Below are positions 1-46,729 of a stretch of 46,729 nucleotides of DNA, one piece after another. The stretch spans positions 1 through 46,729 of the forward strand of contig CAZOPU010000001.1 of NCBI GenBank assembly GCA_964581965.1, written 5' to 3'. The position numbers and the translations under genes are program-made. The notes under the pieces were generated by a model. It was not told the DNA's origin. It made no database searches and saw nothing but the letters and a program-made list of their open reading frames with translations. Each line of letters opens with the position of its first letter. Within the stretch, counting starts at the first letter, position 1. The DNA comes from an uncultured Methanosarcinales archaeon (lineage in GTDB: Archaea > Nanobdellota > Nanobdellia > Woesearchaeales > 21-14-0-10-32-9).

Positions 1-219
1 TTCAAGTATATCTCCAGATAAATTCTCAGGAATATTAGCTTTTAACAGAACAAGAAAGTTAAATAATACTTATTTTATGGATGCATCTATAAATTTTGAT
101 AATAAAATTTTTGGAGAGATTATATTTAACACAAAATTTCGATAACAGAAAATAATAAAATAAAAGAAATATGTGTGTAATGACTGGATGTATTTTTACT
201 GTGTAAATATATGTGACAT

Positions 220-1389
220 TCAGCCAAACATTCCTATGAATTCGCTGTTGTCTTCTTCCTCAAGACGTTTCACTTTTTTTATGGCGTCCTCTATATCTTT
301 CTGGATTACCTTTGTCCTGTTTTCCCTTATTGCAAAGTATCCTGCTTCAGTGCATACTGCCTTTACTTCCGCGCCTGAGAATCCGTCCATTAATTTTAGA
401 ATCTTATCTTCGTTTATTTTCTTGTCCAGGCTCATGTTTTTTGAGTGAATTAAGAGAATCTGCCTTAGTCCCTCTTTGTTTGGTGCAGGAACTTCTATTA
501 GCCTGTCAAGTCTTCCTGGTCTAAGTATTGCTGGGTCAAGGATATCTTTTCTGTTTGTGCATCCTATTATTTTGACATTATCCAGGGGCTTGAACCCATC
601 TATTTCAGCCAGGAACTGCATAAATGTTCTTTGAACTTCTCTCTCTCCTGATGTTCCTAGGTCTATTCTTTTTGCAGCTATAGCATCCATTTCGTCTATG
701 AATATTATGCTTGGTGATCTTTCCCTTGCAAGCTTAAATATATCCTTAACAAGCTTAGCGCCTTCTCCAATGAATTTCTGCACTAGCTCGGAGCCAACTA
801 TTTCTATGAAAGTACTATTTGTGGATGATGCGACTGCTTTTGCTAGGAGAGTCTTTCCTGTTCCAGGCGGACCGTGGAGAAGAATTCCTTTTGGAGGAGT
901 TATTCCTACTTTCTTGAAAAGCTCAGGCTTTGTCAATGGAAGTTCTACAACTTCTTTAAGTTCATTTTCCTGCTCTTTCAATCCTCCTATCTGGTCCCAT
1001 GAAACATGAGGTTGCTCTATTATTACAAACTGCTCAACTTCTACCTTTGTCTCTTTGTCTATTTTGTCTATAACAGTAAGATTCTTTTGTTCTACCGTGA
1101 CTATATCTCCTATTTTTAGATCCTTTAAAGTGTTAGAAACATTTACAAGAAACTTGTTTCCGTTTGGAAGTTTTATTATTGCTGTTTTTTCCATTACGTC
1201 AGATACTTCTGCAAGCATGAGCGCTGGAGTCCTAAATCTGTCCAATTCCATCTTCAATTGAAAGACGGTTTCTCTAAGAATCCTATTTTCCTGCTCTATT
1301 GCATTGTTCTGGTCTTGGTCTTTTTGAGCCTGTGCCTGTGGAACAAACTTATTGCCGTTTTCAGGAATTTTCTGGACATTTGTTTTCAT
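220..1389 (-). CDS. pan: Proteasome-activating nucleotidase (PAN), AAA+ ATPase
   Basis: 389-aa ORF with an N-terminal coiled-coil/OB-like region followed by a single AAA+ module. Walker A is GPPGTGKT and Walker B is IIFIDEMD. Size and architecture are typical of archaeal PAN. Confidence 0.9.
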   Translation of the reverse strand: MKTNVQKIPENGNKFVPQAQAQKDQDQNNAIEQENRILRETVFQLKMELDRFRTPALMLAEVSDVMEKTAIIKLPNGNKFLVNVSNTLKDLKIGDIVTVEQKNLTVIDKIDKETKVEVEQFVIIEQPHVSWDQIGGLKEQENELKEVVELPLTKPELFKKVGITPPKGILLHGPPGTGKTLLAKAVASSTNSTFIEIVGSELVQKFIGEGAKLVKDIFKLARERSPSIIFIDEMDAIAAKRIDLGTSGEREVQRTFMQFLAEIDGFKPLDNVKIIGCTNRKDILDPAILRPGRLDRLIEVPAPNKEGLRQILLIHSKNMSLDKKINEDKILKLMDGFSGAEVKAVCTEAGYFAIRENRTKVIQKDIEDAIKKVKRLEEEDNSEFIGMFG

Positions 1390-1507
1390 GCAATGAAGAA
1401 AGACAAAGGGATTTTTAAAGCTTGGGGTGGATTTAAGAATAAATTTTTATATGAAGCATATTTTTAAGCTCTTATTAACTAAGAAAAGCTCCAGAGGGGA
1501 TTGTATA

Positions 1508-2539
1508 ATGGATGTAAATAAAAAGTTTGAACTTATAACAAGGGATCTCCAGGAAGTTGTAGGGGATGACAAATTAAAGGAAATCTTGAAGGAAAGAGAT
1601 ATCAAGGTTTATTGGGGAACTGCTCCGACTGGAAGACCTCATTTAGGATATTTTGTTCCGATGTTCAAGATAGCTGATATGCTTGAGGCTGGATGCCATG
1701 TTACTATTTTATTTGCGGATATGCATGCATATCTTGATAATTTAAAAACCAGCTGGGAGCTCCTTGATTACAGGACAAAATATTATGAGTTTGTAATAAC
1801 CGAAATGCTTAAGCACATAGGTGTGTCCATAACAAAACTTAAATTTGTAAAGGGGACTGATTTTCAGTTAGGTGCGGAGTACAGCCTTGACATGTATAAA
1901 ATATCTACTTTAGCAACTACAAGGGATACGCAGAAGGCTGGCGCGGAAGTTGTAAAACAGCTAGAGACTCCTAAGATGAGCGGGCTTCTTTATCCTATAC
2001 TTCAGGCATTGGATGAGCAGTACCTTAATGTGGATGCGCAGTTTGGAGGGGTTGATCAGAGAAAGATATTCATGTTTGCAAGAGAGTTCCTCCCAAAAGT
2101 TGGATATGACAAAAGAATACATCTCATGAATCCACTTATTCCTGGATTGGGGGAAAGCGGAAAGATGAGCAGCAGTGAGCCCAATTCTAAGATTGACTTC
2201 GAGGATGATGATGCAAAGGTTAAATCAAAAATAAACAAGGCTTATTGCGTTGATGGTGTCGTGGAGGGAAATGGTCTTCTGGCAATAATGAAATATATAA
2301 TTTTCAAGCAGCTTCAAAGGGAAAAAAGGGAGTTTATAGTAGAAAGGCCTGAAAAATATGGAGGAAACATAAGTTTCTCAGATTATGACGAGCTCGAAAA
2401 AGCATTCGAAGAGAAAAAGCTTTCATCTATAGACTTAAAGGGGGCTTTGGCGTCTGAACTAATAAAGTTCATTTCTCCTATAAGGGAAAAACTGGAGTAT
2501 AAAAAGGACCTAATAAAAAAAGCGTATCCTGAGAAATAA
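1508..2539 (+). CDS. tyrS: Tyrosyl-tRNA synthetase, archaeal/eukaryal type
   Basis: Class I aaRS with a HIGH-like PHLGY motif and a KMSSS motif; length is about 343 aa. Start moved to ATG 1508 (MDVNKKFELITR...) because the 27 upstream codons of the track ORF look like AT-rich intergenic read-through. Confidence 0.9.
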   Translation: MDVNKKFELITRDLQEVVGDDKLKEILKERDIKVYWGTAPTGRPHLGYFVPMFKIADMLEAGCHVTILFADMHAYLDNLKTSWELLDYRTKYYEFVITEMLKHIGVSITKLKFVKGTDFQLGAEYSLDMYKISTLATTRDTQKAGAEVVKQLETPKMSGLLYPILQALDEQYLNVDAQFGGVDQRKIFMFAREFLPKVGYDKRIHLMNPLIPGLGESGKMSSSEPNSKIDFEDDDAKVKSKINKAYCVDGVVEGNGLLAIMKYIIFKQLQREKREFIVERPEKYGGNISFSDYDELEKAFEEKKLSSIDLKGALASELIKFISPIREKLEYKKDLIKKAYPEK

Positions 2540-2644
2540 TTCAGTTCATATTTTATTCTTGTTTTGTTTAGGTTTCATTAATTTTATATATTGAATATGT
2601 TTTTCCGTTTTCTTAATTAACTATTTTAAAGTGGAGGATTTTAA

Positions 2645-3250
2645 ATGAAAGTTATGAACGATTTGACTGCAGAAGTCTTAAAATGCGAGTTGGAGCGACA
2701 CAGAGCAAAAGATAAGAGTAAAAATTCTAGTTTTGATGATTTTTCATACATTCAGGAAATTGAGAATGCGTATAAAGTAAGATTCATAGGGATTCATATA
2801 TCTGGAGATAAATTAAACCTTAACGTTTACAAGGAAAAAGGAGACTCGGGACAGTATACTACAGGAATAATTTCTCTTCCTAATTTCAGGAAGTCAGATA
2901 CTGCGTTGAGATTTGCAAATTCTGTTTCAGAGCTAGTCCTTAAAAGAGTGGAAATAAGAGGGACAGACACATATTCCAAGATGAAGGAGGAGCTTAGGGC
3001 TCTTCAGGAGAAAGAGATAAAAGCAGAGAGTGTGAATGATGCGCCTGTAAATGGCCCTCAGGAATTCTACGACCCTAATTATTACAAGAAATACTTGAAC
3101 GGAAAGAATGGGGAAAAGACCCCTACTTTGGAAGAACTAACATTGACAGTAGGTGCACTCAATCTTATGCCTGACTTGAATACAATAAGAACGCAGGCAA
3201 GATTTGTAAAGAACAATGTTGTTAATTATGCGTCCAAGTATGTAGCATAA
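2645..3250 (+). CDS. Hypothetical protein (201 aa), no recognisable domain
   Basis: Long ORF preceded by GGAGG 6 nt upstream of the ATG. Soluble, charged composition. No motif recognised. Confidence 0.5.
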   Translation: MKVMNDLTAEVLKCELERHRAKDKSKNSSFDDFSYIQEIENAYKVRFIGIHISGDKLNLNVYKEKGDSGQYTTGIISLPNFRKSDTALRFANSVSELVLKRVEIRGTDTYSKMKEELRALQEKEIKAESVNDAPVNGPQEFYDPNYYKKYLNGKNGEKTPTLEELTLTVGALNLMPDLNTIRTQARFVKNNVVNYASKYVA

Positions 3251-3309
3251 TTTTTCTTGTTTTTTTATTTAATTCTTTTGTGTATTTTTTATATTTAATA
3301 ATTATTAAT

Positions 3310-3807
3310 TTAAGCAAATAGAGCAATGCTTCCTACAATTATTATAAGGGAATAGTTTATTATCATATGCCATTTGTTGCTCCAGGGAATACCGTCGAAC
3401 TTGAAGTCTGAAATAGGATAAAATATAGGAGTTCCAAAAAAATCCCTTTCGTGGCTTGGTATGTCTACAATTATGTGAAGAATCCAGGGTAGGATGTAAA
3501 AAGAATATTCTTTTTTGATAAAGAAAAGTACTATGAATATAGTTCCTACAACAATAAGACTGTGCGTCCAGTTGTATATTTCTGACACATAAGAAGGCAT
3601 TTTTCTTTTCTTCCATGTGTTTTCATTTTCTGCTCTTGCTCTCTTAAAATTTAGCGATTTGTTATAAATCATCTGGATTATAAGAGGCACAAATGCAACT
3701 AAGTCTGGTATTATGGAGAAAATAACTAAGAGATACGGATTTAAATCAGGAAAAAGAAGCAGCTTGAAGATTATCAAGCCCCATAATGAATGAGCCAGAA
3801 TGTCCAT
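3310..3807 (-). CDS. Membrane protein, DUF457/YdjM-like putative membrane-bound metal-dependent hydrolase
   Basis: The N-terminus MDILAHSLWG and later His-containing motifs (WTHSL, DIPSHERD) interspersed with TM helices resemble the DUF457 family. Assignment is by eye only. Confidence 0.5.
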   Translation of the reverse strand: MDILAHSLWGLIIFKLLLFPDLNPYLLVIFSIIPDLVAFVPLIIQMIYNKSLNFKRARAENENTWKKRKMPSYVSEIYNWTHSLIVVGTIFIVLFFIKKEYSFYILPWILHIIVDIPSHERDFFGTPIFYPISDFKFDGIPWSNKWHMIINYSLIIIVGSIALFA

Positions 3808-3932
3808 GAATTTTGGGATTGTGGGGTATTAATATATGTTATGGTCTTGTAGCACCTATTAAAATAGTATCTAAAATTTAAAAATGCATAAAATCAAAGA
3901 ACAAATGTAATAATAAATATAAAATTAAAAAC

Positions 3933-4196
3933 TTAAATTATATCTTCCTCGGCAACAACCATAAAGTCGCCTACTGCGATTACTGCAGAGAATGGAATTA
4001 ATGGATCTCCTTCCTTATTCTTCTCAAGCTCTAATTTCTTCGCGTATGGAGTAGAATTTACGAGTACAAGGTGTATTAATTCGCCCGATGTCGTTTCAAA
4101 GATTATATCTCCTACTTCTCCGAATCTTTTTCCTGTCTTAGAAACTACTGTTTTACCAATCAACTGTTTTGAATATTTTTTTTCTTCTTCGGCCAT
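3933..4196 (-). CDS. PRC-barrel domain protein (87 aa)
   Basis: Pattern LIGKTVVSKTGKRFGEVGDIIFETTSGELIHLVL ... IPFSAVIAVGDFMVV is typical of small archaeal PRC-barrel proteins. Confidence 0.7.
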   Translation of the reverse strand: MAEEEKKYSKQLIGKTVVSKTGKRFGEVGDIIFETTSGELIHLVLVNSTPYAKKLELEKNKEGDPLIPFSAVIAVGDFMVVAEEDII

Positions 4197-4350
4197 GTGA
4201 CATACCCTCTTGAATGTTACTTCTAATGGTTAGATAAAGTTCTATTTACTATTTAAAGTTTTCGCAAAAATAGAGGAAAGAGCTATGTGAAGTTAAGTCA
4301 AGAAGGAGTCTGAATATGGCCGTCCTTTTAAATTAACTTAAAATAGGAGG

Positions 4351-4418
4351 TGCGCTCAGCAGTTACTTCCGATCGTCATTCCAATTAGGTCAGCGGGTGT
4401 TCACTTCGTCATCGCGCA
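4351..4418 (-). ncRNA. C/D box sRNA (2'-O-methylation guide) with variant AUGACGA C and C' boxes
   Basis: The minus strand reads UGCGC-G-AUGACGA-(12 nt)-CUGA-(10 nt)-AUGACGA-(13 nt)-CUGA-GCGCA. C box 4406-4412, D' 4390-4393, C' 4373-4379, D 4356-4359. A 5-bp terminal stem pairs 4414-4418 with 4351-4355. It is a GC-rich island in an AT-rich intergenic region, with a TATA-like tract about 25 nt upstream on the minus strand. Confidence 0.6.
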
Positions 4419-4475
4419 ATGTTGGAACGGAAAGCTGATATAAATATTTATATATTAAGCAATACGCGTTATTAT

Positions 4476-5360
4476 ATGGCCAAAAAGAAGGAAAAAGCTG
4501 CAAAGCAAAAAAAGGAATCCCCAAAACAAAAGAAGAAAAACGAGTTCGTGGGCGCAATTAAGTCAATTGGGCTTGGTATTTGGTGGATTTTTAAGGGAAT
4601 TTGGTGGCTCTTAAAGCATTTTTTCAAGGGAATATACTGGCTCTCTGAGAAAATAGTTTCATTTGCATTAAAAGAGAGAAATCCTGGCAAGGGCAAATTA
4701 AAGACATCAGGAAATGAAAAAGTGGCAAAACTTACAGTCCTTGAAACACAAAAAGGAAACTACAAGGATTTTTGGACTAAGCTCAAGAATTCTGATTCTA
4801 TGATAGGGCTTATTGTAGGCGCAAGAGGATCAGGCAAAACAGCAGTAGCGCTTAGTTTTTTTGAAAACCTTAAAGGAGGAAAAGATAAATTCTTCGCAAT
4901 GGGGTTCCAAAGCAAAGACCTCCCTGAATGGATACAAATAATAGAGAAAGTAGAGGATATAGAGAACGATTCATTCGTTGTAATAGATGAGGGAGGAATA
5001 TTGTTCTCGTCAAGGGATTCAATGTCAAATCCTAACAAGCTTCTTTCGGAGTTGCTTTTTATAGCAAGACACAAGAACCTAACAATAATGTTTATATCCC
5101 AGAATTCTTCAAACATAGAAATAAATACAATAAGGCAGGCGGATTTTATACTTCTAAAGAAATCATCTCTTTTGCAAAAAGATTTTGAAAGAAAAAAAAT
5201 TGCGGATATATACACAGAATACGCAGACGGATTTGAAAAATACAGAAACCAGAAAGGTCTTACTCTTATTTATTCGGATCAATTTGTAGGATTCATAAAC
5301 AATGAGCTTCCTTCTTTCTGGTCTACTAATGTAAGTAAAGGATTCAGGGATACAAAATAG
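4476..5360 (+). CDS. Membrane-associated P-loop NTPase (FtsK/HerA/Zot-like)
   Basis: Walker A GARGSGKT, Walker B FVVIDEGG, then ARHKNLTIMFISQN (Arg/Gln sensor-like region as in FtsK/HerA-type ATPases). The N-terminus has a K-rich tail and a Trp-rich hydrophobic segment (GIWWIFKGIWWLLKHFFKGIYWL). Start set to ATG 4476 (MAKKKEK...). Confidence 0.65.
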   Translation: MAKKKEKAAKQKKESPKQKKKNEFVGAIKSIGLGIWWIFKGIWWLLKHFFKGIYWLSEKIVSFALKERNPGKGKLKTSGNEKVAKLTVLETQKGNYKDFWTKLKNSDSMIGLIVGARGSGKTAVALSFFENLKGGKDKFFAMGFQSKDLPEWIQIIEKVEDIENDSFVVIDEGGILFSSRDSMSNPNKLLSELLFIARHKNLTIMFISQNSSNIEINTIRQADFILLKKSSLLQKDFERKKIADIYTEYADGFEKYRNQKGLTLIYSDQFVGFINNELPSFWSTNVSKGFRDTK

Positions 5361-5380
5361 TGCCCATTTATTGTGTGGGC

Positions 5381-6331
5381 TTATTTTAGCTCTGAATAAA
5401 TCCTCTCGAATTCCTTAACATACTCATCTACTATGTTCTGCTGCCTTAATATTATTATGTTCTCGTCGTTTCTGGTATTTGCAGATTTTGTGGGGTTAAA
5501 ACTTCCAGTAATTACAGTTGTATTGTCTATTATGAATATCTTATTGTGCTGCAATGTTTTTTCATTATCAAGAACAACTTCTATTTCGCTTTCATTTATT
5601 ATAGGATAGACCCAATGAACTGTATCCTGGTAGCTTTCAATGACTCCTTTCACGTCGAGACCTGAATTATTCTTCTCTATAAGCAGGTTTGCTATTGTTT
5701 CATCTGTAAATGAATACATAAGGAAATAAATTGAGCTGTTTGCCTTTTCCAATTCCTCCAGGACTTGTTTCTGGCAGTAATCCTGAGGACAGAAATAATT
5801 CTCAAGCTCATAGCCGTTTAATATAATCCTTGTATTTCTGGTCCTTTCCTTTCCCGAATAATAGTCTTTCTGCAGCTCATCAAATTCTTTTTCATAATTC
5901 CTTGCAAGAAGTGCTGATTCAATAATTAAAACATTATCCTTGTTCTGGTTGTTAGTTGGATTATGGCTGCCTGTTATCACTTTTTTGTTATCCAGGATGC
6001 AGAATTTATCATGCATAAGTCCCTCTGTGTATCTGCCTAGACCATAATCATCTATATTTTCATAGTGCATTATAAGTGACGCATTTTTTTTCTCTAACTC
6101 TTTTTCTATAAGTTCATCATTGAGCTCGAAAAATGCACATTTTATATTTTCTGCAGCAGAAATTTCATTATATATTATCTTGTTGCAATTTTCCTCTGGA
6201 CAGAAATATACATCAACAGATCCGTTTTCTGAATTGTTAATTATTTTTAGCTTCTCCCCTGATTTTTCTAAAAGAATAATTCCTGCTGCAAGGAAAATTA
6301 TTAGAATAATTAAAAAATATTTTAGCTTCAT
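5381..6331 (-). CDS. Secreted or membrane-anchored phospholipase D-family protein (two HKD motifs)
   Basis: N-terminal TM/signal segment plus two HxKxxxxD...GSxN motifs: HDKFCILDNKKVITGSHN and HNKIFIIDNTTVITGSFN. Confidence 0.85.
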   Translation of the reverse strand: MKLKYFLIILIIFLAAGIILLEKSGEKLKIINNSENGSVDVYFCPEENCNKIIYNEISAAENIKCAFFELNDELIEKELEKKNASLIMHYENIDDYGLGRYTEGLMHDKFCILDNKKVITGSHNPTNNQNKDNVLIIESALLARNYEKEFDELQKDYYSGKERTRNTRIILNGYELENYFCPQDYCQKQVLEELEKANSSIYFLMYSFTDETIANLLIEKNNSGLDVKGVIESYQDTVHWVYPIINESEIEVVLDNEKTLQHNKIFIIDNTTVITGSFNPTKSANTRNDENIIILRQQNIVDEYVKEFERIYSELK

Positions 6332-6402
6332 TTTTAGCTTTAATAAAAGGATTATTAAAAACTTTTCTTCTTACTATCCGAATAATTGTTGTTTGTGCAA
6401 TG

Positions 6403-6996
6403 CTAGAATCCCAGTCCTGTCCTTATAAAATCTATTCCCCATGCAAGTGTTATTAATCCAAGTATGGTGGATGTAACCTGCAATGGTATAGGGCTGATTT
6501 TTTCTGGGAACTTTGAAAGAAGCATAAATATTATGCCCGCTATTAGCAGTACAATGAACACAGCCAGTCCTGTTTTTAGTATTCCATAATCAGTTGTTGA
6601 TATTATTATAGTTGTTATTGCGGCGGGACCTGTGAGCAAAGGAGTGCCTATAAGTGATGCAATTCCTATGTGGGAAGATGTTGTCGAATTCTTGTCTTTT
6701 TTATCGTTGTCGCTCGCTAGCTCATAGCCCAGCGACATTTTAAGTCCTAATATTGCTAATAGTATTCCTCCTGCAATCTTTATGTCATTTATGTTGGTGC
6801 TGAACAACGAAAGGAAAGAGTTTCCGAATATAAGGAATATTGCAGAAATCAGCATTGCAACAAGTGTTGCATAAATTCCTATCTTTACCCTGTTCTTGTA
6901 GTCCATGCTTTTTGTGGCTGAAATAAAAACCATTCCACTTAGCAACGGATCAAAAATCACAAAAAACAATACTATTAACTGAATTAACTCGTGCAT
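6403..6996 (-). CDS. MarC-family integral membrane protein (UPF0056)
   Basis: 197 aa with about 6 TM helices. The N-terminus LFFVIFDPLLSGMVF and overall layout are typical of MarC/UPF0056. Confidence 0.7.
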   Translation of the reverse strand: MHELIQLIVLFFVIFDPLLSGMVFISATKSMDYKNRVKIGIYATLVAMLISAIFLIFGNSFLSLFSTNINDIKIAGGILLAILGLKMSLGYELASDNDKKDKNSTTSSHIGIASLIGTPLLTGPAAITTIIISTTDYGILKTGLAVFIVLLIAGIIFMLLSKFPEKISPIPLQVTSTILGLITLAWGIDFIRTGLGF

Positions 6997-7249
6997 TTTA
7001 TATTAGTAATCAAATCATTATAAAAATGTTTCTCTGTATGCTAATTTAGATTCTGCACATTAGATTTGCATCGTATATTTTATTTTTATTTTGCATAGAT
7101 GTTTATTTTGTAAATAATAAATGTTGCAATTAATAGAAGTATCAACTCAATCTTACTCACTTAGTGAAAAAATCTTATTTAATAGTAACTCCGTGTAAAA
7201 AGCCGCAATAAACAAAAGGTTTAAATGTGTGAAAACATATTTTGTTTTT

Positions 7250-8929
7250 ATGGAAAGGTTCTTTAGGCCGCCAGAGGTGAGGAAGATAGCTTATTTCTCT
7301 ATGGAGATAGGGCTATTCAGCGATATGCCAACATACAGCGGAGGCCTCGGAATACTAGCTGGCGACACAATAAAAAGTGCGGCAGATCTTAGTGTTCCAA
7401 TGGTTGCTGTTTCTTTGATTCATGAAAAAGGATATTTTTCCCAAAAGATAAATGAAAAGGGAGAACAGATAGAAATTCCTAGCAATTGGAGAAAGGAAGA
7501 TTTCCTAGAGCCTCTGACTGCGGAAGTAATAGTATTAATTGAAGGAAGGGAAGTAAGGGTAAAGTGCTGGAGAAAAACAATAAAGGGAATAAAAGATTAT
7601 GAAGTCCCGATTTTATTTCTCGACACAAATGTTCCTGGAAACTCGGAGTATGACCGAACACTGACATCTCATCTTTACGGAGGAGATACTAAGTACAGGT
7701 TCTGCCAGGAGATGATATTAGGAATAGGTGGAACAAGGATGCTTAGAGCCTTGGGATACAGTGAAATAAAAAAATTCCACATGAATGAAGGACATGCATG
7801 CCTTCTTACTCTTGAGCTGCTTAAAGAAAGTTTTTTCCACGATCTTGAGGAAATAAAGAGAAGGTGTGTTTTTACTACGCACACACCAGTTCCCGCAGGT
7901 CACGACAGGTTTGATCCTGCAATGATACGTCAGCTTATGCCTGAATTCCCATTCAATGTTCCAGAATTGTACGATGAGGAGAAAAAAATAAACATGACTC
8001 TGGTGGGATTGCATTTCAGCAATTACATCAATGGAGTTGCAAAGAAACACGGTGAAGTATCTAGGGAGATGTTTCCTAATTATCCTATACATTCAATAAC
8101 AAACGGAGTCCATTCTGCAACATGGACATGCGATGCATTCCAGGAATTATTTGACAGGCACATTCCTGAATGGAGACTGGATTCATTCACGCTAAGATAT
8201 GCTGCAGGAATCCCTGCAAAAGAAGTTTATGATGCACATATGAAGGCAAAAAGAGTGCTCATAGATGAGATAAACAGGAAATACAATGAGAAATTTGACG
8301 CAGATACGCTTACAATAGGTTTTGCCAGAAGGGCTACTGCATACAAAAGACCAGATCTTATATTCAGGGATATAGAAAGGCTTAAAGAAATATCCAAGAA
8401 GGGAAAAATACAGTTTGTTTTTGCAGGAAAAGCCCACGCCAGGGATTTCAGCGGTAAAGAGATAATAAAGGAAATATTCTCTCTTAGAAATAAGCTTGGA
8501 GACAACATAAAATTAGTATACCTTGAAAATTATGAGATGAATCTTTCAAAAAAGATTGTTTCAGGAGTGGATATATGGCTTAATACTCCTATGAGACCCA
8601 GGGAAGCTTCAGGTACAAGCGGAATGAAGGCAGCACACAACGGCGTTCCCAATTTCAGCATTCTTGATGGCTGGTGGCTAGAGGGATGCATAGAAAATGT
8701 GACTGGCTGGGCGATAGGAGATGAAAAATCAGTTAAAGAAGAAAAAGTACAGGATGAATTGGATTCTAAGTCACTTTATGACAAGCTTGAAAATATAATT
8801 ATTCCAACTTATTACTTTGACAAAAATAAGCTTGCAGAAATAATGAAATCTGAAATAGTAATAAACGCATCTTTCTTCAATACCCACAGGATGGTAAGCC
8901 AGTACGTGCTAAAAGCCTACTTCCACTAA
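7250..8929 (+). CDS. glgP: Alpha-glucan (glycogen/maltodextrin) phosphorylase, GT35 short archaeal type
   Basis: IAYFSMEIG near the N-terminus, the PLP-lysine region EASGTSGMKAAHNG, and WLNTPMRPREASG. Track ORF starts at GTG 7229; ATG 7250 is chosen here and either is possible. Confidence 0.9.
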   Translation: MERFFRPPEVRKIAYFSMEIGLFSDMPTYSGGLGILAGDTIKSAADLSVPMVAVSLIHEKGYFSQKINEKGEQIEIPSNWRKEDFLEPLTAEVIVLIEGREVRVKCWRKTIKGIKDYEVPILFLDTNVPGNSEYDRTLTSHLYGGDTKYRFCQEMILGIGGTRMLRALGYSEIKKFHMNEGHACLLTLELLKESFFHDLEEIKRRCVFTTHTPVPAGHDRFDPAMIRQLMPEFPFNVPELYDEEKKINMTLVGLHFSNYINGVAKKHGEVSREMFPNYPIHSITNGVHSATWTCDAFQELFDRHIPEWRLDSFTLRYAAGIPAKEVYDAHMKAKRVLIDEINRKYNEKFDADTLTIGFARRATAYKRPDLIFRDIERLKEISKKGKIQFVFAGKAHARDFSGKEIIKEIFSLRNKLGDNIKLVYLENYEMNLSKKIVSGVDIWLNTPMRPREASGTSGMKAAHNGVPNFSILDGWWLEGCIENVTGWAIGDEKSVKEEKVQDELDSKSLYDKLENIIIPTYYFDKNKLAEIMKSEIVINASFFNTHRMVSQYVLKAYFH

Positions 8930-8978
8930 CCAGTACGCCCGTTAACGCTCTAAGGGTCTCGCTTTGCTCGAGCCCTTA
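8928..8978 (+). repeat. Solo copy of the dispersed core+hairpin element, abutting the glgP stop codon
   Basis: Core AACCAGTACGCCCGTTAACGC at 8928-8948; its first two A's are the last two bases of the glgP TAA. Hairpin TAAGGG(T)CTCG / CGAGCCCTTA has loop CTTTGCT. No flanking duplication detected. Confidence 0.6.
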
Positions 8979-9055
8979 ATTCTTTTCTTTTTGAAAGAGA
9001 TAAAATTTATAATGCGGAATAAATTCTTTAATTGTACAATCAGGAGGTTTATTTT

Positions 9056-9277
9056 ATGAACAGAGGAGCGATTTTGGGAGCGATAGGAATAGGATTTACG
9101 GTTTTCAGCGCATTTTTATTCATCATAATGAGCATATTATTCTTTTTTATTAATGTGTGGGTAATAAAATTTGGCGCTGGACTTGCAGGGTTCAAGGACC
9201 TTAATGGAAATTGGGTAATATTGTCAGCAGGAATAATGGCTGCCGCAAGCATACTTGCATCATCAATGAGAAAGTAA
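9056..9277 (+). CDS. Small membrane protein (73 aa, 2 TM)
   Basis: AGGAGG lies 7 nt upstream of ATG 9056. Two hydrophobic helices. The track ORF starts earlier at TTG 9032. Confidence 0.5.
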   Translation: MNRGAILGAIGIGFTVFSAFLFIIMSILFFFINVWVIKFGAGLAGFKDLNGNWVILSAGIMAAASILASSMRK

Positions 9278-9307
9278 ATTTCTATTTTTTTATTATTGAT
9301 ATTTTAT

Positions 9308-9444
9308 TTTTATTTTGTTTAGAATATTGGTAGCGGGGAGAAGATTTTCACGGACCAGTACGCCCGTCCACGCCCTTTGTGATTTCGCCTTGCTCAATCA
9401 CATATTTTATTTTGTTTAGAATATTGGTAGCGGGGAGAAGATTT
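9308..9444 (+). mobile_element. 57-nt core+hairpin element flanked by perfect 40-nt direct repeats of the tRNA-iMet 3' end plus flank
   Basis: 9308-9347 and 9405-9444 are identical (TTTATTTTGTTTAGAATATTGGTAGCGGGGAGAAGATTT). The insert 9348-9404 carries the core GGACCAGTACGCCCGTCCACGCC and hairpin TGTGATT-TCGCCTTGCTC-AATCACA. Confidence 0.7.
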
Positions 9445-9502
9445 GAACTTCCGACCTATGGGTTATGAGCCCATCGGGCACTCCTGGCTGCCCTACCCCG
9501 CT
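9425..9502 (-). tRNA. Initiator tRNA-Met (CAU), CCA encoded
   Basis: The reverse complement folds as a cloverleaf: acceptor AGCGGGG/CCCCGCU with A1:U72, anticodon stem AUGGG/CCCAU (three G-C pairs) with loop CUCAUAA, T-loop UUCAAAU, and genomic CCA at 9425-9427. These are hallmarks of the archaeal initiator. Confidence 0.9.
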
Positions 9503-9636
9503 ATGAAATACTGGAAAGAGAAGCAATTTATAAACTTTATCCAGAAATAAATCTATTTATCGTATGAAAAATAAAGTCAAAAATAAATATGTACGCTCTA
9601 AGAAAATATTATAAATAAATGCAGAAATAAAATAAA

Positions 9637-10116
9637 ATGAACACGGAAATAAGAAAAGCAAACTCCAAAGACATTGAATATATGATAAAGATACTAGAAA
9701 GTTCAGCCCATAAAAACCATGATGGTGCTGGAGAATATTATTTAAGAGATGAGTTTACAGATCCTAACTATGCATCAACATCCGGTCCTTACTACTCCAC
9801 TAATCTTTTCTTAAAAAATAATATATTGAACCTTAGAAAAAGACTCCGTAAACCATATACTACATACGTTCTGCTCTTAAAAAAAGAGATAATAGGATAC
9901 ATAATAATTGAGAATTATATGAATAGATACTGGGTAAATGATTTAGTGATTAAAAAGGAATATAGAAGATTTGGATATGGCAAAAAGCTTTTTAATCATG
10001 CTTTAAAGAACAAAAAAGAAGTATATTTGTGGGTAAATGATAAGAATCCGGGTAAAAAATTCTGGGAAAAACTAGGATTTAAAACAATTTTAACAGAAAG
10101 CATAATGAAAAAATAA
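9637..10116 (+). CDS. GNAT-family N-acetyltransferase
   Basis: 159 aa. Acetyl-CoA motif A-like RRFGYGKKLF, followed by the typical C-terminal FWEKLGFK. Confidence 0.8.
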   Translation: MNTEIRKANSKDIEYMIKILESSAHKNHDGAGEYYLRDEFTDPNYASTSGPYYSTNLFLKNNILNLRKRLRKPYTTYVLLLKKEIIGYIIIENYMNRYWVNDLVIKKEYRRFGYGKKLFNHALKNKKEVYLWVNDKNPGKKFWEKLGFKTILTESIMKK

Positions 10117-10137
10117 AATTAATTAAAAAAAGAAATT

Positions 10138-10368
10138 TTATCTCTTGCTTTTTTCTTTCCTTTCTACAATTTCTTTTGTAGGAGGATTTTTATTGAATCT
10201 CAGGAACTTTCCTATTTTTTCGTCGTCTTCCCTGTTTCTTTTTACCTGGTCTTCGCTAAGTTCAGGCATTGCTATATTTAATGTTCCTGGTTTTTCTGAA
10301 TGGAATTTTGAGTATCTCTCTTTTTTGGCACTTACTTTTTTCACCTTATTCTTATTCTTCTTACTCAT
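10138..10368 (-). CDS. Small lysine-rich basic protein (76 aa), function unknown
   Basis: ORF with strongly basic N- and C-termini. The antisense ORF is hydrophobic low-complexity, so this strand is preferred. Confidence 0.45.
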   Translation of the reverse strand: MSKKNKNKVKKVSAKKERYSKFHSEKPGTLNIAMPELSEDQVKRNREDDEKIGKFLRFNKNPPTKEIVERKEKSKR

Positions 10369-10446
10369 GTTATCACCTATTACACATTGTGACTTAATTA
10401 TTATTTATAATTTTTTTGATTGGACAGGGTAAGTTTTTAATAAGTA

Positions 10447-11400
10447 ATGGCTTTCATTGGTTGTATGGCTCTTCCTAAATTCAAAAGTAAGGCGTTTATG
10501 GCACCTATGGCAGGGATTACTAATCCTGCATTCAGACTGATGTGTGCAAATATGGGTGCTGGACTTGTATTCACAGAGCTTACAAGCATTCATGCAATAG
10601 ATGCAAAAGAAAAGCTGGGAAAGAAAGAACTTCTCCAGTTTATTCAATTCTCAGAGGAAGAAAGACCTGTTGGAATACAGCTTTTTGGAAATGACATAAA
10701 ATTGGTAAAAAAGTCTGCCGAGCTACTATATCCTTTCTTTGACATTATTGATTTTAATATAGGCTGCCCTGCACCTAATATAACTTCCCAGATGGCTGGA
10801 GCATCACTGCTTCAGAAGCCTGAGCACATGGAAAAACTTCTCTCTACATTGGTCTCTACCTCACAAAAACCTGTAAGCATAAAAATGAGGGCAGGTGTCG
10901 AAAAAAATAAGAAACTATTTTTGAGGATAGGAAAGGTAGCAGACGATGTGGGTGTGAGCATGATTACTCTCCATCCAAGGACTATTGAGCAGGGATATTC
11001 AGGAATATCAGATTGGACATTGATAAAGGAACTTAAAGAAAAAGTATCAGTTCCAGTGGTGGGAAACGGAGACATAAAATACCCTGAGGATGCAGAGAGA
11101 ATGCTTAGAGAAACTGGATGCGACTATGTGATGATTGGAAGGGCAGCTGTGGGAAATCCTGAAATATTCAGGCAGACAAATGATTTTCTTAAAAAAGGGA
11201 AATACACAAAGAGCTCTGATGAATGCAAGAAAAAAGAATTCATTAAATATGTTGGGCTTGCAGAGAGATTCAGGATAAAATTTTCAGACATAAAAAATCA
11301 GGCGATGTACTTCTCAAAAGGAGTTGAGGGAGGGGTGGAACTGAGAAAAAGAATATCCTCTGCAAATGAAATATCTTCATTAATTGAATTGTTCAGTTAA
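10447..11400 (+). CDS. dus: tRNA-dihydrouridine synthase (Dus family, FMN TIM barrel)
   Basis: FMAPMAGITNPAFR at the N-terminus, NIGCPAP with the catalytic Cys, and LHPRT later. These are canonical Dus motifs. Confidence 0.85.
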   Translation: MAFIGCMALPKFKSKAFMAPMAGITNPAFRLMCANMGAGLVFTELTSIHAIDAKEKLGKKELLQFIQFSEEERPVGIQLFGNDIKLVKKSAELLYPFFDIIDFNIGCPAPNITSQMAGASLLQKPEHMEKLLSTLVSTSQKPVSIKMRAGVEKNKKLFLRIGKVADDVGVSMITLHPRTIEQGYSGISDWTLIKELKEKVSVPVVGNGDIKYPEDAERMLRETGCDYVMIGRAAVGNPEIFRQTNDFLKKGKYTKSSDECKKKEFIKYVGLAERFRIKFSDIKNQAMYFSKGVEGGVELRKRISSANEISSLIELFS

Positions 11401-11430
11401 ATTATTAAATAAAAGGTTTCTTTTTAGATT

Positions 11431-12090
11431 ATGATAATAGCAGGAGTAGATGAAGCAGGAAGGGGACCAGTAATAGGTCCAATGGTTATGGCTATTTGTG
11501 CAGTTGACGAGAAAAAGCTTCATATTCTTGAAGAGCTTGGTGTTAAGGATTCAAAGCTTCTTTCTCCTAAAAAAAGAGAGGAAATATTCTCAGGAATAAA
11601 ATCTGTGTGTGATTACAGGATAATAATTCTTTCTCCGAGAGAAATAGATGATGCACTTAACGACAGGACTGTAAACCTAAACAGATTAGAGGGAAAAACA
11701 ATAGCGAAACTTATTAATGACATTGACTCTGACAAATGCATAATAGACTGCCCTTCCACAAACATAAAAGCATACACAGAATTCTTGAATTCAATGATAA
11801 AGAAAAATACTCAGCTTGTAGTAGAGCACAAGGCGGACCTTAATAATACAATAGTTGGTGCTGCAAGCATCCTCGCTAAAGTAACAAGGGACAAGGAGAT
11901 AGAAAAACTCCAGAAAATTGCAAAGCAGGATTTCGGCTCAGGATATCCTAGCGATCCAAGGACAGTGGAATTCTTAAAAAATAATTGGAATAAATTTGAT
12001 TTTTTCAGGACGTCATGGGCAACATACAAAAAAGTTGCAGGAATAGATGGAAAAGTTAAGACCGCGCAGAAAGGGCTTAATGAATATTGA
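11431..12090 (+). CDS. rnhB: Ribonuclease HII
   Basis: N-terminal IAGVDEAGRGPVIGPMV (DEDD catalytic motif), later ADLNNTIVGAASILAKV and GSGYPSD. Confidence 0.9.
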   Translation: MIIAGVDEAGRGPVIGPMVMAICAVDEKKLHILEELGVKDSKLLSPKKREEIFSGIKSVCDYRIIILSPREIDDALNDRTVNLNRLEGKTIAKLINDIDSDKCIIDCPSTNIKAYTEFLNSMIKKNTQLVVEHKADLNNTIVGAASILAKVTRDKEIEKLQKIAKQDFGSGYPSDPRTVEFLKNNWNKFDFFRTSWATYKKVAGIDGKVKTAQKGLNEY

Positions 12091-12166
12091 GATTATAAAA
12101 AGCTTTAACAATAGACAAATTTTTAAAGTTCCATGGGTTTTCTAGGGTATTATACGGGGGATTTTA

Positions 12167-13444
12167 ATGGAGCGAACACACATAAAGGATTTAGAAGAAG
12201 GAAAAGTTCTCATTAAAGGCTGGGCTCATGGAATTAGAGGCCAGAGCAAGGTAAAATTCCTTCAGATAAGGGATTTCACAGGAATAGTCCAATGTGTTGT
12301 TTTAGACGATAAGCTCTTTGACGAATTCTCCAAAATAACTCCTGAATCAGTTGTTGAAATAGAAGGAGAGGTAAAGCCTGCTAACGTAAAAAGCGAGGAA
12401 GTAACAATAACAAACAAGGAAATAGAAGTATCAATGCTTAAGGTGATTAATGTAGCAAAGCCTCTTCCTTTTCCAGTACTTAAAAAAGACGAGAAAATAA
12501 CTACAGAGCTCAGCAAGAGAATAGATTACAGGTTTGTAGACCTTCACAAGAGAGATGTGCAGGCGATATTCAAAGTTCAGGCCACAATCCTTAAGGCTTT
12601 CAGGGAGTTCATGGACCAGGAAAATGCACTTGAATGTGTTTTTCCAAGTATTATAGGAGCATCATCTGAGGGAGGAACAGAAGTTTTCCCAGTTCAGTAT
12701 TTTGAGAAAAAAGCACTCCTTTCCCAAAGTTGTCAGCTTTACAAGCAAATGCTCGCATGCTCCGTAGAAAAAGTTTACACAGTATTTACTGTATGGAGAG
12801 CAGAAAAGCACAATACTTTAAGACATTTAAATGAAAGCAGACAGTTTGACTTTGAAATGGCTTTTGCCGATGACAAGGTTGTCATGGACATTCTTGGAAG
12901 ATGCGTCCAGCACATAGTAAAAAGAGTAATGGAGCAAAATTCCGATGAGTTAAAGATTCTTGACGTGAATCTAAAAGTTCCCGGGGTAAAATACATTACA
13001 TTTCACGAAACAGTTGAGCTGATGAAAAAGCAAGGAATACACCTAGAAGAGCATGATTTAACAGGTGAGGCAGAGGAAAAACTAGGAGAATTATTCCCTG
13101 ATACAGTTGTATTTGTCCATGACTGGCCTCTTGAAGGAAAGCCATTCTACATAATGCCAAAAGGAGAGGAATTATCATATGGCTTTGATGCAATATACAA
13201 AGGAATGGAAATATCTTCAGGAGGACAGAGAATTCACCTTCCAGACTTGTTAACTGAGCGCCTAAAAGCAAAAGGACTCAATCCTGAAAACTTTGAATCA
13301 TACATAGATTCTTTCAGATACGGAGCACCCCATCATGGAGGATGGGGAATGGGAGTTGAAAGGCTAACAATGAAAATACTTAACATACAAAACATAAGAG
13401 AAGTCACATTGTTTCCAAGAGACAGGGATAGATTGACGCCATAA
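12167..13444 (+). CDS. aspS: Aspartyl-tRNA synthetase, archaeal type (class IIb)
   Basis: N-terminal OB fold (GWAHGIRGQSKVKFLQIRD), motif 2 WRAEKHNTLRHLNE, motif 3 GGWGMGVERL, C-terminal FPRDRDRLTP. AsnRS cannot be fully excluded by eye. Confidence 0.8.
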   Translation: MERTHIKDLEEGKVLIKGWAHGIRGQSKVKFLQIRDFTGIVQCVVLDDKLFDEFSKITPESVVEIEGEVKPANVKSEEVTITNKEIEVSMLKVINVAKPLPFPVLKKDEKITTELSKRIDYRFVDLHKRDVQAIFKVQATILKAFREFMDQENALECVFPSIIGASSEGGTEVFPVQYFEKKALLSQSCQLYKQMLACSVEKVYTVFTVWRAEKHNTLRHLNESRQFDFEMAFADDKVVMDILGRCVQHIVKRVMEQNSDELKILDVNLKVPGVKYITFHETVELMKKQGIHLEEHDLTGEAEEKLGELFPDTVVFVHDWPLEGKPFYIMPKGEELSYGFDAIYKGMEISSGGQRIHLPDLLTERLKAKGLNPENFESYIDSFRYGAPHHGGWGMGVERLTMKILNIQNIREVTLFPRDRDRLTP

Positions 13445-13549
13445 AATATTTTTTTGTTCTTTTAATTAATTCTGTTGATTGTGTCAGACGTAGGTTTAAC
13501 ATCAGTCAGAAAATTATTTAAACACACTTAATTATTAATATTCACAAAT

Positions 13550-14077
13550 ATGCAAAAAAGAACCACATTTCAAATTCGTTTTTTTTACATCCTCGTGCTA
13601 TTTGTGATAGGAATAGTATTATATGTCTTAAAAATTAGAGCAGAAATAAATAATCCTATATATTATCTGCTGGTTGTTTTGTTCCTTGTCACATTCATTC
13701 TTCTAATAATTTCTTTATTTATACCAAAAGACCCAAATCATTTGCCTTACAGAAAATACTATTTATTGAACAACATTAACAAACCTTACTCAATATTTGT
13801 AATTCTAGTTATTTTGTCATTTTTAGTGCCCTTTATAATTCTGCAATTGCCGTTTAAATATTCAAATGAAATATCTGTATCTTTTTTCGAAATGCTAATA
13901 GGCACCTCGCTTTTATACTCGGGAATTTGTGCCGTAAAAAACAAAGAAATTCCGGGCTATATTGTTTATTCATGGATGCAGAATAAAAGCGCGGAGCGAT
14001 TCGGAACAATATTTATAATAATTGGAAGTTTGTTGGCTATTGGCGGATTAATAAAATTACTTCTTCTATTAGTATAA
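13550..14077 (+). CDS. Integral membrane protein (175 aa, about 5 TM), unknown function
   Basis: Consistently hydrophobic helices. No motif recognised. Confidence 0.5.
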   Translation: MQKRTTFQIRFFYILVLFVIGIVLYVLKIRAEINNPIYYLLVVLFLVTFILLIISLFIPKDPNHLPYRKYYLLNNINKPYSIFVILVILSFLVPFIILQLPFKYSNEISVSFFEMLIGTSLLYSGICAVKNKEIPGYIVYSWMQNKSAERFGTIFIIIGSLLAIGGLIKLLLLLV

Positions 14078-14082
14078 TAAAG

Positions 14083-14222
14083 AAAGCGCTGCGGTCCCGG
14101 ACATTCTCAACTGCGGTTTCGGTGCCCGTGCCTTAGCTTCGCTACGTTACGCTGCGGTCCCGGACTCGCTCACGCAATGCGTTCGGAGCATTTGCTTCGC
14201 AAATATTTGAACCGGGAATTCC
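14083..14222 (-). repeat. Array of partial tRNA-Ser 3'-end copies separated by GC-rich hairpin inserts
   Basis: AAAGCGCTGCGGTCCCGGA (14083-14101) and ACGCTGCGGTCCCGGA (14149-14164) copy the tRNA acceptor/T-stem 3' strand. ATTTGAACCGGGAATTCC (14205-14222) copies the T-loop/variable arm found at 14253-14270. Inserts contain GCCCGT and TTCGC-loop hairpins. Confidence 0.65.
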
Positions 14223-14239
14223 TATTTAAGATTAAAAAG

Positions 14240-14322
14240 CGCTGCGGCCCGGATTTGAACCGGGAATTCCTTACGGAACTAGCTCTCAAGGCTAGCGCAC
14301 TACCAGGTTATGCGACCACAGC
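14240..14322 (-). tRNA. tRNA-Ser (UGA)
   Basis: Reverse complement: acceptor GCUGUGG/CCGCAGC, D-arm GCAU..GUGC, anticodon stem CUAGC/GCUAG with loop CUUGAGA (anticodon UGA), long variable arm UUCCGUAAGGAAUU, T-arm CCCGG-UUCAAAU-CCGGG, discriminator G. CCA is not encoded. Confidence 0.85.
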
Positions 14323-14398
14323 ATACTTTTGATTGTTTTGTCTAATCTGCTTGGGCGCGACCACTAAGCTTTGCTTAGGGTGTATGCGACCACAGCAT
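14309..14398 (-). repeat. 58-nt insert flanked by 16-nt direct repeats comprising tRNA-Ser positions 1-14 plus 2 upstream nt
   Basis: TATGCGACCACAGCAT occurs at 14309-14324 and 14383-14398. The insert 14325-14382 contains hairpin CTAAGC-TTT-GCTTAG, which shares the GCTTTGCT apex with the dispersed element. Confidence 0.6.
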
Positions 14399-14520
14399 TT
14401 ATTCATTCTCGAAATATCTTTCTTTTTTTAAAATTAACGTAAAATTAACACATTTATAATAAAGTCGGATAAATTAATCCAATAATGTATTACAAAACGC
14501 TAAAAGAAGCCATACTCTGC

Positions 14521-15024
14521 CTATGTTCCAATTCTTTGTATGTTGAGGAATTTTCTTATCTCGTGCTTTAGGTCTTCCTTGTCTTTTACAAGAACATCCT
14601 CGAAACTATCAACATAAGATTTGTAGAGGAATTTCTCTGCAAGCACCTTCATAAAATAATACATAGGTCTTGTTTCCCAATGCCCTTCGTAATCAGTTAT
14701 TATGAATGTATCGAATACAAAATGCGCTTCTCCTTTCATTGTTTTTATCTTAAGCTCTTTTTTTTCTATTATTACTTCTGTTAGTTTTTTGAGTGTCACG
14801 GTAAGCCTTATTTCTATCCTTACATAATCAGATATTCTCCTGAATGGCTGCAGCTTGAGGGTTATTTGTTTTCCGTCCTCGTAGACTTCCTCAAAATTCC
14901 ATATTTCCCTCTTGTCATATCTGTGCTCCTTGAACCATTTGTCTATTAATTTGTAAAGGTCCTGTACATCAATTAGCCCTCTGTAATCCAGGCCTTCTCC
15001 GAATGTTATTGCTCTTACTTCCAT
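14521..15024 (-). CDS. Hypothetical protein, paralogue of 15027-15548 (MinD operon)
   Basis: 167 aa, with its start 2 nt after the upstream stop. Shares Y.G..D...LYK.I..W....RYD, a central I.Y..IEI block and a C-terminal L.KD..DL..E..KF with its neighbour. Confidence 0.6.
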   Translation of the reverse strand: MEVRAITFGEGLDYRGLIDVQDLYKLIDKWFKEHRYDKREIWNFEEVYEDGKQITLKLQPFRRISDYVRIEIRLTVTLKKLTEVIIEKKELKIKTMKGEAHFVFDTFIITDYEGHWETRPMYYFMKVLAEKFLYKSYVDSFEDVLVKDKEDLKHEIRKFLNIQRIGT

Positions 15025-15026
15025 TT

Positions 15027-15548
15027 TCAGTACGCGTTAAACGCAGTCTCCATTTTCATGAATTTTTTCAATTCAAGATGTAAATCAAACATATCCTTAT
15101 ATAATTTTTCTATGTGATGAATCCTGTAGTATCTCCAGAATATTCTTTTTATAAGCCACTCAAGGAGTTTTTTTGAAAATGGAGAGGACTCAAAGCGGTC
15201 TTTGTAATCGAACCTTACAAGTCCGGTTATTTCTATCCAGAATTTTCCATCAGTAAGCATTCTTTTATGACCGTGTACAACAGACTCGAATTCCTTCACA
15301 TCATAGAACTTTGTTCTTATGTATATCTCATATTTTATGAAGCCGTCAATTTTTAGCTCTGGAGTCATTTCCCATTCAACTTCGTTTCCCCAAGGATTTG
15401 TGGATTTGTCCTTGTGGACTTTTTCCATGTAATCATACCTTCTATCATCCAGCCATCCGCGTATAGTTTTGTATATTCCATCAAGATCATATACTCCTTT
15501 GTATCTTATTTCTATTTCCTTTTCATACGCAGATATGGCGAGGCTCAT
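15027..15548 (-). CDS. Hypothetical protein, paralogue of 14521-15024 (MinD operon)
   Basis: 173 aa counted from ATG 15548; the track ORF begins at TTG 15560. Clear similarity to the downstream ORF. No known motif. Confidence 0.6.
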   Translation of the reverse strand: MSLAISAYEKEIEIRYKGVYDLDGIYKTIRGWLDDRRYDYMEKVHKDKSTNPWGNEVEWEMTPELKIDGFIKYEIYIRTKFYDVKEFESVVHGHKRMLTDGKFWIEITGLVRFDYKDRFESSPFSKKLLEWLIKRIFWRYYRIHHIEKLYKDMFDLHLELKKFMKMETAFNAY

Positions 15549-15612
15549 ACTTATGCACAATCCAGATTCCTTATAAATGTTTCTTAACTGTTAATTATAA
15601 ACTTCAGCAGGC

Positions 15613-16350
15613 TTATTTTTTAATCAAATCCTTATCTATTATAAGCGCGTCTATTATCTTTCTTGCAAGATCGAAGTATTCTTTTGATGCTTTTCTGTTT
15701 GGGTAAAGCTCTATGAATGGCTGCTTTAAATGAATTGATTTTTCAAAGCGGTCATCATGAGGTATTTTGCTTAGAACAGGCATTTCAAGGTAATTGTAAA
15801 TATTTTCTGAAGGTATAGTATAATTATTTTCTTTATATTTTGTTACGACAAGACCCATTACTGGTTTTTTCATCCTTTTGGAGAATTCTATTAGTCTTTT
15901 TGCATCCATTATGGATGTTTTATCTGGATTTGTCACAATAAGTATAGAGTCTGAAAGATTAATCAACTGGGATGTTTCCCTTCCAAGTCCCGGGGAGCCG
16001 TCTATTATTACATAATCTGCAAAAAAATGAAGGTCCTGAAGGCTGCTCTTTAGCTTGTCGAAATCTACAAGTCTCATGCTGTCCACAGATATATCTGCAG
16101 GAATTATCTTTAATCCTGTGCTGTTTCTGTATATAGCGTTTTGTATTGGCTCGCCTGAGTGCATTACATCGTGGATTGTTTTAGGAAAATATGTATTTCC
16201 CAGATGCATAGAAAGATTAGGCGAGCTCAGATTTCCATCAATAACTACTACGTCTGCGCCTAGTTTATGAAGAGCTAGCCCTAAATTTATTGCGCTAGTA
16301 GTTTTGCCTACTCCTCCTTTTCCGCTAAGAACCGATATGAATCTTGCCAT
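15613..16350 (-). CDS. minD: MinD/ParA-family P-loop ATPase
   Basis: Deviant Walker A SGKGGVGKTT at the N-terminus, Walker B-like YVIIDGSPG. Size of 245 aa is typical of archaeal MinD-like proteins. Confidence 0.85.
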   Translation of the reverse strand: MARFISVLSGKGGVGKTTSAINLGLALHKLGADVVVIDGNLSSPNLSMHLGNTYFPKTIHDVMHSGEPIQNAIYRNSTGLKIIPADISVDSMRLVDFDKLKSSLQDLHFFADYVIIDGSPGLGRETSQLINLSDSILIVTNPDKTSIMDAKRLIEFSKRMKKPVMGLVVTKYKENNYTIPSENIYNYLEMPVLSKIPHDDRFEKSIHLKQPFIELYPNRKASKEYFDLARKIIDALIIDKDLIKK

Positions 16351-16497
16351 CTTCCCCTTTTTATAACCTAATATATTTCTACTATTTAAAGCTATCTTTC
16401 AGCATATATATCAATTAAGTCGTATTTATGCTACGCAGCTTTTCTAAATGGTTAAATAAATAAAAGATTTAAATAAGAACAGCAACACATTAAAGAT

Positions 16498-17586
16498 ATG
16501 AGAGGAAAGGTTAAGTTTTCAGGAATTCTTATTTTACTTTTTATTGCAGCATTTGCACTATCTTTATTTGCATCAGCCCAGGAAGAAGTTATGATGGAAG
16601 ATGATAACGATGGGGATGGTGTTGTAAATGGTATGGATATGTGTCCGGGTACAAATCCTGAGGAGGGACTTCCAATAATGATTAAGGACAAGACCTATTT
16701 GGGATGTGCCTGCTCTCAGATTTATGAAGAAACGGGTGATAATTATTGTTTTGACATTTTCTGCTCTTCAAACCGTCCTCTCTTGATAGAAGAAAGGATG
16801 TATTCATCAAGGGAAACTAATTGCTCAAATGACTATTGCTTGAATTCTACTCTTTATGATTTCCCCGCAAATACTCAAGTGCTGTGTGTAGGTGGAAAAG
16901 AGAGGCAGTTTGATTGTACTCCTAAGGTAATAGAGGGCTCAGAGGAATGTGTTAATGGAACTATAAGGCAATATGAATGGGGCTCCAAGAAAGAGGACAA
17001 AGGAGATGTTCTCCCTGTTCTACTTGACGATTATGAAAAACTAAGGCTTAGGGCGTACGGTATTTCGCAGGACGTGACAATAAGAACATCTTTGGGCATA
17101 TCCGGAGAGGAAGTTTTTGCAAGGCAGGAAGAAAAAACAATGAACTCATTAAAAATAGACAAGCATCTTGCCACAGAAAAAAAGGAGTTGGCTGCGAAAG
17201 AAATGACTATATATTTCAAAAAAATAACTATAACTCCAAACAAGTATATTACATTAAAGGATGTTTATGTTTTCGAAGAGCTTCCCAGGGAATCAGAGGT
17301 AAAACTTAAAGATATAATCTCTGAGAGCGAAATAATTTTTCAGGAGGAAAGTCCTGCACTTATTGTTTGGAAATTAGATAAAATATCTGGCCCTGTGGAA
17401 ATATCTTATCAGGTAAATAAGCCTTTGCAGGGAGAATCAAACACTCTTATAATTGCAAAAGAGGTAATTAACAGGAAATGGATGTTGGGGCTAATTCCTC
17501 TGGCGATGATAATAGTTTTCATAATAATATTCATGCATGTGTCTGCAAAGTCAGTCCCTAGAAGAAAGAAAATATTCAAGGATTAA
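16498..17586 (+). CDS. Secreted Cys-rich protein with thrombospondin type-3-like Ca-binding repeat and C-terminal TM anchor
   Basis: N-terminal signal peptide (ILILLFIAAFALSLFASA), DDNDGDGVVNGMDMCPG, many Cys, and a C-terminal TM (LGLIPLAMIIVFIIIFM) followed by a basic tail. Confidence 0.6.
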   Translation: MRGKVKFSGILILLFIAAFALSLFASAQEEVMMEDDNDGDGVVNGMDMCPGTNPEEGLPIMIKDKTYLGCACSQIYEETGDNYCFDIFCSSNRPLLIEERMYSSRETNCSNDYCLNSTLYDFPANTQVLCVGGKERQFDCTPKVIEGSEECVNGTIRQYEWGSKKEDKGDVLPVLLDDYEKLRLRAYGISQDVTIRTSLGISGEEVFARQEEKTMNSLKIDKHLATEKKELAAKEMTIYFKKITITPNKYITLKDVYVFEELPRESEVKLKDIISESEIIFQEESPALIVWKLDKISGPVEISYQVNKPLQGESNTLIIAKEVINRKWMLGLIPLAMIIVFIIIFMHVSAKSVPRRKKIFKD

Positions 17587-17712
17587 ACCATTATTGTTGC
17601 AAAATGTTATATTTAATTTTCTCTTTTATTGTTGAATAATTTTTGTGCAAATTCTCTGTGGAAATCCTCTGCCAGAGTAAAGTTTATAAATAATTGCACT
17701 TAATATGTCCTT

Positions 17713-18171
17713 ATGAAAAAATCGAGGGTTATCTTTCTTGGAGTTATATTATTGTTATTTGTTGTTGCTGTGATTGTAATTATAGCCAATATAAACAAAG
17801 CATCAATAAAAGGATATAATTTATGTTATGATGATGCATACAAGGAAGCTATGAACAACCTTGATGTCAGTTTGTGTGAGCTTGTAGGCAGCGTTAATTA
17901 TCCTTATTATGACAATTATTGCAGGGAGCTTTGCATATCGAATGTTGCGTATGAAAGTGGGAATCCCGAGCTTTGCGAGCTAATCAGTCCTGTAAAAGGA
18001 ATTTCTCATGTTGACGGCTTTGACGATCCTAGGGAATCAGGCTCGCAAATAGATTATTGCTATTTTAACTTGGCAAGAAAGCTTGAGAATAATGCGCTTT
18101 GCGACAATGTAGAGACAGAGTTCGCAAGAACAAAGCTTTGTCCAATTGCTTACAAGGAGAATGAGGATTAA
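17713..18171 (+). CDS. Small Cys-rich membrane-anchored or secreted protein
   Basis: N-terminal TM/signal, then repeated C-containing motifs (LCEL..., YCRELC, LCDN). Confidence 0.5.
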   Translation: MKKSRVIFLGVILLLFVVAVIVIIANINKASIKGYNLCYDDAYKEAMNNLDVSLCELVGSVNYPYYDNYCRELCISNVAYESGNPELCELISPVKGISHVDGFDDPRESGSQIDYCYFNLARKLENNALCDNVETEFARTKLCPIAYKENED

Positions 18172-18225
18172 GTTCCTAGGCTTTTTCTGATTAATTTTTT
18201 AAATGAAAGGGTATTTCTAGCTTCT

Positions 18226-18528
18226 TGTAGGGCAGGGAATGGCTGTCCCCTGAAGGAGGAAAGTCCGCCCACAGAAAAAGACCACTCGCCTGGCGAGATC
18301 CTGAAAAGGATGGCAACCACTCAGAAAAGAGACCCCTCATATGATGGAATGACGGTTGCGAAGGCTAAGGTGACTCGGCTGAGATAACCACCCGACTTTG
18401 CTTATGAGAATGGATGAAACTGTGAGCCCTGGTTTGTGCAACTCCGTTTGGAGGCTTAGTAGAATGCCATAAATGCCCATCCGCCTATCGGCTGGGGCAT
18501 ACAGAAGGTGGCTTACACCTGCTCTACA
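18226..18528 (+). ncRNA. rnpB: RNase P RNA (archaeal type A)
   Basis: CR-I GAGGAAAGUCCGCCC near the 5' end and CR-V ACAGAAGGUGGCUUAC near the 3' end. The P1 helix pairs UGUAGGGCAGG (18226-18236) with CCUGCUCUACA (18518-18528). GC-rich island of about 300 nt. Confidence 0.85.
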
Positions 18529-18658
18529 CTTTTTATTTCTATTTTTGTTTTTTCATACAAAACATAGGTTTAGGATTAGAAGACTGAGTGAAACGAATGT
18601 CGCCTAGGGCGTTAACGGGCATACTGGTTGGCGGTTCACCTGCTCTACACTTTTTATT
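18507..18658 (-). mobile_element. Core+hairpin element with duplication of the RNase P RNA 3' end
   Basis: CACCTGCTCTACACTTTTTATT occurs at 18516-18537 and again at 18637-18658. A weaker match extends about 9 nt upstream. The core GGCGTTAACGGGCATACTGGTT (18608-18629) lies immediately before the second copy. Confidence 0.65.
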
Positions 18659-18707
18659 CTGGAGCTTTACTAAAGTTAAATAATGTAAGAAATAAAAAAA
18701 TAAAAAA

Positions 18708-19118
18708 TTACTTCTGTACGAAATCCATTGCGTTGTAGATTCTTGATGTTGCTTTACGTGCATTCTCGTTGAAGTTATCAAGCGCCTGTTTTTTTGCTAT
18801 GCTGTCGTATTTGTGCCATATCTTGTCTGCAGCATAGAAAATAGAGTCATCTGCTCTAGTCGGAGTTTTTATTACTTCTTCTTTTAATAATACTTCTTTA
18901 TCCATTATAATTGTATTGACTAGTCCATTTCCATTTCTTTTTTTATATAGACTAAAATTTCCTGTATATTTAAGTACGGAGTCTCTTCCATATATGATGT
19001 TTGCCTTTCCGATATAAATTTCTGAGTTGTCTGAAGTATTTATTTTTACTAAGTTTGAACATGATGCTGCGATTGCTGCCAGTCCGATAAATCCTAGTGT
19101 TTGTAATTTTTTGCTCAT
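18708..19118 (-). CDS. Putative lipoprotein (lipobox AASC)
   Basis: N-terminus MSKKLQTLGFIGLAAIAASC has a lipobox-like L-A-A-S-C after a hydrophobic core. Confidence 0.55.
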   Translation of the reverse strand: MSKKLQTLGFIGLAAIAASCSNLVKINTSDNSEIYIGKANIIYGRDSVLKYTGNFSLYKKRNGNGLVNTIIMDKEVLLKEEVIKTPTRADDSIFYAADKIWHKYDSIAKKQALDNFNENARKATSRIYNAMDFVQK

Positions 19119-19122
19119 AGTC

Positions 19123-19677
19123 TCACCTTCTTATTTGGTCTATTGTTTTGTAGACTTTCTGTCTTAGCTTGTTGTACTCGTTTTCTTTCTTTGCGTTTAC
19201 TCTATCGAGCTCTTCTTTTTTCTCTTTTGCTATTACATCATTTATGTAATTTATTTTAGATCTCCAATCGTTATCTGCGGTCACGAAAAGTGTGTCTGTA
19301 AGCTCTTTGTCTTTTCCAAGTACGAATTCAATGTATGTGTTTCTCAGTATTGCTTCTCTTAGGCTGCCTGTCGTCTTGTATGAAATTATTTTGTCAACTA
19401 CTCCTGCTGATTTCTGTCTTAGAGAATTTGCTTTATTTTCATAGATTAGTTTTGTTTCTTTGTTTATGTTTGTTATTGTGAGTGTAGAATCATTGTCTGG
19501 AAGAGTTACGTTGCCTTTATCTGTATAATACAAGACTGGTGTAACTTCAAGTCTTATTTCAATATTTTCTCCTGCGTTGTTTTTTGCGGAGACTATGTTT
19601 TTAGGTTTAGGATATGTGCAGGAAGCGGCTCCTAGTGCTGTTGTTAGTGTCAAAAAGTATAGTGTTGGTTTGTTCAT
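19123..19677 (-). CDS. Putative lipoprotein (lipobox GAASC)
   Basis: N-terminus MNKPTLYFLTLTTALGAASC. Tandem with the previous gene (4-nt gap), so probably an operon. Confidence 0.55.
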   Translation of the reverse strand: MNKPTLYFLTLTTALGAASCTYPKPKNIVSAKNNAGENIEIRLEVTPVLYYTDKGNVTLPDNDSTLTITNINKETKLIYENKANSLRQKSAGVVDKIISYKTTGSLREAILRNTYIEFVLGKDKELTDTLFVTADNDWRSKINYINDVIAKEKKEELDRVNAKKENEYNKLRQKVYKTIDQIRR

Positions 19678-19905
19678 TCTTAATACCTTTTTTATGTTTA
19701 TTTATGGGTGTGAGGATGAAGTATATATAAATCTTTCTATTTTTACTATTGGAAAGTAGTACTTTTTAAAATTAATGTTCTTTTGTGGTTTTTTTTTATT
19801 AATAAGCTTTAGTATATAATTCGCAAGATTTACGGTTAAACTTCAATAATAAATTTAAATCTGGTTTCGCTCCCTCTATTAATCAAACACATTTGGGGGA
19901 AGAAC

Positions 19906-20352
19906 ATGGGATTAACTTTGCCTGGAGGAATTCAGAGAATACCTTCATATCTTAGCAGTGGAGTTGCTAACAACGCAAGAGAGCAGCTAATGATGATAAA
20001 CTATGATTTTACTCAGACGTCATTTCAGTTGATTGGCTCAACAGTGAGGTCTTGGTATAATAAAGATAGCTTTTATGAAAATGATTTATTTGTAAGATAT
20101 TCTCTTGAAGAGCAAAGAGCCATCAAGATGATGGAGCGTGATATGATAGAGCACCTTGCCGGACAAGTAATGGGAGTTGGGGATATAATGGCATTGAAGC
20201 TTTATGAAAATTACGGGGTAAATCCATCAAGAGTGTCTGAGGACATAGAGTCTGCAGTTAATAGCATAATAAATGGCTCTTTGAGCGCTCATTTTTCAGG
20301 AGTAAGAAAACTTGGATACTGGACTGGGTTTTCAAGGGCTATAAATTACTAA
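19906..20352 (+). CDS. Hypothetical protein (148 aa)
   Basis: ORF preceded by GGGGGAAG 4 nt upstream. Soluble. No motif recognised. Confidence 0.5.
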   Translation: MGLTLPGGIQRIPSYLSSGVANNAREQLMMINYDFTQTSFQLIGSTVRSWYNKDSFYENDLFVRYSLEEQRAIKMMERDMIEHLAGQVMGVGDIMALKLYENYGVNPSRVSEDIESAVNSIINGSLSAHFSGVRKLGYWTGFSRAINY

Positions 20353-20362
20353 TTTTGAAAAG

Positions 20363-21172
20363 GTGGTCTATATTTACTCTGAGTTTGGTTATGAGCTTGC
20401 AGAAAGGGCGATAAGCAACGCTGAAACTGCCGCAGAAGCGAGGCAAAATCTGAATTCTAAACGGACATCTGGGTATGATGATGTGTTTGGAGATCTTTTC
20501 GAGCCGAGGGCTCAAACAGTCTCAAATGAAGACAAGGCAAGTTATGCAAGAACTCTAGGTGTTCTTTCAGCATCCATAGACTGGATGTGTAGTCTATATA
20601 ATGCTTCAACGGGCGCCAATGTAAATCCTGATTCTGTTTTCAACAGATTTCACTCAGTAGTTTATCATGTCAGGCCCGAGAACCAAAGAGAGAGGCTTGA
20701 GAACATAATAAAATCCACATTCATTAATAGTTTTGATTATGTTATTCTTAATGACTCTTATGGAATAAGCTCGTATGATGTAGATTTAATGATTGATGCT
20801 GCTTATAGCATATATGAAGCATTGGAGGAGCTAAAAAATATTCCTAAATATGATGGTTCATTAAAGAGAATCTGGAATGAGATAACTTTATCTGATGGTC
20901 AGAGGTCCGAATATTTAATGAACCAGGAAAGAATAAAAGAGATAAACATGATGGTAAGGGATAAGACTGAATTCATTATGGGTAATGCAGAAGGAATATT
21001 TAGCGCTTTGAAAACAAGAAGTAAGTTCATGAACTCATTAATAAATGATATGAGGCATATTTTCATTAACAAAGAAAATTTCATGCCTGAAGGAGTAAGT
21101 AATGAGCACAAGAATGATTTAGGAGTAGGATATACTGTGGAGTATTTTTCCATACTTAAATCGCTTCCCTGA
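20363..21172 (+). CDS. Hypothetical protein (269 aa)
   Basis: GTG start 10 nt after the preceding stop, with AAAGG just upstream. Soluble. No motif recognised. Confidence 0.5.
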   Translation: MVYIYSEFGYELAERAISNAETAAEARQNLNSKRTSGYDDVFGDLFEPRAQTVSNEDKASYARTLGVLSASIDWMCSLYNASTGANVNPDSVFNRFHSVVYHVRPENQRERLENIIKSTFINSFDYVILNDSYGISSYDVDLMIDAAYSIYEALEELKNIPKYDGSLKRIWNEITLSDGQRSEYLMNQERIKEINMMVRDKTEFIMGNAEGIFSALKTRSKFMNSLINDMRHIFINKENFMPEGVSNEHKNDLGVGYTVEYFSILKSLP

Positions 21173-21214
21173 TTTTTAGCAATATTTTTAAATCTCCTCT
21201 CTTTCTCTTGTATT

Positions 21215-21370
21215 ATGAGTAAAGATAATAGGATTAATTTGCCTTCGTCCGGCGCTGGTTTGACTAGGTATTTTGATAATGAGCAGTCAAAAGTAATGAT
21301 TTCTCCTCAGGCTGCGGTGTTTGTTATACTTGCAGTTATTGTAGTGGTGCTATTGTTAACTGGTTTCTAA
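21215..21370 (+). CDS. secG: Preprotein translocase subunit Sec61-beta/SecG (51 aa; below the ORF-track cutoff)
   Basis: My own translation is MSKDNRINLPSSGAGLTRYFDNEQSKVMISPQAAVFVILAVIVVVLLLTGF. It shows the conserved LPSSGAGLxRYF motif followed by a single C-terminal TM, as in archaeal Sec61-beta. Confidence 0.75.
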   Translation: MSKDNRINLPSSGAGLTRYFDNEQSKVMISPQAAVFVILAVIVVVLLLTGF

Positions 21371-21379
21371 GGTGAGCAC

Positions 21380-21736
21380 ATGTTTCCTGGGATGAATCCA
21401 AAGCAGATGCAGCAGGCAATGAGGCAGCTGGGAATAAAACAGGATGACATTGATGCCACAGAAGTAATAATAAGGCTCAAGGACAGGGAAATACTAATAA
21501 CAAACCCTTCCGTTCAGAGAATAAAGATGCAGGGACAGGAAAGTTATCAGGTTTCAGGAGATTCTAAGGAAAGGGCTCTCAGCTCCAGCGATGAAGAGGA
21601 TGTTATTGAGGTAACGGATGAAGATATAGAAACAGTTATGTCTCAAGCAGGATGCACAAAGGAAGAGGCTTTCAAGGCCCTTGAGGAAGCAGAAGGGGAT
21701 TTGGCTATGGCTGTTTTGTTGTTGACAAACAAGTGA
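21380..21736 (+). CDS. nac: Nascent polypeptide-associated complex protein (archaeal alpha-NAC)
   Basis: N-terminus MFPGMNPKQMQQAMRQLGI, a NAC beta-barrel domain, and a C-terminal UBA-like CTKEEAFKALEEAEGDLAMAVLLL. Confidence 0.9.
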   Translation: MFPGMNPKQMQQAMRQLGIKQDDIDATEVIIRLKDREILITNPSVQRIKMQGQESYQVSGDSKERALSSSDEEDVIEVTDEDIETVMSQAGCTKEEAFKALEEAEGDLAMAVLLLTNK

Positions 21737-21826
21737 GTTTTAGGGCTCGACTAAAGGGAGACTCTGAGGGTGTCAACGGGCGTACTGGTTGTGCAGTGGC
21801 TGTTTTGTTGTTGACAAACAAGTAAG
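21708..21826 (-). mobile_element. 59-nt core+hairpin element flanked by a 30-nt duplication of the nac 3' end (including the stop codon)
   Basis: TGGCTGTTTTGTTGTTGACAAACAAGTGAG (21708-21737) versus TGGCTGTTTTGTTGTTGACAAACAAGTAAG (21797-21826). The insert carries GGTGTCAACGGGCGTACTGGTT (21768-21790). Confidence 0.7.
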
Positions 21827-21843
21827 TATATTTTCAAGGCAAG

Positions 21844-21853
21844 TTTTATATAT
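21844..21853 (+). promoter_or_regulatory. TATA-box-like element for the 21878 gene (short or absent leader)
   Basis: TTTTATATAT is centred about 30 nt upstream of ATG 21878, which matches archaeal TATA-to-TSS spacing. Confidence 0.35.
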
Positions 21854-21877
21854 CTCTATCCCGTTCCTGTTTTTCTA

Positions 21878-22357
21878 ATGGAGAAGTTCCAGGAGTTGCG
21901 GGAGAAAGCTTTGAAGTGCGTCAAAGCGGCAGATCACATGCTTGGTGTGAGTTATCCTCTTTTGAATGACCCTAAGATTCTGGTTTCCGTTGCAAATAAT
22001 CTTCTTCTTGCTGTGGATTATGCTCTTGCGTCTGTTCTGGAGCATGAGAAATTATTCAAAAGAATAAATAACATACCTGAGGGTACTGTTTCTAAATATA
22101 ATATATTAAAGCAAAGGTCTCCTGCGGGGTTTGAGGACAAGGATTATGATGTAATATCCGACCTTGCAGAGATATCTGGAAAGCACAGGGCTAGCTCTGT
22201 TGAGTTTCCAAGGGATGACAAGTTTGTCATAGCATCTGATACTTATGAGCTTAGGACTCTGACTGTTAAGGATTTAAAGGAATACTTAACGAAGGTCAGG
22301 GGGATTGTTGAAAAACTATATGAGATGACTAGGAAAAATGATGGAATCTTTAGATGA
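21878..22357 (+). CDS. Hypothetical alpha-helical protein, paralogue of 22338-22799
   Basis: 159 aa. The N-terminal pattern A..L..ADH.L.VS...L.D......A..LL.A.......L.H is shared with the next ORF. Confidence 0.55.
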   Translation: MEKFQELREKALKCVKAADHMLGVSYPLLNDPKILVSVANNLLLAVDYALASVLEHEKLFKRINNIPEGTVSKYNILKQRSPAGFEDKDYDVISDLAEISGKHRASSVEFPRDDKFVIASDTYELRTLTVKDLKEYLTKVRGIVEKLYEMTRKNDGIFR

Positions 22358-22799
22358 TGCGAATGAAGAATTAAAAAGGGTGGACCACCTTATTTATGTG
22401 AGTCTCAAGTACACTAGGACTATTGATGTATTTCTTAATGCCCTTGGAAGGATGATTGAGGCGTATGAGTTTATGTTTGACGCTATGCTAAAGCATGCTG
22501 TGGAAAACAAAAAGCTGAAAGAAGTTCCTAAGACTCCTATAGAAAAAGGCAACCTTGTACGGGAGCTTTATGCCGAAGATGAGGATGTAAAAAGGAATGT
22601 AGAATTATTTTTTCTTATGAGGAAGCTGGTTAAGGCTCCCGCTCACAGTAAAGAGCAGGAGTACAGAAGGCATGTTACTATGAGAACAAATGTTGACGGG
22701 AAGGAAGAGATAATAGACATTGATACGATAACTGAGCATTATCACACTCAAAGGGAATTTTTTAACAAGGTCAGAAAGATTCTTTTGGGTTCTGATTAA
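22338..22799 (+). CDS. Hypothetical alpha-helical protein, paralogue of 21878-22357
   Basis: 153 aa. Overlaps the upstream gene by 20 nt. Similar N-terminal helix pattern (LKRVDHLIYVSLKYTRTIDVFLNALGRMIEAYEFMFDAMLKH). Confidence 0.55.
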   Translation: MMESLDDANEELKRVDHLIYVSLKYTRTIDVFLNALGRMIEAYEFMFDAMLKHAVENKKLKEVPKTPIEKGNLVRELYAEDEDVKRNVELFFLMRKLVKAPAHSKEQEYRRHVTMRTNVDGKEEIIDIDTITEHYHTQREFFNKVRKILLGSD

Positions 22800-22929
22800 G
22801 TTCTTTTTTATTATGCTTTTTTTGTGTCTGTTAGTGGCTTGAGTGCGTAGCACGAAACCACTAAGGCGTTAACGGGCATACTGGTTAGAATGATTCTTTT
22901 GGGTTCTGATTAAGTTCTTTTTTATTATG
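22774..22929 (-). mobile_element. Core+hairpin element flanked by a 38-44-nt duplication of the 3' end of gene 22338-22799
   Basis: GATTCTTTTGGGTTCTGATTAAGTTCTTTTTTATTATG occurs at 22778-22815 and 22892-22929. The insert carries hairpin TTAGTGG...CCACTAA (22831-22864) and core GGCGTTAACGGGCATACTGGTT (22865-22886). Confidence 0.7.
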
Positions 22930-22982
22930 TTTTTAAGAATTGTAGGGTAAAATTAAAAAAATAAAAATAAAAACAAGGTGCT

Positions 22983-23528
22983 TTAGCTGTATCTTCCGTT
23001 TATGGATCCTATGTGTGATTTTATCAACCCGGAAGAAGTTTTGTAGTTAAATGTAAGGTCTGCCTTGAATGCTGCACCTACTACAGGAAGCTTGTCTGGA
23101 TTTTCACAGTCCCATTTTATTGTGAATGTGTCTCCTGCTTTTATTTCAGTAACCAGAGCTTGAACATATTCTCCTTTATATATGGCGTTTATCTGTGGGT
23201 TTATGCACTCTGTTTCAGAGTATTTTGCCCAAGAGCCTGTCAATGGAAGTGTTATTGGCAATTCAAGGTCGTTTCTGAAATCGACAGACACTGTATTTGT
23301 GGCTCTGTCTATTACTGCATTATTTACATTTGGCAACGGCGCTAGGAATGTAGTTTTGTCTGCAGGATTTTCAGGCGCAACTGTTATTGGTGGTGCTTCC
23401 GGCTCCGCTGGTGGCGCAGGCTCGTCTTCTATTCCTGCGGCAGGGGGCGGTGTTTCTTTATCTCCTGAGCACGCAGTAATGAACGCCAGTGCAATCAACA
23501 GTATGAATACAAAGTATGTTTTTTTCAT
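22983..23528 (-). CDS. Putative lipoprotein with Pro/Ala/Glu-rich linker
   Basis: N-terminus MKKTYFVFILLIALAFITACSG (lipobox-like ITAC), a PPPAAGIEDEPAPPAEPEAPP linker, then a beta-rich domain. Confidence 0.6.
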   Translation of the reverse strand: MKKTYFVFILLIALAFITACSGDKETPPPAAGIEDEPAPPAEPEAPPITVAPENPADKTTFLAPLPNVNNAVIDRATNTVSVDFRNDLELPITLPLTGSWAKYSETECINPQINAIYKGEYVQALVTEIKAGDTFTIKWDCENPDKLPVVGAAFKADLTFNYKTSSGLIKSHIGSINGRYS

Positions 23529-23764
23529 TTTAAATCCCTCCTTGCTTCTTTTTTATTTGATTTTTATATAAATATTTTGCATATTTCTTTATTTTGGAAG
23601 TCATTATTGCTATTTATTGCAAAAGAAGGGTGTGTGGGGCATTGAGAATGATATATGAAATGCATTAGTTATTGACGAATATGACTGGCAAGGGGAAAGT
23701 TTTATATATTCTTAATTCATTTTTACTTTGTATTAGTGGTTTTGTTGTGAGAAGGTGATTGAAA

Positions 23765-24049
23765 ATGCTTAAAATGAAAAGAATGACTGAAACATACGAT
23801 ATGAGAGTTTTTACTGATTCTGGGGAATACTTTGGCGACGTTGAAGAAGTTATAGTTACAAACTCCAAAGTATTTGGATGGAAGGTAAGGGCTACAAAGA
23901 ACTCATTCCTTACAAAAGTTCTTGGCTCTGCAAAAGGAGTTATAGTCCCTCATCAGCTTGTAAAGAACATAGGGGATATAATGATAATAAACAAGTCTGC
24001 AGTTCCTAATTATGAAGGGGGCAATGAGGCTCAAGAGCAGCAGAATTAA
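23765..24049 (+). CDS. PRC-barrel domain protein (94 aa)
   Basis: VFTDSGEYFGDVEEVIV... and VPHQLVKNIGDIMII fit the PRC-barrel pattern. GAAGGTGA lies 6 nt upstream of ATG 23765. The track ORF starts at TTG 23759. Confidence 0.65.
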   Translation: MLKMKRMTETYDMRVFTDSGEYFGDVEEVIVTNSKVFGWKVRATKNSFLTKVLGSAKGVIVPHQLVKNIGDIMIINKSAVPNYEGGNEAQEQQN

Positions 24050-24125
24050 TTTTATTTATTTTTTAGGTGTTCTTTTTTAGATTTAATTAAATTATCAGTT
24101 TGATTCTTTTTTTCAAATTGCTCTT

Positions 24126-24659
24126 TCAAATTGATTTGCTTATGTGCTTTGAAATTATATTATTATAAGGGTCTATTCCTGTCTGCGCTAGAAGATTCTT
24201 CATGGATATAAGATATAAAAGGGAGAAGCCGGTCCATGTGAATATTATTTGTGTTTCATCCTTTTCCGCATGTTTTGCAAATCCTTTTATTATGTAATTT
24301 CCGAAAAATAATTCTTTTATTTCCCTGTCAAGCATGCTGCTTTTGGTGTATGTCGGCCTGGGTTTTATCTTTATGTTATTTTCTTTTATTAGTCTGCTTA
24401 CTTTTTCCTCTGAGTTTCCCAGATGCCTGAACCTTGGGATTAATTTATCTTCTACGAGAACATTTTCGAGGAACTTGTCTATCTCAAGAGAGAATAATGT
24501 GTCTTTTTTAAGTTTGAGGGAATCATATTGCGGCTGGTATATTACTATTGGGGTTGCAGGCTCGTTTTTGTTTTTATTGTACGCGAAATCAACTATTTTA
24601 TAGAGTCCTTTCTCGAAGTGGAGGTAAAATCCTTCCTTTACATAAGGTTGATCATTCAT
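24126..24659 (-). CDS. DUF1653-like domain protein with C-terminal extension (paralogue B)
   Basis: N-terminus GFYLHFEKGLYKIVDFAYNK....IVIYQPQY....F.....KF matches the DUF1653 pattern (Y.H.KG..Y.V...A......VVY..LY...W.RP...F). Paralogous to the upstream gene over its full length. Confidence 0.55.
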   Translation of the reverse strand: MNDQPYVKEGFYLHFEKGLYKIVDFAYNKNKNEPATPIVIYQPQYDSLKLKKDTLFSLEIDKFLENVLVEDKLIPRFRHLGNSEEKVSRLIKENNIKIKPRPTYTKSSMLDREIKELFFGNYIIKGFAKHAEKDETQIIFTWTGFSLLYLISMKNLLAQTGIDPYNNIISKHISKSI

Positions 24660-24661
24660 TT

Positions 24662-25213
24662 TCAGAGGAATTTCTTCGCGTCATCAAGCTCTTTAATGTA
24701 TTTCGACAAAATATCATTTGAAGGGGTTACAAATGATTTTGCTGCTTCAAAGAACTCTTTTTCAGGAAGTGCCAACAGCCTGTTAAGTCCGTTTTTATAA
24801 TATAATACAATTGTGTCGAGGGTTTCGCTGTGAATTGCAAATCCTTTTATTGCATATTGCATGAAAACCAGCTCTGCTTTACTTTCGCTTAGCATGCTTT
24901 GCTTCTTGAACTCAGGATTTATTCCTAATTTATGCTGGTTTATTATTTGCATTACTTCCTCTTCGTTTTTTCCAATGTATCTGAATCTCGGAGTGTGGGT
25001 TGCAATATTTTCAAAGAACATTTTTGTAGGTCTTACCCAAAGAGTATCATCAGGGATGTTTTGTTTTGGGTACTGGGGTTGATATATTACAATATCTTCG
25101 TTGAATGGATGCTTTTCAGAGGGGTTGTCTGTTGAGGCAAACTTTAGAAGTCTGTACACTTTTTTCTTGTAATGCATGTAATATCCTCCAATAACTACTG
25201 GTTGTCCGTTCAT
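24662..25213 (-). CDS. DUF1653-like domain protein with C-terminal extension (paralogue A)
   Basis: GYYMHYKKKVYRLLKFA...DIVIYQPQYP...LWVRPTKMFFENI..TPRFRYIG. A 2-nt gap to the downstream paralogue suggests an operon. Confidence 0.6.
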   Translation of the reverse strand: MNGQPVVIGGYYMHYKKKVYRLLKFASTDNPSEKHPFNEDIVIYQPQYPKQNIPDDTLWVRPTKMFFENIATHTPRFRYIGKNEEEVMQIINQHKLGINPEFKKQSMLSESKAELVFMQYAIKGFAIHSETLDTIVLYYKNGLNRLLALPEKEFFEAAKSFVTPSNDILSKYIKELDDAKKFL

Positions 25214-25261
25214 TTTACTTTCAGAGCTCCTTTACTTTTGTTGATATAATTTGGTATGTGT

Positions 25262-26281
25262 TTATTTGTATTTTGTCCATTTGAAATCCTTTATTTTTTC
25301 GCCTGTGTCGTTGAAAAAGCATTTTTTGTATCCTTCTTTTATCATTCCTTCCCAGAGCAGTGCTTCTATGTGGCCTTCTTTCAATGTTGTAAGGTTTGAA
25401 TCAGGAGTCTCTTTTAAAAGAACCCTGTGAAGAAGGTTATCATAGTTTTTGCATAGCGCAGGAGTGGGTATTCCTGTAAGGTTCATTTGGATAGGGATAA
25501 TTTGGGGAAGCACGCCTGTCCTTTGCTTTTCTTTCCTCGCTAAGGAAATGTAATGGTCAATTATTGCAAAGTAGGCAACTATCTCGTGCGCATCCATTCT
25601 GTATTCAGATATGAATTCTGGCCTGGATTTTGCAGGGAATTTAATATCATGGCGCTTGTCTTCACACACGTGGTCTGTCTTGAGCATGTATGCGATGTTA
25701 AATTTTTCAACTGTATCTGCAACAGGAACATGGTCTAATCTTAATGTGTATTTTCCTTTTCCTTTAGTCCTTGATGGGACTTTGGTTATGATGCTCGCTC
25801 CTTTTTCTGCAACTCCTTCTACTGAATCATAAATCTCCAAAAGCTGTATTGATGCCTGGAATGGGACCTGCTCCTCGCTCAAGGGGGCGTATGCGTACAT
25901 TTTTGCTGCTTCAAGAATGTCGTTGAGCCTTATTACTCTTGAGGTTCTGTCAACTCCGAAGTGGGGGTTGAACGTAAACCCTGCATACCTTAACCTGTAT
26001 TTTGGGAGGCTGTCGAATACTTTTTCTCTTATTTCATATGGTTTAAGTGTTGGATTGTGCTCTTCTTTAGTCGGTACTGTTATCAATGGTCCGCTTTTAA
26101 GAAAGTGATCAGGTCCTTCAAATTTGTAAGGGAATAATTTTCCAATTAAGGTTAAGGATTCGTTTTCTTTTAATTCAGTTATATTTTCCCAGAACTCAGT
26201 CTTTATTTCCTTGTTATCCGTGCTTCTAAGTATTTCTGCAGCACTTGGTCTTTTGAAAAAATTCTTTTTTTCCTCACTCAT
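25262..26281 (-). CDS. Hypothetical protein (339 aa), first gene of the DUF1653 operon
   Basis: Long soluble ORF with no recognisable motif. Divergently transcribed from the giant-protein operon. Confidence 0.55.
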   Translation of the reverse strand: MSEEKKNFFKRPSAAEILRSTDNKEIKTEFWENITELKENESLTLIGKLFPYKFEGPDHFLKSGPLITVPTKEEHNPTLKPYEIREKVFDSLPKYRLRYAGFTFNPHFGVDRTSRVIRLNDILEAAKMYAYAPLSEEQVPFQASIQLLEIYDSVEGVAEKGASIITKVPSRTKGKGKYTLRLDHVPVADTVEKFNIAYMLKTDHVCEDKRHDIKFPAKSRPEFISEYRMDAHEIVAYFAIIDHYISLARKEKQRTGVLPQIIPIQMNLTGIPTPALCKNYDNLLHRVLLKETPDSNLTTLKEGHIEALLWEGMIKEGYKKCFFNDTGEKIKDFKWTKYK

Positions 26282-26504
26282 TAGTCCTTGTAAGTAGGTA
26301 CAAATTATATATTTTTCTTATATTTTGCCGCAAAAAAGCAGATTAAATATAAGCTATATAGGTTATATTACTTTTATAGGTTTTTTAGTTTATTGGTTTT
26401 GCGGAGGTATTTATTAAATAAAAGTCTTTTTATGCTCATTTTGAGGAAAAGTCTATATTAGTATTAAAATTAGTAAAATATATAAACCAAATATAAGTTA
26501 TATT

Positions 26505-26529
26505 ACTTATAAATGCCACTTTAAGTGGC
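26505..26529 (+). promoter_or_regulatory. TATA-like box followed by a perfect 7-1-7 palindrome GCCACTT-T-AAGTGGC (candidate operator)
   Basis: ACTTATAAAT (26505-26514) is immediately followed by a GC-rich inverted repeat at 26515-26529. This lies in an otherwise very AT-rich intergenic region, about 50 nt upstream of the HTH gene start. Confidence 0.35.
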
Positions 26530-26576
26530 CCATTTATTTTTTTAATTTTTTTGCGTTTATAGGGAGGGAGTATTTT

Positions 26577-26780
26577 TTGCTTTTAACAGAGAAGGAAATA
26601 GAGGTGCTTCAGCTCAGGAAATTGGGCTTGACCCAAGTTGAAGTATCTAAGAAAATGGGAATCTCCCAAGCAGCAGTTTCCAGCTTTGAGAAAAACGCAC
26701 ACAGAAAAATAGACGATTCGCAGCAAATACTGAAACTTGTTGTCCAGCTTAAAATTAATTCTGAGGGTGATAAAAAATGA
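26577..26780 (+). CDS. Small HTH DNA-binding protein (Tfx / sigma-70 region-4 / LuxR-like), upstream copy
   Basis: 67 aa. LTEKEIEVLQLRKLGLTQVEVSKKMGISQAAVSSFEKNA is a typical region-4-type helix-turn-helix. TTG start with AGGGAGGGAG 6 nt upstream. Its stop overlaps the start of the giant gene (ATGA). Confidence 0.75.
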   Translation: MLLTEKEIEVLQLRKLGLTQVEVSKKMGISQAAVSSFEKNAHRKIDDSQQILKLVVQLKINSEGDKK

Positions 26781-29700
26781 AAGGGCAGCATTCTCCTCAG
26801 AAAGACAGTGCGATGGCGAAGACTGCTGCTAATACATCAGATACAACTAAATCAGAGCCAAAATCTAATTACATCAGGATATTCCTATTTTTTGCTTTAT
26901 TTATCTCAGCAGTTGTACTTGCATTCATTTATTCTGACAACGGGAATTTCCTTACAGGAAACATAGTTTCATCAGAGACTCCTTTTGAAAATGTAATTGT
27001 AGGAAGGAATATTCTGGATGGCGAAAGAATAGATATCAATAAAGAGGTTTCTTCCATAAGAATATCTGGATCATTCAGCGGAAAAGGCTATGCGAAAGTT
27101 TATGCGGTCTCTGGAGAGACAAAGGTTTTAGTTTATGAATTCAAGGAAGAAGATACATCATCTCCGGCAGCAACAGGATTTGTTGTATATGGAGAAGAAG
27201 AAATTTCTCTGGTAGAGACTGGAGAGACATCTGCAGTGCCAAATGTGGAACTAACTGAAAACACAAATGAAAATGTAGAGCAGACAGTTGAGCCGCTGCA
27301 GGAAGAAATTACAACTATTGAGCAGACAGAAGAGCAACCTGCTGAGCAGATAACTGAAGAATATGATGCTCCTGCGCCTGAAAATATTACTGAAAATATT
27401 TCTGGTCTGGAAGAAGCGAATAACACTAATGAAACAAATGAAACATTTATTGAAGAACAAGCAGAGCAGATTCAATCAGACTTGCAAGTTGAGCTGCCTC
27501 CTCCAATTTACAGCGAAGAGAATTCAACCGAAGAAAATGAGTCTTACAACTTATCAGAGCCACAAATTCAGACAGGTGAAAATGTATCCTATAACGAATC
27601 AAACATTTCAGCAGATATTAATGTCGCAGTGGAAATTACAGGAGAAACTGGAGAGGAATTGAGCTCACCTGAAAATGCAGAGGATATAAATCAGTCAGAA
27701 AATGAAACTGAACCAGTAGAAGTTTTGCCAGAAGTATTATCCGAAAAAATATCTGTTGAAGATGGATGCGCAGAGACTTGCAGTGTTTTTCCATTCAACG
27801 CAGAATATCTTCTTTTTGAAATCTCTGATGGCTCCTTATTCATAGATAATTTCAGTTTTGTTCTCCCTGAATCTGGATTTTATTTAAAGGACAATTTCAC
27901 ATTTGTTAATATTACAGTGGGGGAATATGAGAACATAAATCTTAACGATTATTTCTCTGGTTCTGGAATATTCTTTGATTTCACATCATCAGAAGGATAT
28001 TCTTACGAGATAAGCGAGTCATCCCTTAAGATAATAGGACTTAATGAAGGGTCGTGGATGGGGAAAGTTTACGCTGTAAAAGATGATGTAATTATAGAAA
28101 GCAACGAATTTGATATTTACGTTTATCCTATTTTATCAATTAACATTTCAAGTCTCATGCAGGAAAACAATCTTACTGAGAATATTTCTGTTCCTCCTGC
28201 TGAAAATGAGTCGCCTGTGAACATTTCAGATTTGATAAATGCCTCTGTAGAAGAAGAGCCTCTTCCTTTCATAGTTGATGAGAACATCCTAAAGATAATA
28301 TCTGAAAACTCCACTGACTCCAGAGTGCGTGTTATTGTGAAATATAAAAAAGAATCTGCGCCTACTTCAGTAAAAGAATACATAGATGATGTAAAGGATT
28401 CATCTGTCAAGTTGCTTGCAGAGGAGAGCGTAGTTGATTTGATTGAAGCAAAGGAAAGGAAATACTCAGAGCTTGAAAATTTAATTGTGGAAAAGAATTC
28501 GGTATCTGCTGATGAAGAAATATCATTAAATAATATTGATGATTCTGCTTTGCCTTTGGATTTGCCTGTAGAAGAAGCAGTTTCCTCTTCTGAGAAACAA
28601 ATAACAATAGAAGATGCTCCTGCTGAAGAAACTAATAAAGAAATTAATGAAGGTATTAACGAAGAGATTAATGAAGAGGATATTATTAATGAATTGGTTT
28701 CTCTTGATTCTAAGATAAAGGAAGCAGAATTCGCAGAAAAAGTAATTTCTGCAGATGAAATAAAAGTAGAGAAATCCCTTCTTGATGCAGGAATTGAATC
28801 TGTTGTTATGGATGTTAAAGATATAGAAATCCTGAAGAACAACAAGGATATAGCTGCATTATATATTGACAATCCTGTATCCTTGCTTATAGAAGATTCA
28901 AAGGAAATAACAAGGATAGAGGAAGCAAAGCAGTTTGCACTAGATAACTTAAGCCTTGAAATAAATGGCTCAGGAATAAAAGTTTGTCTTGTTGATACTG
29001 GAATTAACTCGGTAGTGTTTAATTACAGTTATGGATTTGACTTTGTTAATAATGATTCCCTTCCAGAAGATGACAACGGCCACGGAACTTCAGTTGGATA
29101 CGCATTGAAAAGCATCTCGCCTGGTGCAGAAATAATTGCAGTAAAAGTTATGAACTCATCTGGAATGGGATATGAGTCAGATATAATAGCAGGACTTGAT
29201 TACTGTCTTGATGAAAATGCAGATATAGTATCCTTGAGTTTAGGTGGAGGAGAATACGAGGGATACTGTGATGACAATCCTGTTGCACAGAAAGTTGATG
29301 AATTGTCAAATGAGGGAATAGTAGTATTTGCTGCCACAGGAAACGACGGATATACCAGTATGATAAAGAGCCCAGCATGTGCACGCAGTGCAATAAGAGT
29401 TGGTGCAAGTACTAAGCAGGATACTTTGTGGAGCGGGACAAATTATAACAACGCAACATTGCTTCTCGCACCAGGTACAGAAATAAACACTGTTGACTTG
29501 AATGGCCAGCCAGTTTTATTAAGCGGCACGTCCATGTCTACACCTATAGTTTCTGGAATTGCATCTCTTGTTATGGGAACGGAATCGTTTTCTCCAAAGG
29601 AAATTTACGACAGATTAGTTCATACAGGAGTTCTTATTAATACATCTGAAAGAGAATTCGCGAGAGTTGATGCATTTAATGCTGTAATTAACAATATAAC

Positions 29701-32700
29701 AAACAACCTTTCAGAAGGAGAGGTAGGAATTAACGAAACTAACGGAACATACATGGTTGAGGCCAGCATAACAATAACAATAGAATCTCCTCCTACTCCT
29801 TCAAATGGTTCTACTATAGTTAATGCACCCACTATTCTTGCGAATATAACATCCACTCTAAATTCTTCAGCATGGGTAGATATTGACAGGAGTGTGTTAG
29901 GATATTATTCCATGGACTTTTATAATTCAACCGGAATTCATGATAATTCAACTTGGGGAAATTTTGCTAGTTTTGCGGGAACACTTGACAGCTCTGATGC
30001 AAGTGCGGGAAGAGTAAATTACTCTTTCAATTTTGATGGAAGCACAGCTTATGCAAGCATATCTCCAACTAGATTTGATGATGCAGAGGATGTGAGCGTT
30101 AGTGTATGGGTATATCCTCATGCAATAGCCACTAATTATCTAAGACTTCTTCAGAAAGGAGATGCATCTGGAGCTACTAGAGGATTTGGAATAGTACAGG
30201 AATCTTCAGGGTTTACAGGATTTTATCAGCCAGTATATGGTTCTAGTGAATATGGTACAACAACAAGTATTAGCGTGTCTAATAATGCATGGCATCATGT
30301 AGTTATGACTTTTGATTATGATTCAAATGAGTTAAAAATGTATATTAACGGGACGGATCGTAGTAGTACATCAAGCACAGGTTGGAGTGTAGGTACTGGA
30401 AATACTTTTGCAATAGGAAGAAGGGCAGGAGATGCACTAAATTACTATGATGGTTTAATAGATGAAGTAATAATTTTTAACAGAACGCTGACTGCAGAAG
30501 AAGTACGTGCATTATATGATGCCAGAACAAACAAGCTAAACGCTACTTTCTCTGAATTGGCTGCATCAACTCATAATTATACAATATATGCTGTGGACAC
30601 TTCAGGAAGTAGGAACAGCACGACTGTAAGAACATTTACTTCTCTTTCATCGCCTTTATATGCTTGTGATGAAGCTTTAAGTACAGGATATTATACTTTG
30701 GGAATGGATGTAACTGATCCAGATACTTGTTTTGAAACAATCACAGATGATGTGTGGCTTGACTGTGCAGGTCATCAGATAACTTTCTCAACCAGTGCGC
30801 CTACTGCATCATACGGATTTATAGGAAATAATGATAATATTTCAGTTTCTAATTGTAATATTCTTGATGGAGCTATGGCGAGTGTGGGTGACTGGAATGT
30901 AGGAGTTGTATTTGGAGATAGTGCAACTAATTCTAGTATGAATAATATTTATGTGAATGCAAACTCTCCATCAATATATGTGGAGGGAATAGGGAACAAT
31001 GCGACAAATAGTGTTGCGATAGCAGACAGTGGTACTGCTTTCTATGTTGTCAGGTGTAAGTACTGTAATATTGACAGGAATTTAGGAAATAGCAGTGGCG
31101 GTCCTGGAATTTATGGAATAAGTGTCAATAATACTAACTTTACTAATAACATAGGCCATAGTACGGTAGCTAGTGAAGGATTTGTAATGGAAGAATACAA
31201 TAACTGGAACCGTTATATAAATAACACAGGTATAAGTGATGGCACTCATGCTTTTAGGTGCGTAGATTGTTTTTACAGCGAATTTAGAAATAATAATGGA
31301 ACATCAATAAGTGGTACATGGTATTCAGGATTTCATCTTTACAATTCTTCATATAATGTCTTGGTAAACAATTCAGGTGCAGGCTATGATGGATTTGTGT
31401 TGTCCACGTATTCTAGAAACAACACTTGCACAAACAATACGGGAATAAGCAATGTGGATACTGAAGGTACCGGAACTTATGTTCATGATTCTGCTAATAA
31501 TACAATTATAAGACAAAATACCTCTTCAACTACATCAACAAGCAATGCAATTACAGTTGATGGGTCAAGCAATACTCTTTTCAAGGATTGTCTATACATA
31601 TCTGGTTTTGATGACGACATTTGGGTTACTAGTTCGAGTTCTAATGTAACTATGCTAAACTGCACATATAGTCTTGGAAAGATAACTGTTGATTCTGGCA
31701 GCCAGCTTATAAGGAAATGGTATTATATTGCATATGTTAATGATACTGCAACACTTCCTATTTCAAGTGTGAACATCTCCGCAGGGAACAGGACTGGAAC
31801 ATTGCAGTTTACAACATTGACAAATTCAACAGGATGGATTGCAAGCCAGGAATTAATAGAATCAGTAAACAACAGCGGAACTGCATACCTTGCAAGCAAT
31901 TATTCAATAAACGCTACATTATCTAATGGCTCAAGGATAGCGCACACATTCAACATAACTGTTCTTGGAAATATAAGAGATAATTTCACGTTTAACGCTA
32001 CAGGAGCTATGTTGTCTGCTTGCGCGAATCTAACAACTGCAAATGCATACTATACTTTATCTGCTAATATAACCTCAACAAAAACGTGCATAAATATTTC
32101 TGCGCAGAACGTAACAATTAATTGTAATAATTACTGGATAAATTATTCCTCTGCAAATGGGGCAGACCCAATTGCTTATGGAATTTATTCAAATCAGGAT
32201 GGTACAGTAATATCAAATTGTAATATATACGATAAGAATAGAAGTGCAAGCTATGACTCTAGGTACGGAATTGAATTGTCAGATGCGGATAATTCTATAC
32301 TTACAAATAATTTTGTAAATACTACTAGTGGAAGCGCAATTCATCTTGGCAATTCTGATTACTGTGTCCTGACAAATAATACTGGTGTAAGCAATTATTC
32401 ACAGGGAATAAGATTGGAAGGATCCACAAGCAATAACTTGACTGGAAATAAAGGATTATCTGAGACAAACGAGGGAACAGGAATTACCGGCTCTTCTAAT
32501 TATAACATATTCATAAATCATACAGGCATTTGCAGAGTGGGAAGTAGTCCATACGCAGGAGTATTTGTTTATAATTCACAGAGCAATTCATTCACGAACC
32601 TTAATGCTTCAAGCTCAATTTATGGAATTAGATTTAATGGAGCAAGCAACAATAACTTTACGGATTGTGTCTATGTGAATGGAACAGTATATAATGTATA

Positions 32701-35700
32701 TGTTATGTATGAATCAGGAAGCACCAATAACATACTTTTGAATTGTACATATGCAAATGAATCAATAAACGGAGTTTCCAATTACCTTGTTAGGAAATGG
32801 TACTTGACAGTTAATGTAACGTCCTCTGGGACAGGGGTTAATGGTGCCGATGTCACTGTTTACAATGTTTCGTCTTCAAGTGTGTATAATGAGCTTACGG
32901 ATGAATATGGACAGACCACAAAGACTGCTCTGACAGATTATGTTAATTACAATGGTACGGCAACTTACAGTACACCTTATAATGTAAGTGTTACTGGAGA
33001 TGGTCTAAATTCAAACTCATCTTCTTACAATTTAACTGCCCTGCGCAATCTTCTTGCTAATATAACTCTATATTATAATAGTACTGCTCCAAGAATAACA
33101 ATAGAATCTCCTCCTACTCCAGCAAATGGAGCGATTGTAAGTCCTCAGTTGCAAAGCATTGTCGCAAACATCTCCAGTCCTTCTGATAGGAACACCTCTT
33201 CATGGATGGACTATGACCGGACACTTGTAGGATACTTTGCAATGGACTCATATAACTCATCTGGAATATATGACAACTCAACTTGGAATTTATTTGCTAA
33301 TTTCAGCGGAGGAATAAGTGCATCAAATTTATCAGCGGGAATAAGGGGTAATGCGCTTAACTTTGATGGAAGCGATGATTACATAGTTTCTCCTCTTAGC
33401 AAAAGCTATTTCAGCAGTAATATTACTATCTCCCTTTTTGTAAAGCCGACAGGGGCGCAGTCCACTAGGGGAATTTTTCAGTTGGCAGGAGCTACGGGGG
33501 ATAGTACGCCTTGGATACTTTTGAAAAGATCAACATCTACACAGACAGTATGGTACTTAAATGGAGCGGATAGGATTACACAGACTGTGAATGATGATAA
33601 TTATACTCATTTAGCACTGACATATGATGGAAGCGTTTGGAGGGCATACAAAAATGGAGTTGCTGACGGAACATATACTGGGGGAGTTGGTTCAAACGCA
33701 GGAGAGCGTTTAATATTAGGAAATGGGTACAACGGATACTACGGAGGAGCCATTGATGAGGTTCTTTTTTTCAATAGGACATTTTTTCCGGATGAAATAA
33801 AAGCATTGTATGATTCAAGGGTAAACAAATTCAACGGTACATTAAGATACATCTTGCCTGGAACGCACAATTATACAATATATTCCGTAGACACGCAAGG
33901 GGAGCGCTCAAATACATCAGTCAGGACATTCAACGCAGGATATTCGCTGAGCGGATGTAATGATAATCTTAATATTCCAAATAGGATTTATTTTCTCAAT
34001 ACGTCCGTTACAGACGTTGATTCTTGCTTTGAAATATGGGAATCAAATATAACCATTGACTGTAATAATTACTCAGTAACATATGGTACATCAGCGTCTT
34101 CAGCGGGGAATTACGGAGTTTATTTTGGAGAGACTGGAAATTATGTAAATAGTAGTGTCAGGAATTGTATTATTTACTATGGCTCATCTTATGATGATTG
34201 GAATCCTGCAATAGATCTTCTCCAGGATAATGCATCTTTGATTAATAATACTATTTATTCATCTGTATCTATAGGAGTTTGGGTTATCTCAAAATATTCT
34301 CTTATTGCAAATAATACTGTTTTAAGTAATGGAGATTATGGATTTGGTATTGAGTCGCTTAACTATTCAAGATTTATAAATAATAGTGGTACGAGTGAGG
34401 AGGCTGTCAGCGATAATCCGGGAATCTATTTCATGAATTCATATTGGAACAATATATCGAACAGTACAGGTATAGGAGAGAATGGTGCTGGATTTGAGAT
34501 GTATCACTCATCTTATAATAATTTGCAGGATATTAAGGGAATATCTGATACCGCTGCTGGAATAGAGATGTGGGAAAATAATTACAATAACACATTCAGG
34601 AATGTTAACGCTACAAGCACAAGCTATTATGGATTGTATATTAATTATGGGTCAAGAGACAATACTTTCTATAATACTACTGTATATAGTGGGTCTAGCA
34701 CGGGTTTGTTTTTATTTCGTGACGCAAGAAATAATTCTTTTTATAATTTAACTGCAAGAACCGACGGAAGCTCAACTGTAGCTATACAATTTTATGGCTC
34801 AGGTAATATGACTTTCAAAGACTGTGCAGCGATAGCGCCAAATTATGAATATAGTGTTTATATGGATAATTCTGGAAGTGCATATGGCTCAGTCACAAAC
34901 AACACGTTTACTAACTGTACATTTACAGGAAGTGAAGTTCTAGATTCAAGCACACAGTTGATTAGGAAATGGTATTATGATGCATATACAAATGATACTT
35001 TGGGTCTTTATGTTCCAAGCGTAAATGTTACTGGTGCAAACAGGACTGGAACAAGGCAGTTCAGTGTGCTCTCAAACGGAACAGGATGGATTGCAAGACA
35101 GGAAATAATAGATTATGTAAATAATGGAGGCTCAAAGTATTATGCAAGCAACTATTCTATAAATGGAACATATAGTTCTGCAGTAATAGCTAAATCCCAT
35201 AACATAACTGTTGAAAACAACGTGCTTGACGTGTTTACATTTAACACTTCTTCATTCTGTAGGACTATTTCAGCTCCAAACATAGTTTACAATTTAACCC
35301 AGAATGTCAGCACCACAAGTACTTGTTTTACTGTGACTGCAAGCAATGTAACAATAGATTGTAAAGGGTTTAGCATAAAAGGAAATAACAACAGTGGAAG
35401 CATTGGTGTTTACAGCAACGTTCCCTATACTGCGGTTGTCAACTGTACAATTCTAAACTTCAGCACAGGAATTTATTTTAACTCTAGCGCAAATAACGGA
35501 TTAATAAATAATGTAACAATAAATCAAACATATGCAACAAGCTGCAGTGATTCTACTGGAGTGTGTGCAGCTATGTTTGGAAAGGGATCTGCTAATTTAT
35601 CAATAACTAAACTATATGCAGATAAAACATTATCAATGGCTGAAAACGCAAGCAACCTTCTGATTACATCTAGCAACATATATGATATAAGTATATATCC

Positions 35701-38700
35701 TGGTATTTCTTATGCCATGTTAAATGTGTCTATAATAAATACTACTGTTACATATATTAATCCATTTAGGGCAAATAATTCATACATGTCATCGGTTAAT
35801 ATATCATACATATACCTGGAAAGTATGAGTAATTTAACTATGACAAATATTCGTTTAACAGGTGAATTTGAGACAGACAACGCTAATAACTTATACATTT
35901 ACAACTCTACATTAAACCAGACAGGCACTACATCATCATCATACGCTATATATGCTTATAATGGAGATAACATCTCAATTGCGGACTCCAACATAACATC
36001 AGCTTCGTACGGTATTACTACATATGGTCCGTCGCTAAGTTTAAGAAACGTAAGTTTAATCTCTAAAAATACCTCTCTTGATGTGTATGCGGCATGTGGT
36101 AGCTCATCACGGAATATATCTGTTTCAAATAATTATTTTAATTCTAATGCATCTAGTGTTATTTATATTCAGCAATGCATATCTAACAGTACATTTGTAA
36201 ACAATACATTTGTCTCAGGTACAGGCACAGGAGTTCTTCTTAACATAAGCTTTACATCAGGAAATAATACTTTTTACAGAAACAATTTCACTCAAACTTC
36301 AGGGTACTACATATTCAACGGCAACAATACGAACCGCTTCAATACGTCGGTCGGTACAGTTGCCCAAGGTAATTATTATTATGATATATCCACCAAGAAT
36401 ATATTTGATGCTAACAGCGATGGATGGGGAGACTCAGGCTCAGATTATCCTCTTAATACATCTACTTGGCCGACTAAGTGGATGGGTAATGGAACAGATT
36501 ATGGTCCTGCAGTAACTGCAGTTTCTTGCTCTGTGCTTTCTGCAGCAGGCACTACATATAACCTTTCATCAAACGCAACATCATCAGGGACATGCTTTAA
36601 TGTTACTGCTGCAAATATAACTATTGACTGTAAAGGATATACAATAACTGGAAACAACGCAACAGGCACATTTGGTGTATACTCTAATTCATACAATACA
36701 ACTGTGAAGAACTGTATCATAAGGAATTTCTCAACAGGAATATATTATATTGGTGTAATTAATGGAACAATCTTCAACAACTCGATAAGTACAGAGCATG
36801 TAGAAAGTGGAGATAATGGAAAAGGAATATACATTTACGCTAGCTCAAATTACAATAAGATAATAGATACTAATGCAAACGCTACACCTTACGGTGCGGG
36901 AGTTTATATTAGTTATTCATCTAATAATACAATAATAAATACAACTGGTGTTTCTAATTCAACTTGGGGAATATATTTGATTTATAGTCCTAACAACACA
37001 ATAAGCAATTCAAGAGGAATATCTAACGAAACAGGTATTTATGTATGTGTTGGCTCTGATTATAATATTATAAAATATTCTAATGGAACATCTACAGGCG
37101 GATATATGGGAATAAGAATAGACTCCAGTTATGCGTCGCTAATATCTGTTATTGGAACATCTGTATCTGGTACAGGAGTAATGTTAGGTTCATCCATTCA
37201 TAACAATACATTATGGAATTCTTCAGGAACCGCCACATCTGGGCATGGATTAGGAGTATATTCTAATAACCATTCAATAATTAATTTCAATGCGACATCA
37301 TCAGGCAATTATGGTATTTATGTGACTGGGGCATATAATATTATTACAGCTGCAAGAGCTATATCAAGCGGTTCTGTAGGTATATTGTTTCAAGGAGGCA
37401 TAAATAATAGGGTGCTTAACAGCACATTGCAATCCTCAACTTCATCAGGTGTATTTTTATGGACTGGCTCGAATAATAATACAATATTGTATAGTAATGT
37501 ATCTGGAAGTACTGTATCTGGCTCTGGAGGATTAGCTATTGGTACAAATTCTCAGAATAATACAATAGCTAACTCTACAATAAATGGTTTAGCTACGTTG
37601 TATGCAGTCTTAATATCTGGAACTTGCTCAGGTAACGTTTTCATAAATAATACTTTTAAAAACGCAACATCAACTTTGCTTGACATAGACTTGACTTCTG
37701 GAAATAACCGTTTCTACTGGAACAATTTTACTAATGCAAGCGGGTATTATATTAATAATAGAAACAATACGAACACATTCAACACATCAGTTACAGGTGT
37801 TGCACAAGGTAACTATTATGATAACATATCGACAAAGAATGTATTTGATAGTAATAGCAATGGATGGGGAGACACGGGAGCAGATTATCCTATAAATGTA
37901 TCAACTTGGGCTACAAAGTGGACTGGAAATGGAACTGATTATGGTCCTGCTACAACAAGAACTTTATTTGTTACTGTAACATATCAATCACCTACTCCCG
38001 CAGATAACAGCAGGCAAACAGCTAATAGCGTAACAATAAATGTAAGTGTATCTGCAGGAATGAATGTCTCCAATTGTACATTGCAGTGGAACGGCACTAC
38101 AAATTATTCTATGACAAAAGTAGGAACGGGTATAAGTGTATACTGTTATAGGACCATGACTACAGTGGATGGAGGGATTTATACATATAAAGTGTATGCT
38201 AATGACAGTCTTGGTACTCTTGACAATAGCTCAACGAGAAATTTCACTGAAAATACGCCTCCCTCAGTAACTGCAACAATAACCCCTGTAAGTCCAACTA
38301 CTCTGGATAATTTGACTTGTACAGTAGGAGGATGGATAGATCCACAAGATGCTCCTGGAAATTATACATTCCAATGGTACAATGGGACGACTTTTAAGTT
38401 CTCTTCAGGACTTACAACTTCAACTACATATACTCTTCTTTCTACAAACCTCAGCATAGGAGACACATGGAATTGTACAATAACGCCATGGGATGGATTT
38501 GAGAATGGAACTGCAGTATCCACAAACAAGTATATCAATATGCCTTGCATGACATTGTCTACTGCTAATGCAATATATAATATGACTTCAAATCTTTCAT
38601 CTACAGGGACTTGCTTTAATGTAACTGCGCGAAATGTTACCTTGGATTGTCGTTGGAACTGGATAAATTTCTCAACAGGAGGATCTGGAAGCACGTACGG

Positions 38701-41700
38701 AGTTTATTCTAACCAGAATTATACTACAATAAAGAACTGTAGAATAATAGATGGTAATTGGGCAACTGGGCTTAACACCAGGCATGGAATATATTTGTCT
38801 GGTAGCAACTATTCTTATTTGTTAAATAATTTTATCAACACTAGCAATGGAAGCGCTATTTATTTATACAGCTCGGCAAACTACAATAACATTACAAATA
38901 ATACAGGATTAAGCTATTCTACATATGCAATTAATATTCGCTCATCTTCAAATAATGTGTTGGTTTCAAATAATGGTACGAGTACAATAAATATGGGTCT
39001 CGCAGTCTGGTCCACAGCTAACAATAACTACTTGTATAATAATACGGGAGTAGGATTAGGGGGAAGTGGCGGACTTTATATTGGTGTATCATCTAACAAT
39101 ACTTTGATTTCAAACAGGGGAATATGTACAGATTATATAGGTATTATTGTAGAAGACTCGTCTAATTGTTTCTTAGATTCAAATACGGGTATAAGTCAAG
39201 CAGGGAGCAATAGAGGATTATATATAGGAATATCTGCGAATATTACAGTGGTCAACCAGACTGCCACAGGATCAAGAGGAATACAGCTGACTTCTGCAAA
39301 TAACACAATAATAAAAGATTGTGTAAGCATTAACGGAACAACTTATGATGTCCATGTAGATGCCACAAGCTTAAACAACTCATTCATAAATTGCTCATAT
39401 AATACTACTGAAGAATATGTTGAATCAGGAAGCCAACTAATTCGCAAATGGTATTTTGATGCGCTGGTTACTAATTTGACTAATAGTCCGTTGGTAAATT
39501 CAAATCTAACAATATATAATAGGACTTCTTCGGCTGTTTATTCAAACCTAACAAATTCGACAGGTCACATATATAGAGCTGAGGTAATTGACTATACAAA
39601 CGTAGGAGGCACGCGGGTATACCAGACAAATCATACAGTTAATGTAACCAAACTTGGATATTATCCTAATTCAACAACATACAATGTTACAAATTATACT
39701 AATATATTTGCAACGATAAAACTAAACAAGAATCCACTTGAATTAATAGACTGCTGGACTTTGTCTGCTTCAGGAGAAACATATAACTTATCTATGAATG
39801 TAAACTCAAGCGGAACATGCTTTACAGTCACAGGCCAGAATATAGTGCTTGATTGTTTGGGATACTCAATTAATTATTCAACAGGAGGAGCGGCTTATAC
39901 TTATGGAGTTTATTCTGACCAGTATAATACAACTATAAGGAACTGCACCATTATAGACGGAAACACAACTAGCTCTAACAATAACAGATACGGAATAATA
40001 TTTGAAAGTAATGATTTTTCAGTTATTTACAACAATTTTGTTAATACGAGCAATTCAGATGCAATGTGGATATATAATGGGGCTAATTTTAATAACATAT
40101 CAAGAAATAGGGTGTATAGTAGCTCTGGAAGCGGAATTGTTCTTCATTCATCATTGAGCAACAAGCTTATAGACAATAACGCGACATCTGCTTCAGGATC
40201 AGGAGTCTATCTTGTTTCATATTCCAATAATAATACTTTGCTAAGGAACTTTGCAAATACAACAGGGTCCAATCCTGCAATTTATATTTACTCTTCATCA
40301 TATAATAACCTCACACAGAACAAGGGAGTCAGCACTTCAAGCAACGGAATAAATATTGATGAGCATTCAGATAATAATACATTGTATTCAAATAACGGAA
40401 CATCACTCGGCACTGAAAGTGCAATAACTTTGTCTAATTCAGTAAATAACAGTTTAATTAACAATTCAGGTAATAATCTCGCAGGAGGTATAGGAATTCT
40501 TGTTGCATATTCTGCAAACAACAACACTCTGATAAATAGCACGGGAACATCAACTAGTGGACAGGGAGTTTACTTGTTTTTATCGTATGGAAATAATTTC
40601 ATCAACCAAACTGCGACTGGAGCCCATGGAATTTATGTACAGACATCCAACAATACAGTATTCAGGGATTGTGGAAATATCGCAGGAAACAGCGGTCAGG
40701 ATGTGTATTATAACAGTGCGGCAGGAAGCGTGAATAATACATTCATAAATTGCTCATATACTCTTTCTGATGAAACAGTTCAGGGCTCTGCAAACCAATT
40801 GATAAAGAAATGGTATTATCAGGCATACGCTAACTATACAAACAATACTGCTGTTCCAAACGCAAATATAACAGGGGCAAACAGAACGGGATCCATACAG
40901 TTTAGTGTGCTAACAAATTCAACTGGATGGATTACAAGACAGGAAATAATTGACTATGTAAACATAGGGGGAACTAGAACATATTACAGCAATTACTCTA
41001 TAAATGGAACTAAGTCATCAAACGCGGTAAATCATTCACTTAACATATCGACATTAACAAACATGATAGATAATTTCACATTCCCTGCAAATAGCGCTCC
41101 TTCAAAAGTTACGTTGATATATCCAGGTGATGGGAATGGATCTTTCATTGAAAGGACTCCTACTTTCTCATGGAATGCAGCAACAGACCCAGATGGAAAT
41201 CCCATTACATACATACTTAATGTTTCTAATTCCAGTAGCTTTGCAACATCCACTTATATAAAGACAGGAATATCAAGCACATCTCAGCTTTATGATGCAG
41301 GAGAGCTTCCTTTTGTTACAGGATACACTCCATATTACTGGAAAGTAAGAGCTACAGATGGAACTTTAGAAGGAGAGTGGAGTGATACGTGGAACTTTAC
41401 CCTTGTAACTTCTGTCAATATTGTTTTGCTTGTTGATAATGTTACATTCCCTGCTATGAATCCAAACGTAAGCAACAGTACAAATGCAACAGGGGGACCT
41501 ACTCCTTTGCTGCTTAAGAGCACAAGCAACACTTACGTAAAGATATCTCAGATGAATGTTTCCGGAAGTCTGTGGTCTACTCAATCATTAAACACTAGCT
41601 ATTGGCAGATGAGAGTAACCCCTAAGTCTGATGGAAGCTTCAACAGCTCTTCTTTAACATCATACTTCAATGTTACAAATGTAACTAATCTAATCAGATA

Positions 41701-41821
41701 TATGAATTATTCAGCCACTAGAAATAATGCCAGCATAGACATAAATGTTACAGTTCCTCTATATGAGCCTCCGGGACAGAAATCATCATCAATAGTTTTC
41801 CTTGCACAGGTGGACACATGA
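26777..41821 (+). CDS. Giant (5014-aa) secreted surface protein: N-terminal TM/signal, acidic spacer, S8 subtilase, 2x LamG, 7 right-handed beta-helix (PbH1/NosD-like) modules, Ig/FN3-like domains
   Basis: Uninterrupted 15-kb ORF. TM segment IRIFLFFALFISAVVLAFIY. Subtilase motifs VDTGIN (D740), HGTSVG (H769), ATGNDG and SGTSMSTP (S919). LamG signatures FDGS..Y and IDEV.(I/F)FNRT...(E)E(V/I)(R/K)ALYD occur twice. Repeated module heads C...Y.L..N....TCF.VTA.N(V/I)T.DC. NosD-type ends GNYY...D.N.DGWGD..(S/A)DYP occur twice. The C-terminal FN3-like segment has TPTFSWNAATDPDGNPITY...YYWKVRATDG. Confidence 0.9.
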   Translation: MKGQHSPQKDSAMAKTAANTSDTTKSEPKSNYIRIFLFFALFISAVVLAFIYSDNGNFLTGNIVSSETPFENVIVGRNILDGERIDINKEVSSIRISGSFSGKGYAKVYAVSGETKVLVYEFKEEDTSSPAATGFVVYGEEEISLVETGETSAVPNVELTENTNENVEQTVEPLQEEITTIEQTEEQPAEQITEEYDAPAPENITENISGLEEANNTNETNETFIEEQAEQIQSDLQVELPPPIYSEENSTEENESYNLSEPQIQTGENVSYNESNISADINVAVEITGETGEELSSPENAEDINQSENETEPVEVLPEVLSEKISVEDGCAETCSVFPFNAEYLLFEISDGSLFIDNFSFVLPESGFYLKDNFTFVNITVGEYENINLNDYFSGSGIFFDFTSSEGYSYEISESSLKIIGLNEGSWMGKVYAVKDDVIIESNEFDIYVYPILSINISSLMQENNLTENISVPPAENESPVNISDLINASVEEEPLPFIVDENILKIISENSTDSRVRVIVKYKKESAPTSVKEYIDDVKDSSVKLLAEESVVDLIEAKERKYSELENLIVEKNSVSADEEISLNNIDDSALPLDLPVEEAVSSSEKQITIEDAPAEETNKEINEGINEEINEEDIINELVSLDSKIKEAEFAEKVISADEIKVEKSLLDAGIESVVMDVKDIEILKNNKDIAALYIDNPVSLLIEDSKEITRIEEAKQFALDNLSLEINGSGIKVCLVDTGINSVVFNYSYGFDFVNNDSLPEDDNGHGTSVGYALKSISPGAEIIAVKVMNSSGMGYESDIIAGLDYCLDENADIVSLSLGGGEYEGYCDDNPVAQKVDELSNEGIVVFAATGNDGYTSMIKSPACARSAIRVGASTKQDTLWSGTNYNNATLLLAPGTEINTVDLNGQPVLLSGTSMSTPIVSGIASLVMGTESFSPKEIYDRLVHTGVLINTSEREFARVDAFNAVINNITNNLSEGEVGINETNGTYMVEASITITIESPPTPSNGSTIVNAPTILANITSTLNSSAWVDIDRSVLGYYSMDFYNSTGIHDNSTWGNFASFAGTLDSSDASAGRVNYSFNFDGSTAYASISPTRFDDAEDVSVSVWVYPHAIATNYLRLLQKGDASGATRGFGIVQESSGFTGFYQPVYGSSEYGTTTSISVSNNAWHHVVMTFDYDSNELKMYINGTDRSSTSSTGWSVGTGNTFAIGRRAGDALNYYDGLIDEVIIFNRTLTAEEVRALYDARTNKLNATFSELAASTHNYTIYAVDTSGSRNSTTVRTFTSLSSPLYACDEALSTGYYTLGMDVTDPDTCFETITDDVWLDCAGHQITFSTSAPTASYGFIGNNDNISVSNCNILDGAMASVGDWNVGVVFGDSATNSSMNNIYVNANSPSIYVEGIGNNATNSVAIADSGTAFYVVRCKYCNIDRNLGNSSGGPGIYGISVNNTNFTNNIGHSTVASEGFVMEEYNNWNRYINNTGISDGTHAFRCVDCFYSEFRNNNGTSISGTWYSGFHLYNSSYNVLVNNSGAGYDGFVLSTYSRNNTCTNNTGISNVDTEGTGTYVHDSANNTIIRQNTSSTTSTSNAITVDGSSNTLFKDCLYISGFDDDIWVTSSSSNVTMLNCTYSLGKITVDSGSQLIRKWYYIAYVNDTATLPISSVNISAGNRTGTLQFTTLTNSTGWIASQELIESVNNSGTAYLASNYSINATLSNGSRIAHTFNITVLGNIRDNFTFNATGAMLSACANLTTANAYYTLSANITSTKTCINISAQNVTINCNNYWINYSSANGADPIAYGIYSNQDGTVISNCNIYDKNRSASYDSRYGIELSDADNSILTNNFVNTTSGSAIHLGNSDYCVLTNNTGVSNYSQGIRLEGSTSNNLTGNKGLSETNEGTGITGSSNYNIFINHTGICRVGSSPYAGVFVYNSQSNSFTNLNASSSIYGIRFNGASNNNFTDCVYVNGTVYNVYVMYESGSTNNILLNCTYANESINGVSNYLVRKWYLTVNVTSSGTGVNGADVTVYNVSSSSVYNELTDEYGQTTKTALTDYVNYNGTATYSTPYNVSVTGDGLNSNSSSYNLTALRNLLANITLYYNSTAPRITIESPPTPANGAIVSPQLQSIVANISSPSDRNTSSWMDYDRTLVGYFAMDSYNSSGIYDNSTWNLFANFSGGISASNLSAGIRGNALNFDGSDDYIVSPLSKSYFSSNITISLFVKPTGAQSTRGIFQLAGATGDSTPWILLKRSTSTQTVWYLNGADRITQTVNDDNYTHLALTYDGSVWRAYKNGVADGTYTGGVGSNAGERLILGNGYNGYYGGAIDEVLFFNRTFFPDEIKALYDSRVNKFNGTLRYILPGTHNYTIYSVDTQGERSNTSVRTFNAGYSLSGCNDNLNIPNRIYFLNTSVTDVDSCFEIWESNITIDCNNYSVTYGTSASSAGNYGVYFGETGNYVNSSVRNCIIYYGSSYDDWNPAIDLLQDNASLINNTIYSSVSIGVWVISKYSLIANNTVLSNGDYGFGIESLNYSRFINNSGTSEEAVSDNPGIYFMNSYWNNISNSTGIGENGAGFEMYHSSYNNLQDIKGISDTAAGIEMWENNYNNTFRNVNATSTSYYGLYINYGSRDNTFYNTTVYSGSSTGLFLFRDARNNSFYNLTARTDGSSTVAIQFYGSGNMTFKDCAAIAPNYEYSVYMDNSGSAYGSVTNNTFTNCTFTGSEVLDSSTQLIRKWYYDAYTNDTLGLYVPSVNVTGANRTGTRQFSVLSNGTGWIARQEIIDYVNNGGSKYYASNYSINGTYSSAVIAKSHNITVENNVLDVFTFNTSSFCRTISAPNIVYNLTQNVSTTSTCFTVTASNVTIDCKGFSIKGNNNSGSIGVYSNVPYTAVVNCTILNFSTGIYFNSSANNGLINNVTINQTYATSCSDSTGVCAAMFGKGSANLSITKLYADKTLSMAENASNLLITSSNIYDISIYPGISYAMLNVSIINTTVTYINPFRANNSYMSSVNISYIYLESMSNLTMTNIRLTGEFETDNANNLYIYNSTLNQTGTTSSSYAIYAYNGDNISIADSNITSASYGITTYGPSLSLRNVSLISKNTSLDVYAACGSSSRNISVSNNYFNSNASSVIYIQQCISNSTFVNNTFVSGTGTGVLLNISFTSGNNTFYRNNFTQTSGYYIFNGNNTNRFNTSVGTVAQGNYYYDISTKNIFDANSDGWGDSGSDYPLNTSTWPTKWMGNGTDYGPAVTAVSCSVLSAAGTTYNLSSNATSSGTCFNVTAANITIDCKGYTITGNNATGTFGVYSNSYNTTVKNCIIRNFSTGIYYIGVINGTIFNNSISTEHVESGDNGKGIYIYASSNYNKIIDTNANATPYGAGVYISYSSNNTIINTTGVSNSTWGIYLIYSPNNTISNSRGISNETGIYVCVGSDYNIIKYSNGTSTGGYMGIRIDSSYASLISVIGTSVSGTGVMLGSSIHNNTLWNSSGTATSGHGLGVYSNNHSIINFNATSSGNYGIYVTGAYNIITAARAISSGSVGILFQGGINNRVLNSTLQSSTSSGVFLWTGSNNNTILYSNVSGSTVSGSGGLAIGTNSQNNTIANSTINGLATLYAVLISGTCSGNVFINNTFKNATSTLLDIDLTSGNNRFYWNNFTNASGYYINNRNNTNTFNTSVTGVAQGNYYDNISTKNVFDSNSNGWGDTGADYPINVSTWATKWTGNGTDYGPATTRTLFVTVTYQSPTPADNSRQTANSVTINVSVSAGMNVSNCTLQWNGTTNYSMTKVGTGISVYCYRTMTTVDGGIYTYKVYANDSLGTLDNSSTRNFTENTPPSVTATITPVSPTTLDNLTCTVGGWIDPQDAPGNYTFQWYNGTTFKFSSGLTTSTTYTLLSTNLSIGDTWNCTITPWDGFENGTAVSTNKYINMPCMTLSTANAIYNMTSNLSSTGTCFNVTARNVTLDCRWNWINFSTGGSGSTYGVYSNQNYTTIKNCRIIDGNWATGLNTRHGIYLSGSNYSYLLNNFINTSNGSAIYLYSSANYNNITNNTGLSYSTYAINIRSSSNNVLVSNNGTSTINMGLAVWSTANNNYLYNNTGVGLGGSGGLYIGVSSNNTLISNRGICTDYIGIIVEDSSNCFLDSNTGISQAGSNRGLYIGISANITVVNQTATGSRGIQLTSANNTIIKDCVSINGTTYDVHVDATSLNNSFINCSYNTTEEYVESGSQLIRKWYFDALVTNLTNSPLVNSNLTIYNRTSSAVYSNLTNSTGHIYRAEVIDYTNVGGTRVYQTNHTVNVTKLGYYPNSTTYNVTNYTNIFATIKLNKNPLELIDCWTLSASGETYNLSMNVNSSGTCFTVTGQNIVLDCLGYSINYSTGGAAYTYGVYSDQYNTTIRNCTIIDGNTTSSNNNRYGIIFESNDFSVIYNNFVNTSNSDAMWIYNGANFNNISRNRVYSSSGSGIVLHSSLSNKLIDNNATSASGSGVYLVSYSNNNTLLRNFANTTGSNPAIYIYSSSYNNLTQNKGVSTSSNGINIDEHSDNNTLYSNNGTSLGTESAITLSNSVNNSLINNSGNNLAGGIGILVAYSANNNTLINSTGTSTSGQGVYLFLSYGNNFINQTATGAHGIYVQTSNNTVFRDCGNIAGNSGQDVYYNSAAGSVNNTFINCSYTLSDETVQGSANQLIKKWYYQAYANYTNNTAVPNANITGANRTGSIQFSVLTNSTGWITRQEIIDYVNIGGTRTYYSNYSINGTKSSNAVNHSLNISTLTNMIDNFTFPANSAPSKVTLIYPGDGNGSFIERTPTFSWNAATDPDGNPITYILNVSNSSSFATSTYIKTGISSTSQLYDAGELPFVTGYTPYYWKVRATDGTLEGEWSDTWNFTLVTSVNIVLLVDNVTFPAMNPNVSNSTNATGGPTPLLLKSTSNTYVKISQMNVSGSLWSTQSLNTSYWQMRVTPKSDGSFNSSSLTSYFNVTNVTNLIRYMNYSATRNNASIDINVTVPLYEPPGQKSSSIVFLAQVDT

Positions 41822-43113
41822 AAAAATCAATAATTTACAAAGCAATTTGTCTTATTTTGCCTGTGATAGCACTATTTATTTTTTCAGTTCATGGAGTTTG
41901 CGCATTGGGGATTGCTCCAGGAGAAAGGCCTTTTGTTTATGATGGCAAGCAGATAGAATACGAATTAAGGATAATGAATGATGAGCATAGAGATACTGTT
42001 TATAGTATAGATGTAAGTGGTGAATTAGCTAAATATGTTTCACTGAGCAAGCAAGTTGTTTCATTCACTTCAGAGAAGAATGATGAGGTTGTTTATGTCA
42101 AGTTCTTTATTCCTGAGACTGAAGAAGTATCTCCTGGGGAATACACTGTTATGATAAGTGTTAAAACTAGCGGGGAGACTAAAACAGGAGTTACTGCATA
42201 TGTGGGTGTTGTTTCCAGGCTGGAATTAACACTTCCAGGAAATGGCTCATACATAAAGATAAATCCATACGTTCCTAATTTCATAAAGGGAAAGGAAAAT
42301 TCATTCTCCATAGATGTTGTTAACAAAGGGTCTAAGACTGCAAAGAATTGTTTTGCAGTTGTAGATGTGTATACATCCATGAATGCAAAAGTTGTCTCTC
42401 TAATATCTAACAGAATAGATGTGTCTAGTTTGAGAATAGAGAATATTCTAATTCCGTGGACTCCAGACGTTAATAATGGGCAGTACTCTGCCAAGATGTC
42501 TGTTATATGCGATGAGGCTTCTGCAAAGGCAGAGTCATCATTCTCTATAGGGAGCCCGAGCGTAAAGGTGGTCAATTTTGTTTCTAGCGATTTTACCCTT
42601 GGAGAGATAAACAGGTTTGACTTAATCCTGGAGAGCGAATGGGGAGAGAATATAGACAATATATATGCTGATGTTGAATTTGCAAAGGATGGCAATTCAT
42701 TATCTAGGGCAAAAACTGAATCTATAAATGTTCGGCCTTTGGCAACAGTAAGCCTTCCAGTTTACCTTGATACAAAGGGAATGTCCAATGGCAAGTATTC
42801 TCTTTACATAATGGTTCATTACTTAGATAAGGATGAGGGAAAGATATATGATGTGACTGTAACAGAGAACAAGCTTTCTGTAGACCAGCTTAGCGGACTT
42901 GTTGTGGGAGGAAAAGGAGTTGATGAATCGCCCACTGATGGAACAAATGCGCTGCTTATATTGGCAATAATAGTAATTGTTATTGTTAATGTTGTACTAG
43001 TTTTGAGGTTAATTAAGAGGAAAGGGCCTGATAATAATACAAATAATGGGTCTTCATCGCAGGAGAATGCTTCTCCAAAAATAGATATTTCAAAAGTCAG
43101 GGGCAAGAAATAG
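41818..43113 (+). CDS. Membrane-anchored surface protein with Ig-like (CARDB/NEW3-like) repeats, coupled to the giant gene
   Basis: Start overlaps the giant-gene stop (ATGA). Signal peptide, then beta-rich repeats with patterns such as ..V.V.N.G...A.N, a C-terminal TM (ALLILAIIVIVIVNVVLVL) and a basic tail RLIKRKG. The domain family is assigned by eye only. Confidence 0.65.
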   Translation: MKKSIIYKAICLILPVIALFIFSVHGVCALGIAPGERPFVYDGKQIEYELRIMNDEHRDTVYSIDVSGELAKYVSLSKQVVSFTSEKNDEVVYVKFFIPETEEVSPGEYTVMISVKTSGETKTGVTAYVGVVSRLELTLPGNGSYIKINPYVPNFIKGKENSFSIDVVNKGSKTAKNCFAVVDVYTSMNAKVVSLISNRIDVSSLRIENILIPWTPDVNNGQYSAKMSVICDEASAKAESSFSIGSPSVKVVNFVSSDFTLGEINRFDLILESEWGENIDNIYADVEFAKDGNSLSRAKTESINVRPLATVSLPVYLDTKGMSNGKYSLYIMVHYLDKDEGKIYDVTVTENKLSVDQLSGLVVGGKGVDESPTDGTNALLILAIIVIVIVNVVLVLRLIKRKGPDNNTNNGSSSQENASPKIDISKVRGKK

Positions 43114-43122
43114 GAAAAGAAA

Positions 43123-43311
43123 ATGCTAACAAAAAAAGAAATTGATGTGCTCCAGCTCAGGAAATTGGGCCTTACTCAGGTTGAAGTATCTAAGAAAATG
43201 GGAATCTCACAAGCAGCAGTTTCCAGCTTTGAAAAAAATGCCCTTAAGAAAATAGATGATGCCAAGGAAGTTGAAAGAATAGCAAAAAGTATAATAAATA
43301 TAAAAGGCTAA
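43123..43311 (+). CDS. Small HTH DNA-binding protein (Tfx / sigma-70 region-4-like), downstream paralogue
   Basis: 62 aa. Residues VLQLRKLGLTQVEVSKKMGISQAAVSSFEKNA are identical to the upstream copy. Confidence 0.8.
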   Translation: MLTKKEIDVLQLRKLGLTQVEVSKKMGISQAAVSSFEKNALKKIDDAKEVERIAKSIINIKG

Positions 43312-43428
43312 GATTGGCTCTTTTTCTCCTAAAAAAGCGCGTAATGCCCTTTTTTTGAGTTTTTTTAGGTTTAATCTTTCGCAAGATTTATAAAAATGGA
43401 ATGTATTTCTAATACTCAGGGGGTTGTG

Positions 43429-43644
43429 ATGGATAAAGAAAAGAAAGATATTCCTCTTGCGGCAATGGAGCGTCTCCTTAAAAAGGCAGGCGCAGAAAGG
43501 GTATCTGAAGATGCAAAAGAAGAGCTAAGAATTGCATTGGAAGAGTACGCGCTTAAAATAGGACAGGACGCAAACAAATATTCCATACACGCCGGAAGAA
43601 AGACTGTTAAAGCAGAGGATGTTAAGCTTGCAAAGACAAAATAA
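43429..43644 (+). CDS. Archaeal histone (HMf family)
   Basis: IPLAAMERLLKKAGAERVSEDAKEELRIALEEYALKIGQDANKYSIHAGRKTVKAEDVKLA is a canonical histone fold. Start moved to ATG 43429 because a TATA-like TTTATAAAA (43388-43396) overlaps the track start at 43396. Confidence 0.85.
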   Translation: MDKEKKDIPLAAMERLLKKAGAERVSEDAKEELRIALEEYALKIGQDANKYSIHAGRKTVKAEDVKLAKTK

Positions 43645-43663
43645 CTTTTTATGAGGTGAAAAA

Positions 43664-44224
43664 ATGTTAAGTATAGGAGTATGGATATTGATAGGAGTGG
43701 TTGTACTTATTCTCCTTATTATATGGGGATTGTACAATGCGTTGGTGAGGCTTAAAAACCAGATTGAAAATGCATGGGCTCAAATTGATGTTCAGCTTAA
43801 AAGAAGAGTTGACTTAATCCCTAATCTGATAGAGACTGTAAAGGGATACGCTAAGCATGAGAAATCAGTTTTTACTGAAGTAACTAAGGCAAGAACTGCA
43901 ATGATGAATGCATCTACAATTGCAGAAAAAGCAAAAGCTTCCAATGCGCTTTCAGATACGCTTAAATCTTTGTTTGCAGTTGCAGAAAATTACCCTACAT
44001 TAAAAGCAAATGAGAATTTCCTGCAGCTTCAGGAAGAATTGTCAGGAACAGAAAACAAAATTGCATATTCAAGACAGCATTACAACGACATGGTAATGAG
44101 GTTCAACACAAAAATACAACTGTTCCCTAACAACATATTCGCAGGAATGCTTAACTTCAAGAAGACAGATCCTTTCAAGGTAGAAGAAACAGAAAGGCAG
44201 AATGTAAAGGTAAAGTTCGATTAA
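43664..44224 (+). CDS. lemA: LemA-family membrane protein
   Basis: N-terminal TM, then [34 protein letters not shown] and [16 protein letters not shown], the canonical LemA motifs. Confidence 0.85.
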
Positions 44225-44269
44225 TTTTTTTCATTCTTTTTTTAATTTACATTATACAGAGGTTGCACC

Positions 44270-45187
44270 ATGGCCCAGCAAAAAATGAAATTTGTTAACT
44301 TTGACGAGATAAGAAATAATAATTTTAAGTCATTGATTCTGTTCTTTTTGTTCATGGGAATAATAGTAATTTTGGGTCTTATAATAGGCGCCCTATGGGG
44401 AAACGCAGTCCTTGGGATTATATTAGCAGTCATTTTTAGCTTGGTATATGCATTGATAGCATGGTTCTCAGGAGCAAACATGCTTCTTTCGCTTTCCCAT
44501 GCAAAGCCTGTAACAAAAAAAGAATATCCTTATTTGTATAATACTGTGGAAGGATTGGCTCTGGCTGCAGGTCTTCCGACTCCTAAAGCATATGTTATAG
44601 AAGATGATGCGATGAATGCCTTTGCCACGGGAAGGGATCCAAAGAATTCGGCAATTGTAGTAACAACTGGCTTGCTTAAAAAAATGAACCGTGAGGAGCT
44701 GGAGGGGGTTATTGCCCATGAAATGTATCATATAAGGAATTATGACATAAGGGCAATGATGATTGCTGCAGTTATGGTTGGTGTTATAATGCTATTGAGC
44801 GATTTGCTTCTTAGGACATTTTTATGGGGAGGCAAAGGAAATAACAGGGAAGGAGGGGGAAATATTACAATAATATTTATTGCAATAGGACTTGTACTTG
44901 CAATTCTTTCTCCAATAATAGGTCAGTTGATTCAGCTGGCTATAAGCAGGAAGAGGGAGTTTTCTGCAGATGCAGGAGGATCCACATTAACAAGATATCC
45001 TCAAGGTCTAGCTAATGCCCTTAAAAAAATAAGAGATGACCCTGATCCTCTAGTTGATACTGCAAATAGGGCAACAGCTCATCTTTACATTAGTACTCCT
45101 TTCAGGAAGAAAGGAGGATGGTTAAAGAATCTTTTCTCCACTCATCCTCCAATAGATGAAAGAATAAGAAGACTGGAGGCAATGTAA
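44270..45187 (+). CDS. htpX: HtpX-like M48 zinc metalloprotease
   Basis: Four TM segments, HEMYH (HExxH) zinc site, downstream EFSAD, and C-terminal THPP..ERI..L. Confidence 0.9.
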   Translation: MAQQKMKFVNFDEIRNNNFKSLILFFLFMGIIVILGLIIGALWGNAVLGIILAVIFSLVYALIAWFSGANMLLSLSHAKPVTKKEYPYLYNTVEGLALAAGLPTPKAYVIEDDAMNAFATGRDPKNSAIVVTTGLLKKMNREELEGVIAHEMYHIRNYDIRAMMIAAVMVGVIMLLSDLLLRTFLWGGKGNNREGGGNITIIFIAIGLVLAILSPIIGQLIQLAISRKREFSADAGGSTLTRYPQGLANALKKIRDDPDPLVDTANRATAHLYISTPFRKKGGWLKNLFSTHPPIDERIRRLEAM

Positions 45188-45205
45188 TAATTACGCCGTA
45201 AAAAA

Positions 45206-45973
45206 ATGATGATTTCACTGTTTATTTTTCTTTTATTTGGCATTTTCTTGATTTTTGTAGGTTACAAATTTTTGAGTCAAAAGAGAAGAATAGCAAACAC
45301 TCCAACTTCTAAGATAAGAAGCCTCGCCCTTGGCTTGGTTGAAATAAATGGAATTGCACTGCCTGCTCCAAAAGAAGATAGTGGAAAGAACAAGGAAATT
45401 TCAAATATTTCTCCCTTAACTAAAAAAGAATGCGTTTATTGTAACTGCCTAATACAGGAATATAGAAATAACGGAAAAAGCGGAAAATGGGTGACTGTTT
45501 ATTCAACTGAATACAGGCCTGATTTTATTGTTAAAGATGATACTGGAAAGGTTTTGGTCTGTCCGGATGGTGCAAGTTTTAATGCGATTCAAACATTCGA
45601 AGAGCAGTCAAGGTTTAGAAAAGACCCTAGCAAAGCAGTTATGGATTTTCTTAATGAAAAAAACATAAAATTCGAAAATTTTTTTGGTCTTAACAAGAAT
45701 ATGAAATACACAGAGGAGGCAATATTCACAGGGGATAATATTTATGTTATAGGGGAAGCATTATCATCTGGAAAAGAATCAGATGTGGGACATGAAAAGC
45801 TGTTTATAGGAAAGGGTAGATCAGGATTTTTTTATATCTCCTGCAAGTCCGAAAAAGACACGCTTAATAAACTTAATTTAATGATTTATCCTCTTTTTAT
45901 ATTAGGAGGGATGCTTGTTATTATAATGACTGTGTTGATAATATTAATTGCAAATAATGTAATTCATATTTAG
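45206..45973 (+). CDS. GIDE-like membrane protein (N- and C-terminal TM)
   Basis: N-terminal TM followed by NTPTSKIRSLALGLVEINGIA...SPLTKKECVYC, resembling the prokaryotic GIDE domain that often accompanies LemA. Assignment by eye. Confidence 0.55.
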   Translation: MMISLFIFLLFGIFLIFVGYKFLSQKRRIANTPTSKIRSLALGLVEINGIALPAPKEDSGKNKEISNISPLTKKECVYCNCLIQEYRNNGKSGKWVTVYSTEYRPDFIVKDDTGKVLVCPDGASFNAIQTFEEQSRFRKDPSKAVMDFLNEKNIKFENFFGLNKNMKYTEEAIFTGDNIYVIGEALSSGKESDVGHEKLFIGKGRSGFFYISCKSEKDTLNKLNLMIYPLFILGGMLVIIMTVLIILIANNVIHI

Positions 45974-46007
45974 GTTTGATAAGTTAAAAAAGCAAAAAGG
46001 TGATTTA

Positions 46008-46577
46008 ATGGAAGATGGATATAAAATATTATTTATAGTATTGGCAATTATTGTGGTCTTTCTTATTATATACATAATTTCAGTATTCAATAGCCTTGTT
46101 TCTTTGAAGAATAATATTAGGAAAGCATGGGCTAATATAGACGTTCTCCTAAAGCAGAGATACGATGAAATACCTAACATTGTGGAAACTGTAAAAGGAT
46201 ATATGAAGCATGAAAAGAAAACTCTTGAGTCTCTGACTGCAATGCGTACAACAATGATGAAGTCATCATCAAAGGAAGAAATGGCGAGGCTGAGCGATGA
46301 GATGAGTGGGAGTATAAAATCTTTGTTTGCTGTTGCTGAGAATTATCCAAAATTGCAGGCAAGCCAGAATTTTTTAAAGCTCCAGCAGAGAATCACAGCA
46401 TTAGAAAATGAAATAGCTGATAGAAGGGAATTCTACAATGACTATGTAAATATTTACAATACAAACATACAATCATTCCCGGATTTGATTGTTGCAAAAA
46501 TGTTCAAGTATACAAAAGAAGATCCTTTTGGCGCAAAATCAGACGAGAAAAAGAGTGTTATTGTAAAAACAGATTAA
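46008..46577 (+). CDS. lemA: LemA-family membrane protein (second copy)
   Basis: Same motif set as 43664-44224: FNSLVSLKNNIRKAWANIDVLLKQRYDEIPNIVETVKGY and [16 protein letters not shown]. Confidence 0.85.
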   Translation: MEDGYKILFIVLAIIVVFLIIYIISVFNSLVSLKNNIRKAWANIDVLLKQRYDEIPNIVETVKGYMKHEKKTLESLTAMRTTMMKSSSKEEMARLSDEMSGSIKSLFAVAENYPKLQASQNFLKLQQRITALENEIADRREFYNDYVNIYNTNIQSFPDLIVAKMFKYTKEDPFGAKSDEKKSVIVKTD

Positions 46578-46654
46578 TATCTTTTTATTATATGACTATT
46601 TTTAATTTCTTATATATTTTTATTATGTATCTGGCAGCTCTCAGAAAGAAAAAA

Positions 46655-46678
46655 GCCAGAGATTTTCTCTCTGGCTTT
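46655..46678. terminator. Hairpin plus T-tract between lemA (+) and tRNA (-)
   Basis: GCCAGAGA-TTTTC-TCTCTGGC followed by TTT. Archaeal termination usually needs only oligo-T, so the functional role is uncertain. Confidence 0.3.
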
Positions 46679-46686
46679 ACCGGTTG

Positions 46687-46729
46687 TAGCGGGGGTTGGA
46701 TTCGAACCAACGGCCTTTGGGTTATGAGC
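46687..46729 (-). tRNA. tRNA with CAU anticodon (Met or Ile2), truncated by the window edge
   Basis: The reverse complement gives ...GCUCAUAACCCAA-AGGCC-GUUGG-UUCGAAU-CCAAC-CCCCGCU-A. The 3' acceptor strand is identical to that of the initiator at 9425-9502. CCA is not encoded. The 5' half lies outside the window. Confidence 0.7.

Follow-up and report, generated by a model that had tools for sequence, protein, structure and literature searches.

Why is an intact tRNA-Ser(UGA) gene of a tiny, uncultured archaeon of the DPANN type embedded in pieces of itself? The gene lies in a window of 46,729 nt, which is the whole stretch of DNA analysed, and the source genome (G000) is a 58-contig draft of 1.01 Mb that is 90% complete. 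ARAGORN and Rfam agree on one intact gene on the minus strand (start 14239/14240, end 14322, 53.3 bits), and it is the sole UGA isoacceptor in the assembly. At the Rfam gathering thresholds the window holds just a tRNA-Met, this tRNA-Ser, a partial tRNA cut at the window end (46687–46729) and an RNase P RNA. Permissive thresholds applied to 14040–14440 gave two chance-level matches and no others. The ORFs flanking the locus have no Pfam match; an aspartyl/asparaginyl-type tRNA synthetase is encoded by the ORF that follows. The features of the locus are listed in Table 1.

Table 1. Features of the tRNA-Ser(UGA) locus, from the promoter to the trailer
Feature	Positions	Strand	Evidence
TATA-like promoter box, TTAATTTTAAAAAAA	14423..14437	(-)	box scan upstream of tRNA genes
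5' fragment X', ATGCTGTGGTCGCATA, exact copy of tRNA positions -2..14	14383..14398	(-)	100% repeat
Cap hairpin of 5' insert, CACCCTAAGCAAAGCTTAGTGGT	14360..14382	(-)	homology, covariation, fold
Decayed inverted copy of 5' fragment, CGCGCCCAAGCAG (exact complement would be GCGACCACAGCA)	14347..14359	(-)	
A-rich tail of 5' insert, ATTAGACAAAACAATCAAAAGT, not alignable across species	14325..14346	(-)	
tRNA-Ser(UGA), intact, class II, long variable arm, intronless	14239..14322	(-)	ARAGORN + Rfam
T5-containing spacer, TTTTTAATCTTAAAT, adjoins gene 3' end	14224..14238	(-)	
Fragment A2, AGGAATTCCCGGTTCAAAT, exact direct copy from the 3' side of the variable arm through the 5' T-stem strand and T-loop	14205..14223	(-)	100% repeat
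Insert A, 40 nt, GCGAAGC mini-hairpin and cap hairpin	14165..14204	(-)	
GCGAAGC mini-hairpin of insert A, ATTTGCGAAGCAAAT	14190-14204	(-)	
Cap hairpin of insert A, with tandem G.A pairs	14165-14189	(-)	
Fragment B2, TCCGGGACCGCAGCG, 3' strands of T-stem and acceptor with one extra A between them, plus discriminator	14150..14164	(-)	
Insert B, 47-48 nt, GCGAAGC mini-hairpin, left arm CACGGGCA, cap CCGAAACCGCAGTTGAG, linker AATG	14102..14149	(-)	
Fragment B3, same as B2, next to ancestral T-rich trailer	14087..14101	(-)	
Ancestral T-rich trailer, after fragment B3	14076-14086	(-)	

A preliminary description of this locus reported fragments of the gene on both of its sides, and the repeats it named are present. 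On the 5' side, positions 14383–14398 and 14309–14324 are identical (16/16) with 58 nt inserted between them. On the 3' side there are three partial copies, whose rechecked ends are 14205–14223, 14150–14164 and 14087–14101. Fragment A2 is identical to positions 14253–14271 of the gene (19/19), and B2 and B3 are identical to each other (15/15). The B fragments run from the T-loop/T-stem border to discriminator +1, and they do contain the additional base that had been described; it lies between the T-stem and the acceptor strand (TCCGGGACCGCAGCG vs TCCGGGCCGCAGCG in the gene). Chance is not a likely source of these repeats. In 1000 dinucleotide-preserving shuffles of 14060–14420 the longest direct repeat had a mean of 7.9 nt and a maximum of 14, compared with 19 observed, and the observed number of repeated 10-, 12-, 14- or 16-mers was reached in none of the shuffles.

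The segment from A2 through insert A to B2 reads, as had been proposed, like the 3' half of a tRNA whose T-loop is interrupted by an insert. Folding pairs the T-stem strand of A2 with B2 and places the two small hairpins of insert A in the loop; insert A thus sits in the T-loop of a dead copy, A2...B2. Fragment A2 may have come in as a piece of the inserted unit; alternatively, it may belong to an earlier 33-nt duplicate, which insert A later split. The hairpins with TTCGC loops that had been noted in both 3' inserts correspond to GCTTCGC on the plus strand, i.e., GCGAAGC in the tRNA sense, which is an extraordinarily stable DNA mini-hairpin motif (PMC13037366).

Secondary structure modeling of the 5' fragment together with its insert gives -20.6 kcal/mol (z = -3.15), and 1 of 200 shuffles was as good. 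The inverted copy pairs with X' to form one long hairpin. In the family of related 5' inserts the cap stem shows compensatory changes in four of nine pairs, and the best match of the inverted copy is its own fragment at four of seven loci, but not at the other three. The outer stem covaries with the target: double changes are seen at five pairs, and G.U is confined to the gene-sense strand (one pair has it in 5 of 11 sequences, another in all 11). Every unit reads in the same way, an arrangement that is new here: a copy of the target, the conserved cap hairpin, an incomplete inverted copy of the target, an A/T-rich remainder and a further copy of the target. The 3' units mirror the 5' unit. 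The outer copy is therefore locked in a hairpin. The insert ends are unrelated and do not form terminal inverted repeats.

The same inserts are found at other tRNA genes. Insert B has 87–92% identity to the sequences directly behind tRNA-Ser(CGA) and tRNA-Ser(GGA) in G000, each of which is flanked by a 15-nt repeat of its own gene's 3' end, with a terminator after the second copy only. The insert B module is present in three of the four tRNA-Ser genes of G000 and absent at tRNA-Ser(GCU). It is also found in two sister species, and it recurs behind tRNA-Leu genes of a distant relative; in that distant family its cap is nested twice behind tRNA-Leu, with 12-nt repeats; within a sample of 201 genomes of the order the cap is present in two. 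The 5' insert family is represented in three sister species by six tRNA-Ser genes, each with its insert after position 14 of the tRNA: G001 (three genes), G002 (two genes) and G006. Most of the fragments in these species match their own gene. The G001 match to the 5' insert (G001:C17) shows 97% identity over query positions 32–69, and the cap hairpin together with the next 4 nt constitutes 27 nt identical to the insert at a G001 tRNA-Ser gene. A scan of metagenome contigs for strain-level relatives gave a JGI contig that matches species G002 and no other. End duplications of this kind are present in 8–10 of the 35 tRNA genes of G000, and the duplications genome-wide are 12–67 nt in length, with tails of 0–40 nt.

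Comparison of the locus in related genomes, which had been suggested for ordering the events, points to repeated insertion with duplication, based on empty sites, fragments of the own gene and recurrent inserts. The G000 and G001 orthologues have four acceptor differences (GCTGTGG vs GCCACAG), and each fragment follows its own gene. A single ancestral scar therefore cannot explain both genomes, and one insertion in their common ancestor is ruled out. Gene conversion from a paralogous tRNA-Ser is likewise rejected as the source of the 5' unit, since both copies have GCTGTGG and the paralogues have GCCGTGA. Empty tRNA-Ser(UGA) sites, with a T-tract directly 3' and a plain promoter 5', are found in G003 and G007, which are genomes of the same genus without the modules, and in other genera. 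One pair of filled and empty sites has syntenic flanks: G009 carries an 18-nt repeat and a 71-nt insert, and the site of its congener G012 is empty.

The promoter and the ancestral trailer lie outside the fragments. In most tRNA genes of G000 a TTTATAAA-type box ends approximately 24–28 nt upstream of the mature 5' end. At tRNA-Ser(UGA) the box ends 24 nt before the 5' fragment, and there is no TATA-like box in the region immediately before the intact gene; the box also precedes the fragment copy, and not the gene, at tRNA-Gln(CTG). A promoter upstream of the 5' fragment is the expected outcome of insertion inside a transcribed gene. With the promoter before the outer copy, the tRNA-Ser(UGA) transcript would have a leader of about 74 nt, which RNase P would cut off. 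The T5 spacer is probably a terminator carried in by the insert. The ancestral trailer CTTTCTTTATT is common to G000 and G001, and in G000 it lies 3' of the last fragment.

Taken together, the fragments probably represent duplicated target segments, left when small non-coding hairpin elements inserted on at least three separate occasions into the two ends of a gene that still functions. The 58-nt element probably entered the D-loop after position 14, such that positions -2..14 are present twice with the promoter before the outer copy. Inserts A and B represent one family, in which the GCGAAGC mini-hairpin is combined with a cap hairpin that contains tandem G.A pairs; they probably entered the T-loop/3'-end segment and each produced a 15-nt outer copy. 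The gene-proximal 3' element probably supplied the T5 tract, with probable termination right after the gene. These protein-less hairpin elements of 40–75 bases do not match any described mobile-DNA family.

In the favored mechanism, which is possible rather than probable, the mobile form is a folded single strand; its stem would imitate the gene end, and a host recombinase would swap one strand with the gene. Such an exchange would leave T, cap, inverted T, rest and T in exactly this succession and would replace the last bases of the gene with the element's own copy. Folded-strand exchange is used by filamentous phage CTX with XerCD at dif and by integron cassettes at attC. The order observed here, i.e., target, loop, inverted target, rest, target, together with a strand-specific hairpin, is that of a folded single-strand att site. 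As with CTX attP(+)/XerCD at dif and integron attC/IntI, the integrated order fits one strand exchange with a target-mimic hairpin, the structure is specific to one strand (G.U and G.A pairs), and tyrosine recombinases are present in the genome. Unlike in these systems, the element would be only 60–75 nt and is geneless, it targets tRNA gene ends and not dif or attI, and the main repeat family of the same genome has no inverted copy.

Candidate enzymes are the tyrosine recombinases. G000 has four such genes and three are non-Xer; of these, C11 is separated from a tRNA gene by a few hundred bases and C13 by about 1.3 kb. Searches of the 90% complete G000 assembly for a reverse transcriptase, Cas1, TnpA (Y1) or a TnpB-type domain gave no match. 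A dedicated enzyme could have been missed in an assembly of this completeness, or it could be encoded by a host or a virus. SINE-like retroposition would call for a reverse transcriptase, an A-rich tail and variable duplications. An A-rich tail and variable repeats are present; the reverse transcriptase domain RVT_1 was not found in G000, G005 and G009, all insert carriers, and is present in 10 of 41 relatives, where it does not track the inserts. Y1_Tnp was not found in G000 and the insertions always have duplications, which does not agree with the properties of IS200/IS605 PATEs.

Archaeal viruses and plasmids integrate at tRNA genes by SSV- and pNOB8-type integrases. The locus resembles archaeal tRNA-gene integration (Caldiarchaeum tRNA-Thr, PMC3293823) in that a displaced fragment lies beside a reconstituted intact gene, the 3' repeats consist of the 3' part of the tRNA from the T-loop to the gene end as in an integrase att site, and the fragments are nested as from serial events. 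It differs in the 5'-end duplications, the conserved caps, the inverted target copies and the lack of an integrase: the inserts measure 40, 47 and 58 nt, or about 75 nt when the spacer and A2 are counted, and do not amount to a kb-scale element that encodes a recombinase. The 15-nt repeats at all three tRNA-Ser genes are reminiscent of casposon and CRISPR spacer integration, with a 14–15-bp duplication by the tRNA T-loop region and array-like growth at one target (PMC5137440); the A. boonei casposon has a 15-bp TSD (PMC5137440). Unlike casposons, there are no terminal inverted repeats, the repeat spans the tRNA's own last 14 nt and not the flank, and Cas1 (PF01867) was found neither in G000 nor in 40 relatives (0 of 41 genomes, positive controls included).

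Similarities are also seen to MITEs and other small non-autonomous repeats (PMC10969869, PMC11602168), which are small, non-coding, multi-copy, structured and intergenic with function supplied in trans. However, the elements described here have no terminal inverted repeats, a search of the 90% complete assembly for a parent element with TnpA (Y1) or a TnpB-type domain gave no match, their duplications (15–19 nt here and over the wider range genome-wide) are not the short fixed ones of 2–10 bp, and they show strict gene-end targeting and fixed orientation. Organellar GC hairpins (yeast mitochondrial GC clusters and sponge mitochondrial RHEs, PMC2800124) are likewise protein-less and GC-rich, are found in small AT-rich genomes and are often beside tRNA genes, but they have no duplications or duplications of 2–3 nt and do not copy gene ends. 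A literature search gave no description of elements such as these; the nearest are integrase-driven tRNA disruption, casposons, MITEs and organellar hairpin elements.

With respect to how the duplications arose, a long staggered cut with fill-in and copy-choice replication are rivals to strand exchange. It seems unlikely, but it is conceivable, that copy-choice (template-switch or fold-back) replication at hairpin-prone gene ends did everything, with no dedicated element or enzyme. The polymerase would copy the gene end, jump to an abundant hairpin template, sometimes copy back along the complementary strand, and re-enter upstream. The result would be a direct duplication together with an inverted segment and an insert copied from a template. 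The range of repeat and tail lengths, the zig-zag micro-palindromes at 14190–14209 (CAAAT-ATTTG-C-GAA-G-CAAAT), the inverted target copies adjoining the caps, the very high stability of GCGAAGC as DNA (PMC13037366) and the failure to find a transposase (TnpA/TnpB), RT or Cas1 in G000 agree with this. It leaves unexplained why the same conserved caps are donors at many loci in different archaeal families, why independent events use precise points (after position 14, and the T-loop/T-stem border) and why the orientation relative to the gene body is constant. Quite unlikely is the proposal that the repeats are att duplicates of larger integrase-borne plasmids or viruses, mostly deleted later (CIME-like), with the caps as arm-proximal ends. 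The 3' repeats begin in the T-loop and extend to the gene end, and Williams is said to have reported in 2002 that tRNA-targeting integrases have identity blocks of this extent. The three non-Xer recombinases, with C11 and C13 near tRNA genes, and tRNA-Gln(CTG), where 1.3 kb with an ORF separates the gene from a 17-nt 3' fragment, also favor an integrase origin, as does the 5' fragment of Caldiarchaeum tRNA-Thr, which derives from a 1.8-kb recombinase element (PMC3293823). But no recombinase lies between the repeats at any of about 25 loci examined, the filled and empty sites differ by exactly 71 nt plus the 18-nt repeat, the same 45–75-nt units are intact at many sites, a 5'-end duplication with the promoter outside is atypical of integrases, and repeated near-total deletion to the same end points is improbable.

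A functional role for the fragments, either as a split, permuted or multiply interrupted tRNA-Ser or as leader and trailer modules for tRNA-Ser maturation, is very improbable, in line with the earlier judgment that a split or intron-containing precursor is the less likely reading. Archaea with split, permuted and multi-intron tRNAs do exist (PMC3218864), and as in archaeal BHB introns and split or permuted tRNAs (PMC3218864, PMC3978253) the tRNA pieces are parted by structured inserts at D-loop and T-loop positions. The tRNA 3' half formed by A2, insert A and B2, the retention of the insert B module in most tRNA-Ser genes and the G.U pairs on the transcribed strand could be cited for the same role. 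Unlike in those systems, there is no BHB at the junctions, an intact gene lies beside the pieces and the pieces are not assembled. A custom BHB scan, which recovers the true introns of G000, found no motif that restores a tRNA, and the BHB/split-tRNA reading was rejected; in the sole candidate spaced by the required 74 nt the central helix consists of G.U pairs throughout, and the others give non-tRNA products. The extra base of B2 and B3 does not fit the cloverleaf, a T5 tract separates the gene from the 3' fragments, the promoter precedes the 5' fragment, and the modules are absent in G003, G007 and at tRNA-Ser(GCU), with the cap in so few genomes of the order sample. Since no splice motif could rebuild a tRNA from them, the fragments are scars and not tRNA building parts. 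An assembly artefact is hardly credible: the metagenome-assembled genome is a draft of many contigs, but repeats of 15–19 nt are shorter than assembly k-mers and the same architecture is present in the independently assembled G001, G002, G005, G006, G009, G059 and the JGI metagenome contig.

Insertion of hairpin elements implies that about one-fourth to one-third of the tRNA genes in a 1-Mb genome have had an end rewritten while all are still intact, a gentle yet pervasive remodelling of essential genes in reduced genomes. It bears on how archaeal tRNA genes came by their leaders, trailers and odd-position introns, on the source of detached tRNA fragments, and on whether tiny symbiotic archaea carry mobile DNA without a gene of its own; such fragments also mislead tRNA annotation. 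It is tentatively proposed that the inserts represent an undescribed class of protein-less folded-strand elements of 45–75 nt with RNA-gene-end stems, moved by a host recombinase or repair enzyme, that rewrite tRNA ends and feed tRNA introns and split genes. If so, their stems would imitate the ends of stable-RNA genes and provide new leaders, terminator-bearing trailers and replaced 3' ends. DPANN archaea would also draw on them for non-canonical tRNA introns and, once rearrangement has occurred, for split tRNA genes.

The preliminary description had attributed the repeated insertions to the same element as the main repeat family of the window (core CCAGTAYGCCCGT; also core CCAGTAYGCCCGTYNACRCC plus hairpin) or to a related one. 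Serial insertion and duplication is borne out by the homologous inserts with their own repeats elsewhere and by the filled/empty pair, but membership in the main family is not. An nhmmer search with a 12-copy profile of the main family gave 13 copies in the genome and none at 14083–14398. The two motifs offered as signs of kinship, GCCCGTG as reminiscent of the family core and AAGCAAAGCTT in the 5' insert as matching the family apex, are at chance frequency (1 occurrence vs 0.83 expected, and 3 vs 2.6 expected with one mismatch, respectively) and thus give no evidence of it, and this kinship was rejected. The inserts are tRNA-end-specific cap hairpin families, which have an architecture in common with the main family but are not copies of it. 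The main family has perfect repeats of 20–67 nt at protein-gene ends without an inverted target copy, and a pre-formed hairpin mimic therefore cannot explain it. Unless there is a second mechanism, the folded-strand model must be wrong. No kb-scale distant partners were found for family copies without nearby repeats. One member of the main family is located inside the intron of tRNA-Ser(CGA).

The tRNA-Ser(UGA) gene (14239-14322, minus strand) is intact and is bordered on both sides by copies of its own ends. The elements of the locus are listed in the tRNA sense, i.e., in descending window coordinates.

Elements of the tRNA-Ser(UGA) locus, 5' to 3' in the tRNA sense
Element	Positions	Strand
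TATA-like box	14423-14437	minus
5' fragment ATGCTGTGGTCGCATA	14383-14398	minus
5' insert, 58 nt	14325-14382	minus
Second copy of the 16-nt 5' fragment ATGCTGTGGTCGCATA, forming the gene start		minus
tRNA-Ser(UGA) gene body		minus
TTTTTAATCTTAAAT after the gene	14224-14238	minus
A2, 19 nt, identical to part of the gene (variable arm, T-stem, T-loop)	14205-14223	minus
Insert A, 40 nt	14165-14204	minus
B2, TCCGGGACCGCAGCG	14150-14164	minus
Insert B, 48 nt	14102-14149	minus
B3, same sequence as B2	14087-14101	minus
T-rich trailer, after B3		minus

The fragments are very probably scars of serial small insertions. The longest repeat at the locus is 19 nt, compared with at most 14 nt in 1000 dinucleotide shuffles, and none of the 1000 shuffles matches its repeated k-mer counts. 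All coordinates of the preliminary description are right; GCCCGTG and AAGCAAAGCTT, which it cited as supporting motifs, both occur at chance frequency. Positions 14190-14209 form a micro-palindrome zig-zag, CAAAT-ATTTG-C-GAA-G-CAAAT, with the T-loop end present in direct, inverted and again direct orientation around the DNA mini-hairpin motif GCGAAGC.

The draft genome that holds the window (G000) is 1.01 Mb with 35% GC in 58 contigs; the window is one complete 46.7-kb contig and encodes the archaeal RNase P RNA. ARAGORN finds 35 tRNA genes, many of them intron-containing, and four serine isoacceptors in single copy. Duplicated ends are present in 8-10 of the 35 genes when all insert types are counted. 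The inner border of the duplication is the T-loop or D-loop, and the outer border is mostly no more than a few bases from the end of the gene.

The inserts at the locus belong to families that recur. Insert B shares 87-92% identity with sequence directly 3' of tRNA-Ser(CGA) (contig C11) and tRNA-Ser(GGA) (contig C18) in the same genome, where a 46-47-nt insert is found between copies of TCCGGGTCACGGCGT, each gene's own last 15 nt, with a terminator after the second copy only. Related units are 3' of tRNA-Ser genes in the sister species G001 and G002, with three 3' fragments nested at one of the G002 genes. Insert A is built like insert B, with the GCGAAGC mini-hairpin, a tandem-G.A hairpin and a TGAG...G linker. 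The 5' insert family is found after tRNA-Ser position 14 in G001 (three genes), G002 (two) and a third sister species, G006; the first 27 nt of the insert at G000 tRNA-Ser(UGA) recur unchanged at another tRNA-Ser gene in G001, with tails that cannot be aligned. Copies of the 3' end (12-16 nt) are also located 35-47 nt downstream of tRNA-Glu(UUC), tRNA-Ile(UAU) and tRNA-Arg(CCU) (G000:C32:7600-8130, G000:C19:650-765), following short hairpins in which tandem G.A pairs enclose a tetraloop (GGAGCGACAGCGAC, GGAGCCGTAAGGCGAC). At tRNA-Gln(CTG) (G000:C42:4355-5700), 1.3 kb with a 388-aa ORF, which by eye has an acyltransferase-like HxxxxD motif, is followed by the GCGAAGC mini-hairpin and a 17-nt tRNA 3'-end copy. 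The locus may represent the same kind of insertion with cargo, or one that was filled secondarily. The gene additionally has a 14-nt 5' fragment and a copy of the main family, a separate core and hairpin repeat family of the window.

As judged by sequence comparison, the insertions are real events that recur independently. The relative G009 has TGCTGCGGTCGCATAACC, a 71-nt insert and TGCTGCGGTCGCATAACC again; its congener G012 has a single TGCTGCGGTCGCATAACC copy, and the flanks of the two sites agree both upstream (AGCGAAACTTTTG) and downstream. Plain tRNA-Ser(UGA) loci are present in G003 and G007 of the same genus and in other genera. A single ancestral scar common to G000 and G001 is ruled out, because the orthologous genes have four acceptor differences (GCTGTGG versus GCCACAG) and each 5' fragment has the sequence of its own gene; the same site was thus struck independently. 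Conversion from paralogous tRNA-Ser genes is excluded since these carry GCCGTGA. The filled and empty sites, the recurrent inserts and the independent G000 and G001 events bear out the repeated insertion with duplication that was first proposed from the sequence. An insertion present in G001 (C17) and G002 (C1) has similar tails, and one fragment is intact while three mismatches are present in the other, in line with a decaying scar inherited by descent. These comparisons, made with one genome per species and in several cases on a handful of non-independent loci, show that small units insert, that a terminal gene segment is duplicated with the gene left intact, and that events recur at the same positions.

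A split or intron-containing tRNA, held less likely in the preliminary description, loses further ground. A custom scan for the splice motif (a 4-bp helix flanked by two 3-nt bulges, with outer helices) recovers the known G000 introns in tRNA-Ser(CGA), Ser(GCU), Trp, Asp and Glu. The sole candidate at the tRNA-Ser(UGA) locus that would restore a tRNA (74-nt spacing) has a central helix of four G.U pairs, and the remaining candidates yield non-tRNA products. In both B2 and B3 an additional base lies between the T-stem and the acceptor strand, and an Rfam search of the locus finds the tRNA alone. The fragments are not used for making tRNA. In most G000 tRNA genes a TTTATAAA-type box ends 24-28 nt upstream of the mature 5' end; at tRNA-Ser(UGA) and tRNA-Gln(CTG) it precedes the fragment and not the gene, as predicted if an insertion into the transcribed gene duplicated the bases at its start. 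The tRNA-Ser(UGA) must therefore be cut from a 74-nt leader. A T5 tract is directly 3' of the gene, and transcription of the 3' fragments is therefore probably poor.

The 5' fragment and insert fold as one long hairpin (-20.6 kcal/mol, z = -3.15), in which the fragment pairs across the cap, the conserved hairpin of the insert, with CGCGCCCAAGCAG, its decayed inverted copy. The equivalent segment at G001 tRNA-Ser(UGA), GCGACTGTG, is the exact complement of that gene's CACAGTCGC. The inverted segment best matches its own fragment in four of seven loci; the one in G001 C17 instead fits the G000-type sequence, which means that the segment can be carried over. In the 3' units the pre-cap segment pairs with the linker and the start of the outer fragment. 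This stem has compensatory changes at five pairs between tRNA-Ser and tRNA-Leu targets, with G.U pairs on the gene-sense strand in 5/11 and 11/11 sequences at two pairs. In the unit A2-insert A-B2, the 5' strand of the A2 T-stem acts as the inverted arm. From these pairings the unit order is target copy, cap, inverted copy, A/T-rich rest, target copy, and the 3' units are mirrored.

Phage CTX with XerCD and integron attC sites integrate as a folded single strand that exchanges one strand with the target. By analogy, a folded strand with a target-mimicking stem would exchange one strand with the chromosome, and the insertion would be completed by replication, with the expected product target - cap - inverted target - rest - target. 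The repeat would then be pre-existing similarity and not fill-in, and the element would supply the gene's last bases and terminator. Such a route is possible, though less likely than not. The main family (core CCAGTAYGCCCGTYNACRCC and a variable hairpin) has 13 copies in G000, eight of them flanked by 14-67-nt repeats, which are duplicated ends of tRNA-Met, tRNA-Trp, tRNA-Gln, RNase P RNA and four protein genes. Repeats that copy arbitrary protein-gene ends perfectly over as much as 67 nt, with no inverted copy, are not explicable by a pre-formed mimic and count against folded-strand exchange; this family is better accounted for by a long staggered cut or by copy-choice replication.

Main-family copies are always oriented with the hairpin towards the gene body. 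In 11 of the 13 copies one strand, hairpin-GGCGTTAACGGGCRTACTGG, folds markedly better, by 4-15 kcal/mol (e.g., window 8921-8984, 21731-21795, 22827-22892). The bias holds even for a copy inside the tRNA-Ser(CGA) intron, where the other strand is transcribed, so the structure seems to serve the element rather than the host transcript. At window 9308-9444 the tRNA-Met(CAT) 3' end and 20 nt of trailer form an exact 40-nt duplication around a 57-nt main-family copy. At 18518-18660 the last ~12 nt of RNase P RNA (18227-18527) and its T-tract are duplicated (22 nt), enclosing a 99-nt stretch with a main-family copy.

Four tyrosine recombinases are encoded in G000, and no RT, Cas1, TnpA or TnpB was detected there. 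Cas1 was found in 0 of 41 relatives. RT genes are present in G001, G002 and eight other relatives, and their presence does not track the inserts; five of seven other same-genus genomes have them (frames of 330-620 aa, e.g., G001:C60:7908-8525, G002:C2:59546-60163). On C11, tRNA-Ser(CGA) and its insert-B unit are followed by tRNA-Val(TAC) and, ~200 nt downstream, a tyrosine recombinase gene (313-aa frame; L024, G000:C11:26584-28891), inside or just past which the contig ends. This region may be a conventional integrated element.

We infer one event on the 5' side of the locus and two events of one family on the 3' side. Insert B may be earlier and the A unit a later insertion at the copy nearer the gene; the extra base of B2 and B3 would then derive from the elements' own target mimic, as folded-strand exchange would allow. 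Alternatively, the A unit may be earlier, followed by a one-base insertion in the displaced fragment and last by insert B into that fragment. A scan of metagenome contigs found no strains closer to G000 for ordering the 3' events. A tRNA-Leu locus of G059, a genome of a different family, does show an insertion into a fragment that had been displaced before. The insert-B cap CCGAAAYNNYAGTTGAG is rare, found only in G000 and G059 among 201 sampled genomes of the order; in G059 it is 3' of two tRNA-Leu genes, at one of which it is nested twice with three CTGTCGGCCGCA copies. Of the two nested cap units at G059 tRNA-Leu(TAG) (L027, G059:C48:26860-27460), the first came with a ~52-nt duplication that includes 40 nt of trailer; a gene-adjacent "A/T-rich tail" can thus be old trailer sequence, duplicated and diverged.

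Follow-up and report, generated by a model that had tools for sequence, protein, structure and literature searches.

A predicted chromosomal DPANN operon encoding a giant surface protein, a putative Ig-like display partner and candidate mini-HTH regulators

Introduction

The S-layer of Sulfolobales is built from two components, SlaA and SlaB (PMC10903991, PMC6911244). SlaA is the large, heavily N-glycosylated outer protein and is more variable than its anchor SlaB. The anchor, of 400-475 aa, has a signal peptide and a C-terminal transmembrane (TM) helix, with three beta-sandwich/Ig-like domains in its N-terminal part. Anchoring is non-covalent, with an Ig-like domain of SlaB contacting a C-terminal domain of SlaA (PMC10903991, PMC6911244). 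In enterococci and lactobacilli, WxL clusters include WxLIP, a protein with DUF916-DUF3324-TM architecture (PMC10599100; PDB 9i1y, 9i25). Giant surface proteins as such are already known in DPANN archaea, where the 'SPEARE' or membrane-anchored type has been described for Nanohaloarchaeota (PMC10266531, citing Hamm et al. 2019). Among archaeal transcription factors, the full-length Tfx proteins EnfR and MTH0916 are promoter-binding regulators. Tfx proteins consist of an N-terminal helix-turn-helix (HTH) domain, a stem and an acidic alpha+beta 'note-head' domain, and EnfR (TON_1525) of Thermococcus onnurineus binds a pseudo-palindrome as a dimer (PMC10570040).

Here, we describe a locus that resembles each of these systems in part. 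The window, that is the whole stretch of DNA analysed (46,729 nt), contains four same-strand ORFs within 26577-43311 in its ORF list, termed here HTH1, giant, partner and HTH2 (Table 1).

Results

A predicted four-gene operon with a 15-kb reading frame

Read from the sequence, ATGA overlaps join HTH1 to the giant (26777-26780) and the giant to the partner (41818-41821), and HTH2 starts 9 nt past the partner stop. The ORF coordinates, overlaps and gap that a first-pass annotation had given are thus exact. The last codons of HTH1, GAG GGT GAT AAA AAA TGA (26763-26780), comprise the Shine-Dalgarno sequence of the giant and the ATG overlap; for the partner, the Shine-Dalgarno sequence is AGGTGGA, 5 nt ahead of its ATG. 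Archaeal transcription terminates at oligo-T stretches, and by analogy the T-runs behind HTH2 probably represent the termination region and the operon end. The four genes would be co-transcribed as a single transcript.

The window encodes an RNase P RNA of archaeal type as well as a histone, which indicates archaeal origin, and the relatives of the HTH and partner proteins, found in Woesearchaeota, Pacearchaeota and Nanoarchaeia, point to DPANN. We take the window to be chromosomal DNA from a DPANN archaeon of the Woesearchaeota/Nanoarchaeia type, and the four genes to be one of its operons, in keeping with the small-genome archaeal host suggested earlier.

Table 1. Positions of the genes, protein segments and candidate control sites of the operon in the window.
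Feature	Position	Strand	Description
45-nt AT-rich repeat, copy 1	26332..26376	+	Repeat family D1, divergent intergenic region
Candidate operon promoter/operator	26467..26514	+	D1 copy 2; TATA-like AAAATATATAAACC then AAGTTATATTACTTATAA
Hairpin/palindrome	26515..26552	+	GCCACTTTAAGTGGC then T-runs; terminator-like site
Shine-Dalgarno-like site	26562..26570	+	GGGAGGGAG; ends 6 nt before HTH1 TTG; kept in L039
HTH1	26577..26780	+	67 aa, TTG start
Giant surface-protein gene	26777..41821	+	5014 aa, 296 N-X-S/T sequons
Hydrophobic segment, aa 33-52	26873..26932	+	Preceded by 32-aa polar, positively charged N-terminus
Membrane-proximal N-domain, aa 52-129	26930..27163	+	'...SGxFxGxGxAKVYAVS...'; HMM
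Acidic linker, aa 126-330	27152..27766	+	24% Glu, Thr/Asn/Ser-rich (composition)
Subtilase (Peptidase_S8), aa 731-951	28967..29629	+	Pfam E = 6.3e-29
Laminin_G_3 (concanavalin-like lectin) domain 1, aa 1087-1243	30035..30505	+	Pfam E = 1.2e-42
Second LamG module, ~aa 2161-2447	33257..34117	+	Paralog of aa 1051-1347, 35% identity (self-comparison)
Parallel beta-helix (NosD/Beta_helix) modules	30584..41101	+	At least 7, diverged; Pfam, 6-7 stretches
Conserved C-terminal module, aa 4782-5014	41120..41818	+	FN3/Ig_Rha78A_N-like domain + ~135-aa CTD ending ...VPLYEPPGQKSSSIVFLAQVDT
Partner gene	41818..43113	+	431 aa
HTH2	43123..43311	+	62 aa
T-runs T5, T7, T7	43320..43369	+	After HTH2; candidate operon end, read from sequence

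A frame of this size could in principle be an artefact, either a mis-assembly or a pseudogene-like fusion of repeat genes whose overlaps are accidental. The giant is indeed highly repetitive, and in one related locus (L003) the upstream protein is split into two overlapping ORFs. However, zero stops occur across 5014 codons at 36% GC, which is not a chance product, and the internal repeats are only 30-60% identical to one another in a self-comparison at protein level, so that collapse during assembly is unlikely. Furthermore, an independent assembly (L009) recovers the last 222 aa of the giant at 99.5% identity together with the partner, HTH and histone genes. Over its first ~1000 aa the giant aligns collinearly with giants of two further assemblies, L001 (45.6% identity) and L093 (35.7%), and six other loci encode giants of 3233 to >5500 aa in the equivalent position. 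An artefact is therefore barely credible.

The unit is also conserved in relatives, as had been expected of a true cassette. A large protein precedes the partner in 13/13 independent loci, the partner precedes a trailing HTH gene in 11 of 14, and an HTH gene with an overlapping giant recurs in L001/L002, L007/L008 and L039. Three partner loci have no trailing HTH, and two of the four complete proteins that share the C-terminal domain (CTD) of the giant have no leading one; the HTH is thus not obligatory for the pair of CTD protein and partner.

The giant protein and its partner

The only hydrophobic segment of the giant found by hydropathy scan is aa 33-52; the scan detects no C-terminal TM, in agreement with the earlier reading of an N-terminal segment without a C-terminal anchor. 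The segment is probably a signal anchor and would stay uncleaved. The N-domain behind it is common to a subset of HTH-linked proteins as judged by HMM (L001, L007, L018, L021, L039, L056, L064, L093 and others). The Peptidase_S8 domain scores 101.6 bits (cut-off 21.8) and appears active, with an intact triad in the order D740 (DTG), H769 (HGT) and S919 (GTSMS), plus N856. Pfam marks two Laminin_G_3 stretches. The beta-helix array is made of polysaccharide-lyase/adhesin-like modules, and both beta-sandwich domains and the second LamG module are scattered among them. No ATPase family is found in the giant with Pfam or NCBIfam. We infer that the protein acts in host contact.

The first-pass annotation saw no recognisable sorting signal in the giant. 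This has to be revised, because the last 232 aa form a conserved module found alongside the partner without exception. Wherever a partner homolog is encoded, the product of the gene immediately before it terminates in this module (13/13 loci, proteins of 521 to >5500 aa, intergenic distance -16 to 0 nt). Elsewhere in 97 loci the CTD HMM returns nothing except one weak fragment, and the CTD is absent from HTH-coupled secreted proteins without a partner. Only the FN3 part of the module matches known families. Neither the giant nor any of nine CTD sequences gives a WxL match, even with the threshold relaxed to E <= 1, and the structure prediction for the CTD has a pLDDT of 40. We propose that the CTD serves as a docking signal for the partner, which makes it a candidate sorting or anchoring signal of the giant. 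Small CTD proteins carry ordinary signal peptides that look cleavable by eye, and would thus need a holder to stay on the cell. For the giant a tether is not strictly needed because it already has its own TM segment. The earlier idea of a tethering partner gains real but indirect support from the exclusive co-occurrence with the CTD. The plausible signal anchor means that the partner is not the only possible anchor.

The partner was described as having a signal peptide, Ig-like domains and a C-terminal TM with a basic tail, and sequence and structural model agree on this. [quoted passage not shown] The family is not rare: at least 2773 clusters at 50% identity exist, nearly all of 380-430 aa and all annotated "hypothetical". 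Among Pfam families, WxLIP_HBD matches most partner relatives (43/84 at E <= 0.01, best 2e-9), although the window partner itself scores 27.4 bits, under the gathering score of 28.9 (PF11797). WxLIP_PGBD (DUF916) matches 2/84 relatives (best E = 0.0024) and not the window partner. A distant relationship between partner and WxLIP is possible on these profile matches. WxLIP structures are also among the Foldseek matches (E ~1e-7), but these matches are of a generic kind, tandem Ig folds at TM-scores of 0.2-0.36, and the WxLIP-like layout is a matter of architecture that does not prove homology. When PDB sequences were searched with profiles, the partner matched no solved structure significantly and WxLIP was not retrieved.

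Such a fold is also compatible with a transient role for CTD proteins: the partner might assist their export or folding as a chaperone, take part in their glycosylation or assembly, or protect the cell from them as an inhibitor. Co-occurrence with the CTD fits any CTD-specific helper; Ig-like, PapD/ASH-type folds lead the Foldseek list of the partner, and the chaperone FimC is among its non-significant PDB matches (E = 0.84). For an inhibitor speaks that 13/84 relatives weakly match BsuPI, a beta-sandwich inhibitor of subtilisin-like protease, next to a giant with an S8 domain. However, many partnered CTD proteins, including complete ones of 521 aa and 527 aa, have no visible protease domain, so inhibition of S8 cannot be the general role. 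The C-terminal TM with basic tail and outside ectodomain is the layout of known anchors (SlaB, WxLIP), and with coupling through overlapping stop and start codons, giant and partner would tend to be synthesised at similar levels, which suits a structural partner more than a catalytic helper. We therefore regard a transient helper as unlikely and favour display, with tandem Ig-like ectodomains on a single C-terminal TM adjoining a CTD-bearing surface protein in 13/13 loci.

The mini-HTH genes

Both HTH proteins exceed the Pfam thresholds for Sigma70_r4, GerE and HTH_3. HTH1 scores 33.8 bits for Sigma70_r4 and 31.8 for GerE, HTH2 34.7 and 32.8 (gathering thresholds 24.1 and 23.5, respectively). 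Within NCBIfam they match best to Tfx/EnfR, over its N-terminal 60 residues only: positions 3-60 are covered in the EnfR model, and 6-63 out of 137 in the Tfx model. With 45.2 bits (HTH1) and 39.0 bits (HTH2) they stay below the TIGR00721 cut-off of 60.25; Pfam detects no TFX_C, and the proteins stop within the stem helix at 62-67 aa. Thus, the earlier label of a Tfx-like regulator stands for the N-terminal HTH only, and by their profile matches the proteins are the Tfx N-terminal domain alone, a sigma-70 region 4 / LuxR-type HTH rather than a full Tfx. The recognition-helix region is identical in HTH1 and HTH2, and HTH2 lacks the C-terminal extension of HTH1.

In 47/57 unique HTH homologs a same-strand gene starts between -25 and +10 nt from the HTH stop, 23 times by ATGA. 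One ATGA overlap by itself is nothing rare (10% of same-strand neighbours in the surveyed loci have it), but conserved coupling of the kind noted at first is uncommon, with close spacing in 82% of HTH pairs versus 35% of control pairs (p = 4e-11). An N-terminal hydrophobic segment is present in 43/47 HTH-downstream products versus 30% of controls (p = 8e-16); the surveyed loci are phylogenetically related and both Fisher p-values overstate independence. Across these alignments and gene neighbourhoods, a 60-70-aa HTH is a family-wide leader gene ahead of secreted-protein genes, seen solely in DPANN in the scans made here.

Extracytoplasmic function (ECF) sigma and anti-sigma genes are typically adjacent and overlapping, the anti-sigma factor being a single-pass N-in membrane protein, and the arrangement of HTH and giant resembles this. 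In a switch of that type, the cytoplasmic N-tail of the giant would hold the HTH at the membrane until host contact or cleavage, for example by its own subtilase, frees it to switch genes on. The HTH is region-4-like, the EnfR monomer is structurally nearest to the anti-sigma-bound sigma-4 of SigL (PMC10570040), and the giants of the window, L001, L021 and L076 have polar, basic pre-TM tails of 32-108 aa. However, in 40/47 coupled genes the hydrophobic segment begins no later than residue 40, mostly by about residue 5-12, so that the cytoplasmic part that could retain a regulator is small or missing in these products. The long N-tails are low-complexity and their sequence is not conserved, and the trailing HTH2 has no such neighbour. 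Pfam finds a region-4-like HTH only and no region 2, which sets the proteins apart from ECF sigma factors. We judge such a switch distinctly improbable.

A candidate operator upstream of HTH1

The second copy of the D1 repeat, ~93% identical to L039, appears to be the window's version of a family motif, a TATA box plus TATAAC/GTTATA half-sites, and would act as promoter/operator. TATATAAC occurs in 55% of 49 leader-type HTH upstream regions versus 1% of 194 control regions, with 1.73 versus 0.16 half-sites per 120 nt. These half-sites coincide with the TATA box or follow it at a distance of ~18-22 nt. Upstream regions of trailer-type HTH genes contain zero half-sites, and HTH2 has no upstream motif of its own. 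In the window the motif has diverged (GTTATATTAC), and it precedes the start by ~80 nt instead of ~20 nt. Exact matches to GTTATATWAC occur just twice in the 46.7-kb window, one per D1 copy and both in this intergenic region. D1 copy 1, which has GTTATATTAC at 26362-26371, may be a second operator or part of the promoter of the divergent gene 25262-26281(-). The family-specific motif is a candidate autoregulatory operator; alternatively, an AT-rich motif that overlaps the TATA box could be a clade-specific strong-promoter architecture. The hairpin that follows keeps its stem in L039, with only the loop altered, and probably lies inside the 5' leader, where an attenuator or a protein-binding site are candidate roles.

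A specific promoter motif is left unexplained if the HTH genes, conserved and ~190 nt long, are mainly recombination handles or remnants flanking variable surface cassettes, which homologous recombination would exchange, duplicate or remove to vary the surface, HTH2 being the leftover leader of a lost one. For this view speaks that the two are direct repeats (84% nucleotide identity over the first 132 nt) flanking 16.5 kb, that tandem giant-partner-HTH-giant arrays exist in L001/L002, L007/L008 and L093, and that the giants between HTH genes vary greatly in size and domains. However, HTH1 keeps 45 of its first 47 aa in L039 at 83% nucleotide identity, with mostly synonymous changes, and is thus under strong purifying selection; the family alignment has 28 invariant columns, the entire recognition helix among them. 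There is no sign of gene conversion, HTH1 matching HTH2 at 111/132 nt and its positional ortholog in L039 at 109/132. The terminal position of HTH2 is conserved in L006 and L009, and in L006 a 62-aa terminal HTH followed by histone-LemA-M48 genes is kept although the partner is only ~50% identical, so HTH2 is not a recent remnant. Recombination handles are hence improbable as an explanation, and we continue with the HTH proteins as putative DNA-binding regulators whose sign of action would be either positive or negative.

Discussion

We consider it fairly probable that this chromosomal DPANN operon serves to produce and display a giant glycoprotein for host contact, probably under its own regulation. 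By analogy with SlaA/SlaB or WxL/WxLIP, the most likely arrangement is a two-component display in which the partner binds the CTD. The giant would be exported via its N-terminal signal anchor, and the partner would bind the CTD non-covalently and fix or present the C-terminal end of the giant at the membrane, much as SlaB holds SlaA or WxLIP holds WxL proteins. The mini-HTH would bind the TATAAC/GTTATA half-sites over its own core promoter and so autoregulate. HTH2, with the same DNA-reading helix, would be made as the last gene of the 16.7-kb unit, and regulator output would consequently also depend on transcription reaching the end of this unit.

A bolder view, which we think quite unlikely, is that mini-HTH and giant together form a signalling device new to archaea. 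It comes in two versions. In one, the cytoplasmic N-tail of the giant would capture the regulator and release it on host contact or self-proteolysis, which, if true, would give archaea an equivalent of trans-membrane signalling by sigma and anti-sigma factors. In the other, HTH1 as first and HTH2 as last gene of the 16.7-kb transcript would act as a 'completion sensor': the two share the recognition helix and differ in their dimerisation tails, and homo- versus heterodimers might switch the promoter only once the giant and anchor genes are fully transcribed and translated. Where several HTH-led cassettes stand in tandem, they could regulate one another so that alternative host-contact proteins are expressed only one at a time. 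Under the favoured reading, a self-regulated display operon, the recurring pairings are testable leads on how giant host-contact proteins are displayed and controlled in DPANN. Neither the linkage of CTD and partner nor that of HTH and surface protein was found described in the literature searched.

The first-pass annotation knew of no characterised system with this gene order, but SlaA/SlaB (PMC10903991) and WxL/WxLIP (PMC10599100) are close analogues. As in the S-layer pair, a large protein rich in glycosylation sites is combined with an Ig-like partner carrying a C-terminal TM. slaA and slaB, too, are adjacent genes. In contrast to the lattice former SlaA, the giant is modular, laden with enzyme and adhesin domains and equipped with its own N-terminal TM; the partner lacks the long trimeric coiled-coil stalk (132 aa) of SlaB and does not match SlaB by sequence or Foldseek; and the unit includes an HTH gene. 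Compared to WxL clusters, the host is an archaeon without peptidoglycan, the partner has three Ig-like domains instead of the two in WxLIP, the CTD gives no WxL-domain match, and WxLIP_PGBD is essentially absent. SPEARE proteins share the size (>5000 aa), the N-terminal export signal, Ig/FN3-like and lectin-like adhesion modules, a presumed host contact and the large share of a small genome. They differ in their C-terminal TM segments and cytoplasmic VirB4/TraG-like ATPase, neither of which the giant has, and in a downstream VirB4-like ATPase gene where the Ig-like partner stands here. The SPEARE protease is disputed (PMC10266531), whereas the subtilase of the giant is clearly intact.

For the mini-HTH, similarities exist in size and fold to GerE. 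This Bacillus protein of 74 aa is an HTH-only regulator of surface (spore-coat) protein genes; it is bacterial, sigma-dependent and not co-translated with its targets, and the homology between the two is that of generic HTH proteins. With Tfx, the mini-HTH (60-70 aa) shares the sigma-70-region-4-like HTH and the start of the 'stem' helix, and it lacks the acidic 'note-head' domain and most of the stem. A Tfx-like regulator in one operon with its presumptive target had been thought to be without known precedent, yet co-transcription of a regulator and its target is ordinary. The unusual point, as seen in the gene neighbourhoods, is that while Tfx stands alone near metabolic operons, the mini-HTH is coupled family-wide to secreted-protein genes.

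Results

Four open reading frames (ORFs) lie exactly where the first-pass annotation had placed them, and the two ATGA overlaps that it described, as well as the 9-nt spacer before the last gene, are read directly in the sequence (Table). They encode a mini-HTH protein (HTH1), a giant surface protein, an Ig-like transmembrane (TM) partner and a paralogous mini-HTH protein (HTH2), followed by T-runs. Shine-Dalgarno-like elements precede the first three genes; that of the giant sits in the last HTH1 codons, and this explains why HTH proteins of the 67-aa form end in a conserved '...EGDxK'. Internal repeats of the giant share a mutual identity of only 30-60%. Over its first ~1000 residues the giant is collinear with those of two other assemblies, and an independent assembly contains its last 222 residues with 99.5% identity. 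Judged from the sequence alone, the 15-kb frame is no artefact.

The sole hydrophobic segment of the giant (aa 33-52) lies behind a 32-aa polar N-terminus, and its membrane-proximal N-domain is common to other HTH-linked proteins. Next come a linker in which Glu makes up 24%, a subtilase whose triad (D740/H769/S919) is intact, two lectin-like LamG domains and no fewer than seven diverged beta-helix modules (NosD/pectate-lyase-type). The protein has 296 N-glycosylation sequons. It ends in an FN3-like domain and a ~135-aa C-terminal domain (CTD) without known relatives. A word-indexed homolog search with aa 1-700 returned no matches, an outcome probably due to the candidates being swamped by acidic words of low complexity; the related loci later led to orthologs. 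Among them is the second giant of L001, an ortholog of the N-terminal 1000 aa, in which an 85-aa Lys/Ser-rich cytoplasmic tail precedes the TM segment. In L003, the protein upstream of the partner, a DUF285-repeat giant, is divided into two ORFs, the second without signal peptide; the split may reflect a frameshift, a sequencing error or programmed recoding.

The strongest new result of this analysis is the linkage between CTD and partner. At all 13 independent partner loci that could be inspected, four of them remote, the partner is immediately preceded (gap -16 to 0 nt) by a gene whose product ends in the 232-aa module of FN3 and CTD. These upstream proteins range from 521 to >5500 aa and differ in their domains (DUF285, beta-helix, LamG, S8). 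A CTD HMM run across 97 loci gave no matches away from partner-linked proteins, save one weak fragment, and none of the HTH-coupled secreted proteins lacking a partner has a CTD. Small CTD proteins carry ordinary signal peptides that look cleavable, and hence processing would leave them without an anchor. In the model of the partner (pLDDT 76.5), a signal peptide is followed by three beta-sandwich domains, a TM helix and a tail of basic residues. An exhaustive profile search places at least 2773 clusters at 50% identity in the partner family; 1006 clusters reach E <= 1e-30, and almost all measure 380-430 aa. It supersedes an earlier word-indexed search that, with only 10 relatives, grossly underestimated the family. 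Ten members found by the profile search were looked up; those that are named are all 'hypothetical protein', from DPANN archaea. The two proteins recovered by a word-indexed search with the CTD are no measure of its abundance. Structural comparison offers leads only: Foldseek on the partner gave generic tandem-Ig matches with low TM-scores (ciliary ASH domains, integrins, RbmA, WxLIP), and the AF2 model of the CTD, from a 3-sequence alignment, reached a pLDDT of 40. Profile searches of partner and CTD against PDB sequences matched only FN3, over the first 95 CTD residues, and Pfam at E <= 1 recognised only Ig_Rha78A_N/fn3 on the CTD. The simplest reading of these sequence data is that the CTD acts as a docking signal and the partner as its membrane receptor or anchor. 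This widespread, hitherto unannotated family of Ig-like, TM-anchored proteins appears to be the obligate genomic partner of CTD proteins, and is probably their anchor.

Both HTH proteins score above the Sigma70_r4, GerE and HTH_3 thresholds and align to residues ~3-60 of Tfx/EnfR, although they score under the Tfx cut-off and have no Tfx C-terminal domain. Searched with the HTH alignment, metagenomes and GTDB genomes yielded 64 unique homologs of 59-90 aa, on DPANN-type contigs only. Among the 57 with sufficient downstream sequence, 47 are followed by a same-strand gene that starts -25 to +10 nt from the HTH stop, including spacings of -4 (23 cases), -8 (8) and -11 nt (6). For the remaining same-strand neighbours in these loci, the proportion is 35% (p = 4e-11). 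An N-terminal hydrophobic segment is present in 43/47 downstream products, compared with 30% of control ORFs (p = 8e-16); these products span 43 to 5014 aa and vary in domains. Uncoupled HTHs are mostly those located after a partner gene, a position occupied in 11/14 loci of the partner clade. In L001/L002 and L007/L008 this trailing HTH overlaps the next giant, resulting in tandem arrays. HTH1 and HTH2 have identical recognition helices; gene conversion between them was rejected, with 111/132 between the two compared with 109/132 to the L039 ortholog. Other arrangements include tandem HTH paralogs in L018, a G/T-rich spacer after the trailing HTH of L093 and, in L076, a tRNA-like sequence next to the leader gene, so that some cassettes adjoin tRNA genes (Table).

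A BRE/TATA element (AAAnnTTTAWATA), starting mostly 39-50 nt ahead of the start codon, is found upstream of 41/49 leader-type HTH genes, those that precede a coupled gene, compared with 43/194 controls. A sigma-70 promoter scan carries no meaning for an archaeon. TATAAC/GTTATA half-sites (consensus written AAAGCTTTATATAACC-N6-AAGTTATATAAC) lie on the TATA box and ~18-22 nt downstream, frequently as the palindrome GTTATATAAC. Their density is 1.73 per 120 nt in leader-type upstream regions, 0.16 in controls and zero before trailer-type HTHs; TATATAAC occurs in 55% of leader-type upstream regions compared with 1% of controls. The window carries a diverged version, GTTATATTAC, both exact copies of which lie within 295 nt upstream of HTH1. 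The leader ahead of HTH1 is conserved in L039 above the level of the coding region, including a hairpin that differs in its loop only and that may serve either as an attenuator in the 5' leader or as a second site of protein binding. Regulators bound over a TATA box and likely transcription start are expected to hinder initiation. Because the half-sites overlap both, we propose that the HTH proteins may regulate their own promoter, with either sign. The motif could also be a clade-specific promoter architecture rather than an autoregulatory site.

The window, with a GC content of ~36%, holds archaeal chromosomal genes (archaeal RNase P RNA, tRNAs, histone, tRNA synthetases, Dus, RNase HII), and the relatives of HTH and partner come from MAGs of Woesearchaeota, Pacearchaeota and Nanoarchaeia. 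The first-pass annotation was therefore right in assigning the DNA to a small-genome archaeon. A viral or mobile origin was rejected, since among the viral contigs of IMG/VR the partner has no match and the HTH a single distant one, and housekeeping genes lie on either side. A weakly Zot-like ORF elsewhere in the window may be a mobile-element remnant. Downstream of HTH2, a gene block recurs in the same order after the terminal HTH of L006, whose partner is only ~50% identical, and of L009, and thus the 3' junction of the operon is evolutionarily stable.

Table. Features of the window and of related loci from other assemblies (L numbers)
Feature	Location	Strand	Remarks
Zot-like ORF, 313 aa	4419-5360	+	weak match to Zot (zonular occludens toxin, phage-assembly P-loop), E = 5e-7; PLD-like nuclease/phospholipase gene adjacent on opposite strand
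tRNA-Met	9425-9502	-	
tRNA-Ser	14239-14322	-	
RNase P RNA	18227-18527		
DUF1653 paralogs, tandem	24126-25213	-	177 and 183 aa; C-terminal extensions ~100 aa beyond 62-aa Pfam domain
ORF, 339 aa	25262-26281	-	adjoins DUF1653 pair; Pfam search without match; divergent intergenic region holds first copy of operator-like repeat
Conserved leader	26474-26576		~93% identical to L039
Hairpin GCCACTTTAAGTGGC	26515-26552		perfect 5+5 palindrome (extendable to 7+7), then long T-runs; between putative promoter and HTH1 start
Shine-Dalgarno-like GGGAGGGAG	5' of HTH1 TTG		
HTH1	26577-26780		67 aa, TTG start
Shine-Dalgarno-like GAGGGTGAT	26763-26771		5' of giant ATG
ATGA overlap	26777-26780		HTH1/giant
Giant	26777-41821		5014 aa
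Shine-Dalgarno-like AGGTGGA	5' of partner start		
ATGA overlap	41818-41821		giant/partner
Partner	41818-43113		431 aa
HTH2	43123-43311		62 aa
Block 3' of HTH2	43396-46577		archaeal histone, LemA, M48 peptidase, GIDE-domain protein, LemA
Partial tRNA	46687-46729	-	cut by window end; Rfam 30.3 bits
L001, second giant	11573-21272		JGI 3300044712, 938-kb contig; annotated 10,320 aa, open over all 3233 codons seen
L003, split giant	2-10004		ORFs of 2047+ and 1294 aa, overlap 26 nt
L006, block	3549-7731		
L009, block	2277-4346		
L018, HTH paralogs	9793-10192		72 and 63 aa, 11-nt overlap; second overlaps 751-aa secreted protein with membrane-proximal N-domain of window giant
L093, spacer	11535-11865		330 nt, low complexity, TTTGTTGTTTGT repeats, then ACTCATAAATGGGT direct repeats and 209-aa ORF overlapping next giant (4959 aa; S8, LamG, PT-HINT)
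L076, tRNA-like sequence	~735-843	-	GGGGATTCGAACCCC T-arm; directly upstream of HTH leader gene

Discussion

DPANN archaea rely on physical contact with a host, and giant surface proteins are prime suspects in this contact. The four-gene unit described here is a real, conserved system. From its observed anatomy, domain content, linkages and promoter motif we infer a mechanism in which one promoter would drive HTH1, giant, partner and HTH2 as a single transcript. The giant would be exported and glycosylated, and the partner, translated at a coupled start on the same message, would capture the CTD and so fix or present the giant at the membrane. With the N-terminal anchor as the other attachment, the giant might be held at two points, while its enzymatic and lectin modules would act on the host envelope and both HTH proteins would feed back on the promoter.

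The locus is of solid interest to DPANN cell biology. The conserved CTD sets apart one class of surface proteins in DPANN archaea, of ~0.5 to >5.5 kaa. In Woesearchaeota, Pacearchaeota and Nanoarchaeia, operons for secreted proteins are led by a Tfx-derived mini-HTH gene whose promoter motif can be recognised. Should these statements be confirmed, CTD and partner would be markers with which to search thousands of genomes of uncultured organisms for host-interaction proteins, and the HTH motif would offer a first way into the control of transcription where regulators are very few.

For Nanobdella, a cultivated DPANN archaeon, it has been proposed that beta-helix 'pectin-lyase-like' surface proteins attack the envelope of the host (bioRxiv 10.1101/2023.10.27.564410). 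Nanohaloarchaea are known to have giant surface proteins; in contrast to these, the window giant has neither a C-terminal TM segment nor a VirB4-like ATPase (PMC10266531). The largest protein reported in cultivated archaea has 9,409 aa (PMC10266531), a record that the second giant of L001 would exceed if its annotated length is real. For the CTD-partner pair and the DPANN mini-Tfx leader gene, we found no description in the open-access literature subset. Functionally, the giant and its partner resemble SlaA/SlaB (PMC10903991) and WxL/WxLIP (PMC10599100). Among Pfam families, WxLIP_HBD matches the partner family best (43/84 members); the window partner scores under the cut-off. Of the defining features of both systems we found no WxL domain, no PGBD and no coiled coil. 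We class the pair as an analogue of SlaA/SlaB and WxL/WxLIP, and possibly a distant relative, rather than a member of either.
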